Shown: positions 1-64,000 of the stretch, one piece after another
Position numbering within the stretch: position 1 is the first letter of the stretch
How the letters are laid out: every line of letters begins with the position of its first letter
Source: Deltaproteobacteria bacterium GWB2_55_19
GTDB lineage: Bacteria > Desulfobacterota > GWC2-55-46
DNA: 64,000 nt
Direction of reading: 5' to 3'
Assembly (NCBI GenBank): GCA_001797465.1
Contig: MGPQ01000005.1
Span: forward strand, 95,032-159,031
Notes under the pieces: model-generated
The model's input: the letters and a program-made list of their open reading frames with translations, nothing else
Told to the model about the DNA's origin: nothing
Database searches by the model: none
Program-made: the position numbers and the translations under genes

Positions 1-450
1 GTCGATCATCATATAGATGTACCTCGGCATAAAAAGCAGGGTCTTGTCAGGATACGGGAAAATAAGGACCCGCATGACCTTCGGCGGGATGATCACCGGG
101 GTCACAGGGGCTTCCAGAAGGCCGGAAAGCTCCTTTTGCAGGTTGTCTCTGTAAACATCCTTCGCACTCGCAGCCGGGATGTTTTTCCTGGCGCCGGTCT
201 TTTCCACCCCGCTGTCCTTTCCGCCATCCTTTTTCTCATCTCTCTTTTCTTCATTCTTCTCTTTCTTGCTTTTCCCGCCGGCATCGACGTCAACGGTATC
301 TTTTTTCGATTCGTCGTACGCCGCCTTTACCGTGGCGCACTTCCCCTTATCCGGCGACTTGCACTGGAACTCGGTCTTATACGGCATCAGGGTGCCGCAA
401 CCGGACAGAAATACTGACAAAACGAATATCAATCCTGCTTTTCTGAACAT
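1..450 (-). CDS. traV: TraV-like conjugative outer-membrane lipoprotein (first 150 aa; gene continues past the window start)
   Basis: The minus frame is open from the ATG at 450 to base 1, with no TTA/CTA/TCA triplets in that frame. Translation starts MFRKAGLIFVLSVFLSGCGT, a lipoprotein signal with an LSGC lipobox. The visible tail ..RVLIFPYPDKTLLFMPRYIYMMID resembles the conserved TraV C-terminal motif. It follows TraB as in F-type gene order. It is absent from the supplied ORF table because it has no in-window stop. Confidence 0.5.
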   Translation of the reverse strand, partial: MFRKAGLIFVLSVFLSGCGTLMPYKTEFQCKSPDKGKCATVKAAYDESKKDTVDVDAGGKSKKEKNEEKRDEKKDGGKDSGVEKTGARKNIPAASAKDVYRDNLQKELSGLLEAPVTPVIIPPKVMRVLIFPYPDKTLLFMPRYIYMMID

Positions 451-1718
451 TTTTTATCAAGCCCTCCCACGCAGTAGTCTTTGATTTCCAGTTCAACGCC
501 CTGCTCAATCACCACGGTCACCGATTTGGCCGAGCCGACCTCCACTATCGGGAAGGTCTGTTTGGCCATCTCGAGATAAAATTTCTGGAGTTCGCCGAAC
601 CCCTTGGAAAGTCCGCCCCCTACCCCGGCCTGCATTATCTGGTTCGAATCGATAGTTTGAGTCGTGCCGAGGCTGGAGATAGAATTCGTTGTGGAGGCCG
701 CCTTGAAGGCATCGCCCACGCCCCCGAAGAACCCGGCCAGCACGGACCTTCCGAGCAGAGCCCCCATCTTTGTCACAACGTCACCGGCAAGGCCGATTTT
801 GCCGTCAGAGTCCACTACAAACCCCTTGATCGGGGCATCTATCACGGACTCGCCGTTCTTGCTTATGCAGCTTAAGTTGACGAGCCTTGCGTGCGCCCTC
901 TCGTCAGAGAGGTCCCCGTAGGCCGAGGCCATGATAAAGCACCCTTTGAGATCGGTCTTTATCTCGTTCGGCAGTACCGCTATGTCCTTTACCCTCAAAA
1001 GCAGTGGTTTTTCATAGGTCTTCGCCGACTGCATCGTAGCGGCGCTGAACCCGGTCAACAAAGAAGCCTCCATGAAGGATGGCGGCAGATAGACCGTCCG
1101 TTTCGCTAATTTTTTCAGCTGATCCTTCTGTACAGCAGCCCCGTCCTTTCCATCTTTTTTGGTCCCGACCGTAGTTTCTATCCCGCCGACCGGCTGTGGC
1201 TTCTCTTCGCGAGGCGCGGACTGCCCCCAGGACCCTCCAACCGGCGGAGATAAAAGAGGCGGATACCTGGACGGCTGCCCACCGGGGAGCTGCTGCCCTT
1301 GAGGTTGCTGTACCTGATACTGTTGCCCGGCTCCGGATGCGGGATAAGGTTCGTTACGGACTATCTTTTCAGTATTGCCTTGTCCGGATGACTGCTCCTT
1401 CCATTGCTGGAATTTAACCCTCTCGTCCTCATCGACTTTCTTTTTAAGCTCTTCCACCGTAGCCCTAACCGCGTTCAGCTCCGCATCCTTCTTCTCAAGC
1501 TCCAGCTTGATATTGTCGCTGTAAGCCCTTTCCAGCAGTCCGGGATCAAGACTTATCTTTTTCTTCTGCTCAACCCCCGTCTTCATCGGGATACCGCCAT
1601 CCCTGAATTTATAGCCCATGAAAAGAAGACCGCCGCCAAGGATGATGATAATAGCGATCACAAAGAGCTTTTTCTGCTTAGGCGTAAGCTCGTTGAAAAA
1701 CTTTTTTATGGATCCCAT
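429..1718 (-). CDS. traB: TraB/VirB10-like T4SS inner-membrane protein
   Basis: A 429-aa protein with an N-terminal TM segment, a coiled-coil and a Pro/Gln-rich linker, then a C-terminal beta-rich domain. It sits between TraK-like and TraV-like genes, as in the F-type tra order. Confidence 0.55.
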   Translation of the reverse strand: MGSIKKFFNELTPKQKKLFVIAIIIILGGGLLFMGYKFRDGGIPMKTGVEQKKKISLDPGLLERAYSDNIKLELEKKDAELNAVRATVEELKKKVDEDERVKFQQWKEQSSGQGNTEKIVRNEPYPASGAGQQYQVQQPQGQQLPGGQPSRYPPLLSPPVGGSWGQSAPREEKPQPVGGIETTVGTKKDGKDGAAVQKDQLKKLAKRTVYLPPSFMEASLLTGFSAATMQSAKTYEKPLLLRVKDIAVLPNEIKTDLKGCFIMASAYGDLSDERAHARLVNLSCISKNGESVIDAPIKGFVVDSDGKIGLAGDVVTKMGALLGRSVLAGFFGGVGDAFKAASTTNSISSLGTTQTIDSNQIMQAGVGGGLSKGFGELQKFYLEMAKQTFPIVEVGSAKSVTVVIEQGVELEIKDYCVGGLDKKCSEKQD

Positions 1719-1731
1719 CCGGAAGTCCTCC

Positions 1732-2499
1732 TTACCGCAGACCCGGGGCCTGGTCGATCACGAAAAGACGGTATTCAAAGTCACGTTTCATGACGGTCGA
1801 ATCCAGGGCGATGGCAGCCGGTCTCTCGGCCAGAAGCATGAAATCGACCTCGCGGACCTCGATATCATCGCCCGGAACCACCCTGTATTCCTTCAAAACA
1901 AACCCTTCGGTCCTTACAACCCTCCTCAGACGCAATTCCATCGAAGAGAACCGTATTTCAGGGATGGAAGCATCGCCCTGCACCTCCTCAATGGAAAAGG
2001 TATCCGTCGAAAGCTCGTCCATATAGGCCATCTTGAGGAACTTCAATACCTTTTCCTCGTAAACAAGCCCCTTGAACACGGCGGCGTTCCCCTTGACCCT
2101 GGTGTTCTTCCGGTCGGCCAGTCTGACCGTAACGGACGGCGTTTTCACAGGAGCCGCTATAAGGCTGTAGACCGATTCCTCGCAGCTTATATACATCTCC
2201 GACGGCGCTTCGTCATAGACCAGCTTGTCTTCCTTCTGGAACACTTGGAACTTGACATAGACGTCGCTTCCGGAGGCCTTCACGATAAGCCCCTTCTCCT
2301 TCGAATAGACGACATCCTTTATCTCCCCTCCTTCGCAAACGACCCTATTGACATCGGTCGCGCTAAGCTCGACGCGGACCAGCGAATCCGGCGGTATCGT
2401 CAAAGACCCGTAAGCGCTCGGCGGGAAGAGCGGCGACATGGCCGCAAGCAGGTAAAAAAAACTCTTTTTCAAGGCCAATCCCTTCCTATTTTTCGACAT
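1732..2499 (-). CDS. traK: TraK-like (VirB9-like) T4SS protein with signal peptide
   Basis: A 255-aa protein with signal peptide MSPLFPPSAYG. Its size and position (after TraE, before TraB) match F TraK. Confidence 0.5.
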   Translation of the reverse strand: MSKNRKGLALKKSFFYLLAAMSPLFPPSAYGSLTIPPDSLVRVELSATDVNRVVCEGGEIKDVVYSKEKGLIVKASGSDVYVKFQVFQKEDKLVYDEAPSEMYISCEESVYSLIAAPVKTPSVTVRLADRKNTRVKGNAAVFKGLVYEEKVLKFLKMAYMDELSTDTFSIEEVQGDASIPEIRFSSMELRLRRVVRTEGFVLKEYRVVPGDDIEVREVDFMLLAERPAAIALDSTVMKRDFEYRLFVIDQAPGLR

Positions 2500-3055
2500 C
2501 CTTTACCTCCGTTATGTAAAACCTGCCGTTCTCGAAAATGACCGTCATAAAGAACGAACTCGTCTTCTCATCCAGCTTCTGCCCCTTGCTGTAGAGGCTC
2601 CTTACTCCCTTGGCCTCTATTTCAAGGATATTACGCGCCTTATTCAAATACTCGATCCCGCTTAAGGTGAAGACGCTGATGACATTCGATATCTCGACCT
2701 TGCTCGCGAGATCATAAAGGGCTGTTTTGCCTTCGTCGTATGAGGCAGGATGATACAGGGACAGAAGCTCCGCGTACTGATTACGCACGGTGGCAGGGCT
2801 GTAGGTCAGATAGAGACCCATCGCATACCTCGTCATCATCTTCAGGTAAGCATCATCACCTCCTCCGGTCCAAACGGAGACTTTCTCATCGAGACCTCCA
2901 GGCGGTATCACCACTATGCGTTGCTCGTTGAGGAATTTGTACGTATAATAGCTATTGACCACCACGGCCAGCGCTATGACGATGACCGCGAACCTGTACA
3001 TCTGGTTCTTAAGCTGGAGATTAGAGGTTTTCTGAACGAAAAGGTCTAACTTCAT
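2486..3055 (-). CDS. traE: TraE-like (VirB8-like) T4SS protein
   Basis: At 189 aa it matches F TraE (188 aa). It has a single N-terminal TM and a LNEQRIVV motif resembling LQNEQRTAV of F TraE. It directly follows the TraL-like gene. Confidence 0.5.
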   Translation of the reverse strand: MKLDLFVQKTSNLQLKNQMYRFAVIVIALAVVVNSYYTYKFLNEQRIVVIPPGGLDEKVSVWTGGGDDAYLKMMTRYAMGLYLTYSPATVRNQYAELLSLYHPASYDEGKTALYDLASKVEISNVISVFTLSGIEYLNKARNILEIEAKGVRSLYSKGQKLDEKTSSFFMTVIFENGRFYITEVKDVEK

Positions 3056-3079
3056 GGATTTCCGGTTCCTCCATCCTTC

Positions 3080-3343
3080 TTATTCGATAAAGTCCTTCAT
3101 AAAAAACTCGGGGTAACCCTTCAACGTCTTGATGCCGGAAAAATAAGAAAGATGCTTGAAAAACCCCCGGCTATGCTTTTTTTTGAATTTTGAATAGATA
3201 TACGGGAGCACAAAACCTATTATGATGAAATAATAACCCCCGAATATCAGCCACAGGCCAAGGCCAAACATGACTATCAGGAATTCATCGCTCTCCCACC
3301 ACAATACCTGGAGCGGTTTATGTAAATAACGAGGTATTTTCAT
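3080..3343 (-). CDS. traL: TraL-like (VirB3-like) small T4SS membrane protein
   Basis: An 87-aa protein. The segment PRYLHKPLQVLWWESDEFLIVMFGLGLWLIFG matches the TraL-family signature (W.P.E.. followed by a TM helix). Confidence 0.55.
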   Translation of the reverse strand: MKIPRYLHKPLQVLWWESDEFLIVMFGLGLWLIFGGYYFIIIGFVLPYIYSKFKKKHSRGFFKHLSYFSGIKTLKGYPEFFMKDFIE

Positions 3344-3435
3344 TCGTTTAAATTTAAAAAATGATTCAATAAAAGCATTATAAAAGTGGGGCGGTTTTTG
3401 GCCGGAACCGCCCCAAAACCGGGGAATGACCCGCG

Positions 3436-3759
3436 TTAGACCAGCATACCGAGTGTCTGGGTGATGGCGGTCGCCTTGAGTATTACGACCCCACCCAGGA
3501 CCGCCGGAATGCCAAGGGGATAATCCCCCTGGGCTGTCACAACGCCGCCGTACGCCACAGCTGCCGCTCCGCCAACGAAGCCTATCGGACCGTTCATGAT
3601 GCTGTCAAAAGCAGTGTAGACGTCAAAAGCGAAGCTGCCGGCCACTGGTGTCGTTATGGCCGACGCGTCATTCGCGAGCATCACGACAAGGCCGAATACC
3701 ATAAAGCCTACGGCCAGCTTCGTGAAGCTCTTTGTGTCCTTGAAGAGTTTCTTAAACAT
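3436..3759 (-). CDS. pilin-like small hydrophobic protein (TraA/TrbC-like propilin candidate)
   Basis: A 107-aa protein with a leader and two hydrophobic, Gly/Ala-rich helices. It sits immediately upstream of the TraL-like gene, as traA does in F. Confidence 0.4.
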   Translation of the reverse strand: MFKKLFKDTKSFTKLAVGFMVFGLVVMLANDASAITTPVAGSFAFDVYTAFDSIMNGPIGFVGGAAAVAYGGVVTAQGDYPLGIPAVLGGVVILKATAITQTLGMLV

Positions 3760-3766
3760 TAAAAAA

Positions 3767-4417
3767 TCACCTCCTTTCCTTGTTTAGTATTACCTCCACT
3801 CTGCGATTTCTCCCGTTCTCCCTATCAGAGTCCGCATAACAGCACTTGCCTTTCCCGGTTACGTTCATCCGGGCTGCATCCAGACCCAACTTAAGGAAAG
3901 CCTGATATACGGACTGGGCTCTACGCAGAGCGAGCCGGTAATTGTAATCCTCGTCACCGATGGAACAGGTATAGCCTGTAATGTCATACCTTGCGTCAGG
4001 GACGATTACATTCTTGAGTTTTTCAAGCTCCGATTTCTTTAAAAAAGCGCTGTCAAAGTCGAAAAAGACCGTCTCTTGTCCTACCTTGACAGGTTCCGGC
4101 TTTTTATCGACCTGCCCATCCTTTTCCTTCCCGTCCTTCTGCTCGACGGATGCGTCATCAAAAACCGGAACACGGACCTTGATTATGTTCTCCGCATAAT
4201 CCGTCGGCACGACCGTAAGCTTCTTCAACGGACTGCAACCATCGCAGACCACATGTGCCGGTTTGGACTCCCATACCGCAACTGGGCTGTCAAAAGATAA
4301 AACCGCCTGCCTGAGTTCGACAGCGCCAGCCTCGGCCCCAGCCATCGCATAAACGGCGAGGATTCCCAGAATCAAATAATGCCCGCCTGTAGACCTGCCG
4401 AGTTTTATTCCGTTCAT
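3767..4417 (-). CDS. OmpA-family peptidoglycan-binding protein
   Basis: The C-terminal region FDFDSAFL...YNYRLALRRAQSV...RRVEV matches the OmpA-like domain. An N-terminal signal peptide is present. Confidence 0.6.
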   Translation of the reverse strand: MNGIKLGRSTGGHYLILGILAVYAMAGAEAGAVELRQAVLSFDSPVAVWESKPAHVVCDGCSPLKKLTVVPTDYAENIIKVRVPVFDDASVEQKDGKEKDGQVDKKPEPVKVGQETVFFDFDSAFLKKSELEKLKNVIVPDARYDITGYTCSIGDEDYNYRLALRRAQSVYQAFLKLGLDAARMNVTGKGKCCYADSDRENGRNRRVEVILNKERR

Positions 4418-4563
4418 CCAACAAACTCCTTACGGTAATTCACAACAATTTTTATTGACTTGCCTGGGCCGCCAGGCAAGTAGGAATTCTTGCCACACCT
4501 GTGTATTACCGATCCGTCAGTATATTTTATGGTCCTCAAAGCCTGCACCAGTAACAGAAATGA

Positions 4564-5115
4564 TTATGGCCGCCCATCCCTGCCGCTACCGTCTTTACTA
4601 TTCATTGCATCTATTACCTTTTTCACATAACTACGCGTCCTTGCACCGTCGGCCCGTCCGGTGTTGTAGCATCCGACGGCCTCCCAAGCATAACCGTACC
4701 TTGAGAAGCACCGGCTCAGTATCCAGGCGCCGACCGTCACGTTGTAGCAAGGGTCGTGAATATAGGCCCACCGCTCCCCGAGTTCCCTCGCCCACCTTGA
4801 ATTGACCTGCATAAGCCCGTAGTCCATGGTACCGTTCTTATTGCGGTTAACGGCGGCAGGGTTATGATTCGATTCGACCCGCGCGATGGACCTCAATAAA
4901 TCAGCCGGGATGTTGTAGTAAAGTCCAGCCTGGTCGAAGCAGAATGCAGACGAGACGCCTGGCAACATGGACGCGGAAAGGAAAAATGCCGCGAAAAAAA
5001 CCTTTTTCAAATAAGCCTCCAGCTTTTTCGAGGAATCACCGGACTTGCTGCAACTATCCCGTCCGCCAGAACGAGTTAGTCGCAGGATAATTAATACCGC
5101 GGTCCGCCATCTCAC
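4564..5115 (-). CDS. lytic transglycosylase (SLT domain; F orf169/P19-like)
   Basis: The motif ARVESNHNPAAVNRNKNGTMDYGLMQVNSRW (E-S ... GLMQ) is the SLT signature. There is a signal peptide. The position before the pilin gene matches F-like plasmids. Confidence 0.7.
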   Translation of the reverse strand: MRWRTAVLIILRLTRSGGRDSCSKSGDSSKKLEAYLKKVFFAAFFLSASMLPGVSSAFCFDQAGLYYNIPADLLRSIARVESNHNPAAVNRNKNGTMDYGLMQVNSRWARELGERWAYIHDPCYNVTVGAWILSRCFSRYGYAWEAVGCYNTGRADGARTRSYVKKVIDAMNSKDGSGRDGRP

Positions 5116-5879
5116 TTAAGCAGTGCGTCTATTTTTCCCTTGAATACGCTATAAGGCACAGCACCCTGTATGACCTCGCCGGACACCTTGCCGGACGCAT
5201 CCAGTTTGCCAAGAATAAACGTAGGAGTCCCATTGACCCCGAGCTCTCTGCCGTCATTGATGTCCTTAGTAACGGCATCCTCGTATTTTTTTCCCTCCAT
5301 GCACTTGTTGAAGGACGTGGCATTAAGCCCGGTCTTTTTGACAAGCCCGTCCACATCCCCGATGGTCTGCTGGTTCAAGAACAGGGCCTCGTGCATCTCC
5401 CAGTACTTGCCCTGCTCCCCCGCACAACCCGCAGCCAGGGACGCCTTCATGGCGTTCTGGTGAAAAGGTAGAGGGAAATCCCTGTACACGAACCTGAGCC
5501 TACCGGTATCTATGTACTCCTTCTTGAGCTGCTTGAAGGTGTCAATATGAAAACGGGCGCAAAACGAGCACTCGTAATCCGAGAACTCGACAAGCACAAG
5601 TTCACCTTTACCCATAGAAGGACTGTCTTTTATGGAAACAGTGCCCTGCTGCGGCGCCTCCGCCCTCTGGGGAGGGACCGCCTGCGCTTGGGCTTCTCCC
5701 CGGTCATTCCTTACGATAGCCGGCAGGATCGAGATCAGCACGCGCTTTATCTCATCCATGTCCTTCTTAAGGATATCGATCTCCGTCTTCATCGCCTCGA
5801 TATCCCCGCCTGCCGCATGTACCCTCAAAGGTGCGAACAGGGAAAGTGCAAGGACCAACGCCAACATGACTTTTTTCAT
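5112..5879 (-). CDS. DsbA-like thiol:disulfide oxidoreductase
   Basis: A signal peptide and a thioredoxin-fold CxxC motif (SDYECSFCARFH) are present. Confidence 0.6.
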   Translation of the reverse strand: MKKVMLALVLALSLFAPLRVHAAGGDIEAMKTEIDILKKDMDEIKRVLISILPAIVRNDRGEAQAQAVPPQRAEAPQQGTVSIKDSPSMGKGELVLVEFSDYECSFCARFHIDTFKQLKKEYIDTGRLRFVYRDFPLPFHQNAMKASLAAGCAGEQGKYWEMHEALFLNQQTIGDVDGLVKKTGLNATSFNKCMEGKKYEDAVTKDINDGRELGVNGTPTFILGKLDASGKVSGEVIQGAVPYSVFKGKIDALLK

Positions 5880-5900
5880 CTTTGTCTCCTCCGTTTGTTG

Positions 5901-6650
5901 TTATGACAGCTTTTTGACTTCCCCCTGCATCCTCAGGGAAACCTCTTCTATGGTATTACCGCAAAATCTGCAAATTCTGGCCTTCCTCTTTATTCGCTCG
6001 GCGCAGAGAGGACAGTCCCTCATGATCGTGTCATCCAAGGAAGGGTCGGCCTGCAGGAGATCCCTCTTCCTGTTGCCCTCCACAAATTCCTTCTGAGCCT
6101 TGACTATGGCATCCTTGAGCTCTTTAGGCTGCATCACGAAGGTTATGGTGGTATCCCCGTCCTTAGCTGCGGTCTGTATCTCCACATTCCCGTAACCGAG
6201 CAAGAGGCCCGCAAACGGTTGTTTGTATGAAACGTTATTGATTCTGTCGAGAGGACTGTCCTTGGTGCTCCTGGTAAAAATACCCCACTCGTCCACCACC
6301 CTCGTATTGGTGACAGCCCAGATATCGACCTCCCTTTCAAAATATTCGTAAAAGAAATAACCTATGGCTATTAAAGTCCCTGCCAGGCCCACGTCCTTGA
6401 AACTCGCCAGAGCCGGGTACTTGAAGGCGGCGATAATCACCCCTATGAAAATGAAAATTAGAAAAAACGGCTTGGTAAGCGTTATCCAGTGCTTTTTCAC
6501 CAGGAGTATCACTTTTTCATCCTTGCCGAGCTGAGTGCGCATCTTCATCACCTCCGTAAGCTTTATATGTGTCCATGGACTCAAAACATATGTCTTATCC
6601 GTATAAAATGGTATCCTGCACCTGTAAGGACGGTTCAGAAACACTTTCAT
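5901..6650 (-). CDS. bPH_2 (YdbS/YdbT-like) membrane protein with C-terminal zinc ribbon
   Basis: Two TM helices are followed by a PH-like region, and the C-terminus carries CPLC...CRFC. Confidence 0.35.
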   Translation of the reverse strand: MKVFLNRPYRCRIPFYTDKTYVLSPWTHIKLTEVMKMRTQLGKDEKVILLVKKHWITLTKPFFLIFIFIGVIIAAFKYPALASFKDVGLAGTLIAIGYFFYEYFEREVDIWAVTNTRVVDEWGIFTRSTKDSPLDRINNVSYKQPFAGLLLGYGNVEIQTAAKDGDTTITFVMQPKELKDAIVKAQKEFVEGNRKRDLLQADPSLDDTIMRDCPLCAERIKRKARICRFCGNTIEEVSLRMQGEVKKLS

Positions 6651-6733
6651 ATTTACTTATTACTTTTTCTCAAAGAAAAAATTGCTTCGGGCTTATAGAA
6701 ATGACCTGGTTAATTTCCAAAAGCAGCAAGGTC

Positions 6734-6760
6734 TTGACAACCAGTTGAAGTTGTTATAAT
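6734..6760 (+). promoter_or_regulatory. sigma70-type promoter (TTGACA / 15-nt spacer / TATAAT) upstream of the riboswitch
   Basis: Both hexamers are exact matches to consensus. The spacer is slightly short at 15 nt. Confidence 0.4.
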
Positions 6761-6767
6761 CTCGTTT

Positions 6768-7035
6768 TAAATTATGGGTGGCCCGAGAGGGCCTTAAAAG
6801 GGAAGTACGGTGTAAAACCGTCGCGGACCCGCCGCTGTAACCGGGGATGAAAGCCGCAAAATGCCACTGTCTGTAAGGACGGGAAGGCGCGGCAAGTAGG
6901 ATGAACCGGGAGCCAGAAGACCTACCCTAATGTCATAATTTGTCTGCCTTCGTGGTTGGAGGCTAGGCTTATTTTCGAGGATGAAAAACGGCATCCCCGG
7001 ACCTATTGTCATGAGGTCCGGGGATTTTTTTATTT
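6768..7035 (+). promoter_or_regulatory. cobalamin (B12) riboswitch with intrinsic terminator expression platform
   Basis: Conserved cobalamin-riboswitch blocks are present: AAAAGGGAAGTACGGTG, CGGACCCGCCGCTGTAACCGG, the GCCACTG..GGGAAGG core, and a B12-box-like AGCCAGAAGACCTACC. The hairpin CCCCGGACC..GGTCCGGGG (6995-7023) is followed by a T-run. Confidence 0.8.
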
Positions 7036-7173
7036 CGAAGACTGAAAGGAGGTACGATCGAAACATTCAAAAAGAAATACGATGGGTATTCAGGATCTAT
7101 TGCGTGGCCGCTATACTGGGATGTTACATGTGAGCAATGTTAAATACGCTTAAAAAAGAAAGGAGGTAGTAAC

Positions 7174-7830
7174 ATGCATATCGAACCTGGATTTGTCTCA
7201 GCGGCAAAGGTGATGGGCGCGAACGCGGCAGTTGTTGGTCTTTTGATTTTCTATCTGAAGAGGTTGATCAGGCATCCGCTGGACATCTTCAAGGTCTTAT
7301 TGGCGGCTGTTTTCTTTTCGGTTTTCATGCAGAGCTTCCACATGAGCGTCGGACCGTCGGAACTGCACTTTATCGGAGCCATGTCGATATATCTGACCCT
7401 CGGTTTCATTCCGACGATGTTTGGGTTTGCCGTTGGTCTCCTATTGCAGGGACTCCTGTTTGAGCCGATGGACCTGCCACATCTCGCGGTGAATTCCTTG
7501 TCGCTAATAGTGCCGCTCATTACCGTTCACTATGTCGCAGGCAGAAAGCTTTTCGTCAAAGGCCTCAGGCAAAGGGTGTCATGGTCAACCATCTTGAAGC
7601 TTGACGGCATCTATTATGTGGGGGTCACATCAATGGTCGGTTTCTGGCTGCTCATCGGGGAAGTTGAGACGCCTTTTTCAGCCTGGATGGCCTTTGCAAG
7701 CTCGTATCTGGCGGTTGTGGCGGTAGAACCCTTTATCACTCTTTTGACTGTTAAAACACTAAAGAGATATGAGAACTCGCCTGCCGTAAAGAGGCTCTTC
7801 GTTGTTGATAAATTAAGTCTTGAGGCATAA
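7174..7830 (+). CDS. CbiM/NikM-like ECF-type S-component membrane protein (cobalt or corrinoid uptake candidate)
   Basis: A 218-aa multi-TM protein with the N-terminus MHIEPGF (Met-His start as in CbiM/NikM). It lies directly downstream of the B12 riboswitch. Confidence 0.5.
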   Translation: MHIEPGFVSAAKVMGANAAVVGLLIFYLKRLIRHPLDIFKVLLAAVFFSVFMQSFHMSVGPSELHFIGAMSIYLTLGFIPTMFGFAVGLLLQGLLFEPMDLPHLAVNSLSLIVPLITVHYVAGRKLFVKGLRQRVSWSTILKLDGIYYVGVTSMVGFWLLIGEVETPFSAWMAFASSYLAVVAVEPFITLLTVKTLKRYENSPAVKRLFVVDKLSLEA

Positions 7831-7854
7831 AGAGTTTCAGTGGGTCTTTATTGT

Positions 7855-7895
7855 GCGGTCCCACAGTAAATAAAGGGGTTACGAGGCTTCTCGTA
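7855..7895. terminator. bidirectional intrinsic terminator
   Basis: The hairpin AAAGGGGTTACGAGGCTTCTCGTAGCCCCTTTTC has an A-run before and a T-run after. It lies between convergent genes. Confidence 0.5.
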
Positions 7896-7962
7896 GCCCC
7901 TTTTCAATGGAAAACATCTTCGTTGAGAGGCTCTGGAAGACCCCATCGTAAATACCTCGCGT

Positions 7963-9411
7963 TCACATGTATTTCACTTCCCTGATGGTCGACAGATACC
8001 CTGTCTTACGCGCCTCGAGTTCCTGAAGGTTGAAATGCTCTCCCTTCATAGGGGTAAGGACGAACCTCTTTTTGCCCGCCGCCGCGACTATCTCAAATTT
8101 CCTCGCATAGTAGTTCTGTTGCAGTATGTCCGGGATATACCCCGTCTGCCGGAGTATCCCGGTCATACGGCGGAGCGCGACCTCCTTCTCGGATTCGTAT
8201 ATGACGACGAGATCGAGGGCCTTGGCCTCCCTGCACAACAGCTTCGCCTGTTCGTAAAGGAACCCTGGATTGCAGTAGACGAGCCCGCCGAAGGAGAACG
8301 ACTGCCATCTACCGTCCCTCAGGACGTTTATATTAGGCTCTAGGAGCTTCACAAGCCTTACGGGGTCCAGCCACTTTTCCATAGGCATGACGGACAACGC
8401 TCCGGCGAATTTCAAAAGCTCGAATTCACGGGCGCTCCTGTCGGCCTCCTTGAGCAGCACGGTAAACGGGTTAGTGCTTGGTATATGATGGTCCTTTACC
8501 GCCTTTATCACGTCATCAAACCACGATATCTGCGCATCCCCTGCGAGTTCCTTGAGCCTGGAGGCGCTTACGAAAGGGTGTTCATGGGTGTTATAGGCGC
8601 CGGAAGCCCAATACTCGGGTATCTTTCCCAGATCGTGCGCCAGCGCGGCGATCACGGCCCTGGGAATGTGGTTCTCGAAATCCGCATAAGTCTTCTCCAG
8701 AAGGCCGAATATCCGGTTCACAACTCCCGCAGTATGCTCCTTAAGAGAGACCCGGGAAAGGTTGTCCCTGACGCTATAGAGCTCCACGGCTTCCGAATCG
8801 TTCAATTTCGTCACCAACGAGGAGCAATGGCCGAAACGGTCAATCTCATGGATAAGCGCCTTTAAAAGGCCATCCGCCTTCTGAGCGGCGAATAAGCCCT
8901 CATAGGGTTTGAGCCTTTCGATAAGCCCAATGAGGGCCCCCTCCGAGAGCGGAGGAGCCTTGATAGCAACCGAGGAAGGAACCGCAGGAACAGGGGTTGA
9001 GGCTGGAGGTGAAACCATGACTTGAGCCGGTGTAGAGGCCTGTGCCTGAGAAGCCTTTTCCGTCGTCCCCTTTGCAGAAGAATTTTCACCAGCTTTCTTT
9101 TCCTCAACGGACCCGGTATCGCATTTATTCTTATAAAGCGACTCTACGCCCTCCGGGATATCGTTTATGGCTGTAACTTCATCGTTATATTTAAGCCACA
9201 CGCTGGCAAGCTCCGGAAGAGAAACATCTATCACGGGCTTTGGATTTTCACGGGCAGAGGAGAAGAAAGAAACAATGGCGAGGACGATAAGTAATATGCC
9301 TGCGGCGATCAAGAGTATCGGCACGGTTTCCATAGCGATCATTTGTAAACTACCATCCTTTAAAATTCGTATTTTTTGAAGAAGCGTTAGAATTATCGAC
9401 ATGCACAGCAC
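7963..9411 (-). CDS. membrane-anchored HD-domain phosphohydrolase
   Basis: An N-terminal TM is followed by a Ser/Thr/Pro-rich linker, then an HD motif (ALAHDLGKIPE ... HEHPF). Confidence 0.45.
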   Translation of the reverse strand: MLCMSIILTLLQKIRILKDGSLQMIAMETVPILLIAAGILLIVLAIVSFFSSARENPKPVIDVSLPELASVWLKYNDEVTAINDIPEGVESLYKNKCDTGSVEEKKAGENSSAKGTTEKASQAQASTPAQVMVSPPASTPVPAVPSSVAIKAPPLSEGALIGLIERLKPYEGLFAAQKADGLLKALIHEIDRFGHCSSLVTKLNDSEAVELYSVRDNLSRVSLKEHTAGVVNRIFGLLEKTYADFENHIPRAVIAALAHDLGKIPEYWASGAYNTHEHPFVSASRLKELAGDAQISWFDDVIKAVKDHHIPSTNPFTVLLKEADRSAREFELLKFAGALSVMPMEKWLDPVRLVKLLEPNINVLRDGRWQSFSFGGLVYCNPGFLYEQAKLLCREAKALDLVVIYESEKEVALRRMTGILRQTGYIPDILQQNYYARKFEIVAAAGKKRFVLTPMKGEHFNLQELEARKTGYLSTIREVKYM

Positions 9412-9439
9412 AAAATAGATTTTGGAGGATCTTTTTCAA

Positions 9440-10153
9440 TCACTGCCATATCTTCTTGTACTTGTCTATCCTATTGGTCTTTATCTTTCCCATGACGACG
9501 GAAAGAGCCAGTATGAGTATCGAAAAAAGACTTACAATCGTCAGGAAATAAACACTCGGGATGAGCTGCTCGATGAACTTGGTCATCCACAGATAAGTCT
9601 TGTAGCCGGGACGTAGAAACTCAGGGAGCTTCCAGATCATGCGCAGGATGTGGTCAGGCGTTAGAAAATTAAAGTACAGGATGTGAACTACAATAAACAT
9701 AACGATGGTTGAGAGAACTATAACGGAAGCCATTCCGAAGGTAACGGCATAAATCGCCTTTCGGGTAATGTTTTTACAGTATGTTTTCCTCAGAATTGCA
9801 AAAACTAACAACGAAGTGACGAGACTCGACGAGACGGTAAATAGTAGGATAAATACTCTTTCGAAAGTCGAAGGCGAATATGAGCCGAAAACCGGGATAA
9901 TCCCATCATGCGCGGCGAACATAAACAGAGAGAGAATAAAGGTCGCAACGGAGCTGAAGGCGGAAACCCTGCCCCCTTCGATCCAATATGTACGCATCTT
10001 TTCAGTCGTAAGAACCTCTTCAGGTATGGACGAGCCTTCCTTTTCAGCGACCGAATACTGTTCTATATCGCTCAGAACCTGCAGAAGTCCTTTGGGTAAA
10101 TTCTTGGAATTCGTCGTTGTTGTAACAATTGCCCCATCCTTATCCCTTGCCAT
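9440..10153 (-). CDS. polytopic membrane protein, unknown function
   Basis: A 237-aa protein with 4-5 predicted TM helices. Confidence 0.35.
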   Translation of the reverse strand: MARDKDGAIVTTTTNSKNLPKGLLQVLSDIEQYSVAEKEGSSIPEEVLTTEKMRTYWIEGGRVSAFSSVATFILSLFMFAAHDGIIPVFGSYSPSTFERVFILLFTVSSSLVTSLLVFAILRKTYCKNITRKAIYAVTFGMASVIVLSTIVMFIVVHILYFNFLTPDHILRMIWKLPEFLRPGYKTYLWMTKFIEQLIPSVYFLTIVSLFSILILALSVVMGKIKTNRIDKYKKIWQ

Positions 10154-10236
10154 ATTTAACCTCCTACTGTATAAATATGCCGTTCCTCGTAAAAAAATCC
10201 CTTGAGCCGAAAAAAGCTTAAAAATACTTACGGTCT

Positions 10237-11112
10237 TCAGGACCGGCAGATGCCTGACCTGTGGCTCGGCCAGTCGAAAACAAATATCCTGCTGTTACAG
10301 ATCCTGTCCTGAAACCTGTCCATGCATTGATTGCCGATAAGCTTCGTAAGAGTGACGTAATCCCTGTTGCTCGTCCCTATAAGAGGCTTTTTCCTCTCAT
10401 ATCTCCCGTCGATGACATCATAGAGGATGTTCTGCTCGGCTGAACTTCCAAACTGACCGCCCAATTCGTCTATCACGAGGAGATCGACGTCTATCATCTT
10501 CTTTATTACCTCTGATGCCCTTTCTTTTGTACCGTCCTGCCAGGATTCCTTAACTCGCCGGAATAATTCCGCTGCTTTGACATACTTTGCGGAATAACCA
10601 CGGACCGCCAGAGACTGCACCGCAGCGCATGCCAGATGCGTCTTACCGGTCCCTGGACTGCCAAGGAATAAAAGCCATGTGCCGAGCTTTCTTATGGTCT
10701 CGAAATTTTCAGTATAGGTCCTGGCTACATCAGCCACTTCAGATTGTTTTGCACTCTCAACTCTGTAATCGTCAAACGTCTTACCCAAAAACAACTCGTT
10801 AACGCCGGTCTGTCTGATCCTGACATCCGTAATCGTCGACATGCCTGCATACTTGAATCTGGTATCCGTCACCGCCGGAGACGAACGTGAATTATCGGGC
10901 TGATTTAACGCCCCGCCGCAGCCGCACGGTGTAGGAACCCATCCAGGTCCCGACAATCCTGTATGCTTGAAAAGAAACGATAGACTCTCGCCTATCCAGA
11001 TATATTGAAGATCGGAGCCGCAATAGGGACACGTAGATACCGGCTTGGACGGTCTTTTCTCCGAATATGAATGCTCCATTAAGTCGCTGATTTTACAAAT
11101 ATTGCTCTGCAT
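10237..11112 (-). CDS. DnaC/IstB-like AAA+ helicase loader with N-terminal zinc finger
   Basis: Walker A LLFLGSPGTGKTHLACA and Walker B LLVIDELG are present. An N-terminal C..C zinc ribbon is also present. Confidence 0.7.
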   Translation of the reverse strand: MQSNICKISDLMEHSYSEKRPSKPVSTCPYCGSDLQYIWIGESLSFLFKHTGLSGPGWVPTPCGCGGALNQPDNSRSSPAVTDTRFKYAGMSTITDVRIRQTGVNELFLGKTFDDYRVESAKQSEVADVARTYTENFETIRKLGTWLLFLGSPGTGKTHLACAAVQSLAVRGYSAKYVKAAELFRRVKESWQDGTKERASEVIKKMIDVDLLVIDELGGQFGSSAEQNILYDVIDGRYERKKPLIGTSNRDYVTLTKLIGNQCMDRFQDRICNSRIFVFDWPSHRSGICRS

Positions 11113-11115
11113 GTT

Positions 11116-12261
11116 TTAATTCACCTCCAGAAACGGCAGTTTATTCCTTTCGAGTATGTGGTCGGGAACGCCGAAGTTCTTAGCGGCCAGCTTTACAACC
11201 TGGCTGTTTTTCCGCCAGAAGGCTTCTATGTCAGCAAACTTACTCCTGAATTTCGCAAGGCTTTTTACTTCATCGCCGAAAATCCAGTCAACATTCCTGC
11301 CTGCCGGAGAGGTATCCCTGTAGTAAAGATACAGTCTGCGTATATAATCCTCCGGATCCTGTAAATCGCGCCTGCCGCCTAGGCTCTTTAGGAGTTCGCT
11401 GAATATTTTAGCTATCCTGCCGCCTCCGTTCCCGTTAAGTTTCTCGGGTGGAGAGTTTTCCCAAAGCCCGTGATACCAGTCGATAAGACGCCTGATCGCC
11501 GGATCTGCCTGCTTCTCTTTCGCCTTTGCCTTCAACTTCGCATTCGTTTTTGCTTCACCGCTGTTTTTATCGAGCGCGAATGTATTTAAGTCTTTAGTAT
11601 TTATACTTGTCTTTGTATTTAATAATTTCGTGGCACCTCCAGCATGCCGGGATTCAGCAATATGACGCTTTTCAACTGGAATCGCCTCAGGCTGCCCGCT
11701 CTTCACAATCTTGTCAGCCTGTTTTCCACCTTCTTGTTTGTCGGTTTTCAGCAAGCTGGTGTTTTTCATGATGAATTGTCCCAGTTTGTTAGTTTCTAGG
11801 GTACTTGTCTGCTGGTTTTTGGCATTATGTTGATCTTCAAGAAGGATTCCCTCGGGCTGTTTAACTCCAACAATCTTGTCCGCTGATCTCCTCACACTTG
11901 TTTGCTGGTTATCAGCATTATGTTGATTTGAAAAGAAAATCCCGCTGAAGAACGCGTTTATCCTGTCCATGTTGAGCCTGTAGTAAAGCTTGCGTGGGCA
12001 ACCTGCGTATTTTTCTTCCAAGAACCCGAGATCCTTGAGCAACCTTCTCGAGGACTCCTGTTCGCACCTTGACAACCCTGTTTCCTCGCTCATCTCACGT
12101 TGTGTCTTATTAAGCCATCCGTCCGGAGTCTGCTCCTCCCCCTTCCAGTAAAGCATCTGACACAAAAAAATCGTGGCCGTAACGCTGCCCGTTAAAGGAA
12201 CCAGCCCCGGATAATAGGCGATAGGTTTCCCGATTCTCTGCAAATAGTCGGTCAGATGCAT
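11116..12261 (-). CDS. replication initiator (phage O / DnaD-like winged-helix N-domain); start taken at the ATG at 12261 with GAGGAG RBS
   Basis: The segment LTGSVTATIFLCQMLYWKG..GWLNKTQREMSEETGLSRCEQESSRRLLKDLGFL has the pattern of Phage_rep_O-type initiators. The longer 457-aa ORF in the table would overlap the upstream small gene by 200 nt. Confidence 0.4.
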   Translation of the reverse strand: MHLTDYLQRIGKPIAYYPGLVPLTGSVTATIFLCQMLYWKGEEQTPDGWLNKTQREMSEETGLSRCEQESSRRLLKDLGFLEEKYAGCPRKLYYRLNMDRINAFFSGIFFSNQHNADNQQTSVRRSADKIVGVKQPEGILLEDQHNAKNQQTSTLETNKLGQFIMKNTSLLKTDKQEGGKQADKIVKSGQPEAIPVEKRHIAESRHAGGATKLLNTKTSINTKDLNTFALDKNSGEAKTNAKLKAKAKEKQADPAIRRLIDWYHGLWENSPPEKLNGNGGGRIAKIFSELLKSLGGRRDLQDPEDYIRRLYLYYRDTSPAGRNVDWIFGDEVKSLAKFRSKFADIEAFWRKNSQVVKLAAKNFGVPDHILERNKLPFLEVN

Positions 12262-12287
12262 CTCTTTACTCCTCAAAGATTCGGAAG

Positions 12288-12521
12288 TCACTTCAACAAG
12301 GTTCCGCAATAAGTAAATAACAACGTCAAGATAAGCAGGATGATCGTCAGGCCGAACCTTCGAACAACAAGGGCATACATACTCATCACCAGAAGCGCCG
12401 AAGCAAAAATATGTGCCGTAAAGCCATAGAACAGGGTTGATATCAGATAGAACCACCATTCTCTGTAAGCTTCCGGCGTCACACCCCAATTTGTAGGATT
12501 AAAGTACTCAAAAGAAGACAT
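12288..12521 (-). CDS. small two-TM membrane protein
   Basis: A 77-aa hydrophobic protein. Coding status is uncertain. Confidence 0.3.
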   Translation of the reverse strand: MSSFEYFNPTNWGVTPEAYREWWFYLISTLFYGFTAHIFASALLVMSMYALVVRRFGLTIILLILTLLFTYCGTLLK

Positions 12522-12533
12522 TCATTATCCTCT

Positions 12534-13943
12534 TTAAATGCCGCTTATTTTCGGGAATTGCACCCGTATATACGGGTCATGAACCATGGCCGTCTCCCCT
12601 TTGAACATTATCCCCTCCTTCCGCATGTAGAACCATCGTGGGGCAAGAGCCACAACCCGTTCTTTCAGCACAAGCCTTTCTTCAACTTCCCTTAAAGACA
12701 CCCCCGTCTTCTCCCCCGAAAGATTCAGGATTGGCTGCTGCATCTTCTTGAGTGGCGTCGATTCCTCTACGAATTTCGAGGTCTTTTCATGGTTGACCCG
12801 CATGAAAACCCACGTATTGATGTTATCCAGGATGGACTGAGCCGCTTCCAAGCCTATCTCTTCCTCTATCTGCGCGATACTCTGGGTGAAGAAATGAAGC
12901 CACACCCCGGCGCCTCCGCCCTTGTTGAAAAGCTCCTGTATCCCCTTGTAAAGCACGTTATGCCCCTCGTCCACATAGACGCACAGAGGCGGATTGAGCG
13001 TCCTGCCGGAAGCGAAAAACCGTCCTACCGTTGACTGGATCATCGAAAGAAGCACCCTCCCGATTATGTGAGCGGTCCGGCGCGACAGAAGGCTTCCTGT
13101 ATTGCATACGAGTATCACCCCCCTGTTCCCTTCCTCGAACCTCTTTACAAATTCATTGGTGTAGGCCTTGCCTATGATGCGTCCTGTGGTGGATGACGTG
13201 AGAGCCGTAAGGGTGGTCCTCAACGACGAAGACACTTTTGCGAAAAAATCGGTCGGAGAAGCTATGATCTGTGCTATATCGGCGCATACCTCCTGGGCGA
13301 CCGTAGCCACGGCATGGTCAGTATGGTCCTTCAACATCGAGATGGTCTCCCTGAACTGCTCAAGGCTCTCGCGGCTGGACCTCTGTTTAATGTCGTAAAA
13401 ACTGAGCCTCGGCTTTTCGCCCTTGGCCTTCGCCAGCGCAATAAGCCCCTCAACGATTACGGTGCTTATCTCGCTAGCTACGTTAATGAAGTATTCCTCC
13501 TTGGCCCGGATGCCGGAAACCACGTGGTCCACAAGTTCATCAGGCATGTAAAAGTGCGCGAGCGGGTCTATCCGCAGGGAGTAATCGGGATATATAGGAG
13601 TGACAAGCATAAGGTCATTTAAACGGCCGGATTCGACTGCGGACTGAACAACCATGGAAAATAGGTCCTGGTCGCCTTTCGGGTCTATGACTATTACGTT
13701 TCTCCCCCCCTTGATATCCTGCGTAATAAGGTGAGTTAAAAGTCTGGTCTTCCCTATCCTCGTGGTGCCGAAACAACCGAAATGACCGGCCCTTTCACGT
13801 GCACTGAGATAAAGAGGATGAGGTTTTATCTCCGAACGCAGACTTTTAACGAGAGACACACCCCTGCCAAGACATATACGACCGCCATCATTGGTTGTAC
13901 TGCCCTTCCTGTTGATATTGAACAACGTATCGATATCTGACAT
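12534..13943 (-). CDS. AAA-like (HerA/TraG/VirB4-like DUF87) P-loop ATPase
   Basis: A Walker A motif (FGTTRIGKTRL) and a VIVIDPKGD motif typical of HerA/VirB4/T4CP ATPases are present. The start ATG overlaps the upstream stop as TGATG, suggesting translational coupling. Confidence 0.5.
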   Translation of the reverse strand: MSDIDTLFNINRKGSTTNDGGRICLGRGVSLVKSLRSEIKPHPLYLSARERAGHFGCFGTTRIGKTRLLTHLITQDIKGGRNVIVIDPKGDQDLFSMVVQSAVESGRLNDLMLVTPIYPDYSLRIDPLAHFYMPDELVDHVVSGIRAKEEYFINVASEISTVIVEGLIALAKAKGEKPRLSFYDIKQRSSRESLEQFRETISMLKDHTDHAVATVAQEVCADIAQIIASPTDFFAKVSSSLRTTLTALTSSTTGRIIGKAYTNEFVKRFEEGNRGVILVCNTGSLLSRRTAHIIGRVLLSMIQSTVGRFFASGRTLNPPLCVYVDEGHNVLYKGIQELFNKGGGAGVWLHFFTQSIAQIEEEIGLEAAQSILDNINTWVFMRVNHEKTSKFVEESTPLKKMQQPILNLSGEKTGVSLREVEERLVLKERVVALAPRWFYMRKEGIMFKGETAMVHDPYIRVQFPKISGI

Positions 13944-14353
13944 CAGAACCTGGCCTCCGTTTTTTTGACTTCCGAGGGCGGACATTCAGCTCTCAATATG
14001 GCCCCCCAGACGCTGACCTCTACATTGTATTTCTCACCGGACATACCCTTGACAATCCCCGAGAACCCCTCGTAACGGCCACCGACTATCCTTACCGGAG
14101 TCCCCGGAGGGTAAATCTCCTTTTTTATGAGCTCGGAGATCCGGCCGGCATCCTTGAGAAACGTTGTGTAGCTCCCTTTGAAATACTCGATCCGCGCTGC
14201 GGTTACGAACTCCTCCGGCAGAAATCGTGAAGGGTCCACGTTCACAAACAGATAATCGGGCAGCTTGGTCTCATAGACCTTTAGCTCCTCGACCTTCTTA
14301 AGGATGTTGAGTATCAGTTTTATCTTCTTCGGTGCCGCGTGAATCAGATACAT
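13943..14353 (-). CDS. NusG-family (KOW-domain) specialised transcription elongation/antitermination factor candidate
   Basis: The C-terminal GTPVRIVGGRYEGFSGIVKGMSGEKYNVEVSVWGAILRAECPPSEVKK aligns with the NusG KOW motif (G..VR...G.F..F.G.V......K..V.VS..G....VE). An NGN-like N-terminal segment is present. Confidence 0.5.
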   Translation of the reverse strand: MYLIHAAPKKIKLILNILKKVEELKVYETKLPDYLFVNVDPSRFLPEEFVTAARIEYFKGSYTTFLKDAGRISELIKKEIYPPGTPVRIVGGRYEGFSGIVKGMSGEKYNVEVSVWGAILRAECPPSEVKKTEARF

Positions 14354-14969
14354 GTTTTCCGTTCCTTGAAAATTTATTCAACAGGAAATCCAGCCTCCTG
14401 TTGAGGTATTCGAACCTCGCAGGGCGCATGCCCTCGAAGGTCTTTACTCCCAACTTTCCCTTATAAGACGTTTCTTTGGAAAGAATCGCCTCCGCCTCTT
14501 CACCAGTCAGTTCCGCAAGCCTCTTGAGCTTCTCCTCGACGGCGTTCCTTAAAGAGTCGTATTCCTCTCCCATGCCGAGTGAAAGCCCGGACCTTCCCAC
14601 CAGGTCGTATATCCTCATGGCTATGAATTTGTCGGACTTCATATGTATGGTAAATGAGATGCTTGTTTTGCGTGAAATAATAGACCTCATGATGCCTCTG
14701 AACACTACTCCTTCCAGATTGAAGACCAGCATCGTCCTGTCCGTGCCGACTTCGATTTTCTTTAGAAAATCCGAGATTTCCTTGCGCGGAGTGGGATTCT
14801 TGAGCGATAAGGACAAACATCCGTTCCCTGAATGCGTGTAACTGACAAAATTGACCGGAAAATTCGTATACATCTTGGTCTCCATCGCTGGCTCCTGATA
14901 CTTGTATATTACCGACCGAGACATCTTCGGCAAGGGAGGAAAATAATGATTTCCAACAAAAAAAGGCAT
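14298..14969 (-). CDS. hypothetical protein
   Basis: A 223-aa ORF in the co-oriented block with no recognisable motif. Confidence 0.35.
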   Translation of the reverse strand: MPFFVGNHYFPPLPKMSRSVIYKYQEPAMETKMYTNFPVNFVSYTHSGNGCLSLSLKNPTPRKEISDFLKKIEVGTDRTMLVFNLEGVVFRGIMRSIISRKTSISFTIHMKSDKFIAMRIYDLVGRSGLSLGMGEEYDSLRNAVEEKLKRLAELTGEEAEAILSKETSYKGKLGVKTFEGMRPARFEYLNRRLDFLLNKFSRNGKHVSDSRGTEEDKTDTQHP

Positions 14970-15006
14970 ACCCGAGGGTATGCCTTTTAAGGTTAGTTTC
15001 CCTTAT

Positions 15007-15438
15007 TTAAAAAGGAACGTTCAAATCCGAGATATCAGGCGGAACATCATCCGCCAGAGGAGAAGCCTTAGATGCACCCTGGGATGACGTACCATTGGAG
15101 ACCTTAGACACATCATCCTTCTTACCCAGTATCTGAACCGTGTTCGCCAATATCTCGGTCGTAGTACGCTTGTTTCCTTCCTTATCCTCCCAGCTACGAG
15201 TCTGAAGCTTGCCCTCCAGGTAAACCTGCCGGCCCTTGGAGAGATACTCCCCGCAAATCTCCGCGAGCTTTCCGAAGGCTATGACCCTGTGCCATTCGGT
15301 CTTCGTCTCCTTCTGGCCGTCCTTGTTGCGAGTCTCACTGGTAGCCAGGCTAAAATTCGCCACCGCGGTGCCTGACGGCGTATAACGCATCTCGACATCT
15401 TTCCCCAGAAACCCTAAAAGAATTACCTTATTTACCAT
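15007..15438 (-). CDS. ssb: single-stranded DNA-binding protein
   Basis: It has an OB-fold SSB pattern and an acidic C-terminal tail [14 protein letters not shown] (the SSB D-I/L-P-F tail). Confidence 0.8.
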
Positions 15439-15453
15439 TTTAAATTACCCCCT

Positions 15454-15825
15454 TTAATTGTTATCCACAACGGGATCTATCTGATATCCGTATGCCCAAT
15501 GACCGTTATCAAGAGAAACGACTCCATGGGCTTTGATATCTCTCCAGGGCGCCTCGGAAACCTGCTGTCCGTATTTGCCGATACAACGTGTCTCCATACC
15601 GGTAACGACTGCAAGCTTCTCCTGAGCCTCTCCCCAACATCCCTTCCAGCGGACCGTATCGCCTATCTTGAGCGGTCTATCCATAGGTTCCCTCGTCTTC
15701 ATGGCCGTCGGGGCATCCATCAAAGTTGGCGCAGTAAGGAAGACGGAATACGCCGCCATCCTCAAAACTGAACTCGTTGAAAGATAGGCCCGGACACCCA
15801 TAGCATGGGTAGGGCTTGACTCCAA
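15454..15825 (-). CDS. hypothetical protein
   Basis: A 123-aa ORF that starts after the NrdJ stop. The alternative overlapping ORF 15677..16018 runs into nrdJ and is rejected. Confidence 0.3.
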   Translation of the reverse strand: MESSPTHAMGVRAYLSTSSVLRMAAYSVFLTAPTLMDAPTAMKTREPMDRPLKIGDTVRWKGCWGEAQEKLAVVTGMETRCIGKYGQQVSEAPWRDIKAHGVVSLDNGHWAYGYQIDPVVDNN

Positions 15826-15869
15826 CCTTTACAGGCATATTATTTTGAGTCAGCATGAAAGTCCCTCCC

Positions 15870-17915
15870 TTAACACTTAGAAAAACCGCACGAGTAACAC
15901 TTCGTGCAGCCTTCCTCCATAACCAGCTCCCCTCCGCAATCCGGACAGGACAGGGACTTGAACCTGACCTCTCTGCCAAGGCTTTCCAGCGCCTTCTGCA
16001 GCCCCTTGTTGACGGCAAGGAGCGGAGAAGTTATATCCCCGTACTGCAGATAGCTCTTGTAAAGCTGCTCCAGCACCTCATCATACGGCACGCCATGCCT
16101 TAGAGACTGCGAGATAAGCCGCGCTATGCACTCGACCCACGGTCTCGAAGCGCCCTGTGGAGGAACAGTTACAAACACCTCCTTAGGCTCTCCATCCAGA
16201 TGACTTACGTGGATGTAATACCTGCCCTCCTTAGTATCAACCTTGACGCGTTTTTCATCGATGATATCCGGAAGTACGCCGTCTCCATGAGCAGGGCTCT
16301 CCGAGGCGGCCTTCCTGATGACCTGTTTTACGCGGCTTCCGTCCCTATAGACAGTTATCCCCTTGCAACCGAGAGAGTACGCCGAAAGGAATGCCTCTTC
16401 GACATCTTCTTTCGATGCCTCAATCGGCATGTTTACAGTCTTGGATACCGCGTTGTCCGTATTCTTCTGAAAGGCCGCCTGATGTTTTATGTGCCATCCA
16501 ACAGCCACCTGTGAAGCCGTAACGAACCATTCAGGAAGAAATGGCAGGTCTTTCACCTCGGCGAAAAGCGGATGTTCCCAGGTGAACGTTTCGTCCACCT
16601 GCTCGCTTTCGCCCCTCCAGGCGAAGACCGGCTCTATACCCGAGGAACAACCAGCTATGATGGATATCGAACCCGTAGGAGCTATAGTTGTAAGGGTCGC
16701 GTTCCGGACCTTTATCCCCCTTCTTTCCCAAGTGCTCCCTTTGTAGTTGGGGAAGTTCCCCCTGGAATTAGCGAGGTCCGAGCTGGCTGAAACGGCCTTT
16801 TCATGAATGAAACTCATGACCTTTTCCGCGAGTTTGACCGCCTCCATTGAGTTGTATCTGATCCTTAGCTCCAGAAGCATGTCCGCCCACCCCATGACTC
16901 CGATGCCGATCTTGCGATTCAATTTGGTAATCTTCTCTATCTGAGGGATCGGATAGCGGTTCATGTCGATGACGTTATCGAGGAAGTGGACCGCCTTCTT
17001 CACCGTATCCCCAAGTCTGGACCAGTCGACCGCTCCGTCTTTTGTCATCAATGAGAGGTTGATGGAGCCTAAGTTGCACGACTCGTACGGCAGGAGCGGC
17101 TGCTCCCCGCAGGGATTCGTTGCCTCTATCTTTCCGGTGTGCGGGGTGGGGTTGTGCTCATTGATCCTATCAATAAAGACTACCCCTGGCTCCCCGTTCT
17201 TCCATGCCTGCTCCACCACCCTCTCGAAGACATCCTTCGCCCTGATCTCTCCTACTGCCTTTCCGGTCCGCGGATTTACCAGCTGATATGTTGAATCATT
17301 TTTCAAGGCTTCCATGAAGCCGTCCGTCACGGCTACCGACAGATTGAAGTTGGAGATAGCTCCTTCCATGTCCTTGCAGGAGACGAACTCCATTATGTCC
17401 GGATGGTCTACACGGAGGATGCCCATGTTCGCACCCCTTCTCGTTCCACCCTGCTTGACCTGCTCAGTGGAGGCGTCATAGACCTTCATAAATGAAATCG
17501 GTCCGGACGCGACCCCCATCGTGCTTTTTACGATGTCCCCCGCAGGCCTGAGCCTTGAGAACGAAAACCCCGTGCCTCCTCCGCTCTGATGGACGAATGC
17601 CGCGTTTTTGAGGGTCTCATAGATGCCCATAAGATCGTCCTCAACCGGCAGGACGAAACAGGCAGAAAGCTGCTGAAGCTCCCTCCCGGCATTCATGAGC
17701 GTCGGGGAATTGGGCAGGAACTCAAGACTCGACATCATTTCGTAGAACTCACGAGCCGTTGCATCGCAGTCGGTCCCGGGGTCATAACACTTATCGCCCA
17801 GTGCTACGTTTATGGCTACGCGCCTGAACATCTCCTCCGGTGTCTCCACGACATTGCCGCCAGCGTCTTTTTTTAGATAACGCTTCTCTAAAACCTTAAG
17901 CGCATTACCGTTCAT
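15870..17915 (-). CDS. nrdJ: class II adenosylcobalamin-dependent ribonucleotide reductase
   Basis: A 681-aa protein. The N-terminus NALKVLEKRYL and the catalytic core are NrdJ-like. A C-terminal zinc ribbon CPDCGG..CTKCYSCG is present. Confidence 0.85.
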   Translation of the reverse strand: MNGNALKVLEKRYLKKDAGGNVVETPEEMFRRVAINVALGDKCYDPGTDCDATAREFYEMMSSLEFLPNSPTLMNAGRELQQLSACFVLPVEDDLMGIYETLKNAAFVHQSGGGTGFSFSRLRPAGDIVKSTMGVASGPISFMKVYDASTEQVKQGGTRRGANMGILRVDHPDIMEFVSCKDMEGAISNFNLSVAVTDGFMEALKNDSTYQLVNPRTGKAVGEIRAKDVFERVVEQAWKNGEPGVVFIDRINEHNPTPHTGKIEATNPCGEQPLLPYESCNLGSINLSLMTKDGAVDWSRLGDTVKKAVHFLDNVIDMNRYPIPQIEKITKLNRKIGIGVMGWADMLLELRIRYNSMEAVKLAEKVMSFIHEKAVSASSDLANSRGNFPNYKGSTWERRGIKVRNATLTTIAPTGSISIIAGCSSGIEPVFAWRGESEQVDETFTWEHPLFAEVKDLPFLPEWFVTASQVAVGWHIKHQAAFQKNTDNAVSKTVNMPIEASKEDVEEAFLSAYSLGCKGITVYRDGSRVKQVIRKAASESPAHGDGVLPDIIDEKRVKVDTKEGRYYIHVSHLDGEPKEVFVTVPPQGASRPWVECIARLISQSLRHGVPYDEVLEQLYKSYLQYGDITSPLLAVNKGLQKALESLGREVRFKSLSCPDCGGELVMEEGCTKCYSCGFSKC

Positions 17916-17927
17916 TTATCTCACCTC

Positions 17928-18179
17928 CTAAATGCCAACCGTATCAAGGGCCCTTACTATGATCTCAGCCCTTTCCGTATCCTCCATGCCCATGAGAGCG
18001 TTGCGGATCTGGTCTGCCAGGAACATCCTCACCGAAAGCGGTATCTTTTTACTCTCGGCACTTACGAGAGCCAGAAAAGCCGCCTCCTTGCGACTAGCCA
18101 GATGCAGCATCTTTTCAAAGTCAGACTTCTCCTCTTGCTCTTTAAAATCGTACTTCTCCGTTACGGCTGCGTTTTCCAT
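17928..18179 (-). CDS. hypothetical protein
   Basis: An 83-aa acidic ORF immediately upstream of nrdJ. Confidence 0.3.
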   Translation of the reverse strand: MENAAVTEKYDFKEQEEKSDFEKMLHLASRKEAAFLALVSAESKKIPLSVRMFLADQIRNALMGMEDTERAEIIVRALDTVGI

Positions 18180-18424
18180 CTCAAACCCCCTTCCATTCTT
18201 TTTATGTTTCAGATTACGCGGTATGTGTAGGAGCCTACCTGCACGGCAAAATAAGGCGCGGCAAACAGGTTCCTGAACACTTCCTGGGGGTTAAGAAAAT
18301 TCCCCCTTACCGTATCTATTAACTCTTTCATGCTTATTTCCTCTTTTCCTCCGATAACATCCTCCTTGACTATCCTCATGTCCTCTCTCCTTTCTGTTGA
18401 AAATCCGATAACTTTTGTAATCCC

Positions 18425-19033
18425 TTATGCCTCCTGTACTCTCCCAACCACCGTAAAACAGCCGGGTTCTAGAGATTTCCTGTTAAGCCTAAAACGCCCG
18501 TAGGATGTCTCAAACCCTCCGTTTTCGGTAGGGTGAGCGATCTTGAAACGCAGAGGCCTCGAGACCGTAACCGCAAGATGCCGCGTAACGGATCCGTTCG
18601 TAAAACGAATAGGCTCGGCGAACTCAAGAACATCCCCGACATGCAGCTTCGGTGCGTTCTTTTTCATCTCAAGCATTTCCCGGCATTGATCTCTCCACTT
18701 ATTCGCCAACCCGTTAGAAGTCGGTGTCAGGAGATTCAAAATGCGTTCAGGGCAGTCGTAATTAAACGGCCCCATGTTCTCGTCCATGTCCTTGAACCCG
18801 AAGTTGTAGTAATCCTTCGAGTAGCCAAGGAGACATACGCAAGCCACGACCTCTCTATTCGAGGAGATGATTTCATACGCAAGGTACGCCGTTTTCAACC
18901 TTACGACGGCGCAATCGAGCACTTTTCTTAAAATCACACTCCCGTCCTCTCTTTTTTCCTCGTCGTTCCACCGGCTGGAAAAGAAATCAAAAATGCTTTC
19001 TCCCTGTTCCTTGTGGGTCCACGTCCACCCCAT
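18425..19033 (-). CDS. hypothetical protein
   Basis: A 202-aa ORF. It is the first gene after intergenic element copy 1. Confidence 0.4.
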   Translation of the reverse strand: MGWTWTHKEQGESIFDFFSSRWNDEEKREDGSVILRKVLDCAVVRLKTAYLAYEIISSNREVVACVCLLGYSKDYYNFGFKDMDENMGPFNYDCPERILNLLTPTSNGLANKWRDQCREMLEMKKNAPKLHVGDVLEFAEPIRFTNGSVTRHLAVTVSRPLRFKIAHPTENGGFETSYGRFRLNRKSLEPGCFTVVGRVQEA

Positions 19034-19222
19034 ACGAAACTCTCCTTTTGTTTTTTGATAGAGATGCCTATGTCGCCTCTTCCCTTACTCCGAAAAGAGG
19101 CACATACTTTTGAGCCTTCATGGCCTCCCTGTACATCTCCTCTTCCATCTCCAAACGCACATCTTCGACCTCGATCTTCCCTGTCTCCATTTACTCCGCC
19201 TCCTTTTTTGTTTTTTCCGAAA

Positions 19223-19327
19223 TAAAAAAAAGCCTTTTAAAGGGATGCCGCCAGAAAAAGGCTGTTCCCTGTAAAAAGCTTTATGTTCGTTGGCCTACTG
19301 AAAAAACTATCTACATGTATATTACTT
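19223..19327 (-). repeat. conserved intergenic element, copy 1 (degenerate hairpin + 45-nt core)
   Basis: The core GCTTTATGTTCGTTGGCCTACTGAAAAAACTATCTACATGTATATTAC is shared with 8 other copies. Confidence 0.7.
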
Positions 19328-19340
19328 TTGACAGCCTGCC

Positions 19341-19369
19341 TTGAATTTCGGATTGAAAGGTAATATCAT
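19341..19369 (+). promoter_or_regulatory. candidate sigma70 promoter (TTGAAT-17-TATCAT) for the plus-strand ORF
   Basis: The hexamers have 17-nt spacing. An AAGAGG RBS follows before the ATG at 19393. Confidence 0.3.
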
Positions 19370-19392
19370 TGCATTAAGCTTAAGAGGACCGT

Positions 19393-19653
19393 ATGGCTAC
19401 CGAATATAAGACCCCTTTCATGAGCCAGACCGAGATAGAAGGCGATAAGATGCTACGGGACATCGTATGTGCCCTCAATCTCCCGTCCGACCAGGTAAGA
19501 GTCACCAGTTATGACCACTGCAAGACCCTCGAAGAGCTTGAATTTGAAATCTATTCGAATCTTCTTAAAGACGGGACTCCAAAAGAAATCGCTAAAGAGT
19601 TAGCCATGACAAAAGCCAAAGACCTGTGGGACGATTCAGAAGCGCTGAAATAA
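19393..19653 (+). CDS. small hypothetical protein (opposite strand to the block)
   Basis: An 86-aa ORF with an RBS. It is one of only two plus-strand genes inside the 38-kb block, and it abuts intergenic element copy 1. Confidence 0.35.
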   Translation: MATEYKTPFMSQTEIEGDKMLRDIVCALNLPSDQVRVTSYDHCKTLEELEFEIYSNLLKDGTPKEIAKELAMTKAKDLWDDSEALK

Positions 19654-19655
19654 AA

Positions 19656-19690
19656 AAAGGGGATGCTAAAGCATCCCCAAAGTCCTTTTG
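19656..19690 (-). terminator. intrinsic terminator (minus strand)
   Basis: On the minus strand the hairpin GGGGATGCTTTAGCATCCCC is followed by TTTTTTTA. It overlaps the stop codon of 19666..19992. Confidence 0.5.
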
Positions 19691-19992
19691 AGATCAAAGA
19701 TCATGTCCTCAATCTCCCATGTGAACCCCATCGCCGGATCGGACACAATATATCCACCCCACACCCTTTTCTCTACGCGATAGCCGTTATTTACAATTTC
19801 AGCTATCTTGCCATCATCTAACTGACCGGATACTAAAGCTACACGACCCTTTTTTTCCACATCCATCTCTTTCTTTTCCATATCCCTTTTCTTCGTTTTT
19901 CCCACACCTGTCCTGTCAAGGGCGGGGTGTTTGTTGCCTGCTACTTTCATAACAGGCCGGTCGCTACCACACACCCCTGACAGGACGCTCAC
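19666..19992 (-). CDS. hypothetical protein
   Basis: A 108-aa ORF downstream of intergenic element copy 2. Confidence 0.35.
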   Translation of the reverse strand: MSVLSGVCGSDRPVMKVAGNKHPALDRTGVGKTKKRDMEKKEMDVEKKGRVALVSGQLDDGKIAEIVNNGYRVEKRVWGGYIVSDPAMGFTWEIEDMIFDLKRTLGML

Positions 19993-20011
19993 AGGGGACC
20001 GCTTTTTATAT

Positions 20012-20170
20012 AAAAAAGCCCTCTTAAAAGAGGGTGTTGCCTTTAAAAAAAACTCTTTACCGACCGGGCCAGCCGATCCTTTGTAAAGAGTCCTTGAAAA
20101 GACAATACCGCTCGTAAAAGAGGGCTATGTTCGTGTGCCTACTGAAAAAACTATCTACTTACATATTACC
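20012..20170 (-). repeat. conserved intergenic element, copy 2 (core at 20121-20170; leader hairpin/terminator at 20015-20035)
   Basis: The core is GGCTATGTTCGTGTGCCTACTGAAAAAACTATCTACTTACATATTACC. The hairpin CCCTC-TTAAAA-GAGGG has a U-run on the minus strand. Confidence 0.6.
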
Positions 20171-20318
20171 TCCGGAACCGGTTCTTAAAACGGCAGCTGG
20201 TCAATAACACATCTTCTTGAGACTCAGTCTTTCCTGCAGGCGCAATTAGCATGTCCGGCCATCCTTAACAGCTTCAGGTTCACTCATCTCTTCATCTCAT
20301 GCTTATGTTTATCCCGGC

Positions 20319-22529
20319 TTAGAACAGTGCAAACTGTGCCGTTTTGCCGGCCAGGGCCTTCTCAAGGTCGCCATGAGACACCTCCATAACGGACTGCTTC
20401 CTGCCTTTCCTGTCCGAGAGAAAAGTCACCTTAACGACCACGTTCTCGCTTACGCTGGTCTTTACAGCCGACCCATTCATCCCGATTATTTTGTCGCTTT
20501 TTTCGGTAAAGACCGTCTCTCCGCCGTTCATGGACAACTGAGCCTCTATCTCCTTTTTTCTGAAAGCCGCCCATGCGGCCTCAGCCCCCGAGTAGCTGCC
20601 CCCTTCCGCAAGAGCCTTGCCCATCTCTTCTACGATGGACTCCCCGGACGAGGTATACTCGGCAAGACCTTCCGGCAGGTCCCCTTCGACCATCAGGGCC
20701 GTCTCGAGCTTCTTCGCCACCAGGGTAAGCGCGGTCTCCTGCATGGTCTTCCCGTAGCAAAAGAAAAACACCCTTACCGGACGCGTCTGCCCTATCCTCC
20801 AGGACCTCCTTGCGGCCTGCCTGAGCGTAAAGACGTTATAGCCGACCTGATAAAAGACCACCGTTGGGAATTCATAAAGGTCGAGCCCCGTCTTCACAAG
20901 CTCGGGATTAACGAGAAGCATGTCGGAATCTCTTGTGTTTTTGGCTATCCACGCCTCTCTTTTCTTAGGCTCGACTGAAGCGTCAAGGCTCTTTACCCTG
21001 AATCCTGCCTCCTCTAGTATCTTTTGCAGCCTGGGCCTTATATCTCTCGTACCGGTGAAGGTTATATAGCAGAGAACTTTCCTGCTTTCCGACTTCTCCC
21101 TTCTGACGAGATTAACAAGCTCGATTTCTTTAGGCAACAATTCTACTGGAGCAAGAGCCAGTCTCGGGGCGGTAAGCGTGTCGGCTACCAGGCCGGTCTT
21201 ATCCTTTATTTCGATGCACTCAGGGTAAAGAGCGCAAGAATCGGGATACGAAAGAAGCGCCTGAAGCATAGCCGAGAGGGACCTCGTGCCGTATGCTTTG
21301 ATGGCTCCTTTTAAACTATTTTCCAGTTTTTTGTAATGAGTTCCCTGCTCACCTTCATGAAGAGGAACAGTCACCACGTTTTCCTCGTACGGAGGCAGGC
21401 CCTCTATCACGTCGGAAAGCCTTACGAAACAGGACTTGTCGAGAAGATACTCTCCTATCACGACAGGAGAAACGCCCGGCCTTTTCCTCGTCATCTGGCT
21501 CTTCCTGCGTCCACGGCCGTAATAGTTGTCTTCATCGTCGAGTTTTACGACCCTCTCCAGCGTCCCGTAGGTCTCAAGCCACTTCGTTACCTCGTTGTGG
21601 CTGAACCCTGCCCTCTTTACCTCTTCAGGCTCAAGCCGGAAAAGCAGATGAAACAGATCGTCAGCGTACCCTCCGTTCAGGGTCCCGGTAAGGCAAAGAG
21701 ACTTCCTCGCCGCGGAGAGCAAGGCGCCCATGGCCAGACCCTGCAAGGAACTTCCGGCCTTGTAATCGTGGACCTCATCCAAAATTACAAGATCGAAGAA
21801 CCCTTTAAGGTATCTCTTGATGAACTCGGCCGGTGCGAACCTTTTGAGTTTGTTGTCAGCCTGCCATAGAGGACTCTTGCAAACTGAACACTTATATTTT
21901 TTCTTTTCAAGCTGGTCCACGGTCAGGTAGTAATCCTCATTCATGGCCCTGGTCCCGCACACTGAACAGTACGGATCCCCTCTTTTAAGCATGACGGCCG
22001 CCCTCCAACCGTAACCGAGCTTTGCCCGTTCCCTGGAGATCACATATATCTCGTGAACCGATGGACGGCCTTTTGTCCTTCTGAACATCTCAAGAACGCT
22101 GATGGCGTTTTTTACGGCCAAATCACAGACCTGAACGCCGGGGATGACCAGTTTTGTCTCCCTTATCCACTTTTCCACCAGGTGAGTCGGGCATACGACC
22201 AGCGTCCTTAAAGGTTTCGCAGAGACCGCAGCGGCAGAGAGGGCTATCATGGTCTTGCCCGTCCCCATCTCCCCGCAGACGAAAAGCCTCTCCCGGCCCT
22301 TCATGTAAAGACCTACGGCTATTCCCTTGATTATCTCTTCCTGGACCGGAAAGGGCCGTCTTAAAAGGCCCTTTATCCTGCCGCCGTACTCCTCTGCCAT
22401 GGCTGTTGAAGCGGCCGACAGCGGGTCGTAAACGACGGATAGATGATTCGTCGTCTTTTCGCTTAACCGTGAGCCGAATTTCATCAGAAACTCCTTAAGC
22501 TCCATTCCTTTTTCATTATCTGTCTGCAT
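20319..22529 (-). CDS. SNF2-family DEAD/DEAH-box helicase with inserted zinc finger
   Basis: It carries the Walker A GEMGTGKT and a DExH box LVILDEVHDY. The helicase-C region has RRSWRIGQTRPV (the SNF2 motif). A CxxC...CxxC insertion is present. Confidence 0.8.
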   Translation of the reverse strand: MQTDNEKGMELKEFLMKFGSRLSEKTTNHLSVVYDPLSAASTAMAEEYGGRIKGLLRRPFPVQEEIIKGIAVGLYMKGRERLFVCGEMGTGKTMIALSAAAVSAKPLRTLVVCPTHLVEKWIRETKLVIPGVQVCDLAVKNAISVLEMFRRTKGRPSVHEIYVISRERAKLGYGWRAAVMLKRGDPYCSVCGTRAMNEDYYLTVDQLEKKKYKCSVCKSPLWQADNKLKRFAPAEFIKRYLKGFFDLVILDEVHDYKAGSSLQGLAMGALLSAARKSLCLTGTLNGGYADDLFHLLFRLEPEEVKRAGFSHNEVTKWLETYGTLERVVKLDDEDNYYGRGRRKSQMTRKRPGVSPVVIGEYLLDKSCFVRLSDVIEGLPPYEENVVTVPLHEGEQGTHYKKLENSLKGAIKAYGTRSLSAMLQALLSYPDSCALYPECIEIKDKTGLVADTLTAPRLALAPVELLPKEIELVNLVRREKSESRKVLCYITFTGTRDIRPRLQKILEEAGFRVKSLDASVEPKKREAWIAKNTRDSDMLLVNPELVKTGLDLYEFPTVVFYQVGYNVFTLRQAARRSWRIGQTRPVRVFFFCYGKTMQETALTLVAKKLETALMVEGDLPEGLAEYTSSGESIVEEMGKALAEGGSYSGAEAAWAAFRKKEIEAQLSMNGGETVFTEKSDKIIGMNGSAVKTSVSENVVVKVTFLSDRKGRKQSVMEVSHGDLEKALAGKTAQFALF

Positions 22530-22587
22530 TTCCTCCTCCTTTCATAGGGCTTGTAAACCTGAATTTCATAATCTCCTCTCCTTTTCT

Positions 22588-22671
22588 GAAATAAAAAAAG
22601 CCACAGGAAAAGATTCCCGTGGCTTTATGTTCGTGAGACCTACTGAAATAACTACATGTCTGTATATTACC
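22588..22671 (-). repeat. conserved intergenic element, copy 3
   Basis: It has the hairpin GCCACAGGAAAAGATTCCCGTGGC plus the core. A partial second hairpin copy (22686-22707) lies just upstream on the minus strand. Confidence 0.75.
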
Positions 22672-22725
22672 TCTGAAATAAAAAAGGCCACAGGAACCAC
22701 CATGGCCTCGATGTTTTTAAAACTC

Positions 22726-23007
22726 CTACTCAGGATGCTTAAGCGTCCCCATGGGATACCAGCGTGAATCACCATAATCCACCAAAGATCTGATAGGCAC
22801 CCCGTTTACGCTCACGTCATCCATGTAGGAAGAGGCGAAGCTTCTCCATACATTCTTCATACGGCCCTTGCGACCGTTACCGTTGAAGACTATGACCATT
22901 TCTACGAAAGGATTAAAGGACACCAGTATGCCCTTTCCGTATTTCTTATGTTGTACCGTAATGCCTTTTTTCATGTTCTCCTCTCCTAAAACCCGTCCCC
23001 CCAGCAC
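22726..23007 (-). CDS. hypothetical protein
   Basis: A 93-aa ORF whose start is uncertain. Confidence 0.3.
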   Translation of the reverse strand: MLGGRVLGEENMKKGITVQHKKYGKGILVSFNPFVEMVIVFNGNGRKGRMKNVWRSFASSYMDDVSVNGVPIRSLVDYGDSRWYPMGTLKHPE

Positions 23008-23587
23008 CCCTTTTACCTCCTTTCATAATATTATCTTCTCCGGCTTTCTCTCCGCCGGAGATCTTCAGCATGAGATCGCATAGGCGGTCATCCTCAACTG
23101 ATACTTCATATCCGCGGATGCCTCCCCAGCTCCCGAAGACAATGGCATCCTCGTCCTTGATAAGCCTTTCCCTCAACATCGGAAGATACTCCCTTTCATA
23201 AGGCACCTTCTTTTTCTCCAGCCATCTTACGAAGGCTGCCTCTTCCGCCGCGCCAAATGGTCCGAAACCAACCTGTTTCTCCTCCGTTTTTTCGCCAAAC
23301 CAGACGACCCCGTTGTCAAGGTCTTCATCGGACCATATCAGCATATGTTGTCTGCCCCTCCCTATGGATCTGCCTCTACCGCGTAAAGCCGATGGTCTGT
23401 CAAGTTCATACGCATCAGGCAGCACTTTAACCGGCTTATTCTCAGCCAGAGACGAAAAAACCGCTTTCGTCTGTTGTGGAGACCCGTAGATGGAGATCAA
23501 TATCAAGGATTTATTCCCTCCGGAATCCCGGTAAAGACCGAAATCAGACCTAACCGTGACACCATCGACCTTGAGTGTTTTTATCAT
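22946..23587 (-). CDS. hypothetical protein
   Basis: A 213-aa ORF. Confidence 0.35.
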   Translation of the reverse strand: MIKTLKVDGVTVRSDFGLYRDSGGNKSLILISIYGSPQQTKAVFSSLAENKPVKVLPDAYELDRPSALRGRGRSIGRGRQHMLIWSDEDLDNGVVWFGEKTEEKQVGFGPFGAAEEAAFVRWLEKKKVPYEREYLPMLRERLIKDEDAIVFGSWGGIRGYEVSVEDDRLCDLMLKISGGEKAGEDNIMKGGKRGAGGTGFRRGEHEKRHYGTT

Positions 23588-23596
23588 GGCGCCTCC

Positions 23597-24601
23597 TCAG
23601 TTAATGTCGTACCAGCGCCCGGCGTCAGGATCTATCACCCTTATGCCGACACGGTATGTACTGGTCGTGATCTCCCTGTCATCCTCAACCCGTATGCTTT
23701 CCTGCCTTTCGGAATAGCCCTTCATGAGGATAAACCCTCCGTCGGGCTTGAGAACCCTGCCGTTCAAGAACCCTGCTGTTATGAGGGAGACCAGATGCCC
23801 TTTCCTTAAAGGAAACATGGGACTCAGAGTCTTTGAAACCCGCCTATCCTTGAAAAAGGCCTTGATCCTGCCCTTTACCTCTTCGCGCAGGCCTTTTATC
23901 TCTTCATCTGTGATAATGACATCCCCTTCAAAGAGCGAAGGACCGTCAGTTACCGGCACACGATAGCAAGGCATTTCTTGAACCTCGTCCATATAAGGAT
24001 ACGGAGGCGCCGGAATAGGGTCGCCGGAGTCGGAACGAGTGGCCTTCTTACTACCGAAAAGAACCACCTGCTTGAATACAGAAAATTCGTCCTGGACTAT
24101 CCTGAAAACGGTACAGTCCTTGAAATAGGACGCGATCCAGATTCGGTGCTTCTCGTTCTCCAGGATGTGTTCCGGCACTATAAAGACGAGAATCCCGTCC
24201 CGGCAGAGCCACTTTACGCTGTGCTTGAGAAATAGCATCTCTTCCCTTTCGCCGTTACCTGCCGAGTCATAGGGCGGATTCAGCCACAAAAGGCCGAAGG
24301 CCCCCTCAGGCTCTATCTTCACGTTGAAAATGGAGCCTTGGACAGTCTCGCTTAAATCCTGGGAAGCCTGGGCCGCTCTTTCAACGTCCAGTTCCACACC
24401 CCATGACTTATTTCCTCTTCCCATATGAAGGAAAACCTCTAAAAGCGCCCTCCCTTCTCCGCAACACGGATCCAGCAGATGTATGCGCTTTTTACCGTAG
24501 TTATCCTTCCCATAAAGACATCCCTTGATCGCCTCAAGCGTCTTCTCAGGGGTAGGATAAAACCCCATTTTCTGCTGCGACGCCAACCTCGCCATGTTCA
24601 C
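23597..24601 (-). CDS. N6-adenine DNA methyltransferase (NPPY motif)
   Basis: The catalytic motif WLNPPYDSAGNG and the SAM-binding region LDPCCGEGRAL are present. Confidence 0.7.
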   Translation of the reverse strand: MNMARLASQQKMGFYPTPEKTLEAIKGCLYGKDNYGKKRIHLLDPCCGEGRALLEVFLHMGRGNKSWGVELDVERAAQASQDLSETVQGSIFNVKIEPEGAFGLLWLNPPYDSAGNGEREEMLFLKHSVKWLCRDGILVFIVPEHILENEKHRIWIASYFKDCTVFRIVQDEFSVFKQVVLFGSKKATRSDSGDPIPAPPYPYMDEVQEMPCYRVPVTDGPSLFEGDVIITDEEIKGLREEVKGRIKAFFKDRRVSKTLSPMFPLRKGHLVSLITAGFLNGRVLKPDGGFILMKGYSERQESIRVEDDREITTSTYRVGIRVIDPDAGRWYDIN

Positions 24602-24681
24602 CTCCTTCTTTGAAAAAAAAGAGGGGATAAATATTTATCCCCTCAGCTCTTTACCTTGCCGATCGTTTACCGGTCCGGCAG

Positions 24682-25779
24682 TCAGTTTTTATATTGCTCG
24701 TTCAATGCCGGCTGGGTCATTCGTGAAAGATATGTCTTTAAAGGGTCTTTTCCGTTAAATTCCGGAAAAATGCCCCTGACACGATTCCTCTCAAGAATCC
24801 CCTTGATTATCCTTCCTGCCTCTCTCCCGGGTCCGTCATTGTCCACAGCGACGAACGCCTCTTCAGGCTTCATGCATTTCAAAAGCCTTTCGATTTCAGC
24901 CGCCTGCCCGACACCATTTAAGGCCACCAGTGTAGCATCCTGCAGATCGAACAGATTCTCGCCTGCAAGGGCGTCAAGCACCGATTCCGTAATCAGTAGC
25001 CGTTTTGGGTTTCTCTTGAAGACCCAAAGGGACTTTATCCCGTAACACTTCCTTTTCTTCCTGAAATCGGCTGACATCTCCATGGAAGCCGGGAAATATT
25101 CGCGAAGCTCAAGTCCCCTCAGGTCCGAAGGATACGGCACCGGAATCGTTATATACTTCGTGGAATGCTTGAAATCCACAAAGAGTCTGGCTTCGATCTC
25201 CGGATAATAAGCCAGGCCGCGGTCCGTAAAGTAACTTTTGACCGTGGACCCGGAATCCGGCAGCCTCGCGTGCACCTCGCGCGCATAAAGCGCCTTCTCA
25301 AGCTTTCCGGCAGAAGATTCCTCCTTCCTGTTGTTAGATGGCTCCATGCGTTTTTTCTGCGTTATGCCTCCCCTGTCGTACCAGCCATTAAAACGGGAAA
25401 GTCTGGCAACGGAATCGCTGAACGAATATCCTAGCCTGCGGAGAAGCGCAATGGCATCCCCTCCCGTCCTCAATGCCGACCTGTGATCGAACCAAAGCCA
25501 TACGCCATCCCGGTATGAAACATGGAGCGATGGCGTTTTTTCCTCGCCAAAAGGGCTCAGATAAAACCTGCCGTTTCCGTCAAACGTAACAGGCGTCAGC
25601 CCTAATTCCATCTCAAGAAATGACGGAAGGTCAACGGTCCTGGCAAGATCCAAAGCATTCTCATCTATCATCAAACACCTCCCTTCCGCTTTGCCATGAT
25701 GTCCTCGAATGAAATCGCAGAGGCTCATCAGGCCACTCCTTCTTACAAAAGAAGAAAACCCTAAGTCCTCCACTGTCAA
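24682..25779 (-). CDS. Toprim-domain primase-like protein (DUF3991/TraC-like)
   Basis: The C-terminal Toprim motifs ITESVLDAL and VAVDNDGPGREAG (DxD) are present. Confidence 0.5.
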   Translation of the reverse strand: MTVEDLGFSSFVRRSGLMSLCDFIRGHHGKAEGRCLMIDENALDLARTVDLPSFLEMELGLTPVTFDGNGRFYLSPFGEEKTPSLHVSYRDGVWLWFDHRSALRTGGDAIALLRRLGYSFSDSVARLSRFNGWYDRGGITQKKRMEPSNNRKEESSAGKLEKALYAREVHARLPDSGSTVKSYFTDRGLAYYPEIEARLFVDFKHSTKYITIPVPYPSDLRGLELREYFPASMEMSADFRKKRKCYGIKSLWVFKRNPKRLLITESVLDALAGENLFDLQDATLVALNGVGQAAEIERLLKCMKPEEAFVAVDNDGPGREAGRIIKGILERNRVRGIFPEFNGKDPLKTYLSRMTQPALNEQYKN

Positions 25780-25798
25780 AGGTGTAAAAAGTTCATTT

Positions 25799-27139
25799 TT
25801 AATACCTGTTTAGCATCTGCTCGGTCAGCTTATTGAGAGCCTGCCTGGCCTGTTCATTCGTAAGGGCGTAGAACGAATCCGCGCCGCAAAGTTTGTGGAG
25901 CCTTTCTTTTATCTCAGTTTTTGACTTGCAAACCCCGGCAAGCGACTTCCACAGAAGCTCGGCCGTGGAGGACAGCTTTTTCTCCACATCCTTCTCTTCC
26001 GGAACCGTATCGGGTACCGAAGCAGTCCCAAAAGTCTCGGTTGGCTCGACCTTCCCGGTTCCATTGCCGTTCAAATCGGCATTATTCTTTTCGTGATTTG
26101 CCGGCTTTTCCCTCTCAAAGTTTGGCACCTCTTCGACCGGTTCCCTTTTTTCAGAGACAAATGATGCATTGGACGGGGCCAGCATATTAGCGGCGGCAAA
26201 CCCGGCTGATAAGAGATTGCCGGATTCATACCTTGCAGCAAGCGCCGTCATGTCCACGTCGGCCTCCAGCTTTATAAGCCACTGAGAGGTCTTTACAGAC
26301 TTGCCGGTTTTAGGATCTATCCTCGAAACCTCCTCATTCACCTTTCGGATGCGAAAGATCGACTTGCCTCCGAACGTGCCTGAAAGCCTGCCTCCTGTTA
26401 TCCTGGATACCAATTCAAGCGAGCTCTTTATGTCCACAAGGGAGTACCAGGATGATGTCGGTAACATCCACAGTCCCGCACCGGAAATACCCGGTATGTA
26501 GAACTGTACGGCGCCCCTGAACGCGCATTCGCCTGATTGGTACTCGACACAGGTCGCTGGGTCACACGGTCTTTCATCCCATGCCCTGCCGCCGAATACC
26601 TTTATGCCAGGCTTGAGGTCGAGTGGATAAGTACAGATACTTTCGGCATCCAGTCCATCTCCGTTTTTCTCCTTCACAAGCTTGAAGTCGCTTTTGTATT
26701 TAAGCCCTGCGGAGCCGTAGCATATTAATGAATGAGGGACGATGTTCCACCACTCGTTCATAGGAAACACGACTGGAAAGGACCTGAGTTTTCCGTCCCC
26801 GTCCGCATAGAGCTGCGTCAGCTTATGCGCATTTTCCGGGTTTACGCAATCACCGGGGAATACCGAAAAATAATCAACATTTTTAGGTATAAGTTTCGCC
26901 CTACCACCTCCATCCGTGCCTAACTTGGCTTCTATCTCATCCCATGTCTTTCCTTGAGCCGCCAACGTTTTATAAAGCTCGACGTCGGAAGCCGAACAGC
27001 TGCTCTTGGGAACCATGATCCCGGGCCGGATTACGCCGGATTTAGGGAACTTGAACTTGGGTCCCAAAAGCGTCATTATCTCGGTAATTGTAGCCGGATC
27101 GTCTCGCTCGACTTTACTTGATGCGGAATCAGTATCCAT
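25799..27139 (-). CDS. hypothetical protein (446 aa)
   Basis: A large ORF directly after intergenic element copy 4 with no confident motif. Confidence 0.4.
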   Translation of the reverse strand: MDTDSASSKVERDDPATITEIMTLLGPKFKFPKSGVIRPGIMVPKSSCSASDVELYKTLAAQGKTWDEIEAKLGTDGGGRAKLIPKNVDYFSVFPGDCVNPENAHKLTQLYADGDGKLRSFPVVFPMNEWWNIVPHSLICYGSAGLKYKSDFKLVKEKNGDGLDAESICTYPLDLKPGIKVFGGRAWDERPCDPATCVEYQSGECAFRGAVQFYIPGISGAGLWMLPTSSWYSLVDIKSSLELVSRITGGRLSGTFGGKSIFRIRKVNEEVSRIDPKTGKSVKTSQWLIKLEADVDMTALAARYESGNLLSAGFAAANMLAPSNASFVSEKREPVEEVPNFEREKPANHEKNNADLNGNGTGKVEPTETFGTASVPDTVPEEKDVEKKLSSTAELLWKSLAGVCKSKTEIKERLHKLCGADSFYALTNEQARQALNKLTEQMLNRY

Positions 27140-27202
27140 TTTCTACCTCCTTTTTTTATGCGTCCGACTTTTGACATATAGTCCTTTACCATCCTTTTTT
27201 TT

Positions 27203-27285
27203 GAATAAAAAAAAGCCACAGGAAAAGCATTCCTATGGCTTTTGTTCGTTGATCTACTGAAAAAACTACATGTCTATATATTACC
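27203..27285 (-). repeat. conserved intergenic element, copy 4
   Basis: It has the hairpin AGCCACAGGAAAAGCATTCCTATGGCT plus the core TTTGTTCGTTGATCTACTGAAAAAACTACATGTCTATATATTACC. Confidence 0.75.
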
Positions 27286-27624
27286 GTGGTTTCGCCAAAT
27301 GGCAAAAGGACATGGAAGGAGCACGGAGCTAACCATTACCTCGACTGCGAGATGCTGAACGCCGGAGCCGCCTATATGCTACAGGTTCACAGGCTGAGGC
27401 CCAAGGGAGTCCCCCGACCAAGCGGCTATCGGACGGAGGGTTATAAACAAGGGGACAGAAATTTAGGGAGGAGGTTTGCCTTGGGAAAACTACTCTATCG
27501 CGTTGACGAGGTTGCGAAAATAATCGCCAGCAGCAGAAGCGGAATCTACGAACTTCTTAAGCGGGGCGAGCTTATCGCCCATAATCCCAGGCTCGGACGC
27601 AAGGGAATTAAGGATAACCGCTGA
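27286..27624 (+). CDS. excisionase/AlpA/MerR-type helix-turn-helix DNA-binding protein (start uncertain, possibly TTG near 27479 after GGGAGGAGG)
   Basis: The C-terminal LYRVDEVAKIIASSRSGIYELLKRGELIAHNPRLGRKGI matches the HTH_17/excisionase family. It lies on the opposite strand from the block and abuts intergenic element copy 4. Confidence 0.45.
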   Translation: MVSPNGKRTWKEHGANHYLDCEMLNAGAAYMLQVHRLRPKGVPRPSGYRTEGYKQGDRNLGRRFALGKLLYRVDEVAKIIASSRSGIYELLKRGELIAHNPRLGRKGIKDNR

Positions 27625-27698
27625 ATCAATCAACGCTTTTTTGGCGAAACACTTGATACCGACTACTGATGAGTTCAAGACCTGATAATAACGCAAAG

Positions 27699-28058
27699 CT
27701 ACCCAACAATGGGTGCTCTGATCAACGGTTCTAATATCACACTGTTTCCAATAACAATTATTTGAGTCTTGAAGATAAGAATACCTTTACTCACTCTCCC
27801 CTTATGTACAAAAGAATCGGTTCTGTATTCTATAAAATGGTCGAGCCCTGTATTTTTACTGTGACCTGTCGAGGGATAGGAGAGTCTGATATGGTTGTCT
27901 GTAACATCTTCAACGAACCAAAGCTCGGGCAAATCGACATTAGCAGGAATTTCTATTCTAGGTGCTGGGTGAATTCTTACCCAACCCCTTAATGTTTTAA
28001 GTTTCTTTTTGTTCATATGTCTTCCAGATAACGCCTCGCGTGAGCTAATTAGGGGCAC
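27699..28058 (-). CDS. hypothetical protein (start probably the ATG at 28016)
   Basis: An ORF in an AT-richer segment. Coding status is uncertain. Confidence 0.25.
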   Translation of the reverse strand: MPLISSREALSGRHMNKKKLKTLRGWVRIHPAPRIEIPANVDLPELWFVEDVTDNHIRLSYPSTGHSKNTGLDHFIEYRTDSFVHKGRVSKGILIFKTQIIVIGNSVILEPLIRAPIVG

Positions 28059-28102
28059 CCCAGCGTCCCCCGAGGCCAGTTCGACGCGGATGTTAGGCTA
28101 AT

Positions 28103-28591
28103 TTATGTTAGTGTCTGGCACAAAACGTTAAAAGCGTTCTTGAAGTCCTGAAAATAGGGTTCAATGACGAAAAAGTATTGTTTGCCATCAAATCCAATTC
28201 CAGTTGCCGCCTGCGAATGTGACCGCACCGCGATAATACAGTCCTGTTTCACATAGTACTCATGTGCCAAACCGCAACGGAAGATCTTGTAGGCGTTATG
28301 CTGGGACAGGAACTGTTGGTATGACGGCCCGAGATCTTTAAAGAAATCGTCGAAGTTTTTTTTCGAATTCTGATCGGAAAAGTCATTGTTCTTCAGTCTG
28401 CCAGCAAATTCGGTATACGAAAGTAGCGCCAAGGCAGCCATAAAGTTTGCTCCACCCGGATGAACCTTGGCTCGGCGCAGACAGAACCGTCCGAGAAAAT
28501 GCTCAGAAGCGTCTGCAAGCGCTATTTCGCGTTCTATATCGGCAAAGATGAAATTTTTGGCCTGAAAAAGTTTCTGCTTGTCCATTCCCAT
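28103..28591 (-). CDS. HEPN-like domain protein (abortive-infection-type candidate)
   Basis: R-x4-H motif (RCGLAHE) in a helical 162-aa protein. Confidence 0.35.
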   Translation of the reverse strand: MGMDKQKLFQAKNFIFADIEREIALADASEHFLGRFCLRRAKVHPGGANFMAALALLSYTEFAGRLKNNDFSDQNSKKNFDDFFKDLGPSYQQFLSQHNAYKIFRCGLAHEYYVKQDCIIAVRSHSQAATGIGFDGKQYFFVIEPYFQDFKNAFNVLCQTLT

Positions 28592-28628
28592 ATCAACGTT
28601 ATACTTTAGCCAGGACTCCTCAAGAAAC

Positions 28629-29708
28629 TCATTGGAAGTCGCCTACAATAGTTGTGCACCTACAACCAATATCGCATGTGCATTTTGCGTAAGGAAGCTC
28701 AGGCACACTCTCCACTTTGTACTTCTTTCCACCGATCTTTTGACATTCTGCGCAAGTATTCCCGTCATCGACGCTGCTCACTTCGACTGTCTTAACCCGA
28801 GCTTCCTTGTAACCCGCCATATTGCGGAGGTGGGCGGCATAAAAGACAAACATTCGGCAAGCAGCATCGCTGTCCAGGCGGCTGCCTGTTTCAAAATCAT
28901 CCGGCAGCCAACGTCCTGCGATGTTTATACCCCACAACTGCATCATCGCGGCGGATAGACGCAATTTGTCGAGTCGATCTTCCTCTATATCCTTCAAGAT
29001 TTCTGGCGTCCTTTCAAAAATTATCTTTAACGACTCGACACCTGGTTCAACATCGTAGTCTTTCCAGTCGATTCCGAGGCCACGCGGAAATATTTGATAA
29101 GTTTCATACTGAGCAACGATACGAACGGCTTTCGAGAACTCTTTCCTCACTAGAAGGTCAACAACGTCACGCTCTGCAGCGTCTCTCTTTGCTTTTTCGC
29201 CTTCGAGATAATGCTCTGCGAGCCGCATCCCCTCTTTTGTGCATCGGTATATATCAAGGCCCTTCGTTGCGTCACGCATTGATTGCTCGTCGTTCTCAAT
29301 GAGGCGCTGGATAAGTTCTTCCTTGCGGCCGGAAATCTTTAAACCCCTCTCCTTTAGCATCGGTTTAAGATCGGAGACCTTGAATTTATAGTCCACGAGT
29401 TCTTGCAATCCCGCCGGTTCCAGCACCCCTTCTTTAAGAAATTGCTCAATGACTTTAAGAGGTTTTTCCTTGAGTACTGTTTCCCAATATTCGGCACCAC
29501 GGTATCTATCGGTGGAATCACCGCTTCGGAATTTGCTCAATAGAAGCAAATGTGCTGGCGAGTTTCTCCAATCCTTCTTACGCAACCAACCAAACATGCC
29601 CCTTCCTCTCTTGTGTGCCCTAACGTTTTGGTGAGCGGCGCGGCAATTAGAGGCGTCCGCTGTCTGCCAAGAAGTTGTTGCCCGTGCTTCTGCCGCTCTG
29701 GGCTGCAT
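28629..29708 (-). CDS. SAP-domain protein with C-terminal Cys cluster
   Basis: A SAP motif LKPMLKERGLKISGRKEELIQRLI is present. The C-terminus has CAECQ...CTCDIGCRC. Confidence 0.45.
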   Translation of the reverse strand: MQPRAAEARATTSWQTADASNCRAAHQNVRAHKRGRGMFGWLRKKDWRNSPAHLLLLSKFRSGDSTDRYRGAEYWETVLKEKPLKVIEQFLKEGVLEPAGLQELVDYKFKVSDLKPMLKERGLKISGRKEELIQRLIENDEQSMRDATKGLDIYRCTKEGMRLAEHYLEGEKAKRDAAERDVVDLLVRKEFSKAVRIVAQYETYQIFPRGLGIDWKDYDVEPGVESLKIIFERTPEILKDIEEDRLDKLRLSAAMMQLWGINIAGRWLPDDFETGSRLDSDAACRMFVFYAAHLRNMAGYKEARVKTVEVSSVDDGNTCAECQKIGGKKYKVESVPELPYAKCTCDIGCRCTTIVGDFQ

Positions 29709-30031
29709 TATGCCGTAACTGCTTTAGAACGGCGTGATTTTTCCGGTTCAATACTGATTTTCAAACCAACAACATGAAGTAGATTGAAAACGCTTTTAAG
29801 TTCCGGATTGCCTTTCTTAGAAAGCATACGATAAAGGCTTTCTCGATTTATATGCGCTTTTTTTGCGATCGTAGACATTCCGCCGTGAGCCTGAGCCACG
29901 TTTCGCATTGCCAAGAGAAACACCTCTTTATCTCCGTCCTCGATAGCCGCATTAAGATATGCGGCTGCCTCGCGAGGATCTTTTAACGCCTCAATCAGGT
30001 CTTCCTGATAACTCGTGATTTTTTTTGTCAT
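29708..30031 (-). CDS. addiction-module antidote protein (HigA-like, TIGR02684-type HTH)
   Basis: EALKDPREAAAYLNAAIEDGD...MSTIAKKAHINRESLYRMLSKKGNPELKSVFNLL is the typical antidote pattern. It overlaps the toxin stop by 4 nt. Confidence 0.75.
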   Translation of the reverse strand: MTKKITSYQEDLIEALKDPREAAAYLNAAIEDGDKEVFLLAMRNVAQAHGGMSTIAKKAHINRESLYRMLSKKGNPELKSVFNLLHVVGLKISIEPEKSRRSKAVTA

Positions 30032-30360
30032 TGTTCCCTCTCTTTATGGTCTTCCCAGTAAGCTTTTGCCTGTAAGATATCTTTTTTCTGCGTTGATTTG
30101 TCACCGCCGAGCAGCAACAATACCACTGTCTTTCCGTTCAGCGCGTAGTAAACCCTGTACCCTGGGCCGTAATCAATCTTTAATTCATATACCCCTTCAC
30201 CGACATTGCGATTCTTGCCTAAATTACCGAGTCTGACTCTATCCAATCTTATGCGAATTTTTGCCCTTGTAATGCCGTCTAACCCGTCCACCCATTCCTT
30301 GAACGGCTTCTTGTTGGTTGCTGTCAGGTAATACTCGATAGTGTACGGATACGTTTCCAT
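30028..30360 (-). CDS. addiction-module killer protein (RelE/HigB superfamily, Gp49-like TIGR02683 type)
   Basis: FKEWVDGLDGITRAKIRIRLDRVRLGNLGKNRNVGEGVYELKIDYGPGYRVYY..LLLLGGDKSTQKKDI matches the killer-protein family. Confidence 0.75.
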   Translation of the reverse strand: METYPYTIEYYLTATNKKPFKEWVDGLDGITRAKIRIRLDRVRLGNLGKNRNVGEGVYELKIDYGPGYRVYYALNGKTVVLLLLGGDKSTQKKDILQAKAYWEDHKEREQ

Positions 30361-30365
30361 TAGTT

Positions 30366-30387
30366 TTATTGTAGCTTATAAGCTACG
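30366..30387. promoter_or_regulatory. perfect 16-bp palindrome GTAGCTTATAAGCTAC immediately upstream of the toxin-antitoxin operon (candidate operator)
   Basis: The inverted repeat TTGTAGCTTATAAGCTACGCAA lies 6 bp upstream of the toxin start. Confidence 0.45.
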
Positions 30388-30477
30388 CAAAATCAAGTCT
30401 TTTTATATCCTTTTTTATCCATTTAAAAACCCTTATTAGGCACTCTCAAGGAGATGAATCCTGAAATGAAAAATACG

Positions 30478-30515
30478 AAAAAAAGCCCGAAGGAAACCCT
30501 CGGGCTGATTCATCT
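30478..30515 (-). terminator. intrinsic terminator after dnaN-like gene
   Basis: On the minus strand the hairpin GCCCGAGGGTTTCCTTCGGGC is followed by TTTTTTTCGTATTTTTC. Confidence 0.5.
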
Positions 30516-30585
30516 TTTGCTTCAGTATCAGAAAACTACCACACAGAACCGCAAATCAAATCCCAGGACGCCTGATTTGTGTTTA

Positions 30586-31674
30586 TCAGTTCATTACGGG
30601 CATTATTAGGTTGAAATACCCAGTCGTATCCGCCGGCTTAACGACTATCGCACTGGCCTCGTCCTTAAATTCCAGCCTGACCTTCTCTCCTTCTACAGCC
30701 CTTACCGCTTCGGTCAAGTAGGAAGAGTTGACCTTTATCTTCAGGCTCTCTCCGCTATACTCGGCCTCGGATTCCTCTGTCTCATCGCCTATATTCGAGA
30801 GCGAGGATATGGTCAGGCCCTGCGGATTCATATCGAGTGTCACCATGGAATTCCTGTTCTCGAGTATGATCATCGCGCGTCGCAGCATGGCCATTAATGC
30901 CTCTCTCGACATGACAAGAACCCTGTTGTTTACGCTCTCTCCCGGAACAGCCTTCTTGTAATCCACGAAATCAGCGTGTATCAAGGAGACAACTACCTTG
31001 ATGTTACCGTCTCTCAGAACGAAATAGGTCTTATCCGCCCCGATCATAACGGTTCCTTCCGCCTTTTTAAGAAGGCGCTGGACTTCACGGACACCTGCTT
31101 TCGATATAAAAAGACTGTCTTTCAGCTCTATTGGACCCTCAATACATGCCAGCCTGTAACCATCGGTGGCGACAGCCCTTGCAGCAGTTGTCCCGTCTTT
31201 CTCAAGAAAGAGCCCGTTGATAAAAATCCTGTCATTTGCTATGGGAACCGCGAATACGGTCTTCTCTATCATCCCCCTGAAAGTCTTGCCATCCACCGGA
31301 TACATAGCGCTTTCGTCGATGGAAGGAAAGGAAGGATAATTGTCAGGAACAGGAACCTTTCCGTTGAAAGAGACTCTGGTCTTCTCCGACTTAGCCGTTA
31401 ACTTCGCTTCCTTGGCTGAAAGGGCCACGGAGTCACCCGAAAAAGTCTTCAAAACCTCGTAAAATTTATTGGCATTGACCAGAAATGCACCATCCTTGGC
31501 TATATCTGCCACATCTGTCATAGCAGACAGATAAACACCATCCTTCACGATCTGCACCTTCGCGGTCAGATGGCCAGACGAAGCCTCTAACAACAACTCA
31601 TCGGTATCCCCGACCGTTGATGCCACGATGTCGAGAACGCGCTGTAGTTCCTTTTTGACAACCATTATTTTCAT
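30586..31674 (-). CDS. dnaN: DNA polymerase III beta sliding-clamp homologue (divergent)
   Basis: A 362-aa protein with three-domain clamp architecture. It carries ATDGYRLA and the C-terminal YFNLIMPVMN motif. Confidence 0.7.
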   Translation of the reverse strand: MKIMVVKKELQRVLDIVASTVGDTDELLLEASSGHLTAKVQIVKDGVYLSAMTDVADIAKDGAFLVNANKFYEVLKTFSGDSVALSAKEAKLTAKSEKTRVSFNGKVPVPDNYPSFPSIDESAMYPVDGKTFRGMIEKTVFAVPIANDRIFINGLFLEKDGTTAARAVATDGYRLACIEGPIELKDSLFISKAGVREVQRLLKKAEGTVMIGADKTYFVLRDGNIKVVVSLIHADFVDYKKAVPGESVNNRVLVMSREALMAMLRRAMIILENRNSMVTLDMNPQGLTISSLSNIGDETEESEAEYSGESLKIKVNSSYLTEAVRAVEGEKVRLEFKDEASAIVVKPADTTGYFNLIMPVMN

Positions 31675-31708
31675 CTACTTCCTCCTTTTCTCTAAAAAAC
31701 GCCTGACT

Positions 31709-33292
31709 TCAGGCGATATTTAAGGTTTTGACACCTTTCTTCGTCTTCAGAGTCATGATTCTTTCACTGATATCGATGGAGACAACCTCATGTGGAGAAA
31801 CACCCGCAATTGACAATCCATCCAGCAGGTCGTATATCCTGTACGTCCCGGTGATAGCCATAACGTCCTTCCGTATATCTTCATCGAAGTCATATTTCTG
31901 ACTGTCCCACTGGTCCCCGTCCTCGGAATAGACCCGATTGTCAAAGAAGACGTCAGACACCCCGTAAACATCCTCGGGAGTATCCGCGTAGAAGACATAA
32001 CCGTCACAATAATCCTGGGCTACGGCCACTGCCTTTATGCCCATGTCGGAATCTATGTCGGCCTTGAACCATGTAAGCCGGCCGCAATATTTGCTCTCCG
32101 CATCAGGCACGACTCTAACGGCGCGCTTTCTGTTAAGCGACTTCAGCCATTCAGGACGCCTTTCCGGTAGATTTACGGCCGTTACCGCCCCTTCCGGGAG
32201 GCATACGCCTTCTTCGTCGAATTCGTATGCCTCAATGCCTTCCAGAACCAGCTCTTCGTTAACCGGCAGGGGGTCGCCTCTGCCGATTATGCGGATCTCA
32301 TGGTCCCTGCCTGAGCCATAAGAGCCGTCATGGTGAGGCTCGTATACTTCCACGTAGAACCTGTCGAGGTTGTTAAGCTCATCCTGCGTTCCCAACGCCC
32401 CCATGATTTTCATCCTTTTCTCAAGTTCATGAAAAGGGATCTCCTTCTTAAGGTCGTTAATCGCGGACATGGACTCCTTGACGACCGTATCTCTCACGAA
32501 CTGCCAGAATGCCTCAAGCTTCCCGTCGTGTTTAACAGTCCTACGGTAAGGCAGCACAGGAGTCACCGGAGACCCGTTCACCACGTCCATAACCACGGAT
32601 GGACGCCATCTAAGGTTATGATTTATAGGAATGCCGTACCAGACGACGAACATCTCCCTCACCAGCTTTTCAGGGACATCGTAAAAGGAACAGTCCAGCT
32701 TGATGTATACCGGGTTGGACTCATACATCGTCTTTATGCCGTAGTCGCCAAATTGCTCTTCTGCCTTTTTTTCAGGTAAACGGGTCCCGTTGATTATTAT
32801 GTCTAACGGGAACCACTGGAGCAGTTCCTGATCCAGCACCTTATCTTTCACCTCTGACCTGAGGCGCGCCTCTATGACAAAACCATCAAAGCGCATATCC
32901 GGATTTATGCCTTCCAGCACACTCAGCCTGTATTCATGGTCTACAAGATACCTCTTACAATCAACCCTGACCGTGCCGAACCTGCTCGTGAAGACGACTT
33001 CCTCCGAAATGCTGTAGAGAAAGAACAGGCCCCAGCCGGCTGGCTTTTGGTTCTCTTCGACTTCCTCGGGCCAGTTGGAATCAGCCAGCACAAAAAGGGA
33101 CATTGGGTCAACAGCACCGGAACCGTTATCGATAGTTTTAAGCACTCCGTCCTTCAGCGTTATATTCAGCCCGGTTGCCCCTGAACGGACCGCGTTCTGG
33201 GCTATTTCAACCAACACCGACGAAGGGTGGTCGAAGAAGTAAGGCAGAAGATTAAAAAGCCGCTCCTCGTTTATGGTTTTCTGCAGTTGCAT
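31709..33292 (-). CDS. GHKL/HATPase_c (Bergerat-fold) ATPase, MORC/MutL-like N-domain, unknown C-terminal region
   Basis: An N-box VEIAQNAVRSGAT (E-x3-N-A) and a G1 box IDNGSGA (DxGxG) lie near the N-terminus. The protein is 527 aa. Confidence 0.5.
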   Translation of the reverse strand: MQLQKTINEERLFNLLPYFFDHPSSVLVEIAQNAVRSGATGLNITLKDGVLKTIDNGSGAVDPMSLFVLADSNWPEEVEENQKPAGWGLFFLYSISEEVVFTSRFGTVRVDCKRYLVDHEYRLSVLEGINPDMRFDGFVIEARLRSEVKDKVLDQELLQWFPLDIIINGTRLPEKKAEEQFGDYGIKTMYESNPVYIKLDCSFYDVPEKLVREMFVVWYGIPINHNLRWRPSVVMDVVNGSPVTPVLPYRRTVKHDGKLEAFWQFVRDTVVKESMSAINDLKKEIPFHELEKRMKIMGALGTQDELNNLDRFYVEVYEPHHDGSYGSGRDHEIRIIGRGDPLPVNEELVLEGIEAYEFDEEGVCLPEGAVTAVNLPERRPEWLKSLNRKRAVRVVPDAESKYCGRLTWFKADIDSDMGIKAVAVAQDYCDGYVFYADTPEDVYGVSDVFFDNRVYSEDGDQWDSQKYDFDEDIRKDVMAITGTYRIYDLLDGLSIAGVSPHEVVSIDISERIMTLKTKKGVKTLNIA

Positions 33293-33377
33293 TTAACAAC
33301 CCCCTTTTCTTTTACAATTTTTAATGCCGTTAAAATAAAACCTCGCCTTACGTTTTCTCCATAGTCCTCCTTTTTTT

Positions 33378-33458
33378 GAAATAAAAAAAAGCCACAGGAA
33401 AATTCCTATGGCTTTTTATTCGTTCACCTACTGAAAAAACTACATGTCTATATATTAC
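33378..33458 (-). repeat. conserved intergenic element, copy 5
   Basis: It has the hairpin GCCACAGGAAAATTCCTATGGC plus the core. A 4-codon mini-ORF (MEKT) follows the hairpin on the minus strand. Confidence 0.75.
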
Positions 33459-33472
33459 TTCAGACTACAACT

Positions 33473-34588
33473 TCATCTCTCTTCCGGGTAAAGCACCGTA
33501 ACCACCCATCCTCCCGGATGGCGCTCAGGGAAACCCCATATCTCGCCTGTAGGATGGGATACTTTTATGATCCCGGAAATCCCCTCGTCAAACTTCTTTT
33601 TCACTTTGCTCATAATCTCGTCGACATCGGGCAGGGCCGCAACAGTTTGAGTCGCTACGTAAGTCGCTTTCCGCGGTTTGCTCTTTTTGTCTTGATACTC
33701 CGGCGGGACAGGACATCCCACCAGGTTAAGGAACCTTAACATGAACTCTTCGCTCCAATCGCCGCAGTTGCCGCAATACGCCATGCCCGACACCTCATCA
33801 CATGAGGACAGATACTGCCTTGCCTCTTCGACTGTCTGAGGGTCCTTACTATAGCAATTCGCACAGACTGGACAGATCGGATGACCGCAGGAAGGGCATT
33901 CAAGGACTTCGGACCTCAACACAGGGACCTTATATATAGCCCTCCCGCCGTGTATATCGCAATAAAATCCGGTTACTCGGATAAGCTTCCCTACAGCCTC
34001 TCTTTCGAGCTTCTTGATTTCCATGCCCAGCTCAAGACTCTGTTCCTCCCCTTCCTTCATTTTCTCACGGAGCGCCAAGACCCTGTTCGCAACATCAACA
34101 GGGATTTCAGCCTTATCGCTTTCGGTGCCTGGTACATACTTCCCGTTGGCCATGAGGGGATATTTTACAAGCCCCATTTGCAGAGCGACCTCAATGTCGT
34201 CTTTATGGTCAAAATGATCCCAGAGAACCCCGGTCTGTGCGTCAGAACAAGCCCTATCAAACGCCCAGCTCTCAATGTATTCATTTTCCTCAATCCCAGG
34301 ACATTCATTGGAAAACAGCCACTCCTTTATCTCGTTGTCACTCTTGCCGGAAAGCTCCGGGTGACCTTTTACAATGCCGTCAAGGTCGTCTTTATCAAGC
34401 TCGTTCCAAAGACATTCATTGATAAAGGCATCTCTGCATTCTCCGCCCTGACACGCCTCCTTTTCATAAAACTTGACTTGCTCCGCTACTGATTCATCAA
34501 AAGACTTCTGGTCCAGCGAATCCCACAACGTCTTCCCTTCTCTCCCTGTGAGTTCATAGCAATACTTTACGCCTTCCGCCATAGACAC
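33473..34588 (-). CDS. Cys-rich hypothetical protein (multiple CxxC zinc-binding clusters)
   Basis: CPSCGHPICPVCANC...CGNCGDW clusters are present. It has its own intergenic element (copy 6) upstream. Confidence 0.4.
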   Translation of the reverse strand: MSMAEGVKYCYELTGREGKTLWDSLDQKSFDESVAEQVKFYEKEACQGGECRDAFINECLWNELDKDDLDGIVKGHPELSGKSDNEIKEWLFSNECPGIEENEYIESWAFDRACSDAQTGVLWDHFDHKDDIEVALQMGLVKYPLMANGKYVPGTESDKAEIPVDVANRVLALREKMKEGEEQSLELGMEIKKLEREAVGKLIRVTGFYCDIHGGRAIYKVPVLRSEVLECPSCGHPICPVCANCYSKDPQTVEEARQYLSSCDEVSGMAYCGNCGDWSEEFMLRFLNLVGCPVPPEYQDKKSKPRKATYVATQTVAALPDVDEIMSKVKKKFDEGISGIIKVSHPTGEIWGFPERHPGGWVVTVLYPEER

Positions 34589-34597
34589 CTCCGTTTT

Positions 34598-34682
34598 TGA
34601 AATAAAAAAAAGCCACAGGAAAATTCCCGTGGCTTTTATGTTCGTGAGACCTACTGAAAAAACTACATGCCTATATATTACC
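34598..34682 (-). repeat. conserved intergenic element, copy 6
   Basis: It has the hairpin AGCCACAGGAAAATTCCCGTGGCT plus the core. The stop codon of the E1 gene lies inside the core. Confidence 0.75.
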
Positions 34683-35453
34683 TTTGATTCTCTTCCAGGC
34701 TTCGGGGTCGACCGGCAGTGGGTTCACTCTCATCGACTTGAGGTCGATAAAGCACCCGTGATTCTCAAGATGCCCCTGCCTGAAGCCTGTCCAGAGCAAC
34801 TGCACGGCCCAGGATGCGACAATCGTGTTTACCAGCAGGTCCTGATGTTCCAGAGCCACTGCAAGCGAACACGAGGGGCCCTGGGCCTTTTCCTTAACTT
34901 TCGTAAGATCATAAAGTTCGTCTACAGACGGCAAAACTGCTACAGCGTCTCTCCCTGGCGGCTGCGGTATATCCTTGAGAGACCCCAGTATCACCTGGCC
35001 AGTATCCCTTGTATTCCCAGTGTCGAGCCAGTAAAGACAGTGCGAGTCCAAACGGGCTGCCCTCCCGATAACCGTACGAGCCCTGGCCGAATCCACGGCG
35101 GATATCAGGATTGACGGTCGCACAGTATCGTCCGACCTGGAGCCATCGAAGGCGAAGGGACAGGCCTTCCAGGAGAACCCCATGAACTGGTTTATTTTAG
35201 TTACCGAGACCACCGCCTTGTTCCGTCCGACATCGAGCGGGGAGAAGTTCTGCCGCGCGATATTGGCTTCGCTAACATTGTCGTCGTCAAAAACCGACAC
35301 ATTCAGGCCGGGATGCCTTAACTGACATAGGGCGTAATGGAGCCTTGCCAGCCCGGTAAGTATCTGGCTACCGGTGCCGCCGCAACCTACAAGCGCGACA
35401 TAAACAGGTCCATCGGCTGCGGTTATCTCTTTATGCAGATAGTGTTTTTTCAT
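34671..35453 (-). CDS. ThiF/MoeB-family E1-like ubiquitin-activating enzyme homologue
   Basis: The nucleotide-binding Gly loop YVALVGCGGTGSQI is present. The 260-aa size fits a minimal E1. Confidence 0.75.
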   Translation of the reverse strand: MKKHYLHKEITAADGPVYVALVGCGGTGSQILTGLARLHYALCQLRHPGLNVSVFDDDNVSEANIARQNFSPLDVGRNKAVVSVTKINQFMGFSWKACPFAFDGSRSDDTVRPSILISAVDSARARTVIGRAARLDSHCLYWLDTGNTRDTGQVILGSLKDIPQPPGRDAVAVLPSVDELYDLTKVKEKAQGPSCSLAVALEHQDLLVNTIVASWAVQLLWTGFRQGHLENHGCFIDLKSMRVNPLPVDPEAWKRIKGNI

Positions 35454-36045
35454 CTAGAACACCCCTAAAAGTGAAAAAATGGCCTTCTATGCACAACCTT
35501 ACCTTAAGATTCGGTTGCATATTTTTGTCGAAGCTTATGACCCCTGAAAAACGTATCCCTCCCATGTCGTCATGGTCATCGACTCCGCTGAAGGCGGTCA
35601 TATCGAATGGGTGGCTGTGGAGGTCGACGACAAGATGACCTCCGTTAAGCTCCGGATACTCGTAGCTCACCGAGGAAGACGACTCTTTTATTATTGTCGG
35701 TTCCACGAAACGATACCCGTCAAGAGCGCCCCATACTATCCACCCAGCCCACTCAAGCCCCTTTCTAGCTTTATTCCTGGCAACCTCGATACTACGGTCC
35801 AGCAGAGACAGGGGGAGCTGTCCACTCTCAAGACGGTAAATATATTCCGCCTCCCCGTATGGCAGCGACCGTAGTGACTTCCATAAAGGAAGCCTGAAAT
35901 GCCCCCACGGGACCTTTGCCTCGACCCACAGCCCGTCAAAAGCCATCAGATACCTGTATCCCCCTTCAATTGCAGGGAGCTCGGAATACCTCGGCACCAT
36001 GACGACCGGACAGGCTTCCTGTATGATCCTGTCCTTAATATCCAT
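35431..36045 (-). CDS. JAB/MPN (JAMM) metalloprotease, deubiquitinase-like
   Basis: There is an exact JAMM motif H-S-H-x7-S-xx-D in VVDLHSHPFDMTAFSGVDDHDD. Confidence 0.75.
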   Translation of the reverse strand: MDIKDRIIQEACPVVMVPRYSELPAIEGGYRYLMAFDGLWVEAKVPWGHFRLPLWKSLRSLPYGEAEYIYRLESGQLPLSLLDRSIEVARNKARKGLEWAGWIVWGALDGYRFVEPTIIKESSSSVSYEYPELNGGHLVVDLHSHPFDMTAFSGVDDHDDMGGIRFSGVISFDKNMQPNLKVRLCIEGHFFTFRGVLDEKTLSA

Positions 36046-36748
36046 TTGTCACTCTTCTCCTTAAATCAGACAGCAGGTCGGAAACCGTCCTGCAACTACG
36101 GGACGGGACAAGTTGAGAGTCAGGGAACCTGGAAGCCCCTGATTTGACAAGACCGTCCCAGAACTCGGTCAAGGAGCCCGTCTTGACTCTATTTTCCTCC
36201 TGAACCTCTGAAAAACTGCTCTCGAAGAAAGCCTTTTCCCATCCACCGTAATCAAACGATCTTTCCGGGAGGGAGCTGTTGCCGAGGCACACATCAGAAC
36301 CGTGCATGTTCGGAAAAGGCGCGACATAAAGCCTCGTCTTCAGACCAGGCCTCTTGGTGCCCTTGACCGCATGGACCTTGAGATGTCCCCCATGTGTGAC
36401 AAAAACAAGACTCGGCCAAGGCGCATTCCCGCTCTTTGCATCGAGTTTCTCGAAGAAGATGTGCTTTACACTGCCTGGAACCCACCACACGTCGGGCCCC
36501 ATCGCCGAGCCTGAAGACGCAAGGACCCCGGCATCGATAAACCTCAGACTGTCGGATACGAGTCCGGGAAGTAGCTGCCTGCATAAAGCAGTCAGGTCCT
36601 CCAGCGTATACGGAACCCCTTCAAGCAGCATAGATCTGCCGTCCTGTTCCATGACCTTATGCCTTTGAAGATACATACTGTTGCCGTAGTACCCGTTAAA
36701 GGCCGAATACACGAGTATCGCCTCTGACAGCTTGTATTCGGTTAACAT
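36035..36748 (-). CDS. E2-like (UBC-fold) ubiquitin-conjugating enzyme homologue candidate
   Basis: FPNMHGSDVCLG resembles the E2 HPN..G..ICL active-site motif (PN followed 6-7 residues later by the catalytic Cys). It is positioned like BilB/E2 in E2-JAB-E1 operons. Confidence 0.45.
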   Translation of the reverse strand: MLTEYKLSEAILVYSAFNGYYGNSMYLQRHKVMEQDGRSMLLEGVPYTLEDLTALCRQLLPGLVSDSLRFIDAGVLASSGSAMGPDVWWVPGSVKHIFFEKLDAKSGNAPWPSLVFVTHGGHLKVHAVKGTKRPGLKTRLYVAPFPNMHGSDVCLGNSSLPERSFDYGGWEKAFFESSFSEVQEENRVKTGSLTEFWDGLVKSGASRFPDSQLVPSRSCRTVSDLLSDLRRRVTNGY

Positions 36749-36751
36749 AAT

Positions 36752-37933
36752 CTACTCCTTTCCTTTAGTGTTGAAAAAGCCGAACACCCTGCATAGACGC
36801 GCAAGCGTCCGCAATGTGTGCTTCAATTCGGAGACCTGGCGTTCCATTTGAGCTCCGGACTTAAACGGGATTTCCCAGTGACAGACGATATCGGAACCTG
36901 ATCCACTCTGCATAATGTTATCTATCTCTTCGCAGTAGTATTTAGTCACGGCATCTCTGTCATCAAAATCGTATAGGATGGAAAACATAAGCTCAGGCCT
37001 CAAACTCTCGTCTTCACAAACATCATGGATATTCCTGATCGCCGCAACCGGGTCATCTTCAAGAAATTCGATAACGGTTTTGAACCAATCGCAGTACCCC
37101 TTTTCAAAACCGTTTTTCGGTTTGAAGCGAGAGACATCTTTCTTAAAGGTTTTAAGTCTCTTTTTCACTTCCAAGCGTGAAGAGAAAAACCGGACAGCCG
37201 GATATGCCTTGATAGCGGCATAGGATTCCCGGTAGCGCTTGATATCCTCCTCGTCGTAGTTTCCCGGAACTTCCAGCTCAGGCAAAATGCAGTTCTCGTA
37301 AAAATCCTCGGCAGCATCCCTGATATCTCTCCATGTGTAACAAATGGTCCCCAACAGCTTCACCGCCTCGTCAAACATACAGGAAATCAGTTTTCCCCCG
37401 GAATCCAGTTCTCTTTTCTGCGCCAGATATACGAACGACAAAATATCGGAAACGGTGGTCTCAAAGGTCAATCCTAAAGAACCGTCATTACAACCGGTTA
37501 TAGACACCAGCACTCCGTTCCCATATGCCGACGAATACCCGTTAAGCTCGTCTGCAAGACACTTCGTCATATCAAGCACGAGCCTTGTGACACAGGCGCG
37601 ATCCTCCCAGTTCATTGAAATGCCCGGATTGACCTGAAGAATCGTTCTTGCAAGACCCTTGATGAAGAACTTGAGCTCCTTGTCCGAGAAAAACCCGACT
37701 TCAGGCCAGAAAGATGCCGGGGCGTTCAACTCGGGAAGCGCCAGCGCGGTAAAGGGAGGCAAGGTTACCGGCAGATTCACGGGTATAAGGAACTTTCCCC
37801 CGCTGCTCCGGCGCGCCAGCCTTTCAAACCCCTGTTGGACTTTTCTATCCGAAAAACCCGGATATGTTTCCCCTCTGGTCGAAAGAAAGGGGCGCCATCT
37901 GACTCCCCGCTGAAAGGAATTCAGGGTGAGCAT
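36752..37933 (-). CDS. hypothetical protein (393 aa) upstream of the E2/JAB/E1 genes
   Basis: There is no confident motif. GSLGLTFETTVSD is only weakly Pol-beta-NTase-like and lacks the second acidic residue. Confidence 0.35.
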   Translation of the reverse strand: MLTLNSFQRGVRWRPFLSTRGETYPGFSDRKVQQGFERLARRSSGGKFLIPVNLPVTLPPFTALALPELNAPASFWPEVGFFSDKELKFFIKGLARTILQVNPGISMNWEDRACVTRLVLDMTKCLADELNGYSSAYGNGVLVSITGCNDGSLGLTFETTVSDILSFVYLAQKRELDSGGKLISCMFDEAVKLLGTICYTWRDIRDAAEDFYENCILPELEVPGNYDEEDIKRYRESYAAIKAYPAVRFFSSRLEVKKRLKTFKKDVSRFKPKNGFEKGYCDWFKTVIEFLEDDPVAAIRNIHDVCEDESLRPELMFSILYDFDDRDAVTKYYCEEIDNIMQSGSGSDIVCHWEIPFKSGAQMERQVSELKHTLRTLARLCRVFGFFNTKGKE

Positions 37934-37937
37934 ATAT

Positions 37938-38456
37938 TCACCTCTTTGTCATGATCTCAATCAACGTATCCTTTTCCTCAGGGGTAAGGTAGAGATAATC
38001 CGGCATCGACTCCCCTTCCTGTCTGTCGTTAAGCTCAAGAGGAGCTGCAGTAACGACAGTCCCGAAAAAATTGACCAGAACCGTCTTCTCCACCGTCACC
38101 GGGTCCCCCCAGTCATCCCCATGCCTGATATCGTAATAGAACAGACCTGGTTCACGGTCGTTTTCAGGAATCCTGAACTCAGAGACCATAAGGATATTAT
38201 CAGGGTCTAAACGGGGCTTCCTTACCACCAGACATCCCTTGGTCCCTATCGCCTTTCTGAAGGCATAGACAAGCTCCCCGTTCTCGTTGTTCTCGGGCCC
38301 TTCGACGGCGGCCTGGGTGAGCTCGGGGTATACGCTCGAATAAAACGACCTTACTTCCTCAGGCTTCATATTGACATCCGGGTCCTGAAGGACCATCGAA
38401 TTGTATTTGAAAACCCTCTTTACCTCGGTTACTTCCGCCATTGTTTTCTCCTTCAA
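37938..38456 (-). CDS. hypothetical protein with possible N-terminal beta-grasp/Ubl-like region
   Basis: A 172-aa protein. Residues 1-75 end in ..AFRKAIGTKG, followed by a separate C-terminal region. The Ubl-like assignment is speculative. Confidence 0.3.
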   Translation of the reverse strand: MKEKTMAEVTEVKRVFKYNSMVLQDPDVNMKPEEVRSFYSSVYPELTQAAVEGPENNENGELVYAFRKAIGTKGCLVVRKPRLDPDNILMVSEFRIPENDREPGLFYYDIRHGDDWGDPVTVEKTVLVNFFGTVVTAAPLELNDRQEGESMPDYLYLTPEEKDTLIEIMTKR

Positions 38457-38478
38457 AGATTTTTTGTAGACGAACGCA

Positions 38479-38967
38479 TCAACCGAACAGGGTAGGGATC
38501 AGCGACTCCTTCTTATCCGGCGGAGCAGCGGCTTCCATGTTCTTACCTGACTCCATAGAGTCCTCAGATTCCGTACCATCTGTTTTTTTAGGCGATGGCA
38601 CTGTCCTGGCGGCAGACTTCTTTGCAGATTCCAGCTTCTTGTTGCAGGCTTCCTTCGCCTGTTTAAGCGCCTCTTGAGTGCTGTCGTCCAGTCCCTTCAG
38701 GGCCTCCTCGAAACTGCGCCTTCTGGTGCTATCCTGAGAAAGGATCTCCATGAACTTCCCGTCAAGCTCCTCCGTAGTGGCGGTTATGACAAAAGGCGAC
38801 CTTACCTTTTCGATGGCGTCACCGGCGTCCGTTACGTTGTTCAACTTCTTTTCTGGATATCTGGGATGCACCATGACACACAGCCTGCCGTCCTCGGCAA
38901 CCCTTAATGACAGGAGCAGATCCCCTTTTTCTGGTATCAAACTTTTAATCTCAGAAGCTTTCAGCAT
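38479..38967 (-). CDS. hypothetical protein (162 aa, ends in Gly)
   Basis: An N-terminal folded region is followed by a long charged tail ending ..PTLFG. Confidence 0.3.
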   Translation of the reverse strand: MLKASEIKSLIPEKGDLLLSLRVAEDGRLCVMVHPRYPEKKLNNVTDAGDAIEKVRSPFVITATTEELDGKFMEILSQDSTRRRSFEEALKGLDDSTQEALKQAKEACNKKLESAKKSAARTVPSPKKTDGTESEDSMESGKNMEAAAPPDKKESLIPTLFG

Positions 38968-39221
38968 GTCTTTATTCCTCCCTTTCTTTTATTGGTTGTT
39001 TCATTCTCCTCCACTTTTCTACATCTTATGTGTCTCGCCTTGCCGCTGCCCATTAGGACGGCTTTCGAATAGTCGTCCAGCAGACGGCCGCACTTGTAGC
39101 AGGAAGGAACCTCGAATTTCTCGATCCTGAAGCCAGTTTTGCAGACCGGACAAAAAAATTCGTCATCTCCCCTCCTGTAACGTCTAAATCTCTTGCTTCT
39201 GCAAGCAGGACAAAACACCAT
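38961..39221 (-). CDS. zinc-ribbon protein (start taken at the ATG at 39221 after AAGGAGGTGG)
   Basis: The motifs CPACRSK...CPVCK...CYKCG are present. The longer table ORF would start inside the intergenic element hairpin. Confidence 0.4.
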   Translation of the reverse strand: MVFCPACRSKRFRRYRRGDDEFFCPVCKTGFRIEKFEVPSCYKCGRLLDDYSKAVLMGSGKARHIRCRKVEENETTNKRKGGIKTC

Positions 39222-39244
39222 CCACCTCCTTTTTGATTTTCTTC

Positions 39245-39328
39245 GAAATAAAAAAAGCCACAGGAAAAAACTTCCCATGGCTTTATGTTCGTGATACCTA
39301 CTGAAAAAACTACATATCTATATATTAT
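39245..39328 (-). repeat. conserved intergenic element, copy 7
   Basis: It has the hairpin AGCCACAGGAAAAAACTTCCCATGGCT plus the core. Confidence 0.75.
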
Positions 39329-39336
39329 CTCTTTTA

Positions 39337-41526
39337 CTAAAGAAGTATCTTTGAATCAGCGGCGTCCTGCACATCAGGCGACTGGGAGATAAAAAACTCC
39401 ACATCGTACCCGCCAAGTTCAATGACCCGCTTCTTCATGGCGATAAACTCCTTTTTACGCCTAAAATCCAGCGCTCCGTCCTTCTCGTCGGTAAAAAGTG
39501 CCTGATACCTGCGACCGCTTCTCTGCGCGTTGTAAAGTGATATCGCCCTGGTCACGGCCTCTTCAATCCAGACCTTCTCCCCGCCACTCATCGTCTTAAG
39601 GCTCTTGGATTCGTCTCTTTCCGAGTCATAGACGGTTATGTCAAAGGTCTCTTTAGTCCCCTTCCCGTCGGCCTTGACAGCCTGGGTATCTATCTTTACG
39701 CTGAACCTCGTGCCGAAACAGCTCGCAAGGAGATCATTGGCTGATGAACTTATAGCGGGACCGGCATCGTCTATCTCCAAAGCGATGACGCCGTCGTTCC
39801 CGAAGGCCCTCTCCAGCAAGGCCCATTCCGAAACCTCCGCGTTCACGAATGATAAACGGTCATCCAAGGTCTTAATCTCTTTTATAGCCGCTTCTCCATC
39901 GGCCAGCTTTTTCTCGACACCCCCAAGGAGCTTCTTTATGTCATTGAGCTTCTCGATATATTCCTGGCGCTTCGATTTCAAAATGCCAAGTTCCCGTTCC
40001 TTCTCCTTGACCTTTGCAAGTGGATTCTCGCCGGCAAGGAAAGACCCCAATTCGGCCTTCAGGTTCTTAAGCTCGACATCGAGCCCGGGATACATAGATT
40101 CGGCAAACTCCACCTCCGGCAGACTCTTTCCCAGTTCGCCTGCCTTTCTTATCACCGTCTCGACCTCGATAATCTCCTTTGAGAGACTCTGCTTTTTCCT
40201 GACCGCGTCCAGTAACTCAACCTGGGCTTCCTTGAGCTTTAAAAGTTGAGGTTCCAGTTGTCTAATCTCTTTCCGCAGTCCCGCATCCTTACCGGGAGCT
40301 GCGCCGGAGGCCTGCAGTCTGGAGATCATCTCCGGGATAGACTTCTGGGCCTTCACCGCGTTTTTAAGGAGCGGACACCTATTATGATGTTCCGTTCCAC
40401 ACGGAACATCGCCAAGAAGCCCGGCGGTCTCCTTCGCTAGACGGAGGTCCTTTTTCAACACTTCTTCCGAGTGCTTTTGTACCAGAAGAAGCTCATCAAG
40501 GGACTTCCTTAGCAAAAGGAGTTTCCTTTCAGCTTCCCGGCCAGCCTGTTCCCTCTCCCGCAGCCCTGTTAAGGCGGTTTCGAGAGAGGCCATCTCTTTC
40601 TTAAGGAGCTCGGCCTTGCATTGATACCGTTTCAGTTCCGCCGAAGCGTCCTTGACGGTCTGAGCCCTGGACAGAATACCCTTCATCTTGTCTATTTTCC
40701 CTGCAACCTCCCTGATCCTAGCTTCTATGGAGCCGCGTTCTTCAAGTGACCTGGCATAAAGGGCTGCCTGAGCCTCTATATGCCTAAGCTCTACCTGCTT
40801 TCCCTCTATTCCGTCCTCGGCCAACCTTAATTCCTTTTCAAGGTCCATGTTCACAGTTTTAAGCCTCTCGGCTTCGGCATCGGCTTTTTTCGATTCGTCA
40901 ATTACCGCCGTAAGCCTCTCCTTCTCGCGCCTCAGCCATTCAGTATCCTTCAAAAAGCCTTCCTTTCTCTCCTTCGCCTTCTGACCCTTGGCTTTCAGCG
41001 ACTCTATACCGAGCAGTTCGACAAAGATGTCCTTTATCTCTCCTCTGGTGTAATCGCTCAGCCTCGGCGCGTCCTGACAACGGAAGACGCTTGTAAAAAA
41101 GAGCTGCGGAGAGCCCAGCAGGTTCTCTACCGTCTGATCATAAGTATCGGTCTTGCCGTCACTGAGGGCTTTCCATTCGCTCTCCGCCTCTTCATACAGG
41201 TATGCCTCCTGCTTCTTTCTTTCGACGTCAATAAGCAAAAGGCTCCTGTATCTGCGTCCGTTCAGCTCGAAGACGAACTCCTTGGAAGCGTCGCTCCCGT
41301 AACAGTCGTTATAGTAGCTGAATGCCCTGGAAGAATAGCTCCCTGCGCGGTACGGCATAATGCGGTAAGGATGAAGATTATCCAGCACCGTGGTCTTCCC
41401 GGAACCGTTCGGACCTGCTACGGCCACGAGGCCCGTACATGCTGAAAAATTGACCTCCAACTCGTCTTTTCCAGAACCCGACCTCACGCCTTTAAATCCT
41501 TTAAGTTTCAAGTACATGGGCCTCAT
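39337..41526 (-). CDS. sbcC: SbcC/Rad50-like SMC-type ATPase
   Basis: The N-terminal Walker A is GPNGSGKTTVLD. There is a long coiled-coil middle section. The C-terminus has the ABC signature MSGGEK and a Walker B LFTDE. Confidence 0.8.
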   Translation of the reverse strand: MRPMYLKLKGFKGVRSGSGKDELEVNFSACTGLVAVAGPNGSGKTTVLDNLHPYRIMPYRAGSYSSRAFSYYNDCYGSDASKEFVFELNGRRYRSLLLIDVERKKQEAYLYEEAESEWKALSDGKTDTYDQTVENLLGSPQLFFTSVFRCQDAPRLSDYTRGEIKDIFVELLGIESLKAKGQKAKERKEGFLKDTEWLRREKERLTAVIDESKKADAEAERLKTVNMDLEKELRLAEDGIEGKQVELRHIEAQAALYARSLEERGSIEARIREVAGKIDKMKGILSRAQTVKDASAELKRYQCKAELLKKEMASLETALTGLREREQAGREAERKLLLLRKSLDELLLVQKHSEEVLKKDLRLAKETAGLLGDVPCGTEHHNRCPLLKNAVKAQKSIPEMISRLQASGAAPGKDAGLRKEIRQLEPQLLKLKEAQVELLDAVRKKQSLSKEIIEVETVIRKAGELGKSLPEVEFAESMYPGLDVELKNLKAELGSFLAGENPLAKVKEKERELGILKSKRQEYIEKLNDIKKLLGGVEKKLADGEAAIKEIKTLDDRLSFVNAEVSEWALLERAFGNDGVIALEIDDAGPAISSSANDLLASCFGTRFSVKIDTQAVKADGKGTKETFDITVYDSERDESKSLKTMSGGEKVWIEEAVTRAISLYNAQRSGRRYQALFTDEKDGALDFRRKKEFIAMKKRVIELGGYDVEFFISQSPDVQDAADSKILL

Positions 41527-41541
41527 CCCATTACCTCCTTT

Positions 41542-41805
41542 CTACGGATACCAGTCAAAATGACAACCACAGAGATTCCCATTCTCCACCTCCACCATTA
41601 CCTTCCCAGGAAAGCTCAACTCTGCATGGAAATAATGGGAATTAAATCTCCCAGCCCCTGTCTCGTCGTGCCTGGCGCATGGATAGTAGTACCCGATCCT
41701 GCCCCCAAACGCAGGCAGGAATTCCCTGCTTAGCCATTCCCTCAGGCTACCTTCTATTTTTCTCTCTATTATTCTGAATGTCTCAATCATCAAACCTCCT
41801 TGCAA
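41542..41805 (-). CDS. hypothetical protein (87 aa)
   Basis: An ORF with an AAGGAGG RBS. Confidence 0.35.
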   Translation of the reverse strand: MQGGLMIETFRIIERKIEGSLREWLSREFLPAFGGRIGYYYPCARHDETGAGRFNSHYFHAELSFPGKVMVEVENGNLCGCHFDWYP

Positions 41806-41957
41806 CTCAAAAGCCGATCCGGGTGGTTATAACAAAACCCATAAACAGTAAACCTATCAGAATGCACCCGGCTGCAAAAATCTCAAGAGTTAGCAATGCC
41901 AAATTACGACCTCCTTTCTTTATATTTAAGTTATTTGCCGCCTTCTTTTTGTTTTCA

Positions 41958-42041
41958 TGAAATAAAAAAAGCCACAGGAAAAGTTCCCGTGGCTTTATGT
42001 TCGTAAGACCTACTGAAAAAATTACATGTCTATATATTACC
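41958..42041 (-). repeat. conserved intergenic element, copy 8
   Basis: It has the hairpin GCCACAGGAAAAGTTCCCGTGGC plus the core. A possible 31-codon hydrophobic small ORF (TTG start after AAGGAGG) follows on the minus strand at about 41917-41822. Confidence 0.75.
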
Positions 42042-42046
42042 TGCTT

Positions 42047-43222
42047 TTACACCGCCAAGGCTTCGGCCCGCTGTGTCTCTTCGCAAACATCCTCCCCATG
42101 TTCAAGCAGAGCGAGCTTCTTGAAAGCGCCTTCCGGAAGGTCTTCTCCTACCGTCTCGGCCCACTTCCTCAACTTATCGTCGAGGGAGGCAAGCCTTGAG
42201 ATACCCTCGGCCCTAACCCTCTGCCTGGGGACCACCGTCTTTTCTATCTTTATTTCGGCGGCTCCCATGGCTGCAAGCTTTTCCTTCAGGACCTTTTCAT
42301 CCACCATATGCACCTCTTCCTCCGATACCTGATATCTGAGCCGCACGCAAGCCCCTTCAGGGACATGCTCCAGAACATCAGGAGAAGGCGGGGCATCACA
42401 GTCTACCGTCACCATCTCTCTTGCGGGCGTCTTTATGAACCGGGAGGCTACCTTTCTGGCCTCGAAGCTATGTATCCAGAACCCCTTGTCCTCTGCCTCG
42501 CCAAAGTTCAGGCGTGTTATAGAGCCGGAGTAAAAGACCTCCCCCCAATTTTGAGCCTTATGAATATGGCCGAGGCAGACAAGGTCAGCCGCTGCCATCC
42601 GCAGGTCCCCAACACCGAGTTCCACTTCCCTGCCTACCATCTGCTGTCCAGTGGAAAGTATAGCGCCGGTCACGCTCAGATGACCGACAAGCACAGTCGG
42701 GATGTTCATTCTCACCCTTGTGTTGACCTCGCCCCAGCCCCTCAGGACATCGCGCATCAGCTCCACCGTGTTGAACGAAGTCTCGGAAAGGCTCCCTTTG
42801 TAAAAAGCCGCAATGGAAGCCTTGGAAACCGACGGCAGACACGAAAAAAGAGCTCCAGCATCCCCGGGAACAGTGCCGTTATACTTAATGAACCCCCTTG
42901 CAGTCAAAAGAACCTGCTCGGGCGCCTCTGATATATAGACCCTCTCGTTTTCAAAGAACTTGAGGGTCTGTCCGTCATGAGAAGGCGTGCCCTTTACGAT
43001 AAGAACCGGAGCAGTCCTCGAGAGTCGGCGTATATACCGGTCCGCAGTGAGAAAGGCCGGACTGTCATAGGTCTGCCTCTCATCGAATATATCTCCGGCT
43101 ATTACGATCGCATCCGGCCTGACAGACGATTCAGCCCTTTTTGCTGCAAAATCGACGCATTTTTCTATCTCCGCAAGCAGGTCGTTCCTGAAGTGGATAT
43201 CCCCTAAGTGTAAAATCATCAT
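42047..43222 (-). CDS. sbcD: SbcD/Mre11-like metallophosphoesterase nuclease (start at MMILHLGDIHF)
   Basis: The calcineurin-like motifs LHLGDIHF and IAGDIFDE are present. It is paired with sbcC. A GGGAGA RBS lies before the internal ATG at 43222. Confidence 0.8.
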   Translation of the reverse strand: MMILHLGDIHFRNDLLAEIEKCVDFAAKRAESSVRPDAIVIAGDIFDERQTYDSPAFLTADRYIRRLSRTAPVLIVKGTPSHDGQTLKFFENERVYISEAPEQVLLTARGFIKYNGTVPGDAGALFSCLPSVSKASIAAFYKGSLSETSFNTVELMRDVLRGWGEVNTRVRMNIPTVLVGHLSVTGAILSTGQQMVGREVELGVGDLRMAAADLVCLGHIHKAQNWGEVFYSGSITRLNFGEAEDKGFWIHSFEARKVASRFIKTPAREMVTVDCDAPPSPDVLEHVPEGACVRLRYQVSEEEVHMVDEKVLKEKLAAMGAAEIKIEKTVVPRQRVRAEGISRLASLDDKLRKWAETVGEDLPEGAFKKLALLEHGEDVCEETQRAEALAV

Positions 43223-43376
43223 TTCTTTGTCTCCCTCATAAGTTTTTCCCATGCCACCGCAAGCCTCTTGGAATGAACCGATGAGACCCAAAACCATATA
43301 ATACTGCGGTCTGCACCAGGATCTGAGAATCGGGATAGTACGCTCCTGAGTTTTTTTAGCATAACGGCTCCATACG

Positions 43377-44270
43377 TCAGGCCGCCGCGGTTGTCGAGTT
43401 ACTACCGATAGAGACTGAAGGCTCCACTAACCCGATGAGCCTATCGGAAATCTTCCGCATCTTTTCCCCAGCCGAAAGAACCTCCTTCATCTCCCCTCTG
43501 GCCCAACTGGCGATGTATGGGACCGAATAGCCCGAAGAATTGAGGCCGAAATGGGCCGAGACAATATAGGCGGCTCCCTCGGCGATCAGTTCTTCGCGGT
43601 TCCGGTCGATTCCGGCTTTCCCGTTCTCCTCCAAAGACAGATGATGCGCAAGCTCGTGAAGAAGCGTCTTACATCTCTGCTCGGACGTAAGGGCGTCGGA
43701 TAGAACTATCTTCTTTTCTTTCGGCAGATAGTACCCGTTCGAATCTCCGATTATTTCTTCGTAATCAACCGGCACTGGCGAAGCCCCAAGAATCCTCTTG
43801 AAAAGATCCTCGGCATCGCCGATGTCCATGCATGGCCTTCCGATCTCAAGCTCCGGAAGCGGTTTCCCTTCGGTCTGGGAAACGTCAAAGACGTAGACGC
43901 CCTTAAAGCCAGCCAAAGTCTGCATTTCCTTTCCCTGAGCCGATTCAGTCGCTTCAACCGATTCGGCCGTTACATCAGGGCCAGAGTTTTCATCCGACTT
44001 GACAGCCTTCTTTACTTTCTTGAGAAAAGGCGCGAAAATCATAATCCCTTTCTCTCCTTTCCTTACAGTCCTGCCCAACGAGTTCCAGAACCTCATACCG
44101 GCGACCCGTGTGGCATTGGGGCGTTGCGTCCAGATTAGCAGGACATTCCCGAAGCTGTACTTTCTGAACTTTGACGAAAAGCGTAGAAAGTCCGTGAAGC
44201 TTTTGGACTCGATGAGCTTTTTAACCCCTTCCAGGAGTTTTTCCTGATATTCCTTGACCTTAATTACCAT
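43377..44270 (-). CDS. ardC: ArdC-like antirestriction protein (ssDNA-binding N-domain + HExxH metalloprotease C-domain)
   Basis: The ArdC-N pattern YSFGNVLLIWTQ..ATRVAGMRFWNSLGRTVRKGEKGIMIFAP is present. The C-terminus has LLHELAHH. Confidence 0.75.
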   Translation of the reverse strand: MVIKVKEYQEKLLEGVKKLIESKSFTDFLRFSSKFRKYSFGNVLLIWTQRPNATRVAGMRFWNSLGRTVRKGEKGIMIFAPFLKKVKKAVKSDENSGPDVTAESVEATESAQGKEMQTLAGFKGVYVFDVSQTEGKPLPELEIGRPCMDIGDAEDLFKRILGASPVPVDYEEIIGDSNGYYLPKEKKIVLSDALTSEQRCKTLLHELAHHLSLEENGKAGIDRNREELIAEGAAYIVSAHFGLNSSGYSVPYIASWARGEMKEVLSAGEKMRKISDRLIGLVEPSVSIGSNSTTAAA

Positions 44271-44368
44271 CCTCTCCTCCTTTCAAAACAAAGCCCCGGA
44301 AACCATGAGGAACCAAAAGGTTCAAGGGTCTTCCAGGGCTGTAAGTTAAAAATCGGGTGATGCGTCCT

Positions 44369-45016
44369 TTACTCGTCGACCAGATGTATCGGCGCTCCTT
44401 CTGCAAGGGCTTTCTTCACCCTGTCGTCCGCCATTTTGTTTTCAGGCATGACATACTCGAAATGGGCAAAGGGCAGCCAGAGAAAAGTTCCAGCCGAATA
44501 CTTGGGCCGGTAATTGTTCACCATCCGCGGCACGTTATAGGTGGTAGATCCGATTTTTCTAAAGTATTTTTCGTCCTGAAGTTCAGCATCGACAAAGAAG
44601 TAAAGGCTTCGTAAGCAGAACTCCCCACCCTTTTCGTGCGTGGGTATGTCTTTCGGACACCGGTCGACAGACTCCTTTGTTTCATCGACAAGAGCTTTTG
44701 GATGTATGAAAAACATCCTCGACTGAAACGGTGTCACTCCGGACCAGTCGAAATTGACAGGTACCCTTTTAGATACCCCGAGATACCTCGTCTCCTCGAT
44801 GAAATCCGGACAGAAGGGATAGAACTCCTGCCCGACCCAGAATATGAGGTCCTTGACGCCGTTTCTCTCCTGCACCAGAGGGGCCCTGAAAGGGTCGCCG
44901 TTATACGGCAGCGGCGGGTCAATCAGAAAATGCTCGATAGGCTCGCCGTATGGAGAAGTGCCACAACAGGCATATAGACCTCCTTTTACCCTCTTTCCGC
45001 ATCCTCTCGTCGTCAT
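44369..45016 (-). CDS. hypothetical protein (215 aa)
   Basis: An ORF that overlaps the parB-like stop by 4 nt. Confidence 0.35.
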   Translation of the reverse strand: MTTRGCGKRVKGGLYACCGTSPYGEPIEHFLIDPPLPYNGDPFRAPLVQERNGVKDLIFWVGQEFYPFCPDFIEETRYLGVSKRVPVNFDWSGVTPFQSRMFFIHPKALVDETKESVDRCPKDIPTHEKGGEFCLRSLYFFVDAELQDEKYFRKIGSTTYNVPRMVNNYRPKYSAGTFLWLPFAHFEYVMPENKMADDRVKKALAEGAPIHLVDE

Positions 45017-45729
45017 GAATATTGGACCTCCTTTTTCAAAAATCCCCTTATTACGTCCACGGCGTTCTTTACATCTTCCGACAGTGGATGACCGGTTGAC
45101 ATCTTCGCGACCACCAACTCAAAGTCCAAAACCAGCTGATCGCACCCTTCCTCAACCGGAATCAGCGAGAGTAACGATGAAAGATTATGCTTAACCTTCC
45201 TCTGGTGCACATCCTCTTTCGTAATCTCTCCACTTAAGACGAGCTCCTTCTGAGCCTCTTTCGGCAACCGAGAAAGCTCAAAGGCGGTCGATGCGTTGAC
45301 CTCCCCCGATTTGACCTTGTTGAGCGCCTCTTTGCAAAGGTTCAACAGCCTAAAGTGCTTCTTGAGCTGCGTCCTGGAAAGACACAGCCTGTCGGCTATC
45401 TCCTGCTGCGTATAGCCGGACTTGATACAGAGCCTGATCTTATCGACTTCGTAAGCCAGGTTCGGTGACCGTTGAAGGTTCAACATCACCCCGAGAAGAT
45501 CAGAGTCATTCTCCCCTTCCTCCATGATTATCGCCGGGACCGTCTCAAGACCAAGATTCCTTGCGGCCTGGATCCTGCGGCGCCCATCGATAACCTCATA
45601 CCCATGCCCGTTTTTGTTGATCATTATTGGAACCCTGATACCGACTTCCTTGATGCTCTCTACAAACTTCGTTCCGGGCAGACACGTCTCAGTTCTTATG
45701 TCCACTACGTTGACTTCCCTTACCTCCAT
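45013..45729 (-). CDS. ParB/Spo0J-like nuclease-fold DNA-binding protein
   Basis: The ParB N-domain GRRR motif (VIDGRRRIQAA) is present. It is the first gene after the most upstream intergenic element copy. Confidence 0.7.
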   Translation of the reverse strand: MEVREVNVVDIRTETCLPGTKFVESIKEVGIRVPIMINKNGHGYEVIDGRRRIQAARNLGLETVPAIIMEEGENDSDLLGVMLNLQRSPNLAYEVDKIRLCIKSGYTQQEIADRLCLSRTQLKKHFRLLNLCKEALNKVKSGEVNASTAFELSRLPKEAQKELVLSGEITKEDVHQRKVKHNLSSLLSLIPVEEGCDQLVLDFELVVAKMSTGHPLSEDVKNAVDVIRGFLKKEVQYS

Positions 45730-45758
45730 ACTCCTTACACCTCCTTTTTGTGGTTTTT

Positions 45759-45842
45759 AAAATAAAAAAAGCCACAAGAACGAATTCTCGTGGCTTTTGT
45801 TCGTAAAGGCCTACTGAAAAAATTACATACTCATATATTACC
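45759..45842 (-). repeat. conserved intergenic element, copy 9 (most upstream)
   Basis: It has the hairpin GCCACAAGAACGAATTCTCGTGGC plus the core TTTTGTTCGTAAAGGCCTACTGAAAAAATTACATACTCATATATTACC. Confidence 0.7.
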
Positions 45843-46120
45843 CCTCCCACAGGCTTTTACTGCCTGAACAACTCTTAACAGGCTAAGCTGATCATCTACC
45901 TCTTAGGGCGCCTGAGCTGACTCCCTCTATCAACCTATCCTCATCGAAGAACAACATCCTTTTCCGTCTTTAGATGAAGAAATCTTAAACATTACCCCTC
46001 TACTGTCCAGTGCTCTATTTTCAGAAACGACTCATTCGGGATCTTTTTTATTAGATGGGGTTTTCAAAAATCAAGGATGTATGAGAAGCACAGATAGGGG
46101 GGTAGAATGCGATAAGGCAG

Positions 46121-46174
46121 TACGAAGGTTGGATCGGGAATTGTACTAATTTTGTATTAGAATTGGCGGCTGTC
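46121..46174 (+). repeat. direct repeat DR-L (left boundary of the metal-resistance island)
   Basis: GGGAATTGTACTAATTTTGTATTAGAATTGGCGGCTGTC is nearly identical to the copy at 58695-58734. Confidence 0.6.
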
Positions 46175-46184
46175 TTCTAACCGA

Positions 46185-46772
46185 TTATTTACTCAGGTAT
46201 TCTATCAGGCTGTCGAGGTCTTCATTGGAAATCTGCCATCTCGGCATCATGGTGGAAAGCTCGTTTCCCGCCGGGTCAATACCCGCGAGGACACAGCTTT
46301 TAAAGGAGGGTTCTGTAAAAGATGGGTGGGTTCTTCCATTCGCGTGGGTGTGCCCCTTCGGGTCAGTAAGGTAGCCCCATTTCAAAGGCGGCACATCCGT
46401 CATCATCATCATTTGCATGCCCTGGGCATTTGCCCCGTGGCACATCGCACACCCAACGCCCTGCATACCGTGGCTGTTTTTAATAAATTCACCTTTAGAA
46501 TTCACCCCTCTAAAAAATATCCTTTCTCCGTTCGAGGAGAATTCGGTTTTTCTGTCTATTTCTTCCATGTTCCTCATCATATCCCCCATCATGCCACCGC
46601 CTCGCATCATACCGTCCATCATACCCCTGCCTCCCATCATGCCGCTCATGCCGCGCCCCATGCCCATCGGCCCCTGGAATTGAAAGTCCCCGGCAGTATA
46701 ATAAAGAACAAGACCAGTCAGGCCTATTAAAACAAGGATTATGCCTATACAAAGCTGGATAAGCCGGCTCAT
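46185..46772 (-). CDS. Met-rich c-type cytochrome domain protein (metal-binding)
   Basis: An N-terminal TM is followed by MGMGRGMSGMMGGRGMMDGMM Met-rich repeats. A heme CxxCH motif (GCAMCHG) is present. Confidence 0.45.
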   Translation of the reverse strand: MSRLIQLCIGIILVLIGLTGLVLYYTAGDFQFQGPMGMGRGMSGMMGGRGMMDGMMRGGGMMGDMMRNMEEIDRKTEFSSNGERIFFRGVNSKGEFIKNSHGMQGVGCAMCHGANAQGMQMMMMTDVPPLKWGYLTDPKGHTHANGRTHPSFTEPSFKSCVLAGIDPAGNELSTMMPRWQISNEDLDSLIEYLSK

Positions 46773-46784
46773 GCCTCACCTCGC

Positions 46785-47003
46785 CTATTTACCGAGAATG
46801 TCCTTTTTCTTCTCATTGTACTCTTCCCTTGTTATCTCGCCTCTGGCATATCTTTCATTCAGAAGGTCAAGGGCGCTTTTTTCAACCCCCTCGCCTCCGG
46901 CCTTCCTTCCAGCAAGGGCACGGACTATGAGAAAAATCCCCAGGATGATGAGTACCCAGAAGCCAAGCCAGATAATCCAGTGATATCCGTACATGTATGG
47001 CAT
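46785..47003 (-). CDS. SHOCT-domain small membrane protein
   Basis: A TM helix is followed by the C-terminal LLNERYARGEITREEYNEKKKDIL SHOCT pattern. Confidence 0.5.
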   Translation of the reverse strand: MPYMYGYHWIIWLGFWVLIILGIFLIVRALAGRKAGGEGVEKSALDLLNERYARGEITREEYNEKKKDILGK

Positions 47004-47187
47004 ATTTTATCTCTCCATTTTCATCGGATAAAAATTCTCTTAAAAAAACCGATTGAATATACTTCTATTTTGGCGAGCGGTTTCCAAGAAAAGTATAGCA
47101 GAATAAATTTACAAGCGGTCCGTCTACAAAAACCCCGGGGTGATGAAAACATGCCTTAAAACTATTGTATCTTATAAATCGATTACT

Positions 47188-49281
47188 TTATCTTAGCAAT
47201 CTCAAGCCATTTATAATCACAAGAATCCCTCCGACCTCATTTATAAGTATTCCAGGCACAAGCCCTATCCACCCTATAAGGGCCATAGGAACCAGAAAGG
47301 CGATGACGGCAAGAGACAGGAAGATATTCTGTTTAATGTTATTCACCGCCCTCCTGCTCAAACCAAGGACATAGGGAATCTTGGAAAGTTCATCAGACAT
47401 GAGGACTACATCTCCTGTCTCTATCGCTACATCGGTTCCTGCGGCGCCCATTGCGATACCGACATCTGATGCAACCATGGCAGGGGCGTCATTTACTCCG
47501 TCGCCCACCATGCCCACAATCCCGTACTCTTTTTTAAGAGCATTTATGGCATTAACCTTTTCTTCCGGCAGAAGCTCTGCCATATACTTATCGACCCCTG
47601 CTTCTTTCGATATGGCGCTTGCAACCTGTTCATTATCGCCAGTCAACATTATTACGGTCTTGATTCCAAAGTCTTTCAGCTTCTTCAAGGTCTCCTTTGC
47701 CTCAGGCCTGAGTTCGTCTCTGACGGCGATGATCCCCATCAGACACTTATCTCCGATCAAGACTATGACCGTCTTACCCTGCCTCTCAAGATTCCTTATC
47801 TTTTCCTCAGCATCCGGCGTAAGGACTTCAAGCCTTGCACAGAGGTTTAAGCTTCCTATGCAGTAGGTTTCAGCATTTATAATTGCCTTTGCCCCCATAC
47901 CGGGGATCGCTTCGAACCAGTCCAATTCGCTGGCAGAGACGCCTTTCTCTTTTGCCTTTTTCATAATTGCGTCGGCAAGAACATGTTCTGAACGGCTCTC
48001 GATGGAAGATGCGATTCTCAGGACCGATTCGTCAGTCAGTTCCCCAAAAGTTATAACATCAGTTACGAGAGGTCTGCCCAAGGTCAACGAGCCTGTCTTA
48101 TCAAAGGCTATGGCTTTCAGATGAGATGCGGCTTCCAGATGCGTTCCTCCCTTTATCAGAACGCCGTGTCTTGCGGCATTAGCCACAGCCGCCACGACTG
48201 ATACGGGTATTGAAAGGGCTATGCCGCATGAGCAGGATACGACGAGCACAACAAGCCCCCTGTAGAACCATTCGCTGAATCCGCCGAAGAAGACAGTCGG
48301 CATGATTATTACCATAAGAGCGAGGGCAAACATCGAAGGGGTGTAGTATCTCCCGAAAGTCTCCCCGAACCTCTGGTAGCTCGATTTTCTGGTCTCCGCC
48401 TCTTCGACATAGTGGATTATCTTTCCCAGTGTCGTATCCTCAAAAGGTCTTGTCACCAAAACATCAATGGTTCCCCTCTGATTTATGGTTCCGGCGAAGA
48501 CTTCATCACCGGGCCCCTTTGAAACCGGAATGGACTCTCCCGTTATAGAAGCCTGGTCCAACGATGATGTGCCTTTTACGACCCTACCGTCCAGAGGTAA
48601 TTTTTCACCCGGCTTGATGATGATAGTATCCCCGACCTTCACTTCCTCGACTTTAATGACGAGTTCTTCGCCATTCTTCCTTACGAGGGCTTCTTTTGGG
48701 GCGAGTTCCATTAGCGCTCTTACCGCGCCTCTTACCCTGTCGGAGGCATAGGCCTCAAGGACGTCACCAAGTGAATAGATAAGTACAAGGAGAGCCGCTT
48801 CCTCCCAGAGCCCGAGCCCTATTGCGCCAATTGCCCCTGCCACCATCAGAGTCCTTATATTCGGTCTCAGGGTCTTCAGGGCGGCAAGGCCCATCTTCGC
48901 AGGATAATATCCGCCTATAATGGTAGCGATACCATACAGGAAACTTGCGTTCCTGTGCGAGATGCCGAATACATGCTCGGACAAAAAGGCAATCAAGATA
49001 GAAAATCCGCAGGCCGAAAGGGTCAGGATTCTGGGCTCCTTCCACCATACGGAAGCCTTTCTAACCTCTTCCTTCTTTCTGGCCTTCAACCCTGTTCCGG
49101 CTATGGCCTTTATGATATTCTGCTCCGATGTAAGAGCATCATCGTAATCGGCCTTCAGGGTTCTGGCCATAATGTTGATCTCTAAAGAGGATATTCCTTT
49201 AAGCCCTTCCATCGCAGACCTGATGAGCTTGGCCTCATCCTCGCAGTCGAGACCTTCTATATATAAAGTCATCTTAACCAT
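47188..49281 (-). CDS. heavy-metal translocating P1B-type ATPase (atypical metal-binding motifs)
   Basis: The P-type core is present: phosphorylation site FDKTGSLT (variant of DKTGTLT), GDGVNDAPAM, an HMA-like N-domain lacking CxxC, and a TM6 motif SCSC instead of CPC. Confidence 0.8.
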   Translation of the reverse strand: MVKMTLYIEGLDCEDEAKLIRSAMEGLKGISSLEINIMARTLKADYDDALTSEQNIIKAIAGTGLKARKKEEVRKASVWWKEPRILTLSACGFSILIAFLSEHVFGISHRNASFLYGIATIIGGYYPAKMGLAALKTLRPNIRTLMVAGAIGAIGLGLWEEAALLVLIYSLGDVLEAYASDRVRGAVRALMELAPKEALVRKNGEELVIKVEEVKVGDTIIIKPGEKLPLDGRVVKGTSSLDQASITGESIPVSKGPGDEVFAGTINQRGTIDVLVTRPFEDTTLGKIIHYVEEAETRKSSYQRFGETFGRYYTPSMFALALMVIIMPTVFFGGFSEWFYRGLVVLVVSCSCGIALSIPVSVVAAVANAARHGVLIKGGTHLEAASHLKAIAFDKTGSLTLGRPLVTDVITFGELTDESVLRIASSIESRSEHVLADAIMKKAKEKGVSASELDWFEAIPGMGAKAIINAETYCIGSLNLCARLEVLTPDAEEKIRNLERQGKTVIVLIGDKCLMGIIAVRDELRPEAKETLKKLKDFGIKTVIMLTGDNEQVASAISKEAGVDKYMAELLPEEKVNAINALKKEYGIVGMVGDGVNDAPAMVASDVGIAMGAAGTDVAIETGDVVLMSDELSKIPYVLGLSRRAVNNIKQNIFLSLAVIAFLVPMALIGWIGLVPGILINEVGGILVIINGLRLLR

Positions 49282-49515
49282 TTTACCCTCTTACCTAAAT
49301 TAATACCTTTTACAAAGATACGAATCCAATCCTGCCCGTCCTAAAAAAGACTTGACGGATGATATTGAATTTGATATTCAATATCATCATATATAAAACT
49401 TAACCTAAATAGATTCACCTTTTAAAAAAAATTATCTATAACGTCTCAATTTAAGTAAAGTTACGCACAGTCCATCCGATGATATTCTGTCTGAATACGG
49501 GAAAGGAGGCTGACC

Positions 49516-50322
49516 ATGTCACGTTTCAAGTATGTTCTATTTTCTGTCTTGATGTCTACGTTGCTTGTGTTCAATGCCGCTCAAGGGGCAAACAAAATCC
49601 AGGATAACTCGTTTCTGTTAGAAGAAGCCTACAATCAGGAAGACGGGGTTATCCAGCATATTTTTGCCTATCAGTATTTGAAAAATGCCAAGACATGGGG
49701 TTTGACATTCACACAGGAATGGCCGGTGCCCACCCAGACGCACCAGCTTTCCTACACGATCCCGTTCAACAGGGTCGATGACCCGGCATGGAAATCAGGG
49801 CTTGGCGACATAGCCTTGAACTACCGCTACCAGCTGGTATTCAAGGACAACCTGGCGATAGCACCGCGCATCTCGCTGATACTGCCTACAGGCGATTACA
49901 AAAAAGGACTCGGCACAGGCGCGGTGGGCTACCAGGCGAACCTGCCTGTGAGCGTCGATATTTCGGATAAATGGGTCATGCACTGGAATCTCGGAGCGAC
50001 TTATACTCCGGACAGCAAGGAACCCGGCGGGGCAAAGTCCGATACGGTAGGGACAAACTTCGGGGCAAGCGCCATCTACAGCATCACACAGAAATTCAAT
50101 TTCATGCTCGAGGCCGTATGGAATTCAACAGAAGCGGTCCAGGCTGACGCCTCCAAGGTCCGTGAAGACAGCTTCTTCATAAATCCAGGGTTCCGCGGCG
50201 CCATTGACTTCGCCTCAGGGCTGCAGGTCGTGCCTGGCATCTCATTCCCTTACGGCATAGGCCCTTCAAAAGGAGAATACGGCGCCCTCCTCTACCTTTC
50301 TTTCGAGCACCCTCTTTTCTAA
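49516..50322 (+). CDS. outer-membrane beta-barrel protein (MetA-pathway/transporter-like family)
   Basis: It has a signal peptide, alternating beta-strand pattern, and a C-terminal ..SFEHPLF ending in Phe. Confidence 0.4.
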   Translation: MSRFKYVLFSVLMSTLLVFNAAQGANKIQDNSFLLEEAYNQEDGVIQHIFAYQYLKNAKTWGLTFTQEWPVPTQTHQLSYTIPFNRVDDPAWKSGLGDIALNYRYQLVFKDNLAIAPRISLILPTGDYKKGLGTGAVGYQANLPVSVDISDKWVMHWNLGATYTPDSKEPGGAKSDTVGTNFGASAIYSITQKFNFMLEAVWNSTEAVQADASKVREDSFFINPGFRGAIDFASGLQVVPGISFPYGIGPSKGEYGALLYLSFEHPLF

Positions 50323-50376
50323 ACAGGCTCTGTTCTCAGCCCCCGTGCAAGGAGGGCTGAGAACAGCTGTTTGCTT
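50322..50376. terminator. bidirectional terminator hairpin between convergent genes
   Basis: A 13-bp stem CTGTTCTCAGCCC/GGGCTGAGAACAG is present. Confidence 0.45.
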
Positions 50377-50925
50377 CTACTCGCTTAAATGATTGCCCAC
50401 CTCAAAATTAGCGTCGAAGCCTATCACACCCTCCCTAAAACCCTTGGGACGGGCAAACTTACGAGGACCGTAAACCGGGTCGAATATGACCGTGTATACA
50501 CTGCCTCCGGCAAGCTCCCTCTTTGTAAACGCATGGCCGTCTTCCGATGCCAGAGCTATCTTATAGCTTCCGGGTTTGAGCCTGAAACGCTTGGCGAGCG
50601 CGTAGTGCGTCCCTTCTCCCCTCTCCTCAACGATATTAGACTCCGTTTCCTTAACGCCTTTTACCGTTTCTTTTACTTCCCTTCCGTCTACTTTCACGGT
50701 AAAAGTATACGGCTCTTCGGTCAGCCTCTTCTTTACATGCGCAATGACGACGAGATCGGTTTCTTCCTGAGACGGCGAGGTTATGTCTAAAGCCACGTCC
50801 TTAACCTCTACAGGGGCTAAAGCCTCCTCCGGGACATGCTTGTAGCACCCGGTAAAAACTGCGGCAACGGCCAACATGCCTAAAATTGACATTATCCTTT
50901 TCATTTTATAGAGCCTCCTCTCCAT
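50377..50925 (-). CDS. lipoprotein, unknown function
   Basis: The lipobox is FTGC. Confidence 0.4.
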   Translation of the reverse strand: MERRLYKMKRIMSILGMLAVAAVFTGCYKHVPEEALAPVEVKDVALDITSPSQEETDLVVIAHVKKRLTEEPYTFTVKVDGREVKETVKGVKETESNIVEERGEGTHYALAKRFRLKPGSYKIALASEDGHAFTKRELAGGSVYTVIFDPVYGPRKFARPKGFREGVIGFDANFEVGNHLSE

Positions 50926-51250
50926 GTTGAAATGTTTTTATTCTTACCGCCTTTTCTATATCGTAGACAAAGACCTTGCCGTCCCCGGGGTTTCCGGTGT
51001 GCGCGGCCTTCGCTATAGTCTCGACGACCAGGTCAACCATCTCGTCGTTGATCATTATCTCTATCCTCACCTTCGGGATATAATCGATAAGGTCCTCGAC
51101 GACCCGATGGGGGCCTTCTTTCCCCTTTTCCTTCCCGAACCCCCTGCAGTCAGATACCGTCATGCCTGGAAAACCCGGAATCTCCTGCAAAGCCCTGGTC
51201 ACGGAGGACAGCTTGAACTGCTGTATTATCGCCTTGACTTCCTTCATCAC
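50906..51250 (-). CDS. P-II (GlnB-like) family protein
   Basis: A 114-aa protein. MKEVKAIIQ...FPGMTVSDCRGFGKEKG shows a P-II fold pattern. Confidence 0.55.
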   Translation of the reverse strand: MMKEVKAIIQQFKLSSVTRALQEIPGFPGMTVSDCRGFGKEKGKEGPHRVVEDLIDYIPKVRIEIMINDEMVDLVVETIAKAAHTGNPGDGKVFVYDIEKAVRIKTFQHGEEAL

Positions 51251-51288
51251 ACTCCTCCTTGTTCAATAAATTGTTGAGCTAACAGCAG

Positions 51289-52347
51289 TCAGTGTTCATG
51301 TCTGTGGCACTCATCAGGCCAATGAACATGAATATGACTTACTTCATCATGGACATGTTCATGGGCATGCGGCTCATTAATGACTTTAAAATGTTCATGC
51401 AGATGATGCATGTCATCATGAACATGCAAATGATTATGTATTACCGGTTCATGATCGTGCAGATGAAAGTGTCCGCCGCGATTTATCAGCAGCCATAAGC
51501 CGCCTGCCATGAACGCCGTTGCAGGTAATATCACCCATCCAATCCGTTCCCCGAGTATGATGACCGATGCTATCACCCCGATATAAGGTGCAAAGCTGAA
51601 GAATACCCCTGTTCTGAAGGAACCCAGTCCTTTAAGAGCCTTGATGAAGAATACCATGCTGATGCCGTAGCTAAACGCGCCCAGCAACAGGGCAAATACG
51701 AGAGTAACGCCCAGCGGTATCTCCACTCCAAGTATCAGGGCTGCCGAAATGGAAAATGTCCCCGCGACCAAGCCTTTGATCCGGGCTATTTGCACTGGGT
51801 CTTTATCCGCAATTTTACCGGTCAGATTATTGTCCATCCCCCAGCACGCCATTGCTAGGGCGATTAATGACGGGCCAGCGATATTGAACTCCCCCAGGTC
51901 AGGCTGCCATGTTAAAAACATGCCCGCCAATGTCATACACGCCAAAGCGGACCACAAGCGCCTTCCCGCAGACTCCTTGAAAAGAAAAACGGCGATGACG
52001 GCTGTCGCGATCCCTTCCAGATTAAGCAGTAATGACGCGGCCATGCCTGAAACGAAGGTCAAACCCTTTATCAGGCTTATTGGCGCTATTATCCCGCCAG
52101 TAAGTATTGAACCGGCAAGCCATGGCAGGTCTTTTTTTCCCAGCGGCTCCGCAATTTTTTCAGGTTCAATCCTTTTCCCAGCGGAATACAGAGAAAGACC
52201 TATAAACGCACCCAGATAGAGGACTCCCGCCAAGACCAGCGGCGGCATTCCCCCGACAAGCAGCTTGGCAAGAGGCGGGCTGATGCCGAATAAGAAGGCG
52301 GATATCGCTATGTATAACAACGGTGTTTTCAGCGCAAGACCTTTCAT
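51289..52347 (-). CDS. DMT/EamA-like transporter with His-rich C-terminal tail
   Basis: It has about 10 TM helices. The C-terminal tail is HDHEPVIHNHLHVHDDMHHLHEHF...HAHEHVHDEVSHIHVH. Confidence 0.5.
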   Translation of the reverse strand: MKGLALKTPLLYIAISAFLFGISPPLAKLLVGGMPPLVLAGVLYLGAFIGLSLYSAGKRIEPEKIAEPLGKKDLPWLAGSILTGGIIAPISLIKGLTFVSGMAASLLLNLEGIATAVIAVFLFKESAGRRLWSALACMTLAGMFLTWQPDLGEFNIAGPSLIALAMACWGMDNNLTGKIADKDPVQIARIKGLVAGTFSISAALILGVEIPLGVTLVFALLLGAFSYGISMVFFIKALKGLGSFRTGVFFSFAPYIGVIASVIILGERIGWVILPATAFMAGGLWLLINRGGHFHLHDHEPVIHNHLHVHDDMHHLHEHFKVINEPHAHEHVHDEVSHIHVHWPDECHRHEH

Positions 52348-52419
52348 AACGGCAATTCCCTGTCTATTATTTCAAAGCCCTGTGAATAGCCTTGTACTTA
52401 TCCGAAACATGTGGCAGCC

Positions 52420-55400
52420 CTAAAACTCCACCTTCTTCTCCTCAAACCACCTGTAAAGCGTCGGGAGCACCAGGAGCGTCAATATGGTCGATGTAATAAG
52501 CCCGCCCACGACCACAGTCGCGAGCGGCTTTTGTATCTCCGAGCCGGGGCCTGTGGCGAAGAGCATGGGAATTAGGCCGAGGATGGCCACGAGCGCGGTC
52601 ATAAGGACAGGCCTGAGCCTCCTTTCGCACCCTGTTGAAATGGCCTCTTCAAGGCCGAGACCTTCCTCACGAAGCTTGTTTATGTAAGATACGAGCACTA
52701 CGCCGTTCAAGACAGCCACACCGAAAAGCGCGATAAATCCGACCGAAGCCGGCACGCTCAGGTACTGGCCAGAAATCAGGAGCCCGAAAATCCCGCCTAT
52801 GAGCGCGAAGGGGAGGTTCATGATTATAAGGGCCGCGTACTTCAGCGAATTGAAGGCGGAGAAAAGCAGGAAAAATATGAGCGCTATCGTCAGAGGCACG
52901 ATTATTGAAAGCCTCTTCATGGCTCTCTGCTGGTTCTCAAAGGCCCCGCCCCATGCGATGTAGTACCCGGATGGCAGTTTCACTTCTCTGGCGATCACTT
53001 CCTCCGCCTCTTTTACGAAACCTCCTATATCCCTGCCCTCAACGTTTGACTCAATGACGATCCTCCTTTTGGAGTTCTCCCTGCTTATCTGAACGGGACC
53101 CTCTGACATATATACCCGCGCGAGCATCGAGAGCGGGATGTTGGCGCCGTTTGAGGCATTCACAAAGATATTTCCAATCGCCTCAACGGAGTTCCTTTTT
53201 CCCTCCGGGAAACGGAGGAGGACGGAGAACCTTTTGTCTCCCTCAAAGACGTCCGTTGCCACCTTACCCCCGATCGCCGTCTCTATGATCTCCTGGATAT
53301 CGGCTATGTTGATGCCGTATCGGGCGATCTTGCGCCTGTCTATGTCGACCGTTATATAAGGCTGGCCTGCCGTCTGCTCCACCCTCAGATCGGTTACGCC
53401 TTTTACCGAAGACATTGCCTTTGCGATGCTATCCGCCTTTTCATTCAGGACGTCCATATCGTCGCCGAACAACTTCACGGCAACCTGTGATTTCACGCCT
53501 GAGATGAGCTCATCGACCTTAAGCGCGATCGGCTGGGTAATGTTAAGGCCAATTCCGGGTATCTTTTCGAGCTCTTCCCTTATCTTTTCTACAAGTTCTT
53601 CTCTTGTCGAAGCACTCGTCCATTCATCTCTCGGCTTGAGGATTATTATGGGGTCGCTTATATTGGGGCCCATCGGATCGGTGGCTATCTCCGCCGCTCC
53701 TATCTTTGAGACGACCGTCACTACCTCAGGAAACTTCAAAAGGGCCTGCTGGACCTTGTTTTCTATCTCGACCGATTCGGGAAGCGAGATGCTCGGGAGC
53801 CTTATGACCTGAGTGGTTAAGGAGCCTTCATCGAGTGTCGGCATAAACTCGGTGCCGAGAAGAGGGAAAATAGCAAGGCTCGCGATGAGCATCGCTACCG
53901 CGCCAGCCAGCACGACAAACTTTTTTCTCAATGCCCAGCCTAGAACCGGCATATAGAACCTTTTAATCCATCTTACGATAAAGACATCTTCCTCCTGCCC
54001 GCCTTTTAAAAACAGCGAGGCAAGCACCGGGGAAAGGGTCAATGAGAGAATCAGCGAGACAAAAAGAGCTATGCTTATGGTATATGCCATCGGGCTGAAC
54101 ATCTTTCCTTCCATGCCCTCAAGGGTAAAGAGCGGCAGGAAGACGATAATGATTATTACTATGCCGAAGGTTATCGGCCTTCCCACCTCTTTTGCAGATT
54201 CAAGGATCTTATGGAGGCGCCCTTCTTTATGGTGCTCTTTTTCAGAAAGGTGCCTGAAGATATTCTCGATCATTACGACCGAACCATCCACCATCATGCC
54301 TATGGCTATGGCCAACCCCCCGAGGGACATGAGGTTTGCGGACATGCCCATCCACTGCATGGCTATAAATGTAGTGAGAGCGGCTACAGGCAGCGTTGCC
54401 GCCACTATCAGGGCGCTTCTTATATTGCCCAGGAAGAGGAAGAGGATGACAACCACAAGGATCCCGCCCTCTTCGAGAGCCTTTGTAATAGTGCCGATGC
54501 AGGCGTTTACAAGTTCGGTCCTGTCATAAAAGGGCTTTATCTTTACTCCGTCAGGCAGGATGTTGCCGGCGTTGATCTCCTCGACCTTTTTCTTTACCCC
54601 CGCAACGACCTCCTTGCCGCTTCCGCCCTTTATCATCATCACTATACCGGCGACGGCCTCGCCCTTCCCGTCCTTCACGATCGCGCCGTGCCTTGTCTCA
54701 GGGCCGAAAGTTATGCTTGCGACGTCTTTAACATAAACGGGCGTCCCGCCATACGACTTGATAACGATGTCTTCTATGTCCTTTAACGACTGGACCAGGC
54801 CGACGCCCCTTATGATATAACGCTCGGAGGCGTGTTCGAGTATGTCGCCGCCCGCGTTTGAGTTGTTTTCCGCGACCGCTTCGAACACCTCATTGAGCGT
54901 AAGGTTGAATTTGCGCAGTCTGTCCGGCTCGATCAGCACCTGGTACTGTTTGACATGGCCGCCGAAGGCGTTTACGTCCGTGACCCCTGAGACTGTCTTT
55001 AGTATAGGCCGTACGATCCAGTCCTGGATCGTCCTTAACTCCATCAGCCCGGCGATATCGTTTTTCGAGCCCTCAGGCCTCTCAAGGGTATACTGGTATA
55101 TCTCGCCGAGTCCTGTTGAAACTGGACCCATTACGGGTTCTACCCCTGCCGGCAGCTTTTCCTTGGCTTCAATAAGCCGTTCCAATATCAACTGCCTGGC
55201 GAAATAGATGTCAACATCGTCCTCAAAGACGACCGTCACCATCGACAGGCCGAACTTGGAAAGAGACCTCAACTCCTCCATCTTCGGGAGCCCCGTCATC
55301 TGCACCTCTACCGGATAGGTGATGAGCTTTTCCACCTCAACAGGGGAGCGCCCCGGGGCCTCCGTTATTATCTGGACCTGAACGTTCGTGACGTCCGGAA

Positions 55401-55515
55401 AGGCATCTATCGGAAGCTTATTAAAAGCATAGACCCCGGCGCCGACCAGCAGAAAAACCCCGATTATAACTAAAAGCCTCTGCTTTAAAGCAAAGGCAAT
55501 AAGCCTCTCTATCAT
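52420..55515 (-). CDS. CusA/CzcA-family heavy-metal efflux RND transporter
   Basis: A 1031-aa protein with 12 TM helices and large periplasmic loops, typical of the HME-RND family. Confidence 0.9.
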   Translation of the reverse strand: MIERLIAFALKQRLLVIIGVFLLVGAGVYAFNKLPIDAFPDVTNVQVQIITEAPGRSPVEVEKLITYPVEVQMTGLPKMEELRSLSKFGLSMVTVVFEDDVDIYFARQLILERLIEAKEKLPAGVEPVMGPVSTGLGEIYQYTLERPEGSKNDIAGLMELRTIQDWIVRPILKTVSGVTDVNAFGGHVKQYQVLIEPDRLRKFNLTLNEVFEAVAENNSNAGGDILEHASERYIIRGVGLVQSLKDIEDIVIKSYGGTPVYVKDVASITFGPETRHGAIVKDGKGEAVAGIVMMIKGGSGKEVVAGVKKKVEEINAGNILPDGVKIKPFYDRTELVNACIGTITKALEEGGILVVVILFLFLGNIRSALIVAATLPVAALTTFIAMQWMGMSANLMSLGGLAIAIGMMVDGSVVMIENIFRHLSEKEHHKEGRLHKILESAKEVGRPITFGIVIIIIVFLPLFTLEGMEGKMFSPMAYTISIALFVSLILSLTLSPVLASLFLKGGQEEDVFIVRWIKRFYMPVLGWALRKKFVVLAGAVAMLIASLAIFPLLGTEFMPTLDEGSLTTQVIRLPSISLPESVEIENKVQQALLKFPEVVTVVSKIGAAEIATDPMGPNISDPIIILKPRDEWTSASTREELVEKIREELEKIPGIGLNITQPIALKVDELISGVKSQVAVKLFGDDMDVLNEKADSIAKAMSSVKGVTDLRVEQTAGQPYITVDIDRRKIARYGINIADIQEIIETAIGGKVATDVFEGDKRFSVLLRFPEGKRNSVEAIGNIFVNASNGANIPLSMLARVYMSEGPVQISRENSKRRIVIESNVEGRDIGGFVKEAEEVIAREVKLPSGYYIAWGGAFENQQRAMKRLSIIVPLTIALIFFLLFSAFNSLKYAALIIMNLPFALIGGIFGLLISGQYLSVPASVGFIALFGVAVLNGVVLVSYINKLREEGLGLEEAISTGCERRLRPVLMTALVAILGLIPMLFATGPGSEIQKPLATVVVGGLITSTILTLLVLPTLYRWFEEKKVEF

Positions 55516-55567
55516 TAAACTGCTCCTCCGATTTCAATTACGGATTTCGGGCATACCCCTGCGCCCG

Positions 55568-56782
55568 TCAATGCCCGTGACCTTCCATCTCTCCCTTTTG
55601 CCCTTCGGATTTCAAGGTGAAAGCGCCTTTCACGACTACCCTCTCACCTTCATTGAGGCCTGAAAGTATCCTGTGGAAGCCATTGAACCTGGGGCCCACC
55701 TCCACAACACGCTTTTCAAACTCGTGCTCATCGATTGCCACGAATACGATAGATTTATCGCCATCGCGCTGCAGAGCGCTTTCAGGCACCGCGAGCGCCT
55801 TTTCCTTTTCAGAGGTCGATATCCTGACGGTCGCGAACATCTCTGGCTTAAGCGCGCCTTTTGCGTTATCGACCTCAGCCCTGACCTTTACGCCCCTTGT
55901 CTCAGGGTCGATCACCTCGGATATGTAGCTGAGCTTTCCCTTGAAAACTTTTTCAGGGTAGGCTGATGCAACTATCGCAACGGACTGTCCCTTTTTTACC
56001 TTGGGGACATCGGCCTCAGGAACGTCTGCGATGACCCAGAGATTAGAGAGGTTCGCCACCGTAAAAAGAGGCTTTATTGGCTCCACTACCTCGCCGAGCG
56101 TAAGATGCCTTTCTATGACCGCGCCTGAGATCGGCGAATATATGGCGACCCTCGAATTGATGGTATGTTCCTTGCCTATCGCTGACAATTCCTTTTCAGT
56201 CATCCCAAGCAGATGAAGCTTGTCTTCCGCCGCCTTCAATTCCGTTTTCGCCGAAAGGTACTCACCCTCGCGCCTCTGGAATTCACCTGTTGATATGACC
56301 TTGCCCTCAAGGACTATCTTTGCCCGCTCGAATGACTTCTCCGCTATCTCGTAGGCCGTTTTTGCCTTGAGGTACTGGCTCTGCGCCTCTCCAAGCTCGG
56401 GACTGTCGATTATCGCGAGCGGCTGTCCCTTTTTCACATAGTCACCGGCATTCGCGAACACCTCGACCGCCCTCCCAGGTATCCTCGGGCCGACATGGGC
56501 AAGCGCTGTCTCATTCACGGATACCTTTCCGGTAAAGGAATACTCCACACTGACGGGCCTCAAGGAGAGTGCCTCGGTTTTTATGCCAGCGCTCTCAACA
56601 GCTTCGGGGCTCAGGGCTATGACACCTGGACGCTCGCCTTCATGCTTGCCAGCTTCCTCGGCATGGCTATCCCCTTGCCCGGCTTCCTTTTTCGGTTCCT
56701 CTGATTTTCCGCATCCTAAAAAGAAAACCAAAGCGAACAGGACAAATAAAGTTTTCCTGAAAACCATTAAAATCTCCTCCAT
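55568..56782 (-). CDS. efflux RND periplasmic adaptor (CusB/CzcB-like), lipoprotein
   Basis: It has the lipobox FLGCG and membrane-fusion-protein beta-barrel/lipoyl pattern. His/Met-rich ends are present. The start is possibly at M6. Confidence 0.85.
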   Translation of the reverse strand: MEEILMVFRKTLFVLFALVFFLGCGKSEEPKKEAGQGDSHAEEAGKHEGERPGVIALSPEAVESAGIKTEALSLRPVSVEYSFTGKVSVNETALAHVGPRIPGRAVEVFANAGDYVKKGQPLAIIDSPELGEAQSQYLKAKTAYEIAEKSFERAKIVLEGKVISTGEFQRREGEYLSAKTELKAAEDKLHLLGMTEKELSAIGKEHTINSRVAIYSPISGAVIERHLTLGEVVEPIKPLFTVANLSNLWVIADVPEADVPKVKKGQSVAIVASAYPEKVFKGKLSYISEVIDPETRGVKVRAEVDNAKGALKPEMFATVRISTSEKEKALAVPESALQRDGDKSIVFVAIDEHEFEKRVVEVGPRFNGFHRILSGLNEGERVVVKGAFTLKSEGQKGEMEGHGH

Positions 56783-56796
56783 ACTTTCATTTCGTT

Positions 56797-58041
56797 TTAT
56801 TGCGGCAGGCCGCCTGCCACCCTCTCAAGCGCCGCCAGGGACGATTCAAGCTCGAACAGCGATTGGTAATATTCGACAAAGGTCGACTGATATACTCTCT
56901 GGGTATCAAGGTACTCGAGAAGCCCGGACTCACCGTGCCTGTATGAGAACTCCGCTATCCTTAGCGCCTCCTGAGCCTCGTTCAGGAGCCCCTTGTCAAA
57001 GACCTCTATCTGCTCAATGGCAGTCGTATAGTTCTGGTATTCTTCGGTTATGGACTTTGCCAGTTCCACCTTTGTCCTGTAGACTTCAGCTTCTGCCCTT
57101 GTTTTCCCGGCGGAAGCCGCCGCTATCTCCCCTTTCCTCTGGTACCAGAAAGGGATGGGTACGGACAGGCCGACCCCGTATGAGTCCTTGTCAAACTCTT
57201 TGCTGAAAAAGCCTCTCAGAGTCACATCAGGGAAGACTGATGCTCGCTCCGTTTCGAGCGAATAGCCCTTTGCCTCGGCGTCCTTTTTCGCCTTCAAGAC
57301 AAGCGGGTGCTTCTCCAGAGCGACCGACAAAAGCGCCTGAAGCTCGTACTTCTTTTCAGGCGACCTGAACACCCCCTCCACATCAAAATCGCCTTTAATG
57401 GCATTGCCTAAAAGCCCGTTCAAAACCGCCTTTGAAACGGCGATTGCGTTACCAGCCCTCTTCAATTCCTTGTCCGCCCTGAGCGCCTCAACCTTTGCCT
57501 TTATCAACTCGAACTCAGGCGCCTCCCCTGCCTTTACCTTGAGTTCTACGGTCTTGAGGAGTTCACCGGTTATCCTTGAATTCTCCCCGGCTGTCTCCAG
57601 AATCTTTTTGTCCGCCAAAAGCCTGAAAAAAGCCCTTTTGACCTCAGCGCGTATCTGGAGGCGGAAATCGTCCAGTTCATTTTCAGTGGCTTCAACGGAG
57701 GCCTTCGCGGCCTGTTTTCTGAAATGCCTCTTGGAAGGCCACTCAATCGCCTGGCCGATGCCAAGGGAGTACTCGCCTTTCGATTCCCCTGTCTCGATGG
57801 ATTTGCCTCTGCCCACCTCGAATTCGACTTCAGGGTTGGGATAGGCACCAGCCGAGACGGCCTCTCCCCTGCTCGCCTCGATGTTGGCCCTGAAGACCGC
57901 GGCTGCCGGGTTCGCTTCAGTTGCCATGGAAAGCAGGGCGTCCAGAGTAAAGACTTTCTTTTCCTCAGCGGTCACAAACCCGGGAATTAGAAAAATCATG
58001 AAAAAAAAGACAACAGAAACGGATGGTCTAAATCCTTTCAA
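56797..58041 (-). CDS. TolC-family outer-membrane efflux protein (CusC/CzcC-like)
   Basis: A 414-aa protein with a signal peptide and two OEP repeats. Confidence 0.8.
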   Translation of the reverse strand: MKGFRPSVSVVFFFMIFLIPGFVTAEEKKVFTLDALLSMATEANPAAAVFRANIEASRGEAVSAGAYPNPEVEFEVGRGKSIETGESKGEYSLGIGQAIEWPSKRHFRKQAAKASVEATENELDDFRLQIRAEVKRAFFRLLADKKILETAGENSRITGELLKTVELKVKAGEAPEFELIKAKVEALRADKELKRAGNAIAVSKAVLNGLLGNAIKGDFDVEGVFRSPEKKYELQALLSVALEKHPLVLKAKKDAEAKGYSLETERASVFPDVTLRGFFSKEFDKDSYGVGLSVPIPFWYQRKGEIAAASAGKTRAEAEVYRTKVELAKSITEEYQNYTTAIEQIEVFDKGLLNEAQEALRIAEFSYRHGESGLLEYLDTQRVYQSTFVEYYQSLFELESSLAALERVAGGLPQ

Positions 58042-58174
58042 CGGACAAGCCTCCCTGCGTTTTTTAGATACAGAATTTTCGCCGTAAAAAGATTACGGAA
58101 ATACAACAGGAGATAGAGCATACGGCTTGGCCTTCAGGCCAGGCCTGGCTTATCGCTGTGTATCAGAGTGGGTT

Positions 58175-58537
58175 TTAGATAAGGACTTTGGGTGGCTGAA
58201 AGATGTCTGCAGATATTTTCTTGAGAGATAAATCGGCGGCGGCAAATAAGGATAAGGAGATTGTTTGAACAGAGCTTACTTCAGTGGATGGGGTGTTCGT
58301 GAAGCTCAGGTGGCAGGGGCAATGGCACTCGTCGAGAATGCCTGAAGGGGAATAAGAGCGCTTTCCATCATCAAGGTCAGCAGCTACAAACTGTACACTG
58401 CCCTGTATTCCAGGGACGCTCCGAGGCAAATCTTCTCCAACACAAGCAAGGTCAGTCACCTGCAATGTGAAGACGATCAGGAGGAGAAAACCTATGAATT
58501 TACCGATACGGGTCATTTTTAGAACTGTCCTATACAT
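58175..58537 (-). CDS. small secreted/membrane protein with CHCPCH motif (possible metal-binding accessory)
   Basis: A 120-aa protein with an N-terminal TM. It lies upstream of the RND operon. Confidence 0.3.
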   Translation of the reverse strand: MYRTVLKMTRIGKFIGFLLLIVFTLQVTDLACVGEDLPRSVPGIQGSVQFVAADLDDGKRSYSPSGILDECHCPCHLSFTNTPSTEVSSVQTISLSLFAAADLSLKKISADIFQPPKVLI

Positions 58538-58682
58538 TCCAATATACCTTTTTCTCAGGAGCCGTCAACAAAATTCTTGAATAACCTGTTATTGACAAGA
58601 GCGGCGTTTTATCTGTGAGGACTTGACAAAATTATTGAAAACATGTGATAAATTACAAATGTACTTAAAAAAGCAGTGAGGG

Positions 58683-58734
58683 AAGTAATTGAAGAATGAG
58701 GTTTGGGAAATTGTACTAATTTTGTATTCGAATT
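58683..58734 (+). repeat. direct repeat DR-R (right boundary of the metal-resistance island)
   Basis: GGGAAATTGTACTAATTTTGTATTCGAATTGGCGGCAGTC matches the copy at 46136-46174 at 37 of 39 positions. Confidence 0.6.
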
Positions 58735-58868
58735 GGCGGCAGTCCTAAGACTCCAGAGACTCTAAAGACTACAAAGAATGCCACCAAACCCCCTATTATA
58801 TAAGGCAAAACGGGAAATCAAGCCGAATATCAGGGAGTTGCGTTTTTGGGCTTAATTGCCCTCAAAAT

Positions 58869-58915
<47 letters not shown>

Positions 58916-59091
58916 ATTTTTTCTCTTTAAAGTTAACGAGTTATTCTCAACCCATTTCTTCCCGCGCGGGATTTTTTATGCCGTGCACTTTCCCTGTCAG
59001 GCAACTTGCTCTCACCTATTGCTATTGAGCAGCCTAATTCGAAGCCTTTCTATGTCGTTCTCGAACACAATATTTTTCCTCTCGAAAACTA

Positions 59092-59532
59092 TTAGACCAT
59101 CTTCGCCAAAAACAATACACAAACGCCGAGAACCAGATTAAGCCTTACCAGAGCAAGCGAAAGCTTCTGAAGGGATGCTTTCTTTGCCGGCACTGACTTT
59201 GCTATCTTCGGGGCCAGAAGAAGGCCTCTGTAAAAATGGATAGCTATCATAGTTACGGCCAGCGCCGACTTAAAATAAAATGGCGCACTCATATAAGAGC
59301 CTTTGTGCAGGAACGATAAAAAGACCCCAGTTATGACGAGAAGCAAAATACTGTAATTCGCGAAAGGCGTAAATCTTTTTGAGATCACACCCATGATTTT
59401 ACCTGCTTCTGTTCCCATGACCTCTTTTGAAGCCGGGATAGCTACAAACAGGATAAATATTATCCCGCCTATCCAGAGAACTGCCGAAACAAGATGCAGA
59501 AAAACGATGGAATTCAAAGCAAAATCAAACAT
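59092..59532 (-). CDS. CopD-family-like membrane protein
   Basis: It has 4 TM helices. HLVSAVLWIGG resembles the CopD H..A..W.GG motif. Confidence 0.4.
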   Translation of the reverse strand: MFDFALNSIVFLHLVSAVLWIGGIIFILFVAIPASKEVMGTEAGKIMGVISKRFTPFANYSILLLVITGVFLSFLHKGSYMSAPFYFKSALAVTMIAIHFYRGLLLAPKIAKSVPAKKASLQKLSLALVRLNLVLGVCVLFLAKMV

Positions 59533-59633
59533 AACTCCCTCCTGTTTTTTTTTGGCCGCCCCTGGTGGAAGCAGCCGTCAATTAATTTAAGTATATAAGC
59601 ATACTCTTATATTCAAGGCCCAAAAAAAGACCG

Positions 59634-59933
59634 CTACTTCTTCCCGGCGGCATTCCCGCTTTGACAGCCGCAGGAACATAATCTGTTCAGGCGCTGCCTG
59701 CACATCTCCAGGGCCTCCCTGTCGAGCGAATAATAGACCCAGTAGCCCCTGCGCTCATCGTTTACGAGGCCGGAAGACTTAAGCACCCTGAGGTGCTGCG
59801 AAGCGGCGGACTGAGATATGCCGATGGCCTCGGCAATGGCATTAACGCTCATAGGCTCCTTTTTGAGGAGCTCGATGATGTCGACCCTTCTGTCTACCGA
59901 CAGTATCTTGAATAAGTAGGCTGCGTTTTTCAT
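59634..59933 (-). CDS. ArsR/SmtB-family metalloregulator
   Basis: The HTH IAEAIGISQSAASQHLRVLKSSGLV and C-terminal Cys pairs are present. Confidence 0.7.
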   Translation of the reverse strand: MKNAAYLFKILSVDRRVDIIELLKKEPMSVNAIAEAIGISQSAASQHLRVLKSSGLVNDERRGYWVYYSLDREALEMCRQRLNRLCSCGCQSGNAAGKK

Positions 59934-60111
59934 AAGTATTTAAGCAGCTACTAATATACTCCGACCAGTCCTGCTTGTCAATCGCTGTCTTGACATTTCC
60001 ATGTGAATACATTATTTTATTAATTAAGCAATTCCTTAAATAAGGCATCGGCTTTAGAATCTGTAAAACAATAAGCGCATCATAACGGCTCAACACAATT
60101 AATCAGGACGC

Positions 60112-60444
60112 GTGAGCATGATATCCAAAGAGATCTACGAGATACACGCAAGCATCTGCCAGTGCCTGGCGAACCCAAAGCGCCTCGAGATCATAAATAC
60201 CCTGAGGGAAGACGAGCTGTCGGCAACCGAGATCGCCGAAAAACTTGGCATCTCCAACGCTAACGCATCCCAGCACCTCGCCATAATGCGCAACAAAGGG
60301 ATACTCAAAAGCAGGCGCGAAGGGGTCAGCATCCACTATTCCCTTGCCAACCCCAAGGTCATCACGGCGTGCGACATAATGAGGGAGGTGCTTTTCGAAT
60401 ACCTCAACGAAAAGCAGTCGCTTACAAAAAAGGTGAAGATCTGA
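60112..60444 (+). CDS. ArsR/SmtB-family transcriptional regulator
   Basis: The HTH SATEIAEKLGISNANASQHLAIMRNKGIL is present. Confidence 0.7.
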   Translation: MSMISKEIYEIHASICQCLANPKRLEIINTLREDELSATEIAEKLGISNANASQHLAIMRNKGILKSRREGVSIHYSLANPKVITACDIMREVLFEYLNEKQSLTKKVKI

Positions 60445-61205
60445 TGGCTTTCGGGTCTCGCGCTTTTTCAAGGGAGTTTTTCGACATGTACCATGCCGCG
60501 GTCTTCGAGGCCCTCGGCGAAAACGCAGCCAAATACAATGCCAGGATTGGGGCCATACTCGCCAACGCGTGGCATAAGAGGGTTGAATCGTCAGCAGACC
60601 CGGCGGGATCTAAAAAAGCCAAAGAGTCATACACGGGCGGGCCTTTCAGTTTTTCCGATATCGTGAGGTTCGAATTTACAGATGAAGGCACAGTATACCT
60701 GTACGCCAAAAACTGCGTCAGCTGCATCGATAGCGAACAGCTTTTAATGAAGGAGGTTTTTATGTCTCATGATTTTTCAAAGGAGTTCTTCGCAGCCTAC
60801 CATGCCGCGGTCATTGAGGCCCTCGGCGATGACGCGGCCAGATATAACGCCAAGATAGGGATTATACTTGCCAATGCCTGGCAAAAGAAACTCAGTGAGC
60901 TGCCAGCGGACCCGGCAGAGTTCAAAAAAGCCATTGAAGCCTACATGAGCGGGCCATTCAGGTTCTCCGACATAGCTAAATTTGAATTCAATAATGACGG
61001 CACGGCCTGCCTGTATGTCAAGGGCTGCGACATCTGCAACGGCAATGAACTTTTGCGCAGCAGCGGCAAGAAGGGCTCCTGCCCGATAAGCCAGATGGTC
61101 AAATCCGCAATGGGCAAGGCCTTGAAAACCGGGGTGGAACTTACGGGCAGCGAAAAGCCCGGCCCGGTAGGCGAGTGTTACTTGAAGTACAAGATATCCA
61201 TGTAA
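60444..61205 (+). CDS. protein with two tandem homologous ~125-aa domains each carrying a Cys pair (V4R-like ligand-binding candidate)
   Basis: There is an internal repeat FFDMYHAAVFEALGENAAKYNARIGAILANAW / FFAAYHAAVIEALGDDAARYNAKIGIILANAW. The ATG overlaps the ArsR stop (TGATG). Confidence 0.4.
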   Translation: MAFGSRAFSREFFDMYHAAVFEALGENAAKYNARIGAILANAWHKRVESSADPAGSKKAKESYTGGPFSFSDIVRFEFTDEGTVYLYAKNCVSCIDSEQLLMKEVFMSHDFSKEFFAAYHAAVIEALGDDAARYNAKIGIILANAWQKKLSELPADPAEFKKAIEAYMSGPFRFSDIAKFEFNNDGTACLYVKGCDICNGNELLRSSGKKGSCPISQMVKSAMGKALKTGVELTGSEKPGPVGECYLKYKISM

Positions 61206-61264
61206 GCCTTCCGTAACGCGCTTGATTTAACCTGACCTGAAAGTGAACCGCCTCAGGAGGAGCT

Positions 61265-62518
61265 ATGGCGAATATCGTAATAATAGGCGCATCCACCGGC
61301 GGGCTTCCAGCGGCCTACGAGATGAAGGCCGCTCTCGGCGCTGGCCACAGTGTGACCGTAATCTCGAATACGGATATCTTTCACTTCGTCCCGTCAAACC
61401 CGTGGGTCGCCGTGGGCTGGAGAACGAGGAAGGACATAAGCTTTCCCCTCAGAGAGCCGCTTGAGAAAAAAGGGATTAAACTCATATCCGATGGCGCTGT
61501 TGCCATAGACCCGGTCAAAAAGGACATAAAAACCTCATCCGGCACCGTTGTACCTTACGATTACCTCATTATCGCTACAGGCCCTAAGCTCGCGTTCGAC
61601 GATGTCCCAGGCCTTGGGCCTGAGGGCCACACCATATCTATCTGCACAGTCGACCATGCCGAAAAGGCGTTCGAGCGATATAAAAGGTTTCTCGAAAACC
61701 CGGGCCCGGTTATCATCGGAGCGGCCCAGGGTGCTTCATGTTTCGGCCCGGCGTACGAGTTCGCCTTTATACTCGACGCCGACCTGCGCAAGAGAAAGAT
61801 TCGCAGGAAGGTCCCCATTACCTTCATCACACCGGAACCATACATAGGCCACATGGGGCTTTCCGGCGTCGGAGATTCGAAGGGCCTTCTTGAGCACGAG
61901 CTGAGGGAAAGGCACATAAGCTGGCATACGAATACGAAGATAAAGCATGTCGAAAACGGAAAAATGGCAGTCGAGGCGCTGAACGAAGGCGAACGGGAGC
62001 TTCCTTTCAGTTACTCGATGATAATCCCGTCCTTCAAGGGAGTGGACGCCGTAGCCGCCGTCGAGGGCCTCTGCAACCCCAAAGGCTTTGTTATTGTCGA
62101 TAAATTCCAGCGGTCTCCAAGGTACCCGGACATCTACGCCGTCGGCGTCTGCATAGCGATAGCTCCCCCGGAGGTGACCCAGGTCCCGACGGGCGTACCC
62201 AAAACCGGCTTCATGATAGAAAGCATGGTTACAGCCGTGATCCGGAACATAAAGGCCTCAATCGAGGGCGGACAGGCATCGGCTGTCGCGACATGGAACG
62301 CCATATGCCTCGCGGATATGGGTGACACAGGTGTGGCGTTCGTGGCTATCCCTCAAATGCCGCCAAGGGATGTGACCTGGGCGAAAAAAGGGCGCTGGGT
62401 GCATCTCGCGAAAGTGGGGTTTGAAAAATATTTTCTCAGGAAAATGAAAAAGGGCATAAGCGAGCCTTTTTATGAAAACACTGTCCTCAGTGCCCTGAAG
62501 ATAAAGAAACTCGAATAA
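61265..62518 (+). CDS. FAD-dependent pyridine nucleotide-disulfide oxidoreductase, sulfide:quinone oxidoreductase-like
   Basis: An N-terminal Rossmann motif IVIIGASTGG is present. The length and motif pattern are SQR/NDH-2-like. Confidence 0.6.
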   Translation: MANIVIIGASTGGLPAAYEMKAALGAGHSVTVISNTDIFHFVPSNPWVAVGWRTRKDISFPLREPLEKKGIKLISDGAVAIDPVKKDIKTSSGTVVPYDYLIIATGPKLAFDDVPGLGPEGHTISICTVDHAEKAFERYKRFLENPGPVIIGAAQGASCFGPAYEFAFILDADLRKRKIRRKVPITFITPEPYIGHMGLSGVGDSKGLLEHELRERHISWHTNTKIKHVENGKMAVEALNEGERELPFSYSMIIPSFKGVDAVAAVEGLCNPKGFVIVDKFQRSPRYPDIYAVGVCIAIAPPEVTQVPTGVPKTGFMIESMVTAVIRNIKASIEGGQASAVATWNAICLADMGDTGVAFVAIPQMPPRDVTWAKKGRWVHLAKVGFEKYFLRKMKKGISEPFYENTVLSALKIKKLE

Positions 62519-62521
62519 AGC

Positions 62522-63211
62522 ATGGCAGCATGGGACCCGAAAAAATACGAGGCCTGGTATGAGACCCCGCTCGGGAAGCCCTCCGACAGGCTCGAGCAGG
62601 ACCTTGTCCTTTCTATGGCAGGCGTCAAGGAAGGTGAACAAGTCCTGGACGCTGGCTGCGGCACGGGGAGATATTCCATCGCGCTCGCGAAAGAAGGGGC
62701 CAAGGTAACCGGGCTGGACGCATCACTCGGGATGCTTGAATGGGCAAGGGACAAGGCCGGAAGATCAGGCCTGAAAATAGATTTCATCCAAGCGGATGCA
62801 CTGAAAATCCCGTTCCCGGACGGGCAATTTGACCTCGTGCTTTCTGTCTGCATGCTCTGCTTCATAAGAGACTGGCGGTCCGCGCTCCTTGAGATGAAGA
62901 GGGTCTTGAGGCCGGGCGGCAGGGTTGTCATAGCCCTCCTTAACAGCCGCTCCTCCTGGGCTCTCTTGAGAAGGGCCAAGGGGCTGTTCAGGAAGTCTGT
63001 TTACAACAGCGCGGAATTCTTATCCCCGGCCGCCATAGAGGCTGAACTCAAAAGGGCGGGGTTCAAGGAGATAGAGACGAGGACCTGCCTCTTTTTTCTG
63101 CCCTTAAACTCAAAAACATATCTCTCCTTCTCAGGGGTTCAGGAACGGCTCGGGAGAAGGTTGTTCCCAAAGGCCGGAGCGTTTATTGTTACGGTCGCAA
63201 CAAAGCCGTAA
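62522..63211 (+). CDS. class I SAM-dependent methyltransferase
   Basis: Motif I VLDAGCGTGRYS and motif post-I KVTGLDAS are present. Confidence 0.7.
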   Translation: MAAWDPKKYEAWYETPLGKPSDRLEQDLVLSMAGVKEGEQVLDAGCGTGRYSIALAKEGAKVTGLDASLGMLEWARDKAGRSGLKIDFIQADALKIPFPDGQFDLVLSVCMLCFIRDWRSALLEMKRVLRPGGRVVIALLNSRSSWALLRRAKGLFRKSVYNSAEFLSPAAIEAELKRAGFKEIETRTCLFFLPLNSKTYLSFSGVQERLGRRLFPKAGAFIVTVATKP

Positions 63212-63248
63212 GCCTGAATCAAATAAAATCCATTTATCGAGAGCCGTC

Positions 63249-64000
63249 ATGAAAAAATTTTCCCTCGTAGAATTTTCAGTAAACCACCCGAAGCTCGTCG
63301 TCGTCATAGCGGTGCTGATCACGCTCGGCTTCCTCACGCAATTCCCCAAGATAAAAACTGACACGAACCCCAAAAACATGCTCCCGCCGACCTCTGACGT
63401 AAGGGTCTGGAACGATTCGGTCGATGAGACCTTCGGCCTCTATGAGGATACAATAGCGGTTGGCATAACGAGCGATGAAGGGGTCTTGAACGAGCGCACG
63501 CTCGGCAAGGTCTTGAGGATAACCAACGAGGTCCTCCTCATAGAGGGCGTGGCGGCGAGGGACTTGAACGGGCTGCCGACCATTACGAACGTCACAGCCG
63601 AGGCCGGGACATTAAAGGTCGCCCCTCTCATGGCCGAGCTCCCGAAGAGCGTGGCGGAAATGGAGCGCCTCAAAAAGGACCTTACGGAAAACCCGCTCTT
63701 CACTGGAAGGGTGATATCAGCTGACGGAAAGACGACCGCGATATACATCCCGCTTGAGGAAGGCGCGAACGGCAAGGCCATCGCCGACAGGATAAAAGAG
63801 GTCGTCAAGAAAGAGGGCGGCCCGGAAAGATACTATGTAGCAGGAGACCCGGTTGCGAGAGACACCTTCGGCGCTGAGATGTTCAAGCTCATGGCGATAT
63901 TCGCCCCGATCGCAGGCGCGGTAATGCTCCTTATCAGGTATCTCATGTTCAAGGACCTGTTCCTCTCGGTCACCTTGATGATGGACGCCATGATGAGCAT
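63249..64000 (+). CDS. MMPL/RND-superfamily exporter, N-terminal part (continues beyond window end)
   Basis: The frame is open from the ATG at 63249 to the window end (251 codons). An N-terminal TM is followed by a periplasmic domain, then TM segments begin (MFKLMAIFAPIAGAVMLL). It is not in the ORF table because there is no in-window stop. Confidence 0.55.
   Translation, partial: MKKFSLVEFSVNHPKLVVVIAVLITLGFLTQFPKIKTDTNPKNMLPPTSDVRVWNDSVDETFGLYEDTIAVGITSDEGVLNERTLGKVLRITNEVLLIEGVAARDLNGLPTITNVTAEAGTLKVAPLMAELPKSVAEMERLKKDLTENPLFTGRVISADGKTTAIYIPLEEGANGKAIADRIKEVVKKEGGPERYYVAGDPVARDTFGAEMFKLMAIFAPIAGAVMLLIRYLMFKDLFLSVTLMMDAMMS

Follow-up and report, generated by a model that had tools for sequence, protein, structure and literature searches.

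A one-strand 38-kb gene block as the probable backbone of a large F-type conjugative element of groundwater Desulfobacterota

The window analyzed here, the whole 64-kb stretch of DNA, comes from an uncultivated groundwater host labelled 'Deltaproteobacteria' (Desulfobacterota). About 40 minus-strand genes lie between 7963 and 45842 (~38 ORFs of ≥50 aa and several smaller ones in the ORF listing), together with two credible plus-strand genes, 27286-27624 (HTH_17) and 19393-19653, and a third possible one at 19120-19344; in the relative L051, the counterpart of 19393-19653 (39% identity) lies on the opposite strand. This bias far exceeds chance under a 50:50 expectation and is of a kind typical of mobile elements. 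The one-strand block described in the first-pass annotation is thus real, and its proposed limits held in part. MAG contig L038 matches the window at 95% identity as far as 45915 and diverges beyond it, which indicates that the block truly ends upstream near 45.85-45.9 kb, whereas co-orientation and negative GC skew extend from 429 to about 58.5 kb, both switching at 58-60 kb. Upstream of the block lies a heavy-metal resistance island (P-type ATPase, RND/HlyD/OEP and EamA by Pfam), followed by a tRNA/tmRNA-like 3' fragment (~58862-58916) with a T-arm match in Rfam, at which ARAGORN found no complete gene.

Table 1 Features of the window, ordered by position, with the repeat copies last.
Feature	Position	Strand	Evidence or content
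Start of F-type T4SS operon	429-6650	-	Pfam; bPH_2, DsbA-like, lytic transglycosylase, OmpA-like, pilin-sized ORF, TraL, TraE, TraK, TraB
Cobalamin riboswitch	6758-6943	+	Rfam RF00174, 121.7 bits
CbiM transporter gene	7174-7830	+	CbiM E 4e-33
HD-domain protein with N-terminal membrane helix, candidate relaxase	7963-9411 (start probably 9342)	-	460 aa
Multi-pass membrane protein	9440-10153	-	
Phage-type replication cassette	10237-12489	-	O-like initiator 11116-12489; DnaC/IstB-like loader 10237-11112
Type IV coupling protein, TraD (SXT/PFGI-1) lineage	12534-13985	-	SXT_TraD TIGR03743 E 5e-52; TraG-D_C; TrwB_AAD_bind
Small KOW-domain, NusG/RfaH-like protein, 136 aa	13943-14353	-	Weak matches to UpxY, RfaH, NusG
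Class II (B12-dependent) ribonucleotide reductase NrdJ and SSB	15007-17915	-	Ribonuc_red_lgC E 5e-123; SSB E 1e-37
Gp3-like, CHC2+Toprim primase-like, DUF6094 methyltransferase, 213-aa protein, SNF2 helicase	20319-27139	-	Pfam
Variable insert	28629-31674	-	Pfam; beta clamp 30586-31674, Gp49/HI1420 toxin-antitoxin 29708-30360, SAP and MuF-like 28629-29708
Two conserved PRTRC-linked proteins, 371 aa and 527 aa	31709-34588	-	
PRTRC cassette	34671-39278	-	NCBIfam PRTRC_A, B, C, E and ThiF above curated cutoffs
SbcD-like nuclease, small ORF, SbcC/Rad50-like ATPase	39337-43297	-	Metallophos, AAA_23/SMC_N
ArdC-type antirestriction protein (ArdcN and zincin metallopeptidase)	43377-44270	-	Pfam ArdcN E 4.5e-12
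ParB-like protein, first gene of the block	45013-45729	-	ParB_N and HTH_ParB; TIGR00180 E 9e-22
Upstream accessory block	46136-58916		12.5-kb heavy-metal resistance island, then tRNA/tmRNA-like 3' fragment
39-nt direct repeats flanking the metal island	46136-46174, 58706-58744		Repeat search
Box and terminator, copy 1, before ParB	45753-45843	-	
Box and terminator, further copies	41952-42042, 39240-39330, 34593-34683, 33371-33460	-	
Box and terminator, further copies	27197-27286, 22582-22672, 20010-20171, 19215-19327	-	

Nearly all earlier gene calls were confirmed with Pfam, NCBIfam and PHROGs, the exception being a NusG-like protein with weak matches. The ArdC-type protein also matches DUF6782/M78/MPTase-PolyVal, and the SbcD-like (42047-43297) and SbcC/Rad50-like (39337-41526) proteins share 70-72% identity with those of L051. 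Model matches identify the ubiquitin-like gene set as a known PRTRC cassette, corresponding to the operon type in row 6d of Iyer et al. 2006 (PMC1779556). Its genes encode, in order, a Zn-ribbon protein, PRTRC_E, a fusion of Ub-like protein C with LPD28, a 393-aa helical protein in the position of PRTRC protein F, E2-like B, JAB protein A and ThiF/E1, with Pfam matches to Prok_Ub, Prok-E2_D, Prok-JAB, DUF2016 and ThiF. The two proteins encoded next had no match in Pfam, NCBIfam or PHROG; the larger (31709-33292) carries GHKL ATPase motifs, and its family profile matches the N-terminal ATPase motifs of MutL (E 8e-5). More than 85 homologues were found, again beside PRTRC on a 1.9-Mb contig. The following variable insert is missing or swapped for PIN/MazE in L051, while the stretch from the Gp3-like gene to the SNF2 helicase is syntenic there (66-83% identity) and includes a methyltransferase-small ORF-helicase trio that is widespread on plasmids.

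Downstream of the block, the same-strand F-type T4SS operon reported earlier was confirmed, with TraL, TraE, TraK and TraB at 429-3343 and a continuation past the window end with TraV, TraC and TraN. The riboswitch and CbiM form the sole plus-strand unit between the DNA-processing and T4SS genes, and occupy the same place in L043. Across the relative L043/L051, 29 genes are kept in identical order at 42-84% protein identity up to this common CbiM and T4SS junction, and the clamp, the present toxin-antitoxin pair and the O/DnaC pair are absent. The arrangement of block and T4SS recurs on 10-13 independent metagenome contigs, and the closest T4SS genes (40-43% identity) were found on circular plasmids of Desulfosarcina, Pelobacter and Geobacter.

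The block and the conjugation system are not separate, since a type IV coupling protein, overlooked in the first reading, is encoded inside the block. This protein lacks the N-terminal membrane part, is 48% identical to the coupling protein of the Desulfosarcina BuS5 plasmid and belongs to the lineage (TraD) that partners MOBH relaxases. A homologue of the nearby HD-domain protein is encoded next to the coupling protein in L043, on the BuS5 plasmid and on pPRO1 (hhalign E 4e-32) and pCIG1485E (E 6e-20); none of the related F-type plasmids examined lacked this neighborhood. PLSDB lists six plasmids with an HD-protein homologue, all of them typed 'non-mobilizable'. In the three examined (BuS5, pPRO1 and pCIG1485E), F-type T4SS genes occur together with a coupling protein, and the stretches covered (all of BuS5, 46 kb of pPRO1 and 50 of 70 kb of pCIG1485E) contain no annotated relaxase. 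The HD protein itself matched neither Pfam TraI_2 nor any NCBIfam relaxase model, its profile match to MobH spanned only 102 columns at 76% probability, and a fold search returned only generic HD hydrolases. Its N-terminal transmembrane helix is a true one, which is unusual in a relaxase. We infer that the HD protein is a candidate relaxase or relaxase-associated nuclease. The earlier claim that no relaxase is present is probably wrong, given this gene pair in related plasmids that lack a recognized relaxase. No relaxase of a recognized family, oriT or integrase was found in the window, within ~10 kb beyond either end, or ~10 kb past TraN in a relative.

Between the coupling protein and membrane protein genes lies the phage-type replication cassette, consisting of an O-like initiator (phrog_9773, E 1e-32), whose gene contains three iteron-like repeats of 32 nt (11732-11927), and a DnaC/IstB-like loader (IstB_IS21, E 2e-21). 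In a phage protein search the pair resembled temperate-phage replication modules. The earlier alternative that the entire block serves a phage-plasmid or prophage as its early or replication region draws on genes that are all common in phages (the O-like initiator with iterons, DnaC-like loader, Gp3-like, MuF-like, NrdJ, clamp and SbcCD-like genes), yet it is very improbable. No DNA-level match was obtained among phage records, a single IMG/VR query with the 527-aa protein found no relative, and the protein search matched only the two-gene cassette, an insertion missing from L043. Capsid, tail, terminase and lysis genes were absent from the 64 kb and its flanks, which hold a full F-type T4SS instead; the lack of virion genes noted previously extends ~10 kb beyond either window end and ~10 kb past TraN in the relative.

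Nine copies of a conserved ~45-nt box followed by an intrinsic terminator are placed before operons of the block. They were found as repeat families D1-D7, and the box pattern gave six matches against zero expected from shuffles. Internal spacing is fixed, the hairpin shows covariation in the alignment, and no space for a promoter exists downstream of the terminator; L051 carries six further copies at equivalent sites. The most likely reading of this repeat is regulated, factor-dependent read-through, in which any promoter or antitermination function of the box itself would be hypothetical. Approximately nine transcription units would then switch together, with read-through possibly mediated by the KOW/NusG-like protein of the element. 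This protein is 79% identical in L043, where it is encoded immediately upstream of the coupling protein. Of the original 'NusG-like' call, the KOW domain was recovered weakly (PDB match to NusG KOW, E 0.005), which gives weak support for a NusG-like protein of the element's own; an NGN domain in it would be putative.

Overall, with a probability of roughly 80%, we consider the 38-kb block to be the conserved backbone of a large MPF_F (F-type) conjugative element of an uncultivated groundwater Desulfobacterota host. The element would be of an already known kind, in plasmid or integrated form, with two unusual details: a potential new type of DNA-nicking enzyme and the regulatory repeat in nine copies. 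Since the block carries the coupling protein, candidate relaxase, replication origin cassette, NrdJ, clamp and PRTRC, it would represent the entire backbone for maintenance and DNA processing. Along its transcription, from 45.8 kb down to 8 kb, five gene groups can be distinguished. The first serves establishment, anti-defence and recombination (ParB-like, ArdC, SbcCD-like, PRTRC and its two linked proteins, Gp3-like, primase-like, orphan methyltransferase and SNF2 helicase), the second the supply of nucleotides and DNA (NrdJ and SSB, joined in the present copy by the beta clamp) and the third the processing of transfer DNA (TraD-type coupling protein, membrane protein and HD-domain protein). 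The fourth is an acquired phage-type O/DnaC replication cassette that carries iterons, and the fifth is the T4SS operon, which lies immediately downstream in the same orientation. All or part of the block may be expressed early in a new host.

Early expression is also what a narrower proposal, that the block is specifically a conjugative-plasmid leading region, would entail: with an oriT around 6.6-8 kb between block and tra, the window plus strand would be transferred and the block would enter the recipient first, expressed from that strand. ArdC, methyltransferase, SSB, ParB-like and toxin-antitoxin genes strictly oriented toward tra agree with published descriptions, in which F leading-region genes likewise lie on the transferred strand (PMC11541004), and the nearest relatives with a complete sequence are circular Desulfobacterota plasmids. 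This gene content and orientation survive from the earlier leading-region claim, but the claim as a whole is doubtful. Neither an oriT nor a nick site could be located, and intergenic elements folded as ssDNA gave a short terminator hairpin and no Frpo-like double-strand promoter mimic. The block is far wider than a leading region, the genes nearest tra are those for the HD protein, loader, initiator and coupling protein, with the anti-defence genes 25-38 kb away, and the coupling protein, replication origin and NrdJ are functions foreign to leading regions.

A chromosomal ICE, with the ParB end abutting an attachment site where resistance islands accreted, is somewhat more plausible, at slightly less than even odds. 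The overlapping contigs sum to at least 238 kb with ordinary-looking genes and the tRNA-like fragment lies at 58.9 kb, so chromosomal integration is possible. The direct repeats around the metal island, the change in skew and orientation next to that fragment, and a ~290-nt unit containing the metal-island repeat, which in related strains borders a chromate cassette as well as other blocks, point the same way, as do 527-aa protein homologues with PRTRC on contigs of 0.9-1.9 Mb and the precedent of ICEs that combine PRTRC and an F-type T4SS, the 232-kb phn island among them (PMC3318190). Conversely, neither an integrase nor an intact target tRNA was found (a fragment scan gave only three further fragments), none of 23 contigs showed an empty site, and the iteron-bearing replication cassette, ParB-like gene and plasmid affiliation of the closest complete relatives argue against integration.

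As the probable backbone of an MPF_F element, the block can be compared with several known systems. The Desulfobacterota F-type plasmids of Desulfosarcina sp. BuS5 (NZ_CP087953), Pelobacter propionicus (pPRO1, NC_008607) and Geobacter anodireducens (CP014964) share the coupling protein-HD protein pair without a recognized relaxase, as well as SSB, lytic transglycosylase and DUF6094 methyltransferase. However, they hold homologues of just 9-11 window proteins, lack box repeats and, in the parts seen, PRTRC, and use other replication and partition genes (RepA-type, ParA, ParM). MOBH/MPF_F elements (SXT/R391 ICEs, IncA/C and IncP-type Pseudomonas plasmids and the gonococcal genetic island) similarly place a TraD-lineage coupling protein beside a nicking enzyme and a small membrane protein, ahead of a thioredoxin/DsbA-like gene and traL-E-K-B-V, with ssb and recombination genes upstream on the same strand (PMC6736028) and defence-gene hotspots breaking into T4SS clusters. 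In contrast to these, the TraI_2/MobH relaxase is replaced here by the HD protein with its transmembrane helix, the coupling protein has no membrane domain, and PRTRC, NrdJ, the clamp and the box-terminator array are additional.

Known PRTRC systems (pMOL28, pHG1, Ca. Manganitrophus plasmids and the phn island) have in common with this cassette the Ub-like, E2-like, JAB and E1-like proteins, protein E and a nearby ParB-like gene on a mobile element. Here, however, the ParB-like protein is a short one of 238 aa that, at 43 bits, stays below the PRTRC_parB cutoff of 278.6, the models for proteins D and F gave no hit, the Ub-like protein carries the LPD28 fusion, and ArdC and SbcCD stand between cassette and ParB. 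Establishment-gene regulons share the repeated cis element before establishment operons, as with Frpo of F-like plasmids and the Reg576 operators of p576, which front several such operons including ardC (PMC6294495). Processive antitermination in conjugation operons (RfaH/ops, IncX PrfaH/ActX, conAn of pLS20) shares long co-oriented operons with internal terminators, which are overcome by a dedicated factor (PMC8955417, PMC8191782, PMC11880322), a NusG-like role for which the element-encoded KOW protein would be the candidate. The box sequence is unrelated to Frpo, ops (only a GTAG core is shared) or the TTATCCC operator and, unlike Frpo, remains unpaired as ssDNA; whereas a single recruitment site is described for the cited antitermination systems, one box per unit occurs here nine times, each with a strong terminator right after it.

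Transcription runs on the minus strand nearly throughout 429 to ~58.5 kb of the window (ORF listing), and the plus-strand GC skew is evenly negative along this stretch (-0.1 to -0.2), falling to ~0 at 58-60 kb. Within 7963-45842 there are ~38 minus-strand ORFs of at least 50 aa, several smaller ones and two credible plus-strand genes. The one-strand block with two small opposing genes described in the first-pass annotation was therefore correct, but its limits stand only in part, as the same orientation continues over the longer stretch. The upstream limit is a genuine module boundary, since a MAG contig from a different aquifer ('Deltaproteobacteria bacterium', L038) matches ParB and the first intergenic element at 95% identity but departs from the window at 45915, with two-component and ABC-transporter genes following. 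Pfam, NCBIfam and PHROG scans confirmed the ParB-like, ArdC, SbcCD, SSB, methyltransferase, primase-like, SNF2, O/DnaC-like, clamp, NrdJ, toxin-antitoxin and ubiquitin-like genes named earlier, and added a coupling protein that had been absent from that list. No tRNA genes were found in the window.

Features of the block and its surroundings, with block genes in direction of transcription; positions refer to the window unless preceded by a contig handle
Feature	Position	Strand	Context or basis
ParB-like protein, then ArdC	45013-45729 (ParB-like)	-	start of block
SbcD-like and SbcC-like proteins		-	after ArdC
Ubiquitin-like set, then beta clamp		-	after SbcCD-like proteins
Ub-like PRTRC protein fused to LPD28	37938-38456	-	within ubiquitin-like set
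527-aa protein	31709-33292	-	PRTRC-linked
Gp49/HI1420 toxin-antitoxin pair, then SAP + MuF-like protein	30189-29705 (locus stretch matched in L037)	-	
Gp3-like protein, then CHC2 + Toprim primase-like protein		-	
HTH_17 protein	27286-27624	+	ORF listing, Pfam
DUF6094 methyltransferase and SNF2 helicase		-	
86-aa ORF	19393-19653	+	conserved on opposite strand in relative L051
NrdJ, then SSB	15870-17915 (NrdJ)	-	
Inverted repeat	14941-15008		after ssb
KOW protein (136 aa), then coupling protein	13943-14353; 12534-13985	-	
O-like initiator, then IstB/DnaC-like ATPase		-	O-like: phrog_9773, E 1e-32
Three 32-nt iteron-like repeats	11732-11927		inside O-like gene
Membrane protein, then HD-domain protein	7963-9411 (HD)	-	last genes of block
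Cobalamin riboswitch and CbiM	6758-7830	+	between DNA-processing and T4SS genes
DsbA-like, lytic transglycosylase, OmpA-like, pilin-sized ORF, TraL, TraE, TraK, TraB			after CbiM
39-nt direct repeats, 92% identical	46136-46174; 58706-58744		bracket metal-resistance island
Metal-resistance island, 12.5 kb			right of module; P-type ATPase, RND efflux, EamA
T-arm + acceptor + CCA fragment of tRNA/tmRNA-type gene	58862-58916		after island
278-aa ORF with tandem duplication	60369-61205	+	134-nt repeat at 60446 and 60755, 77% identical
DUF7830/DUF6035 CoiA-like nuclease	L001 14425-15780	-	this element's left flank, TraC-TraN gap
SIR2-HerA system	L039 2722-7190	-	95%-identical relative, TraC-TraN gap
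BREX system	L039 16960-23756		95%-identical relative, after TrbC
~290-nt repeat unit flanking chromate-resistance cassette	L036 4393-4600; 8008-8299		related strain
~290-nt repeat unit	L037 301-592		beyond right flank
Toxin-antitoxin junction	L037 9398-9917		related strain, ~88% identity
527-aa family member	L052 10001-11620		1.9-Mb contig
800-aa protein labelled 'diguanylate cyclase'	L054 34113-36515		Campylobacter iguaniorum pCIG1485E

Overlapping Rifle groundwater metagenome contigs, a 168.7-kb JGI contig holding the whole window and a 170-kb ENA scaffold reaching 139 kb past its left end, together span at least 238 kb and carry the T4SS leftward through TraV, TraC, an inserted DUF6035 nuclease gene, a 641-aa protein and TraN. 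The F-type tra genes previously placed beside the block were recovered and, with TraL/E/K/B in the window, TraV/TraC/TraN on the same contig and TrbC/TraU in close relatives, the system is of MPF_F type over the sequence read, which stops short of TraF, TraH and TraG. Its nearest PLSDB counterparts (40-43% identity) belong to circular plasmids of Desulfosarcina sp. BuS5, Pelobacter propionicus (pPRO1) and Geobacter anodireducens. On gene content and synteny, the block is most probably the backbone of a conjugative element, with whose T4SS it is continuous. Two features, the HD protein as a possible unrecognised relaxase type and a nine-fold box-terminator array, are presented here as leads.

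A diverged relative (L043/L051, one 39-kb contig), recovered via homologues of the HD protein and the 527-aa protein, shares 29 genes in the same order at 42-84% identity, in a stretch covering SbcD, PRTRC, Gp3-like, primase, methyltransferase, SNF2, NrdJ, SSB, KOW, coupling, membrane, HD and CbiM. The clamp and the O/DnaC pair are missing from it and its toxin-antitoxin pair is different, so these genes are accessory insertions in the block, among them the replication cassette, whose insertion separated the coupling protein from the membrane/HD pair. In a related strain (L037), the right-flank genes (window 58969) are joined directly to a toxin-antitoxin locus 94% identical to that of the module, indicating that the pair moves independently. 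When 24 kb were searched by megablast against plasmids and phages, only a 100-nt NrdJ match to Ca. Manganitrophus plasmids was returned; these have PRTRC and NrdJ in common with the block but not the synteny.

The replication cassette bears on the earlier suggestion that the block is the early or replication region of a phage-plasmid. Its O-like initiator with internal iterons, as in the O gene of lambda, and the adjoining helicase loader point to a lambda-type replication module, and this pair accounts for all phage matches within the block (phage O and DnaC modules); PHROG matches were confined to the O-like protein and a MuF-like domain. However, no virion or lysis genes were detected in the 64 kb, in ~10 kb past each end or in ~10 kb beyond TraN in a close relative, and an IMG/VR scan with the 527-aa protein returned nothing. 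A phage origin is thus not supported, while the earlier statements that virion genes and an integrase are missing held for the window and the sequence read beyond it.

The ubiquitin-like set is identified by profile scores as a PRTRC cassette: PRTRC_A (JAB, 132.6 bits against an NCBIfam cutoff of 101.8), PRTRC_B (E2-like, 153.5 against 131.45), PRTRC_C (Ub-like, 83.9 against 45.95), PRTRC_E (46.2 against 37.95) and the ThiF-family E1 (255.7 against 144.75). The ParB-like protein of the block scored only 43 bits against the PRTRC-type ParB model (TIGR03734, cutoff 278.6), and the ORFs in the positions expected for proteins D and F matched neither model; at the F position lies a 393-aa helical protein. 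The arrangement is operon type 6d of Iyer et al. 2006 (PMC1779556); PRTRC is already known from megaplasmids such as pMOL28 and pHG1, and the 232-kb phn island is an ICE with both PRTRC and an F-type T4SS (PMC3318190). Fusion of the Ub-like protein to LPD28, a large polyvalent-protein-associated domain, is conserved in L051 and connects the cassette with the polyvalent proteins that are a theme of conjugative elements. The 527-aa protein has MutL-like GHKL ATPase motifs. Its family numbers more than 85 unannotated proteins, another of which also adjoins PRTRC, on a 1.9-Mb contig, and the protein may be a component of PRTRC not described before.

The coupling protein belongs to the TraD (SXT/PFGI-1) lineage (TIGR03743, E 5e-52) without the N-terminal membrane part, and its distant relatives are TraD proteins adjoining MobH relaxases. 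The nearby HD protein represents a small family. Its members combine a transmembrane helix at the N terminus and a conserved helical domain with an HD domain, in which H, HD..K, H, HH and D residues are invariant, and a C-terminal domain. In PLSDB, homologues occur on only six plasmids, each of them typed as 'non-mobilizable'. In pPRO1, the BuS5 plasmid, pCIG1485E and L043, the homologue adjoins a coupling protein and lies inside or beside a complete F-type T4SS (hhalign E 4e-32 for pPRO1 and 6e-20 for pCIG1485E), and no relaxase is annotated in the whole BuS5 plasmid, in 46 kb of pPRO1 or in 50 of the 70 kb of pCIG1485E. The pCIG1485E homologue, which carries the label 'diguanylate cyclase' and adjoins the coupling protein, is probably mis-annotated. 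A long co-oriented block of the same plasmid encodes SSB, Bet, an ArdC-like zincin and a toprim protein.

In this MPF_F element the HD protein is linked to a coupling protein of the TraD lineage and to a small membrane protein, an arrangement also described for the MOBH prototype, whose relaxase combines an HD motif with an N-terminal membrane-associating helix (PMC6736028). The invariant HDLGK(I)P of the HD family resembles the HDLGKP of MobH, and hhalign against four MobH domains gave a probability of 76% (E 2e-5), although this alignment is confined to the HD domain's C-terminal half and a G-W...G-V-W motif after it. Pfam and NCBIfam scans detected no TraI_2, matching PF01966 (HD) and Cas3/Cas10 HD models only, and the HHH triplet of the MOBH 3H motif (SExHHH) is missing from the family, which has a single invariant His 33 residues upstream. 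Because TraI_2 is unmatched, 3H is not evident and the MobH match is partial, we regard the HD protein as a candidate relaxase or relaxase-associated nuclease that may work in a MOBH-like manner, and claim no membership of MOBH. The first-pass statement that there is no relaxase thus applies to recognised families, but a candidate stands beside the coupling protein. Walking leftward from TraN for a relaxase met the BREX island of the 95%-identical relative instead, and an inverted repeat considered as oriT is a plain terminator.

The same intergenic element occurs at nine sites between 19.2 and 45.85 kb, with six more copies at equivalent sites in L051. Read along the gene strand, it consists of GTAATA, exactly 19 nt, CAGTAG(G/A), 3-5 nt, ACGAAYA, a GC-containing hairpin and a run of 7-8 T, followed 10-60 nt later by a ribosome-binding site and start codon. 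Pairing in the hairpin is 97% maintained, with compensatory changes at 4 of 13 pairs, and four copies have a different, longer hairpin that is still followed by the T-run. The hairpin behaves as an intrinsic terminator, and terminators directly downstream of the box are well supported. The box itself is conserved in sequence. It matched no Rfam family and nothing in PLSDB plasmids, and a genome scan found it on a single contig bearing the same element. For both strands, a sigma-70 promoter in the box was dismissed, as no -35 is conserved, the last base of TAATAT varies and scan hits did not exceed those of shuffles; nor would a promoter fit between terminator and ribosome-binding site. The simplest reading is that the operons are reached only by read-through: transcription would pass the terminator to reach each operon, and the box would be the site controlling this passage. 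The KOW protein is a candidate read-through factor, with weak matches (KOW E 0.005; RfaH alignment E 0.3) and an unusable single-sequence AF2 model (pLDDT 38). Factor-dependent read-through, although somewhat short of an even chance, is the role we favor; an operator or promoter is a slightly less likely role, and an sRNA or primer unit, or something else, takes the remainder.

These elements also bear on the earlier proposal that the block is the leading region of a conjugative plasmid. In F-like plasmids, leading genes point toward oriT and the tra operon. Leading-region genes are expected on one strand, with the T-strand as template (PMC11541004), and anti-defence, SSB, methyltransferase and toxin-antitoxin genes share one strand here, assumed to be the T-strand, so that content and orientation fit. 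However, the anti-defence genes are distal to the tra operon and the block includes DNA-processing and replication functions, for which reasons the proposal is only partly supported. Furthermore, the intergenic regions showed no recognisable oriT or nick site, and six intergenic elements folded as DNA formed only the 13-bp terminator hairpin with the box unpaired, which led us to reject Frpo/ssi-type single-strand promoters.

Whether the element is a plasmid or an ICE was assessed from its replication genes and flanks. It may be a plasmid, given the replication cassette with iterons, the ParB-like gene and relatives that are plasmids. An ICE is possible, as a tRNA-like fragment and repeat-flanked islands lie at the ParB end, the skew breaks at 58-60 kb, the contiguous assembly is at least 238 kb long and PRTRC-linked homologues occur on Mb-scale contigs, but neither an integrase nor an intact tRNA was seen in the window or the flanks read. 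In related strains, the same repeat unit (~290 nt) flanks a chromate-resistance cassette and other blocks, and recurs beyond the right flank; together with the fragment, the repeats look like tandem island accretion at one attachment site, with no integrase seen. A metagenome scan with the fragment, seeking a second att site and integrase, yielded three more fragments and no intact tRNA; an assignment to tRNA-Leu(CAA) was unsupported beyond the T-arm and acceptor end. Further right, the duplication within a 278-aa ORF doubles a Cys-containing domain; genes for ArsR regulators and a sulfide:quinone-reductase-like Pyr_redox_2 protein lie alongside.

On the T4SS side, the differing contents of the TraC-TraN gap and the BREX system after TrbC mark these two sites as defence-gene hotspots, of the kind also present in SXT-type elements. 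PADLOC matches within the block were generic (LmuB-like for SbcC, E1-E2/BilD for ThiF, Cas3-HD for the HD protein), hence no known defence system was called. The CbiM-type transporter under its cobalamin riboswitch occupies a spot conserved in a relative, and since B12-dependent NrdJ is carried by the same element, the latter may secure its own cofactor supply.

Taken jointly, we assign a probability of roughly 0.3 to the reading that the HD protein is the founding member of a new relaxase class, whose relationship to MOBH would be distant at best, and that the nine box-terminator cassettes form a new regulon, in which the short leader of each establishment operon would terminate unless an element-encoded factor, possibly the mini NusG-like protein, is present. 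Little has been described of the conjugative elements of anaerobic bacteria in groundwater and sediment, and typing tools, recognising no relaxase, class their plasmids as non-mobilizable. Were the HD protein the nicking enzyme, predictions of mobility would change for this group and some Campylobacter plasmids; a new class would make a set of F-type plasmids of Desulfobacterota and Campylobacterota self-transmissible despite their 'non-mobilizable' typing. With such a regulon, 26 kb would be expressed transiently and in an all-or-none fashion once a new host has been entered. The element offers a compact natural case for the role of the PRTRC ubiquitin-like cassette on mobile elements and for the joint switching-on of a long establishment-gene block. 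By coupling metal-resistance islands, a B12-dependent reductase and a B12-riboswitch transporter to a transfer machine, it is also relevant to gene flow in contaminated aquifers such as Rifle.

Comparable control is known from other conjugative systems. Establishment promoters of p576 are under operator control (PMC6294495), and conjugation operons employ processive antitermination (PMC8191782, PMC8955417). The ops sequence GGCGGTAGCGTG has only GTAG in common with the box; plasmid-encoded RfaH-like factors use ops-like sites (PMC11880322).

What the first reader, a model, noticed from the sequence alone, without database searches (positions are those of the whole stretch)
13943..14353. Element-encoded NusG-like KOW protein: candidate processive antiterminator for the hairpin-punctuated 38-kb co-directional block
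Seen in sequence: the C-terminal 50 residues match the NusG/RfaH KOW motif, preceded by an NGN-like region. Established knowledge: specialised NusG paralogues (RfaH, LoaP, TaA, plasmid ActX) are recruited at specific leader elements and suppress termination across long operons, including conjugative tra operons. Inference: the block has terminator-like hairpins at every unit boundary, yet all genes are co-oriented. A dedicated antiterminator recruited by the conserved core would explain that layout. The gene's stop overlaps the start of the downstream AAA ATPase (TGATG), indicating coupled expression.
Basis: partly seen in the sequence, partly recalled or inferred. Interest (0 to 1): 0.7.

Follow-up and report, generated by a model that had tools for sequence, protein, structure and literature searches.

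The report
Compact NusG-like protein on conjugative element
A 136-residue protein encoded next to the DNA-transfer coupling ATPase of a conjugative element is probably a stripped-down relative of the transcription factor NusG, and it may let RNA polymerase read through nine near-identical "promoter, conserved box, terminator" cassettes placed in front of the element's operons; that function is not tested.

Summary
The ORF is real: 13943-14353, minus strand, 136 aa. It belongs to a small, metagenome-only family of 58 clusters, almost all 125-146 aa.

**KOW domain.** The C-terminal KOW is certain at family level. It is of NusG/Spt5 type, and it keeps NusG's I-F-G loop as V-W-G.

**N-terminal domain.** An NGN domain is probable, not proven.
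- For: the beta-alpha-beta-beta-alpha-beta topology fits. The motif LPDYLFVNVDP matches RfaH FPNYLFVEFDP. hhalign of the family against RfaH gives 95.7% over both domains.
- Against: no Pfam NGN hit in 44 members. The N-terminal profile alone finds no NusG in the PDB. Fold searches return generic ferredoxin-like folds.

**Neighbours.** The TGATG overlap is confirmed. The downstream "AAA ATPase" is a TraD-like type IV coupling protein. This gene stays linked to the family in divergent elements.

**Hairpins.** Strong terminators occur only between about 15 and 46 kb. Nine of them belong to a conserved cassette: GGTAATAT, 17 nt, TTTTTTCAGTAGG, hairpin, T-run, RBS. The cassette recurs in elements whose KOW proteins are only 33-40% identical. 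The KOW gene's own operon has the GGTAATAT motif but no box and no terminator.

**Verdict.** This is most likely a new compact variant of the element-encoded NusG paralogues. The antiterminator role at the cassettes is plausible and untested.

The parts
13943..14353 (-). Gene for the 136-aa compact NusG/Spt5-like protein
   Evidence: ORF. 58 family representatives in the exhaustive search. hhalign against the RfaH family 95.7%. AF2 mean pLDDT 83.7.
14120..14353 (-). N-terminal domain (residues 1-78): beta-alpha-beta-beta-alpha-beta, a candidate minimal NGN that lacks the bacterial beta-hairpin insertion
13961..14110 (-). KOW domain (residues 82-131) with a NusG-like V115-W116-G117 loop
14298..14885 (-). 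Upstream 195-aa gene that overlaps the KOW gene by 56 nt; first gene of the operon; conserved in the closer relatives; weak HTH-like match only
   Evidence: Gene calls in L001-L006. blastp to L001, L002 and L010 neighbours. NCBIfam E 0.005.
14905..14913 (-). GGTAATATA promoter-like motif in front of the KOW operon, with no box and no terminator after it
   Evidence: The same motif lies upstream of KOW genes in L012, L013, L015 and L123.
14961..14988 (-). Strong intrinsic terminator after ssb; it closes the preceding unit just before the KOW operon
   Evidence: 12-bp stem plus T-run.
12534..13943 (-). TraD/VirD4-like type IV coupling protein (469 aa, no N-terminal membrane domain); its start overlaps the KOW stop codon (TGATG)
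12288..12521 (-). 77-aa membrane protein that travels with the coupling protein (TraJ-like by position; inference)
   Evidence: Homologues next to the coupling protein in L001, L002, L012 and L015.
9440..10153 (-). 237-aa protein of unknown family, syntenic with the KOW gene and the coupling protein in divergent elements
   Evidence: blastp to L001, L012, L014, L015 and L017 neighbours. No Pfam or NCBIfam hit.
45741..45842 (-). Leader cassette copy (GGTAATAT / TTTTTTCAGTAGG / hairpin / T-run), upstream of parB
   Evidence: Covariance model R1, 102 bits; alignment.
41941..42041 (-). Leader cassette copy
   Evidence: R1, 116.5 bits.
39227..39329 (-). Leader cassette copy, upstream of the PRTRC genes
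   Evidence: R1, 114 bits.
34582..34682 (-). Leader cassette copy; the stop codon of the upstream ThiF-like gene lies inside its first 12 nt
   Evidence: R1, 109.5 bits; fold z -3.55.
33361..33459 (-). Leader cassette copy
   Evidence: R1, 108.7 bits.
27185..27285 (-). Leader cassette copy
   Evidence: R1, 108 bits.
22570..22671 (-). Leader cassette copy, upstream of the SNF2 helicase gene; a further terminator (22684-22709) precedes it
   Evidence: R1, 118 bits.
20078..20170 (-). Divergent cassette copy: same promoter-like motif and box, different hairpins
   Evidence: R1, 37 bits; sequence.
19202..19326 (-). Divergent cassette copy: same motif and box, with a longer hairpin of different sequence
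   Evidence: R1, 64 bits; fold.

Best explanation
The gene encodes a minimal member of the NusG/Spt5 class of transcription elongation factors. It is carried by an integrative or conjugative element of uncultured Deltaproteobacteria.

Proposed mechanism:
1. The small N-terminal alpha/beta domain binds the RNA polymerase clamp, as an NGN domain does. This step is inferred.
2. The C-terminal KOW barrel has a NusG-like hydrophobic-aromatic-Gly loop. It contacts a partner such as ribosomal protein S10. This step is inferred.
3. The gene is transcribed from a GGTAATAT-type promoter that is not followed by a terminator. It is translated together with the TraD-like coupling protein.
4. The product then makes RNA polymerase resistant to the intrinsic terminators in at least nine near-identical leader cassettes (GGTAATAT, 17 nt, TTTTTTCAGTAGG, about 12 nt, 13-14-bp hairpin, T7-8, RBS). 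These cassettes precede the maintenance, replication and anti-defence operons at 19-46 kb.
5. The conserved box sits at a fixed distance downstream of the promoter-like motif. It would be the loading or pause site, analogous to ops for RfaH/PrfaH or the leader element of LoaP.

What is shown: the gene, the family, the KOW domain, the domain architecture, the cassettes and their terminator structure, and co-occurrence of cassettes and family in divergent elements.

What is inferred: RNA polymerase binding, recruitment at the box, and read-through.
For: KOW of NusG/Spt5 type:
- Family profile against PDB NusG KOW, E 1e-12 to 1e-10.
- Pfam KOW in 36 of 44 members.

NGN-like N-domain:
- Topology beta-alpha-beta-beta-alpha-beta plus helices, pLDDT 88.
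- hhalign of the family against the RfaH family: 95.7%, E 8.8e-9, 131 collinear columns.
- hhalign of the N-domain alone: 73%, P 3e-5. Only 2 of 300 column shuffles reach that score.
- 9 of 17 identities over the NGN hallmark strand. F36 aligns with RfaH F56, which is needed for RNAP binding (PMC7593976).

KOW loop:
- (V/I/L)-(W/F/L)-G in 43 of 44 members. It aligns with NusG I164-F165-G166 (PMC7593976).

Cassettes:
- Nine copies, all on the coding strand and all between co-directional genes. Each ends 10-25 nt before the next RBS, so downstream genes can only be transcribed through the hairpin.
- Hairpin plus T-run is a canonical intrinsic terminator. Fold z-scores are -2.6 to -4.6.
- The hairpin sequence differs between lineages while the structure is kept.
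- Cassettes with the same GGTAATAY and T-rich/AGTAG box occur in L015 and L012, whose KOW proteins are 33-40% identical to this one. In both loci a cassette lies directly beside the KOW gene.
- The GGTAATAY motif alone precedes KOW genes or operons in the window, L012, L013, L015 and L123.

Precedent:
- Plasmid-borne NusG paralogues in tra operons are proposed antiterminators (PMC7593976).
- IncX PrfaH needs an ops-like site just downstream of a promoter (PMC11880322, abstract).
- LoaP reads through intrinsic terminators (PMC7819879).
Against: - No family member matches Pfam NusG-NGN at E<=1.
- NCBIfam RfaH, NusG and UpxY scores are 16-21 bits against cutoffs of 100-145.
- The N-terminal profile alone finds no NusG, RfaH or Spt5 in the PDB.
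- Foldseek gives nothing below E 0.1; RfaH is at rank 12.
- The RfaH reference profile used for hhalign is narrow, made of sequences at least 77% identical.
- No cassette lies in the gene's own operon or in the type IV secretion region.
- The link between protein and cassette is co-occurrence on the same element lineage. It rests on few independent lineages: the window type, the L001 type, L015 and L012.
- The gene that most consistently accompanies the family is the coupling protein, not a cassette.
- No experimental data exist.
Confidence: 0.45

Rival explanations
1. It is a NusG-like elongation factor, but its targets are not the cassettes. It acts on its own long operon: the DNA-processing genes and the downstream type IV secretion genes. 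It would suppress Rho-dependent termination or silencing, or couple transcription to translation, as RfaH does for the F tra operon and as proposed for ActX/PrfaH. Another factor controls the cassettes, or they are leaky terminators.
For: - The gene sits inside the coupling-protein operon and is translationally coupled to it.
- Specialised NusG paralogues are typically adjacent to their target operons (PMC7819879, PMC7593976).
- About 14 kb of co-directional transfer genes follow without strong terminators.
- The KOW loop is NusG-like.
Against: - In L012 and L015 the gene is convergent with the coupling-protein operon rather than part of it. In both it is divergent from a cassette-led operon.
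- No ops-like element is enriched: 4 near-matches against 3 expected, none exact.
- This reading does not explain why the cassettes exist or why they co-occur with the family.
Confidence: 0.2
2. It is not a transcription factor. The small ferredoxin-like domain and the SH3/KOW-like barrel form an accessory subunit of the DNA-transfer machinery. It would be, for example, an adaptor between the relaxosome or DNA and the TraD-like coupling protein, which here lacks its usual N-terminal membrane domain.
For: - Synteny with the coupling protein, a 77-94-aa membrane protein and a protein of about 240 aa is conserved across elements whose KOW proteins are only 21-40% identical to this one.
- The stop and start codons overlap.
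- Fold searches cannot tell the N-domain from generic ferredoxin-like nucleic-acid-binding folds.
- No Pfam NGN hit.
Against: - The KOW sequence is specifically of NusG/Spt5 type, down to the I-F-G-like loop.
- The N-domain aligns collinearly with RfaH NGN, including the FPxYLFV-DP strand.
- The two-domain order and size equal those of archaeal Spt5.
- From my own knowledge, no coupling-protein accessory with this architecture has been described.
Confidence: 0.2
3. The cassettes are ordinary operon boundaries or insulators, or are regulated by an RNA or a different protein. Their presence near the gene is a coincidence of shared ancestry of the element backbone.
For: - All lineages with cassettes are related elements, so co-occurrence may only reflect common descent.
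- Several other element proteins have no known function.
Against: - The order is promoter-like motif, then box, then terminator, then RBS. This is the reverse of a normal terminator-then-promoter boundary and leaves no room for a promoter after the hairpin.
- The motif, the box and the hairpin structure are conserved even where the KOW proteins have diverged to 33% identity.
Confidence: 0.1

Closest known systems
RfaH and the plasmid-borne RfaH-like paralogues (ActX/PrfaH of IncX plasmids)
   Same: - Two-domain NGN-like plus KOW protein encoded on a conjugative element among transfer genes.
- Best profile-profile match (95.7%), with a shared FPxYLFV-DP strand and a Phe at the RfaH F56 position.
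- PrfaH uses a site just downstream of a promoter (PMC11880322).
   Different: - 136 aa against 162 aa; about 18 residues of the NGN beta-hairpin region are missing.
- Scores are far below the RfaH model cutoffs.
- No ops element.
- The KOW loop is NusG-like (V-W-G), not RfaH-like (L-I-N).
- AF2 predicts a beta-barrel KOW and no fixed domain contact (pTM 0.48), so there is no sign of autoinhibition.
- RfaH is reported to be poor against intrinsic terminators (PMC7819879).
LoaP (Bacillus NusG paralogue)
   Same: - It works the way proposed here: a dedicated NusG paralogue encoded next to its targets.
- It promotes read-through of intrinsic hairpin terminators placed in 5' leader regions (PMC7819879).
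   Different: - No detectable sequence relationship closer than to NusG in general.
- LoaP controls two antibiotic operons. Here at least nine identical cassettes are spread over one mobile element, and the candidate recognition box is promoter-proximal and single-stranded-looking rather than a leader hairpin.
Archaeal Spt5 (for example M. jannaschii, 147 aa)
   Same: - Same size and the same compact NGN without the bacterial hairpin insertion.
   Different: - Bacterial mobile-element context.
- No Spt4 partner identified.
- No significant sequence match of the N-domain.
Lambdoid phage Q antitermination (promoter, proximal pause site, terminator, late genes)
   Same: The layout of the cassette: promoter-like motif, a conserved element at about +12 to +19, and a terminator before the genes.
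   Different: - Q is unrelated in sequence and fold.
- Phage Q units occur once per genome, not nine times.
- The transcription start and any pause in the cassette are not mapped.

Membership tests
NusG/Spt5 superfamily | C-terminal KOW domain of NusG/Spt5 type | tested here: met
NusG/Spt5 superfamily | N-terminal NGN domain recognised by the curated profiles (Pfam NusG PF02357 / Spt5-NGN) | tested here: not met
   0 of 44 members hit at E<=1. The N-terminal profile finds no NusG, RfaH or Spt5 in the PDB at E<=10.
NusG/Spt5 superfamily | NGN fold and homology by more sensitive comparison | tested here: inconclusive
NusG/Spt5 superfamily | Binding to the RNA polymerase beta' clamp helices and beta gate loop | not testable with these tools
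   Indirect only: the hydrophobic beta3 motif is conserved (Y34 in 37 of 44 members, position 36 always hydrophobic), and F36 aligns with RfaH F56 (PMC7593976).
RfaH (NCBIfam TIGR01955 / NF006534) | Score above the curated equivalog cutoff | tested here: not met
   18.0 and 15.8 bits against cutoffs of 124 and 144.5.
RfaH | ops element GGCGGTAGnnTG in target leaders | tested here: not met
   No exact match. 4 one-mismatch matches against 3.0 expected, none in a leader.
RfaH | Loss of the NusG Rho-contact loop (L-I-N instead of I-F-G) | tested here: not met
   V115-W116-G117 in this protein. (V/I/L)-(W/F/L)-G in 43 of 44 members.
UpxY (NF033644) | Score above the curated cutoff | tested here: not met
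   20.5 bits against a cutoff of 100; KOW part only.
Housekeeping NusG (TIGR00922) | Score above the cutoff; secE-nusG-rplK context | tested here: not met
   17.4 bits against 135.7. The context is a conjugative element.
KOW-only ribosomal proteins (uL24 / eL26) | KOW closest to L24/L26 and no extra N-terminal domain | tested here: not met
   L24/L26 matches are E 3e-4 or weaker, against 1e-12 for NusG. A folded 78-residue N-domain is present.
Type IV coupling protein (downstream neighbour) | TraG-D_C / TrwB domains above Pfam thresholds | tested here: met
   TraG-D_C 47.7 bits (cutoff 22), TrwB_AAD_bind 35.9 bits (cutoff 20.5). NCBIfam SXT_TraD E 5e-52, below its full-length cutoff because the N-terminal third is absent.

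The most novel reading that the evidence does not exclude
The element runs a regulon-wide processive antitermination circuit of a kind not yet described for conjugative elements. A single 136-aa 'minimal NusG' is the size of archaeal Spt5, is invisible to the standard NGN profiles, and keeps NusG's S10/Rho-contact loop. It would be loaded at a promoter-proximal T-rich/CAGTAGG box and unlock nine or more identical promoter-box-terminator cassettes. These cassettes gate every maintenance, replication and anti-defence operon. The factor itself is made together with the DNA-transfer coupling protein, which would tie expression of the whole element to the transfer state.
Probability: 0.3. Interest if true: 0.75.

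Novelty: new variant of a known kind. Interest (0 to 1): 0.55.

Why it matters
Specialised NusG paralogues on plasmids are known or suspected to switch on transfer genes. All described ones are full-size and recognisable with standard profiles.

If this family is a working NGN-KOW factor, three things follow:
- It defines roughly the smallest bacterial NusG-like protein, and shows that the bacterial NGN hairpin is dispensable.
- It extends element-encoded antitermination to uncultured Deltaproteobacteria.
- It offers a compact, modular pair of factor and 100-nt cassette, with many natural cassette variants. Such a pair could be tested directly for how NusG-like proteins are recruited and how they defeat intrinsic terminators.

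If instead the protein is an accessory of the coupling protein, it would be a new component of MOB_H-like DNA-transfer systems.

Tried and rejected
- Word-index homologue search: only 5 close relatives. The exhaustive profile search was needed.
- tblastn against the annotated plasmid and phage collections: no match. No annotated relative exists there.
- N-terminal profile against PDB sequences: only noise.
- Foldseek on the PDB with the N-domain: nothing significant. The afdb50 library was not available.
- A homologue search with E. coli RfaH returned only sequences at least 77% identical. The reference profile for hhalign is therefore narrow.
- The search for related loci with the 44-sequence alignment failed for lack of conserved stretches. 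With the 6-sequence alignment it gave three Deltaproteobacteria or unclassified MAG contigs.
- Rfam: no family covers the cassette, only sub-threshold terminator-driven matches.
- ops search: not enriched.
- A sigma-70 consensus scan does not call a promoter at most cassettes, because there is no conserved -35. Only the 27-kb copy is called, TTGCCA-16-TAATAT.
- KOW-only ribosomal protein, ProQ/FinO-like and CarD-like readings were rejected. The KOW is NusG-type and C-terminal, and the N-domain is alpha/beta.
- The last three contig look-ups gave contigs too short to judge cassette co-occurrence.
Full report
**1. What is at the coordinates**

The finding is an ORF on the minus strand, 13943-14353, 136 aa, with an ATG start. 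Its stop codon overlaps the start of the next gene by one base (TGATG).

The next gene is a TraD/VirD4-type type IV coupling protein of 469 aa. It hits Pfam TraG-D_C at 1.9e-12, TrwB_AAD_bind at 5e-9 and NCBIfam SXT_TraD at 5e-52, and the usual N-terminal membrane third is missing.

The gene upstream (14298-14885, 195 aa) overlaps the ORF by 56 nt. It is called in all related contigs.

**2. Context**

Almost every gene from about 46 kb down to 0.4 kb is on the minus strand, and together they make up a conjugative element. In order of transcription the genes are:
- ParB, ArdC and an SbcCD-like pair
- a PRTRC cassette (ubiquitin-like, E2, JAB, ThiF)
- a DnaN-like clamp, an RDF-like protein, a primase, a methyltransferase and an SNF2 helicase
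- a class II ribonucleotide reductase and SSB
- the 195-aa gene, the KOW gene, and TraD-like plus a 77-aa membrane protein
- a DnaC/IstB-like ATPase, a 237-aa protein and an HD-domain protein
- DsbA, SLT, OmpA, TraE, TraK and TraB/TrbI

Heavy-metal efflux genes lie beyond 46 kb. Close relatives of the protein sit in Deltaproteobacteria metagenome-assembled genomes.

**3. The protein family**

The word-index search found five relatives. The exhaustive profile search found 58 cluster representatives at E<=1e-3 among 1.84 billion proteins, nearly all 125-146 aa. The annotated plasmid and phage collections hold nothing similar. The family is small, compact and metagenome-only.

**4. KOW domain**

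- For the single sequence the Pfam KOW score is under threshold.
- Across the family, 36 of 44 members hit KOW, best E 1.8e-8.
- The family profile hits NusG KOW domains in the PDB at 1e-12 to 1e-10 and Spt5 KOWs at 1e-15. Ribosomal L24/L26 reach only 3e-4 or weaker.
- The loop V115-W116-G117 aligns with NusG I164-F165-G166. It is (V/I/L)-(W/F/L)-G in 43 of 44 members. In NusG that loop makes key contacts with Rho, and RfaH has L-I-N there instead (PMC7593976).

**5. N-terminal domain**

Against an NGN domain:
- No member hits Pfam NusG-NGN at E<=1.
- The N-terminal profile alone finds no NusG, RfaH or Spt5 in the PDB.
- Foldseek gives nothing better than E 0.1, with RfaH at rank 12.

For an NGN domain:
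- The confident model (pLDDT 88) has the NGN order of elements: beta1, alpha1, beta2, beta3, alpha2, beta4, helix.
- NCBIfam RfaH aligns residues 20-108 with RfaH 40-137 (E 0.002).
- hhalign of the family alignment against an RfaH-family alignment gives 95.7%, E 8.8e-9, over 131 collinear columns.
- hhalign of the N-domain alone against the RfaH NGN gives 73%, P 3e-5. Only 2 of 300 column-shuffled controls reach that score, and the reversed profile scores 0.4%.
- The aligned core is VYETKLPDYLFVNVDPS against RfaH VSEPLFPNYLFVEFDPE. This is the hallmark beta3 strand of NGN domains, and F36 sits opposite RfaH F56, which is required for RNAP binding (PMC7593976).

The alignment needs one deletion of about 18 residues, at the bacterial NGN hairpin. 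Without that hairpin the protein is the size of archaeal Spt5, whose NGN domains are also the best NGN structural matches.

My reading: this is a strongly diverged, minimal NGN. I put that at about 0.75, but it is not proven.

**6. What travels with the gene**

In the close lineages the order 195-aa gene, KOW gene, TraD-like gene, small membrane protein is fixed.

In distant members (21-40% identity) the coupling protein is still within three genes (L012, L015, L017). In L012 and L015 the KOW gene is convergent with that operon.

A local all-against-all blastp defines a conserved set:
- the coupling protein
- a membrane protein of 77-94 aa
- a protein of about 240 aa (window 9440-10153, no known family)
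- the KOW protein

This is the main argument for a role in DNA transfer itself.

**7. The hairpins**

Terminator-like sites are in excess only at 20-40 kb, 45 against 21.4 +/- 4.4 expected. They are not in excess at 1-20 kb, 21 against 20.7. No strong minus-strand terminator lies below 14.9 kb.

Nine of the strong hairpins belong to one conserved cassette. All copies are on the coding strand, at 19.2, 20.1, 22.6, 27.2, 33.4, 34.6, 39.3, 42.0 and 45.8 kb. The cassette reads:

GGTAATATAtagacatgTAGTTTTTTCAGTAGG, n4, ACGAACAtAAAG, then a 13-14-bp hairpin, T7-8, and 10-25 nt later the RBS of the next gene.

Its properties:
- The two copies at 19 and 20 kb keep the motif and the box but have different hairpins.
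- The order is promoter-like motif, box, terminator, RBS. This is the reverse of a normal operon boundary and leaves no room for a promoter after the hairpin. Downstream genes must be transcribed through the hairpin.
- The box starts 25 nt after the G of GTAATAT in all nine copies.
- Rfam has no family for the cassette.
- The RfaH ops element is not enriched.

**8. Cassette and family together**

A covariance model of the cassette finds:
- two copies in L001 and two in L113, where the KOW protein is about 79% identical (L113 also encodes the KOW gene)
- two copies in L015 and one in L012, where the KOW proteins are only 33-40% identical (E 0.0015, 0.01 and 0.02 in a 49-kb search)

The distant copies have the same GGTAATAY head and the same T-rich/AGTAG box, and a terminator hairpin of entirely different sequence. 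In both L015 and L012 one cassette lies directly beside the KOW gene, leading the divergent operon.

A metagenome scan for the head-plus-box pattern gave 103 stretches. The model confirms cassettes in about a dozen of them, often 2-4 per contig.

The GGTAATAY motif also stands alone, with no box and no terminator, in front of the KOW gene or its operon:
- window 14913-14905, just after the strong ssb terminator at 14988-14961
- L015, 40 nt upstream of the ATG
- L012 and L013, 14 nt upstream
- L123, 32 nt upstream

This is the pattern expected if the factor is made without needing itself while the other operons are gated. It is also compatible with any other regulator of the cassettes.

**9. 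Comparison with known systems**

- Plasmid-borne NusG paralogues inside tra operons have been noted and proposed to be antiterminators (PMC7593976).
- IncX PrfaH is required for conjugation and uses an ops-like site downstream of a promoter (PMC11880322, abstract).
- LoaP reads through intrinsic terminators, whereas RfaH is poor at that (PMC7819879).

In how it works, the closest analogue is LoaP. The cassette layout resembles the lambdoid Q system. In sequence the closest relative is RfaH, but the protein fails every RfaH-specific criterion: the model cutoff, ops, and the loss of the Rho loop.

I file it as a new compact variant of the element-encoded NusG-paralogue kind. The NGN membership feature is formally unmet by curated profiles and inconclusive by sensitive methods.

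**10. Verdict**

| Reading | Confidence |
|---|---|
| Minimal NusG-like antiterminator acting on the cassettes | 0.45 |
| NusG-like factor acting on its own transfer operon | 0.20 |
| Accessory subunit of the coupling protein | 0.20 |
| Cassettes unrelated to the protein | 0.10 |

Interest is 0.55. The finding is a plausible and directly testable pair of factor and cassette, in a known conceptual frame. No step of the mechanism has been demonstrated.

Noticed in passing
window 6758-6943 (+) and ORF 7174-7830 (+): A full-length cobalamin riboswitch (Rfam RF00174, 121.7 bits) lies on the opposite strand, upstream of a 218-aa ORF. It sits between the HD-domain gene and the type IV secretion genes. 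Related contigs L001 and L006 have a CbiM gene at the corresponding place.
   Followed up: partly
window 12288-13943 (-): The TraD-like coupling protein lacks the N-terminal membrane domain. It is always followed by a separate membrane protein of 77-94 aa. This looks like a split coupling protein, as in the TraG/TraJ or TraD/TraJ pairs of MOB_H systems (comparison from my own knowledge).
   Followed up: partly
window 7963-9411 (-): A 482-aa HD-domain protein (Pfam HD 9e-8, weak Cas3-HD/Cas10-like matches) sits at the end of the DNA-processing gene block. It could be a MOB_H-type relaxase, but no relaxase model was matched.
   Followed up: no
window 34671-38967 (-): A complete PRTRC-type cassette (prokaryotic ubiquitin-like, E2 family D, JAB, ThiF, PRTRC_E) lies on the element. 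Cassette copies stand at 39.3 kb, ahead of it, and at 34.6 kb, where the cassette's first bases overlap the stop codon of the ThiF-like gene.
   Followed up: no
window 15870-17915 (-): A class II-like ribonucleotide reductase with a TSCPD domain is carried by the conjugative element. It is conserved in L001 and L003-L005.
   Followed up: no
L003 1-1328 and L004 1-1327: In near-identical copies of the element, a group II intron reverse transcriptase (RVT_N, RVT_1, GIIM, HNH) lies just upstream of the cassette that precedes the SNF2 helicase gene. The window has a 213-aa ORF and a DUF6094 methyltransferase gene at that place.
   Followed up: no
window 46136-46174 and 58706-58744: A 39-nt direct repeat, 92% identical (GGGAATTGTACTAATTTTGTATTAGAATTGGCGGCTGTC), brackets the heavy-metal block (cytochrome c, P-type ATPase, EamA, CusABC-like genes). 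It could be shared operators or cargo boundaries.
   Followed up: no
window 60446-60579 and 60755-60888: A 134-nt direct repeat, 77% identical, with copies 309 nt apart. Not examined.
   Followed up: no
L012 685-701, L013 1375-1391: The GGTAATAC motif lies only 14 nt before the ATG of the KOW gene. If it is a -10 element, the mRNA would be leaderless or nearly so.
   Followed up: no
window 11732-11927 (+ strand coordinates): Three copies of a 32-nt repeat, spaced 71 and 93 nt apart, lie inside the 457-aa ORF downstream of the coupling protein (family D8). This ORF varies in length between related contigs (382 or 448 aa).
   Followed up: no

Follow-up and report, generated by a model that had tools for sequence, protein, structure and literature searches.

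We propose, with a probability of roughly 0.4, that nine intergenic cassettes act as conditional "checkpoint" terminators, each standing behind a loading site for an antiterminator. The unit is 85-110 bases long and consists of a conserved sequence tag followed by a strong predicted transcription stop. Termination, read-through, the acting factor, its motif, and a promoter in the core are all matters that we infer.

Nine cassettes share one core, one layout, and one orientation

A covariance model detected exactly nine cassettes in the window (the whole 64-kb stretch of DNA that was analysed), each of them on the minus strand, within 19.2-45.8 kb, and scoring 50-99 bits. All other matches in the window fell below 26 bits and were terminators only; all cassettes lie within one 27-kb block and the model search found none in the remaining 37 kb. 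The carrier is a mobile conjugative element, and the source is an uncultured groundwater bacterium. A sequence-only reading of this DNA had reported nine copies, and their positions and shared orientation were borne out by the following coordinates:

c1, 19217..19327, minus strand: intact core and larger terminator hairpin (-23.6 kcal/mol, U8); 60.7 bits
c2, 20094-20171 by the covariance model, unit extending to about 20000, minus strand: 50.7 bits
c3, 22585..22672, minus strand: before the SNF2 helicase gene; 95 bits
c4, 27200..27286, minus strand: 97.7 bits
c5, 33376..33460, minus strand: hairpin of -19.6 kcal/mol; 97.2 bits
c6, 34597..34683, minus strand: hairpin of -19.9 kcal/mol; 95.2 bits
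c7, 39242..39330, minus strand: GATAATAT variant, hairpin of -17.3 kcal/mol; 93.6 bits
c8, 41956..42042, minus strand: hairpin of -19.1 kcal/mol; 99 bits
c9, 45756..45843, minus strand: core, terminator, and U7, hairpin of -18.5 kcal/mol; 90 bits

The earlier minus-strand consensus agrees with the alignment, and the layout it gave (upstream stop codon, core, hairpin with U-run, ribosome-binding site [RBS]) is correct. The asymmetric core, GGTAATA(T/C)-N11-12-TTTTCAGTAG-N3-7-ACGAA, is positioned 5-10 nt before an intrinsic terminator (-17 to -24 kcal/mol, U7-8), with the RBS of the next gene directly behind. When up to one mismatch was allowed, TTTTCAGTAG occurred 16 times compared with 4.1 expected, and all nine cassettes were among the 16. 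The 38-kb block had been described as co-oriented, which holds with one exception, an 86-aa gene on the plus strand (19393-19653).

The setting of the individual copies was as follows. c9 precedes the ParB-like gene (45013-45729), and homology with related contigs ends about 70-250 nt beyond this copy. c8 starts 5 nt past the SbcD-like stop codon; 87-aa and SbcC/SMC-like genes are found behind it, with the first long ORF beginning about 150 nt downstream. c7 separates the SbcC-like gene (upstream) from the PRTRC module (downstream), while the c6 core includes the stop codon of the PRTRC ThiF ORF (34671-34673) and is followed by a 371-aa gene; the intergenic space at these two copies is 82-120 nt. 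The first start codon behind c3, c4, and c5 opens a short ORF only, and the main gene follows 40-70 nt further on: at c5 the RBS opens a 4-codon mini-ORF and the 527-aa gene starts at 33292, and at c4, which precedes Gp3-like, primase-like, and methyltransferase genes, the first start codon leads into an 11-codon ORF. Directly upstream of c3 is a core-less terminator (22674-22709, 16.7 bits), and the same tandem is found in the related L137 and L139. By synteny, c1 is orthologous to the single cassette behind the SNF2 gene in L137 and L139. c2 has an intact core followed by two different terminator hairpins (fold of -51.7 kcal/mol, U8 and U6 runs), and no good RBS was found for it. Copies 1 and 2 had been called degenerate, but they are not; their cores are intact and only the hairpins have been swapped for other, larger terminator hairpins. 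The RBS and start codon had been placed 10-20 nt behind each cassette; an RBS does lie about 10-25 nt past the U-run in most copies, with no good one at c2, and the main or first long ORF behind c3, c4, c5, and c8 begins farther away.

Conserved core motifs and a covarying hairpin

TAATA, TTTCAGTAG, and ACGA were found to be invariant in five diverged elements (L014, L060, L130, L137, and L139) whose proteins are only 50-80% identical, while the 11-12-nt spacer, the 3-7-nt linker, and the entire hairpin sequence vary among them. Pairing is seen in 95% of the cells of the hairpin alignment, and both sides change together at 8 of its 13 pairs, a value reached in 0 of 500 shuffles. Conservation of the hairpin sequence itself, as previously proposed, thus applies within this element; in the five diverged elements the sequence differs and the pairing is kept by compensatory changes. 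The fold was assigned to the gene-sense strand because G.U or U.G dominates at two of the pairs, which the other strand would read as A.C, and it is on this sense strand that the hairpin is selected. Terminator quality stays within the above range in all copies, c1 and c2 with their hairpins of unrelated sequence among them.

The core had been described as free of a sigma70 -35/-10 pair, and a -35 scan came to the same result: 12 of the 13 cassettes examined have no -35 hexamer above background, c4 alone having a good -35-like hexamer (TTGCCA, 16-nt spacer, upstream of TAATAT). Candidate sigma70-like promoters were detected 20-140 nt upstream of the first cassettes of blocks, which is compatible with transcription of the core. 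The invariant 10-mer lacks symmetry and is strand-specific, as expected for recognition of a single strand. Its C-A-G-T-A-G shares five of six bases with CGGTAG, the middle part of the ops site of RfaH (GGCGGTAGCGTG), a likeness that is our own reading of the letters.

The cassette is confined to one family of PRTRC-carrying conjugative elements. Rfam, plasmid, and viral searches gave no cassette match (the sub-threshold Rfam matches were all terminator-ended small RNAs), and when the model was carried beyond the window all matches, from metagenomes and MAGs, were in syntenic copies of the same element family. Gene modules gained or lost between these copies are bounded by cassettes. In L014, the block headed by a cassette opens with a 114-aa gene plus SbcD, and no ParB homolog was seen within the 8-kb stretch. 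A related element, L132, has a seven-copy array (Family B) of the same layout (TAATAT, about 15 nt, terminator, RBS) without TTTTCAGTAG or ACGAA, the common part being TAATAT..ATAGACA and the terminator; thus, the TTTTCAGTAG/ACGAA motif is not required for the basic design.

Terminators without a core

At least six further sense-strand predicted terminators without a core were found in the block. In addition to the one at c3, these core-less sites included:

44284..44341, minus strand: terminator-like hairpin (-27.1 kcal/mol) with a T-rich run, then directly the ArdC-like RBS
31700..31715, minus strand: short terminator-like hairpin (T6, -11.3 kcal/mol) directly before the dnaN-like RBS
30484..30506, minus strand: terminator after dnaN
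24609..24656, minus strand: terminator (T8, -17 kcal/mol) with the methyltransferase RBS within a few nt
14961..14988, minus strand: terminator (-19.2 kcal/mol) after ssb and upstream of the transfer operon

The toxin-antitoxin pair behind the 30484..30506 terminator has a sigma70-like promoter (TTGATT-17-TACAAT, 30396-30368). The methyltransferase, dnaN-like, and ArdC-like genes would need read-through, since their RBSs are directly behind the terminators with no room for a promoter. The presence of terminators within a conjugation operon is taken to point to processive antitermination (PMC8955417).

The NusG paralog and the heptamer sites of the transfer region

The following features were identified in and around the transfer operon:

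13943..14353, minus strand: minimal NusG paralog (136 aa, NGN and KOW), candidate antiterminator
14298..14885, minus strand: protein X (195 aa, no recognised fold), always immediately upstream of the NusG-like gene
14906..14913, minus strand: heptamer site reading GGTAATAT, 28 nt before the start codon (ATG, 14885) of the first gene in the X/NusG-like/T4CP operon
3788..3794, minus strand: GGTAATA site 35 nt upstream of a pilin-like gene, one of seven near gene starts
4504-4510, 5954-5960, 6658-6664, 14907-14913, 15838-15844, and 23029-23035 (plus-strand coordinates), minus strand: the other six heptamers of this set of seven

The AF2 model of the 136-aa protein (pLDDT 83.7) returned NusG, Spt5, or RfaH as its top 25 PDB fold matches; the protein has the NusG fold and is a true member of the NusG family, and only five clusters of its own homologs were found. 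Its gene is at the head of the T4SS/transfer operon, the same place as the plasmid paralogs ActX and PrfaH, and L137 and L139 carry both the paralog and the cassettes.

Outside the cassettes, RRTAATA occurs 12 times on the gene strand, with 7 of these sites 8-100 nt upstream of gene starts compared with about 1 expected; composition-matched control motifs gave 1-3 in the same positions. In the transfer region the GGTAATA sites adjoin Shine-Dalgarno sequences. The 14906..14913 site reads TTGCCG-16-TAATAT, a candidate loading site or -10 of a promoter, and has been retained in L137, L139, and L138, where the upstream sequence differs. In L139, the gene before the transfer operon is divergent, which leaves the 154 nt between the two as the place where a promoter must be, and the only conserved part of this gap starts at GTAATAT. 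The sequence-only reading had overlooked the occurrence of the heptamer at gene starts of the transfer region, and likewise the core-less terminators, the cassette-bounded modules, and the different array of the same layout in the related element.

A proposed model of conditional termination

According to the checkpoint model, a polymerase entering a cassette, whether already transcribing from upstream or newly started, weakly, at GGTAATA, would halt at the hairpin unless made terminator-resistant at the core. The most likely converting factor would be the element's own 136-aa NusG paralog, which might act like RfaH at ops or LoaP in leader RNAs and read the core from non-template DNA or nascent RNA. 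Polymerase modified in this way could then also pass the core-less terminators inside the modules. The outcome would be an all-or-none, factor-gated expression of the 27-kb replication, maintenance, and anti-restriction block, with spurious transcription suppressed, and the near-identical cassettes may double as recombination points for module gain and loss. Two earlier proposals, a leader terminator with an antiterminator and a set of sites for the NusG-like factor, appear to be favoured by (i) the NusG fold; (ii) the strand-specific motif; and (iii) the promoterless terminators.

Several observations count against this model or fit another one. The core does not match the ops consensus, and the L132 array has the same layout in the absence of TTTTCAGTAG and ACGAA. 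The NusG-like gene is downstream of all nine cassettes and behind another terminator, and would thus need its own promoter and a reason for early production. Co-occurrence of the cassette and the paralog may simply reflect shared ancestry, and if the polymerase stays modified after one loading, as by analogy with RfaH, nine sites would seem redundant. The first core heptamer may be part of an unusual promoter without a -35; indeed, a promoter in the core fits the core-less terminator before c3 and the GGTAATA sites near Shine-Dalgarno sequences at least as well as a loading site does.

Alternative explanations

Although somewhat unlikely, the cassettes could be composite promoter-terminator modules that work with no dedicated antiterminator. 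The hairpin would insulate a module from upstream transcription, GGTAATA(T) would be the -10 of a restart promoter without a -35, the partly leaky leader terminator would set low expression, and the copies would owe their identity to spreading by recombination, as for PeSL of T4-type phages. The enrichment of RRTAATA before genes relative to the control motifs is consistent with this explanation, as are the orthologous heptamer sites retained despite differing upstream sequence, the L139 gap, the order of terminator then GGTAATAT both at 14.9 kb and at c3, the minimal common part of the L132 array, and the cassette-bounded module gains and losses. However, the -35 scan argues against it, and many sites (in L130, L137, L139, and L138, plus three in the transfer region) end TAATAT with C or A, while the other register puts G at -11; neither fits sigma70. 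No sigma-like gene was found, and protein X is without a sigma-like fold. In addition, a terminator of -20 kcal/mol with U8 about 45 nt further on would yield mostly a dead-end RNA of about 70 nt unless relieved, a need that leads back to antitermination, and the PeSL stem-loop is upstream of its promoter rather than downstream as here.

A role at the RNA level is improbable; core and hairpin would be a 3'-UTR or leader module that governs how stable the adjoining messages are, through an RNA chaperone (Hfq or ProQ/FinO type) or endonuclease cleavage, or else each unit would give a trans-acting RNA of about 65-70 nt. The internal U6 tract, terminator hairpin, and 3' U-tail together recall how small RNAs bind Hfq, selection on the hairpin acts on the sense strand, the sub-threshold Rfam matches are of a similar kind, and the heptamers close to Shine-Dalgarno sequences in the transfer region could mark processing sites. 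Against this, no structure beyond the terminator was predicted consistently across the diverged copies, no target complementary to the core was found elsewhere in the window, none of the proteins scanned resembled FinO/ProQ or Hfq, and the genes behind promoterless terminators are left unexplained.

It is quite improbable that the hairpin and core serve in single-stranded DNA during conjugation, as a signal for priming (ssi) or a single-strand promoter on the strand being transferred that the element's primase, clamp, and SSB use for complementary-strand synthesis or early expression. The element does encode a DnaG-like primase, a DnaN clamp, SSB, and a DnaC/IstB-like ATPase, the copies all point the same way, DNA hairpins tolerate G.T pairs, and repeated Frpo/ssi elements are known in plasmid leading regions. 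Yet known leading regions have their genes read from the transferred strand; should this hold here, the plus strand would be the one transferred, and on it the hairpins have A.C mismatches. Moreover, the space at c6 and c7 is too short for an Frpo hairpin of about 300 nt, the stem has no -35 or -10, and the U-run and fixed place before the RBS are features of a terminator.

A dispersed operator array, in which a global regulator (for example the ParB-like first gene product, acting like KorB, or another repressor) blocks initiation or elongation at each unit, had been put forward earlier and is marginally less probable still. The first gene is of the ParB/Spo0J family, the IncP KorB system is a repressor-controlled promoter array, and repressor-run arrays of establishment promoters are known from p576 Reg576. 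The invariant motifs are, however, non-palindromic, present once per cassette, and in one orientation; the sole dyad is the hairpin, which is free to change in sequence between elements; and the block-head cassette of L014 is without a nearby ParB homolog.

Finally, a selfish REP/MITE-type repeat of no regulatory role, which the high copy number and the GTAG motif upstream of an imperfect palindrome characteristic of REP elements might suggest, is very improbable because the copies are intergenic and on one strand of a single 27-kb block, the outside matches are syntenic family copies rather than a genome-wide repeat, three separate motifs are invariant across diverged elements, and no RAYT or IS200-type gene was seen.

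Comparison with known systems

In lambda Q/qut-tR', lambda N/nut, and LoaP leaders, a loading signal is followed by a nearby terminator that only modified polymerase passes, and LoaP is itself a NusG paralog that overcomes intrinsic terminators. In contrast to lambda, the element here has neither a gene like Q or N nor a structure like nut or qut, and the signal is repeated nine times. Also close are RfaH/ops and the plasmid paralogs ActX of R6K and PrfaH of IncX3, which act on conjugation operons, where, as here, a NusG-family paralog heads a T4SS operon and a short, asymmetric, orientation-specific DNA motif lies in transcribed leaders. The likeness to RfaH/ops would extend to purpose, the read-through of stops in long horizontally acquired blocks. 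Here, however, there is no ops consensus, the protein is much smaller, with its five homolog clusters, and the nine sites, compared with one or two in those systems, are each joined to their own strong intrinsic terminator and RBS; furthermore, RfaH mainly counters Rho-dependent termination, not intrinsic terminators.

Reg576 promoters (p576) and Frpo of F/IncI leading regions likewise place repeated conserved regions before anti-restriction and establishment genes, yet the dual-heptamer operators at normal promoters of the former and the long hairpins with -35 and -10 boxes of the latter are absent here. PeSL/PmSL units of T4-type phages are also repeated intergenic units (about 60-100 nt) of stem-loop, transcription signal, SD, and start codon, in one orientation and at the borders of gene insertions and deletions (PMC4122927). 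PeSLs differ in having a clear sigma70 -35/-10 behind the stem-loop, the reverse of the order found here, and in being carried by phages and not by a conjugative element. In conAn of the Gram-positive pLS20 family, many intrinsic terminators similarly lie in a long co-oriented conjugative block, and the logic is the same in that licensed polymerase alone passes while spurious transcription comes to an end (PMC8955417). The conAn module, made of a protein and an RNA, is present once at the operon start, whereas here the host is Gram-negative, the candidate factor is a NusG paralog, and the signal recurs before nine terminators.

Gene content of the element and census of the cassettes

The window belongs to a Gram-negative conjugative element of 50% G+C. 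Genes on the minus strand are ordered as follows: those for ParB-like, ArdC-like, SbcD-like, and SbcC-like proteins; the PRTRC module (E, C, B, A, and ThiF), DnaN, and a toxin-antitoxin pair; Gp3-like protein, DnaG-like primase, DUF6094 methyltransferase, and SNF2 helicase; ribonucleotide reductase and SSB; and protein X (195 aa), the NusG-like protein, the coupling protein, an HD-domain protein, and TraL/E/K/B-type proteins. A DNA-synthesis set of the element's own is included on this strand, with ribonucleotide reductase carrying a TSCPD domain (15870-17915), DnaN (30586-31674), the DnaG-like primase (24682-25779), and SSB (15007-15438), and such a toolkit of reductase, clamp, primase, and SSB is unusually complete for a conjugative element. 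The sequence-only reading had described nine same-sense intergenic copies of a cassette consisting of a core, a terminator hairpin with U-run, and an RBS, and these were recovered alike by a repeat finder, direct reading, and a covariance model of the cassette (R1).

Cassettes of the window, in window coordinates
45756-45843, minus strand, cassette c9, R1 match
41956-42042, minus strand, cassette c8, R1 match
39242-39330, minus strand, cassette c7, R1 match
34597-34683, minus strand, cassette c6, R1 match
33376-33460, minus strand, cassette c5, R1 match
27200-27286, minus strand, cassette c4, R1 match
22585-22672, minus strand, cassette c3, R1 match
~20000-20171, minus strand, cassette c2, R1 match
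19217-19327, minus strand, cassette c1, R1 match

Scores with R1 were 50 to 99 bits for the nine cassettes, and the runners-up in the window (<26 bits) were plain terminators. The TTTTCAGTAG motif, at one mismatch or fewer, was found 16 times in the window versus 4.1 expected, and GTAATAT 14 times versus 4.0 expected. On the sense strand the core reads (R)GGTAATAT, 11-12 nt, TTTTTTCAGTAG, 3-7 nt, and ACGAA(Y); 3′ of it follow 2-6 A-rich nt, a 13-14-bp hairpin, U7-8, mostly ATTTCA, and an A-rich part with AGGAGG, for units of 85-110 nt. The consensus drawn up earlier was accurate; the description of copies 1 and 2 as degenerate had to be revised, as the cores of c1 and c2 are intact and the hairpin alone has been swapped for other, larger terminator hairpins. 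Hairpin energies were −17 to −24 kcal/mol, with the double hairpin of c2 at −51.7 kcal/mol. The core starts 0-8 nt past the stop codon of the preceding gene in c5 to c8 (n = 4), and c6 contains the ThiF stop codon. The RBS of c3, c4, and c5 serves a short ORF (4 codons in c5 and 11 in c4), with the main gene 40-70 nt further, while c8 is ~150 nt from the start of the first long ORF downstream. Two other interpretations of the unit were set aside: (i) an ATG-stop mini-ORF in the core, which is present in all nine window copies, was dropped because it is missing from the related elements L014 and L130 and from one copy each of L137 and L139; and (ii) an integron attC reading was rejected on inspection, since GTTRRRY-type core sites are lacking, the units are spaced several genes apart, and the surroundings encode no integron integrase.

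Distribution of the cassette

The cassette is a genuine feature and, among the matches listed, is confined to one family of elements. Scanning of metagenomes with a 29-base pattern returned 12 stretches; these and three MAG contigs all represent syntenic pieces of the same element at 92-99% identity. The first pattern applied to the genome collection specified 18 bases and gave mostly chance matches; real cassettes among the matches listed were those of L012, L014, L025, L035, and L060. Diverged elements with recognisable copies include L014 and L060 with one each (8 kb of each examined), L130 with three, and L137 and L139 with two each. A genome-wide REP- or MITE-type repeat, the case that the sequence-only reading had set against its own, does not describe these data: the window copies lie at 19-46 kb on one strand only, and the outside matches, among those listed for the genome collection, are all syntenic with the element. 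The PLSDB search with the cassette gave just chance matches of ~33 nt in Bacillus plasmids, and the IMG/VR search with the motif pattern gave no match. At gathering score Rfam held no family for the cassette, the window's sole match being a cobalamin riboswitch; in E-value mode the cassettes reached 14-28 bits versus cut-offs of 43-128. No earlier description of the cassette was found in the literature and databases searched. The riboswitch (6758-6943, plus strand, 121.7 bits) is an observation in its own right: it lies in the transfer region ahead of a 218-aa ORF (7174-7830, plus strand), L137 has a 218-aa CbiM-family gene in the same place, and the pair looks like a cobalt-transport cargo gene under riboswitch control inside a conjugative element.

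No comparable array was seen in a PRTRC-carrying Manganitrophus plasmid or in the related contigs L129, L133, L134, and L136. An array of its own was detected in L132 (613-11350; ENA ERZ27237442 k141_154431), an element of 40% G+C with a 371-aa homolog 48% identical. Its seven cassettes of ~100 nt, composed of GGAAAATCTAATATCCAATAGACAACCAT, hairpin, U-run, and RBS, have the layout of the window copies without TTTTCAGTAG and ACGAA. In L135, genes are preceded at four places (4472, 9582, 12765, and 16934) by an intergenic unit unrelated to these (AACCGAAAAACGAAT.. and a GC-rich hairpin without U-run).

Cassettes at module boundaries

Homology with relatives ends at ~46.1 kb (L118, L124, and L128) or 45.9 kb (L025), and c9 therefore lies at the edge of the conserved backbone. 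The neighbours beyond differ, with cytochrome c and metal-efflux genes in the window, radical-SAM and nitronate-monooxygenase-like genes in L124, and a histidine kinase in L025. The interval 45900-46100 is probably the backbone edge or an integration/cargo junction; a tRNA or integration site was looked for near this boundary and not found. Within the backbone, SbcC is followed in L130 by one cassette and a 364-aa gene and in the window by c7, the whole PRTRC module, c6, and a 371-aa gene, such that L130 is without the PRTRC module present between c7 and c6. A single cassette follows the SNF2 gene in L137 and L139, where the window has c2, a two-gene module (19393-19882), and c1, with c1 and c2 being each other's closest relatives. 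This module, missing in L137 and L139, consists of a 72-aa gene (minus strand) and a convergent 86-aa gene (plus strand) with a terminator common to both (19659-19678). Since the PRTRC and two-gene modules are flanked by cassettes and missing in relatives, the cassettes bound gene gains and losses. The 86-aa gene has a promoter-like site, TTGAAT-17-TATCAT, that overlaps a GGTAATAT on the plus strand; as a candidate regulator its product was set aside, given no PDB sequence match.

Two further irregularities were observed. A 457-aa ORF, with three short repeats at 11732-11940, and an IstB-like ATPase occupy 10237-12489 (minus strand) between the coupling-protein gene and a 237-aa gene; this stretch has no counterpart in L137 or L139 and is thus possibly an IS21-type insertion. 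At 60446-61050, within the ORF 60369-61205, is a ~300-nt tandem duplication whose two copies are 70-77% identical.

Conservation of the core and selection on the hairpin

Conservation was assessed in an alignment of 15 distinct copies from the window, the close relatives L117 and L118, and the diverged elements L014, L060, and L130. Invariant columns were TAATA, TTTCAGTAG, and ACGA, and the variable parts were the 11-12-nt spacer, the linker, and the hairpin sequence. Hairpin pairing was kept: 95% of cells were paired, 8 of 13 pairs had changed on both sides, and neither shuffled alignments nor slid registers approached these values. Two stem positions are mainly G.U or U.G, which would read A.C on the opposite strand, so the fold is under selection in its sense-strand form, whether as RNA or, in principle, as DNA of the minus strand. 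Action at the RNA level (processing, stability, or short RNAs) and single-strand DNA signals are rival readings of the cassette, each given a smaller weight than the two leading models described below. No RNA structure in the core and no antiterminator-type alternative pairing was found, the terminator hairpin being the one fold shared by diverged copies. The spacer is homogenised within elements (six window copies share ATAGACATGTAG, and two of the three in L130 share ACAAACATAAG), a pattern indicative of copy-to-copy spread or gene conversion. A selfish repeat is likewise accorded a smaller weight beside the invariance of the three core motifs.

Predicted terminators within the gene block

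The layout of an intrinsic terminator, a G+C-containing stem-loop and U-run on the sense strand, was found in all nine cassettes with pairing kept by covariation. Overall, ~16 sense-strand terminators are predicted in 27 kb. Those without a core are predicted at ~44.3, 31.70, 30.49, 24.63, 22.70, and 19.67 kb, as well as at 14.97 kb after ssb, with energies of −11 to −27 kcal/mol and a T-run in each. At 24.63, 31.70, and 44.3 kb the T-run directly abuts the RBS of the next gene, and the genes behind these three terminators would therefore be reachable only by read-through. The Meijer laboratory takes terminators within a conjugation operon as a good indication that processive antitermination is at work (PMC8955417).

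The heptamer and the promoter question

The best-scoring −35 hexamer upstream of TAATAT did not rise above background in 12 of the 13 cassettes scored, in support of the earlier statement that the core has no convincing sigma70 −35/−10; c4 alone has a −35-like hexamer above background (TTGCCA, 16-nt spacing). The GGTAATA heptamer is not a normal sigma70 −10 element, because in the TAATAT register many sites have C or A as the sixth base and the other register has G at −11. A sigma70 promoter in the core was thus rejected, with no −35 above background and neither −10 register fitting most sites, and by-eye comparison of the core with sigma54, ECF, sigma28, sigma32, sporulation-sigma, and T7-type promoters revealed no convincing fit. 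Normal promoters are in use in the host, an example being that of the toxin-antitoxin pair (TTGATT-17-TACAAT).

The gene strand of 1-46 kb has 12 further RRTAATA occurrences that are not part of a cassette. Seven of the 12 fall within 8-100 nt upstream of gene starts, versus ~1 expected and 1-3 for composition-matched control motifs; their actual distances are 14-95 nt.

RRTAATA sites near gene starts outside the cassettes, in plus-strand coordinates
14907-14913, minus strand, RRTAATA site
23029-23035, minus strand, RRTAATA site
15838-15844, minus strand, RRTAATA site
6658-6664, minus strand, RRTAATA site
5954-5960, minus strand, RRTAATA site
4504-4510, minus strand, RRTAATA site
3788-3794, minus strand, RRTAATA site

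The genes behind these sites are the X/NusG-like/T4CP operon, those for bPH, DsbA-like, OmpA-like, and pilin-like proteins, a 123-aa ORF (start 15825), and a 93-aa ORF (start 23007). L139 has retained the sites that precede the X operon and the bPH, DsbA-like, and pilin-like genes; the X-operon site is also present in L137 and L138, and the sequence upstream of the conserved sites differs each time. In L139 a divergent gene precedes the transfer operon, so the promoter must lie in the 154-nt gap between them, which is conserved solely from GTAATAT on. The heptamer is by its distribution more than a part of the repeat, and there is moderate evidence for a role at gene starts, either within an unusual start signal or as a site where a factor binds.

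A NusG-family paralog encoded by the element

Sequence comparison of the 136-aa NusG-like protein (13943-14353, minus strand) gave weak matches of its KOW region to PDB NusG chains (E = 0.005) and of another part to the RfaH NGN domain (E = 0.002). Its AlphaFold model (six sequences) had a pLDDT of 83.7, and the top 25 Foldseek matches in the PDB were full-length NusG, Spt5, or RfaH, aligned across both domains. The element encodes a NusG-family paralog with NGN and KOW domains. Factors of the RfaH type have an autoinhibited, alpha-helical KOW domain that refolds, and in the single AF2 model obtained here the KOW domain appears as beta-strand. The protein is unusually small, with an NGN domain of ~75 residues. 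Among 5.8 billion proteins its family amounts to just five clusters, and the order of X, NusG-like, and coupling protein is preserved down to 46% identity. Plasmid NusG paralogs such as ActX and PrfaH are found at the head of T4SS operons, and PrfaH requires an ops-like site downstream of its own promoter; the distribution and position of the 136-aa protein fit such a paralog. Sequence searches with protein X gave no match, and it was set aside as a sigma-like or DNA-binding factor (AF2 pLDDT of 75, no PDB fold match with E <0.03).

A conditional-terminator model and its alternatives

Our favoured reading, to which we assign a probability of roughly 40%, is that the cassette serves as a conditional terminator, in which the core would be a cis signal just ahead of a strong terminator. 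Polymerase modified at the core would go on and other polymerase would stop at the terminator; the modified polymerase would also pass terminators without a core. As the modifying factor, the NusG paralog is the leading candidate. The invariant 10-mer shows both asymmetry and strand specificity, and in our own reading its CAGTAG may resemble CGGTAG, the centre of the ops element. Four observations weigh against the model: (i) the factor gene is downstream of all nine cassettes; (ii) the seven-copy sister array of L132 has the same layout and is devoid of TTTTCAGTAG and ACGAA; (iii) the core-less terminator directly before c3 would fit a promoter in the core; and (iv) so would the heptamer sites adjoining SD sequences.

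A promoter in the core is what the next reading calls for, that the cassettes are plain promoter-terminator modules, which we consider rather unlikely; points (iii) and (iv) would suit it, and the −35 scores set out for the core speak against it. A DNA-binding operator array carries a smaller weight. In the form suggested by the sequence-only reading, a ParB/KorB array, it calls for a palindromic 13-16-bp operator conserved in sequence; this form is disfavoured, the invariant motifs being asymmetric and the hairpin dyad varying in sequence between elements.

The conditional-terminator model can be extended to the whole locus: a −35-less GGTAATA promoter class at ~16 gene starts would be read by host polymerase with a putative element factor, TTTTCAGTAG in the nine cassettes would load the 136-aa NusG paralog and license the built-in terminator, and the units would double as joints for module-swap recombination. 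Taken together, this combination is improbable; if true, it would represent a distributed, repeated licensing architecture and not one site at the operon head.

Comparison with known systems

Specialised plasmid NusG paralogs are widespread, and to our knowledge few have a defined recruitment site. The locus offers a compact, repeated, easily mutated unit and a very small NusG paralog on the same element, and could inform (i) whether repeated loading of a NusG paralog within operons is possible, (ii) whether such a paralog overcomes intrinsic terminators, and (iii) which of the three invariant motifs is read. It bears on how Gram-negative conjugative elements keep tens of kb (replication, anti-restriction, and transfer) silent yet jointly switchable, and the covariance model can flag this element family in metagenomes. 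Known ideas are combined here, namely terminators inside conjugative operons, plasmid NusG paralogs, and mobile regulatory cassettes; the new aspect is a conserved signal joined to a terminator and RBS nine times over, an arrangement that we did not find reported.

In RfaH/ops the site is in a transcribed leader downstream of a promoter; the cassettes have the orientation that this calls for, and sigma70-like promoter candidates are present upstream of the first of them. The full ops consensus GGCGGTAGnnTG (non-template strand) is missing, and the core has CAGTAG and GGTAATA only. The layout proposed for the cassette, a loading site followed by a terminator, is that of lambda nut/qut, LoaP leaders, and conAn, and conAn likewise has several intrinsic terminators in a co-oriented conjugative gene block; among the proteins scanned, no Pfam or NCBIfam hint of the ConAn1 protein/conAn2 RNA module, which conAn has at the operon start, was found. 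The Frpo/ssi type is a ~300-nt imperfect hairpin with −35/−10 on the transferred strand, whereas the cassettes have 13-14-bp stems with no boxes in the stem and a hairpin better formed on the gene-sense strand. PeSL has sigma70-like −35/−10 inside the repeat and its stem-loop upstream of the promoter, whereas here the −35 is at background in 12 of 13 cassettes and the stem-loop is downstream of the core. SD and ATG are at the 3′ end in both, and the PeSL of T4-type phages bound gene gains and losses, as the cassettes do here (PMC4122927). The idea of "mobile regulatory cassettes that drive modular shuffling", drawn from T4-type phages, is also extended by this locus to conjugative elements.
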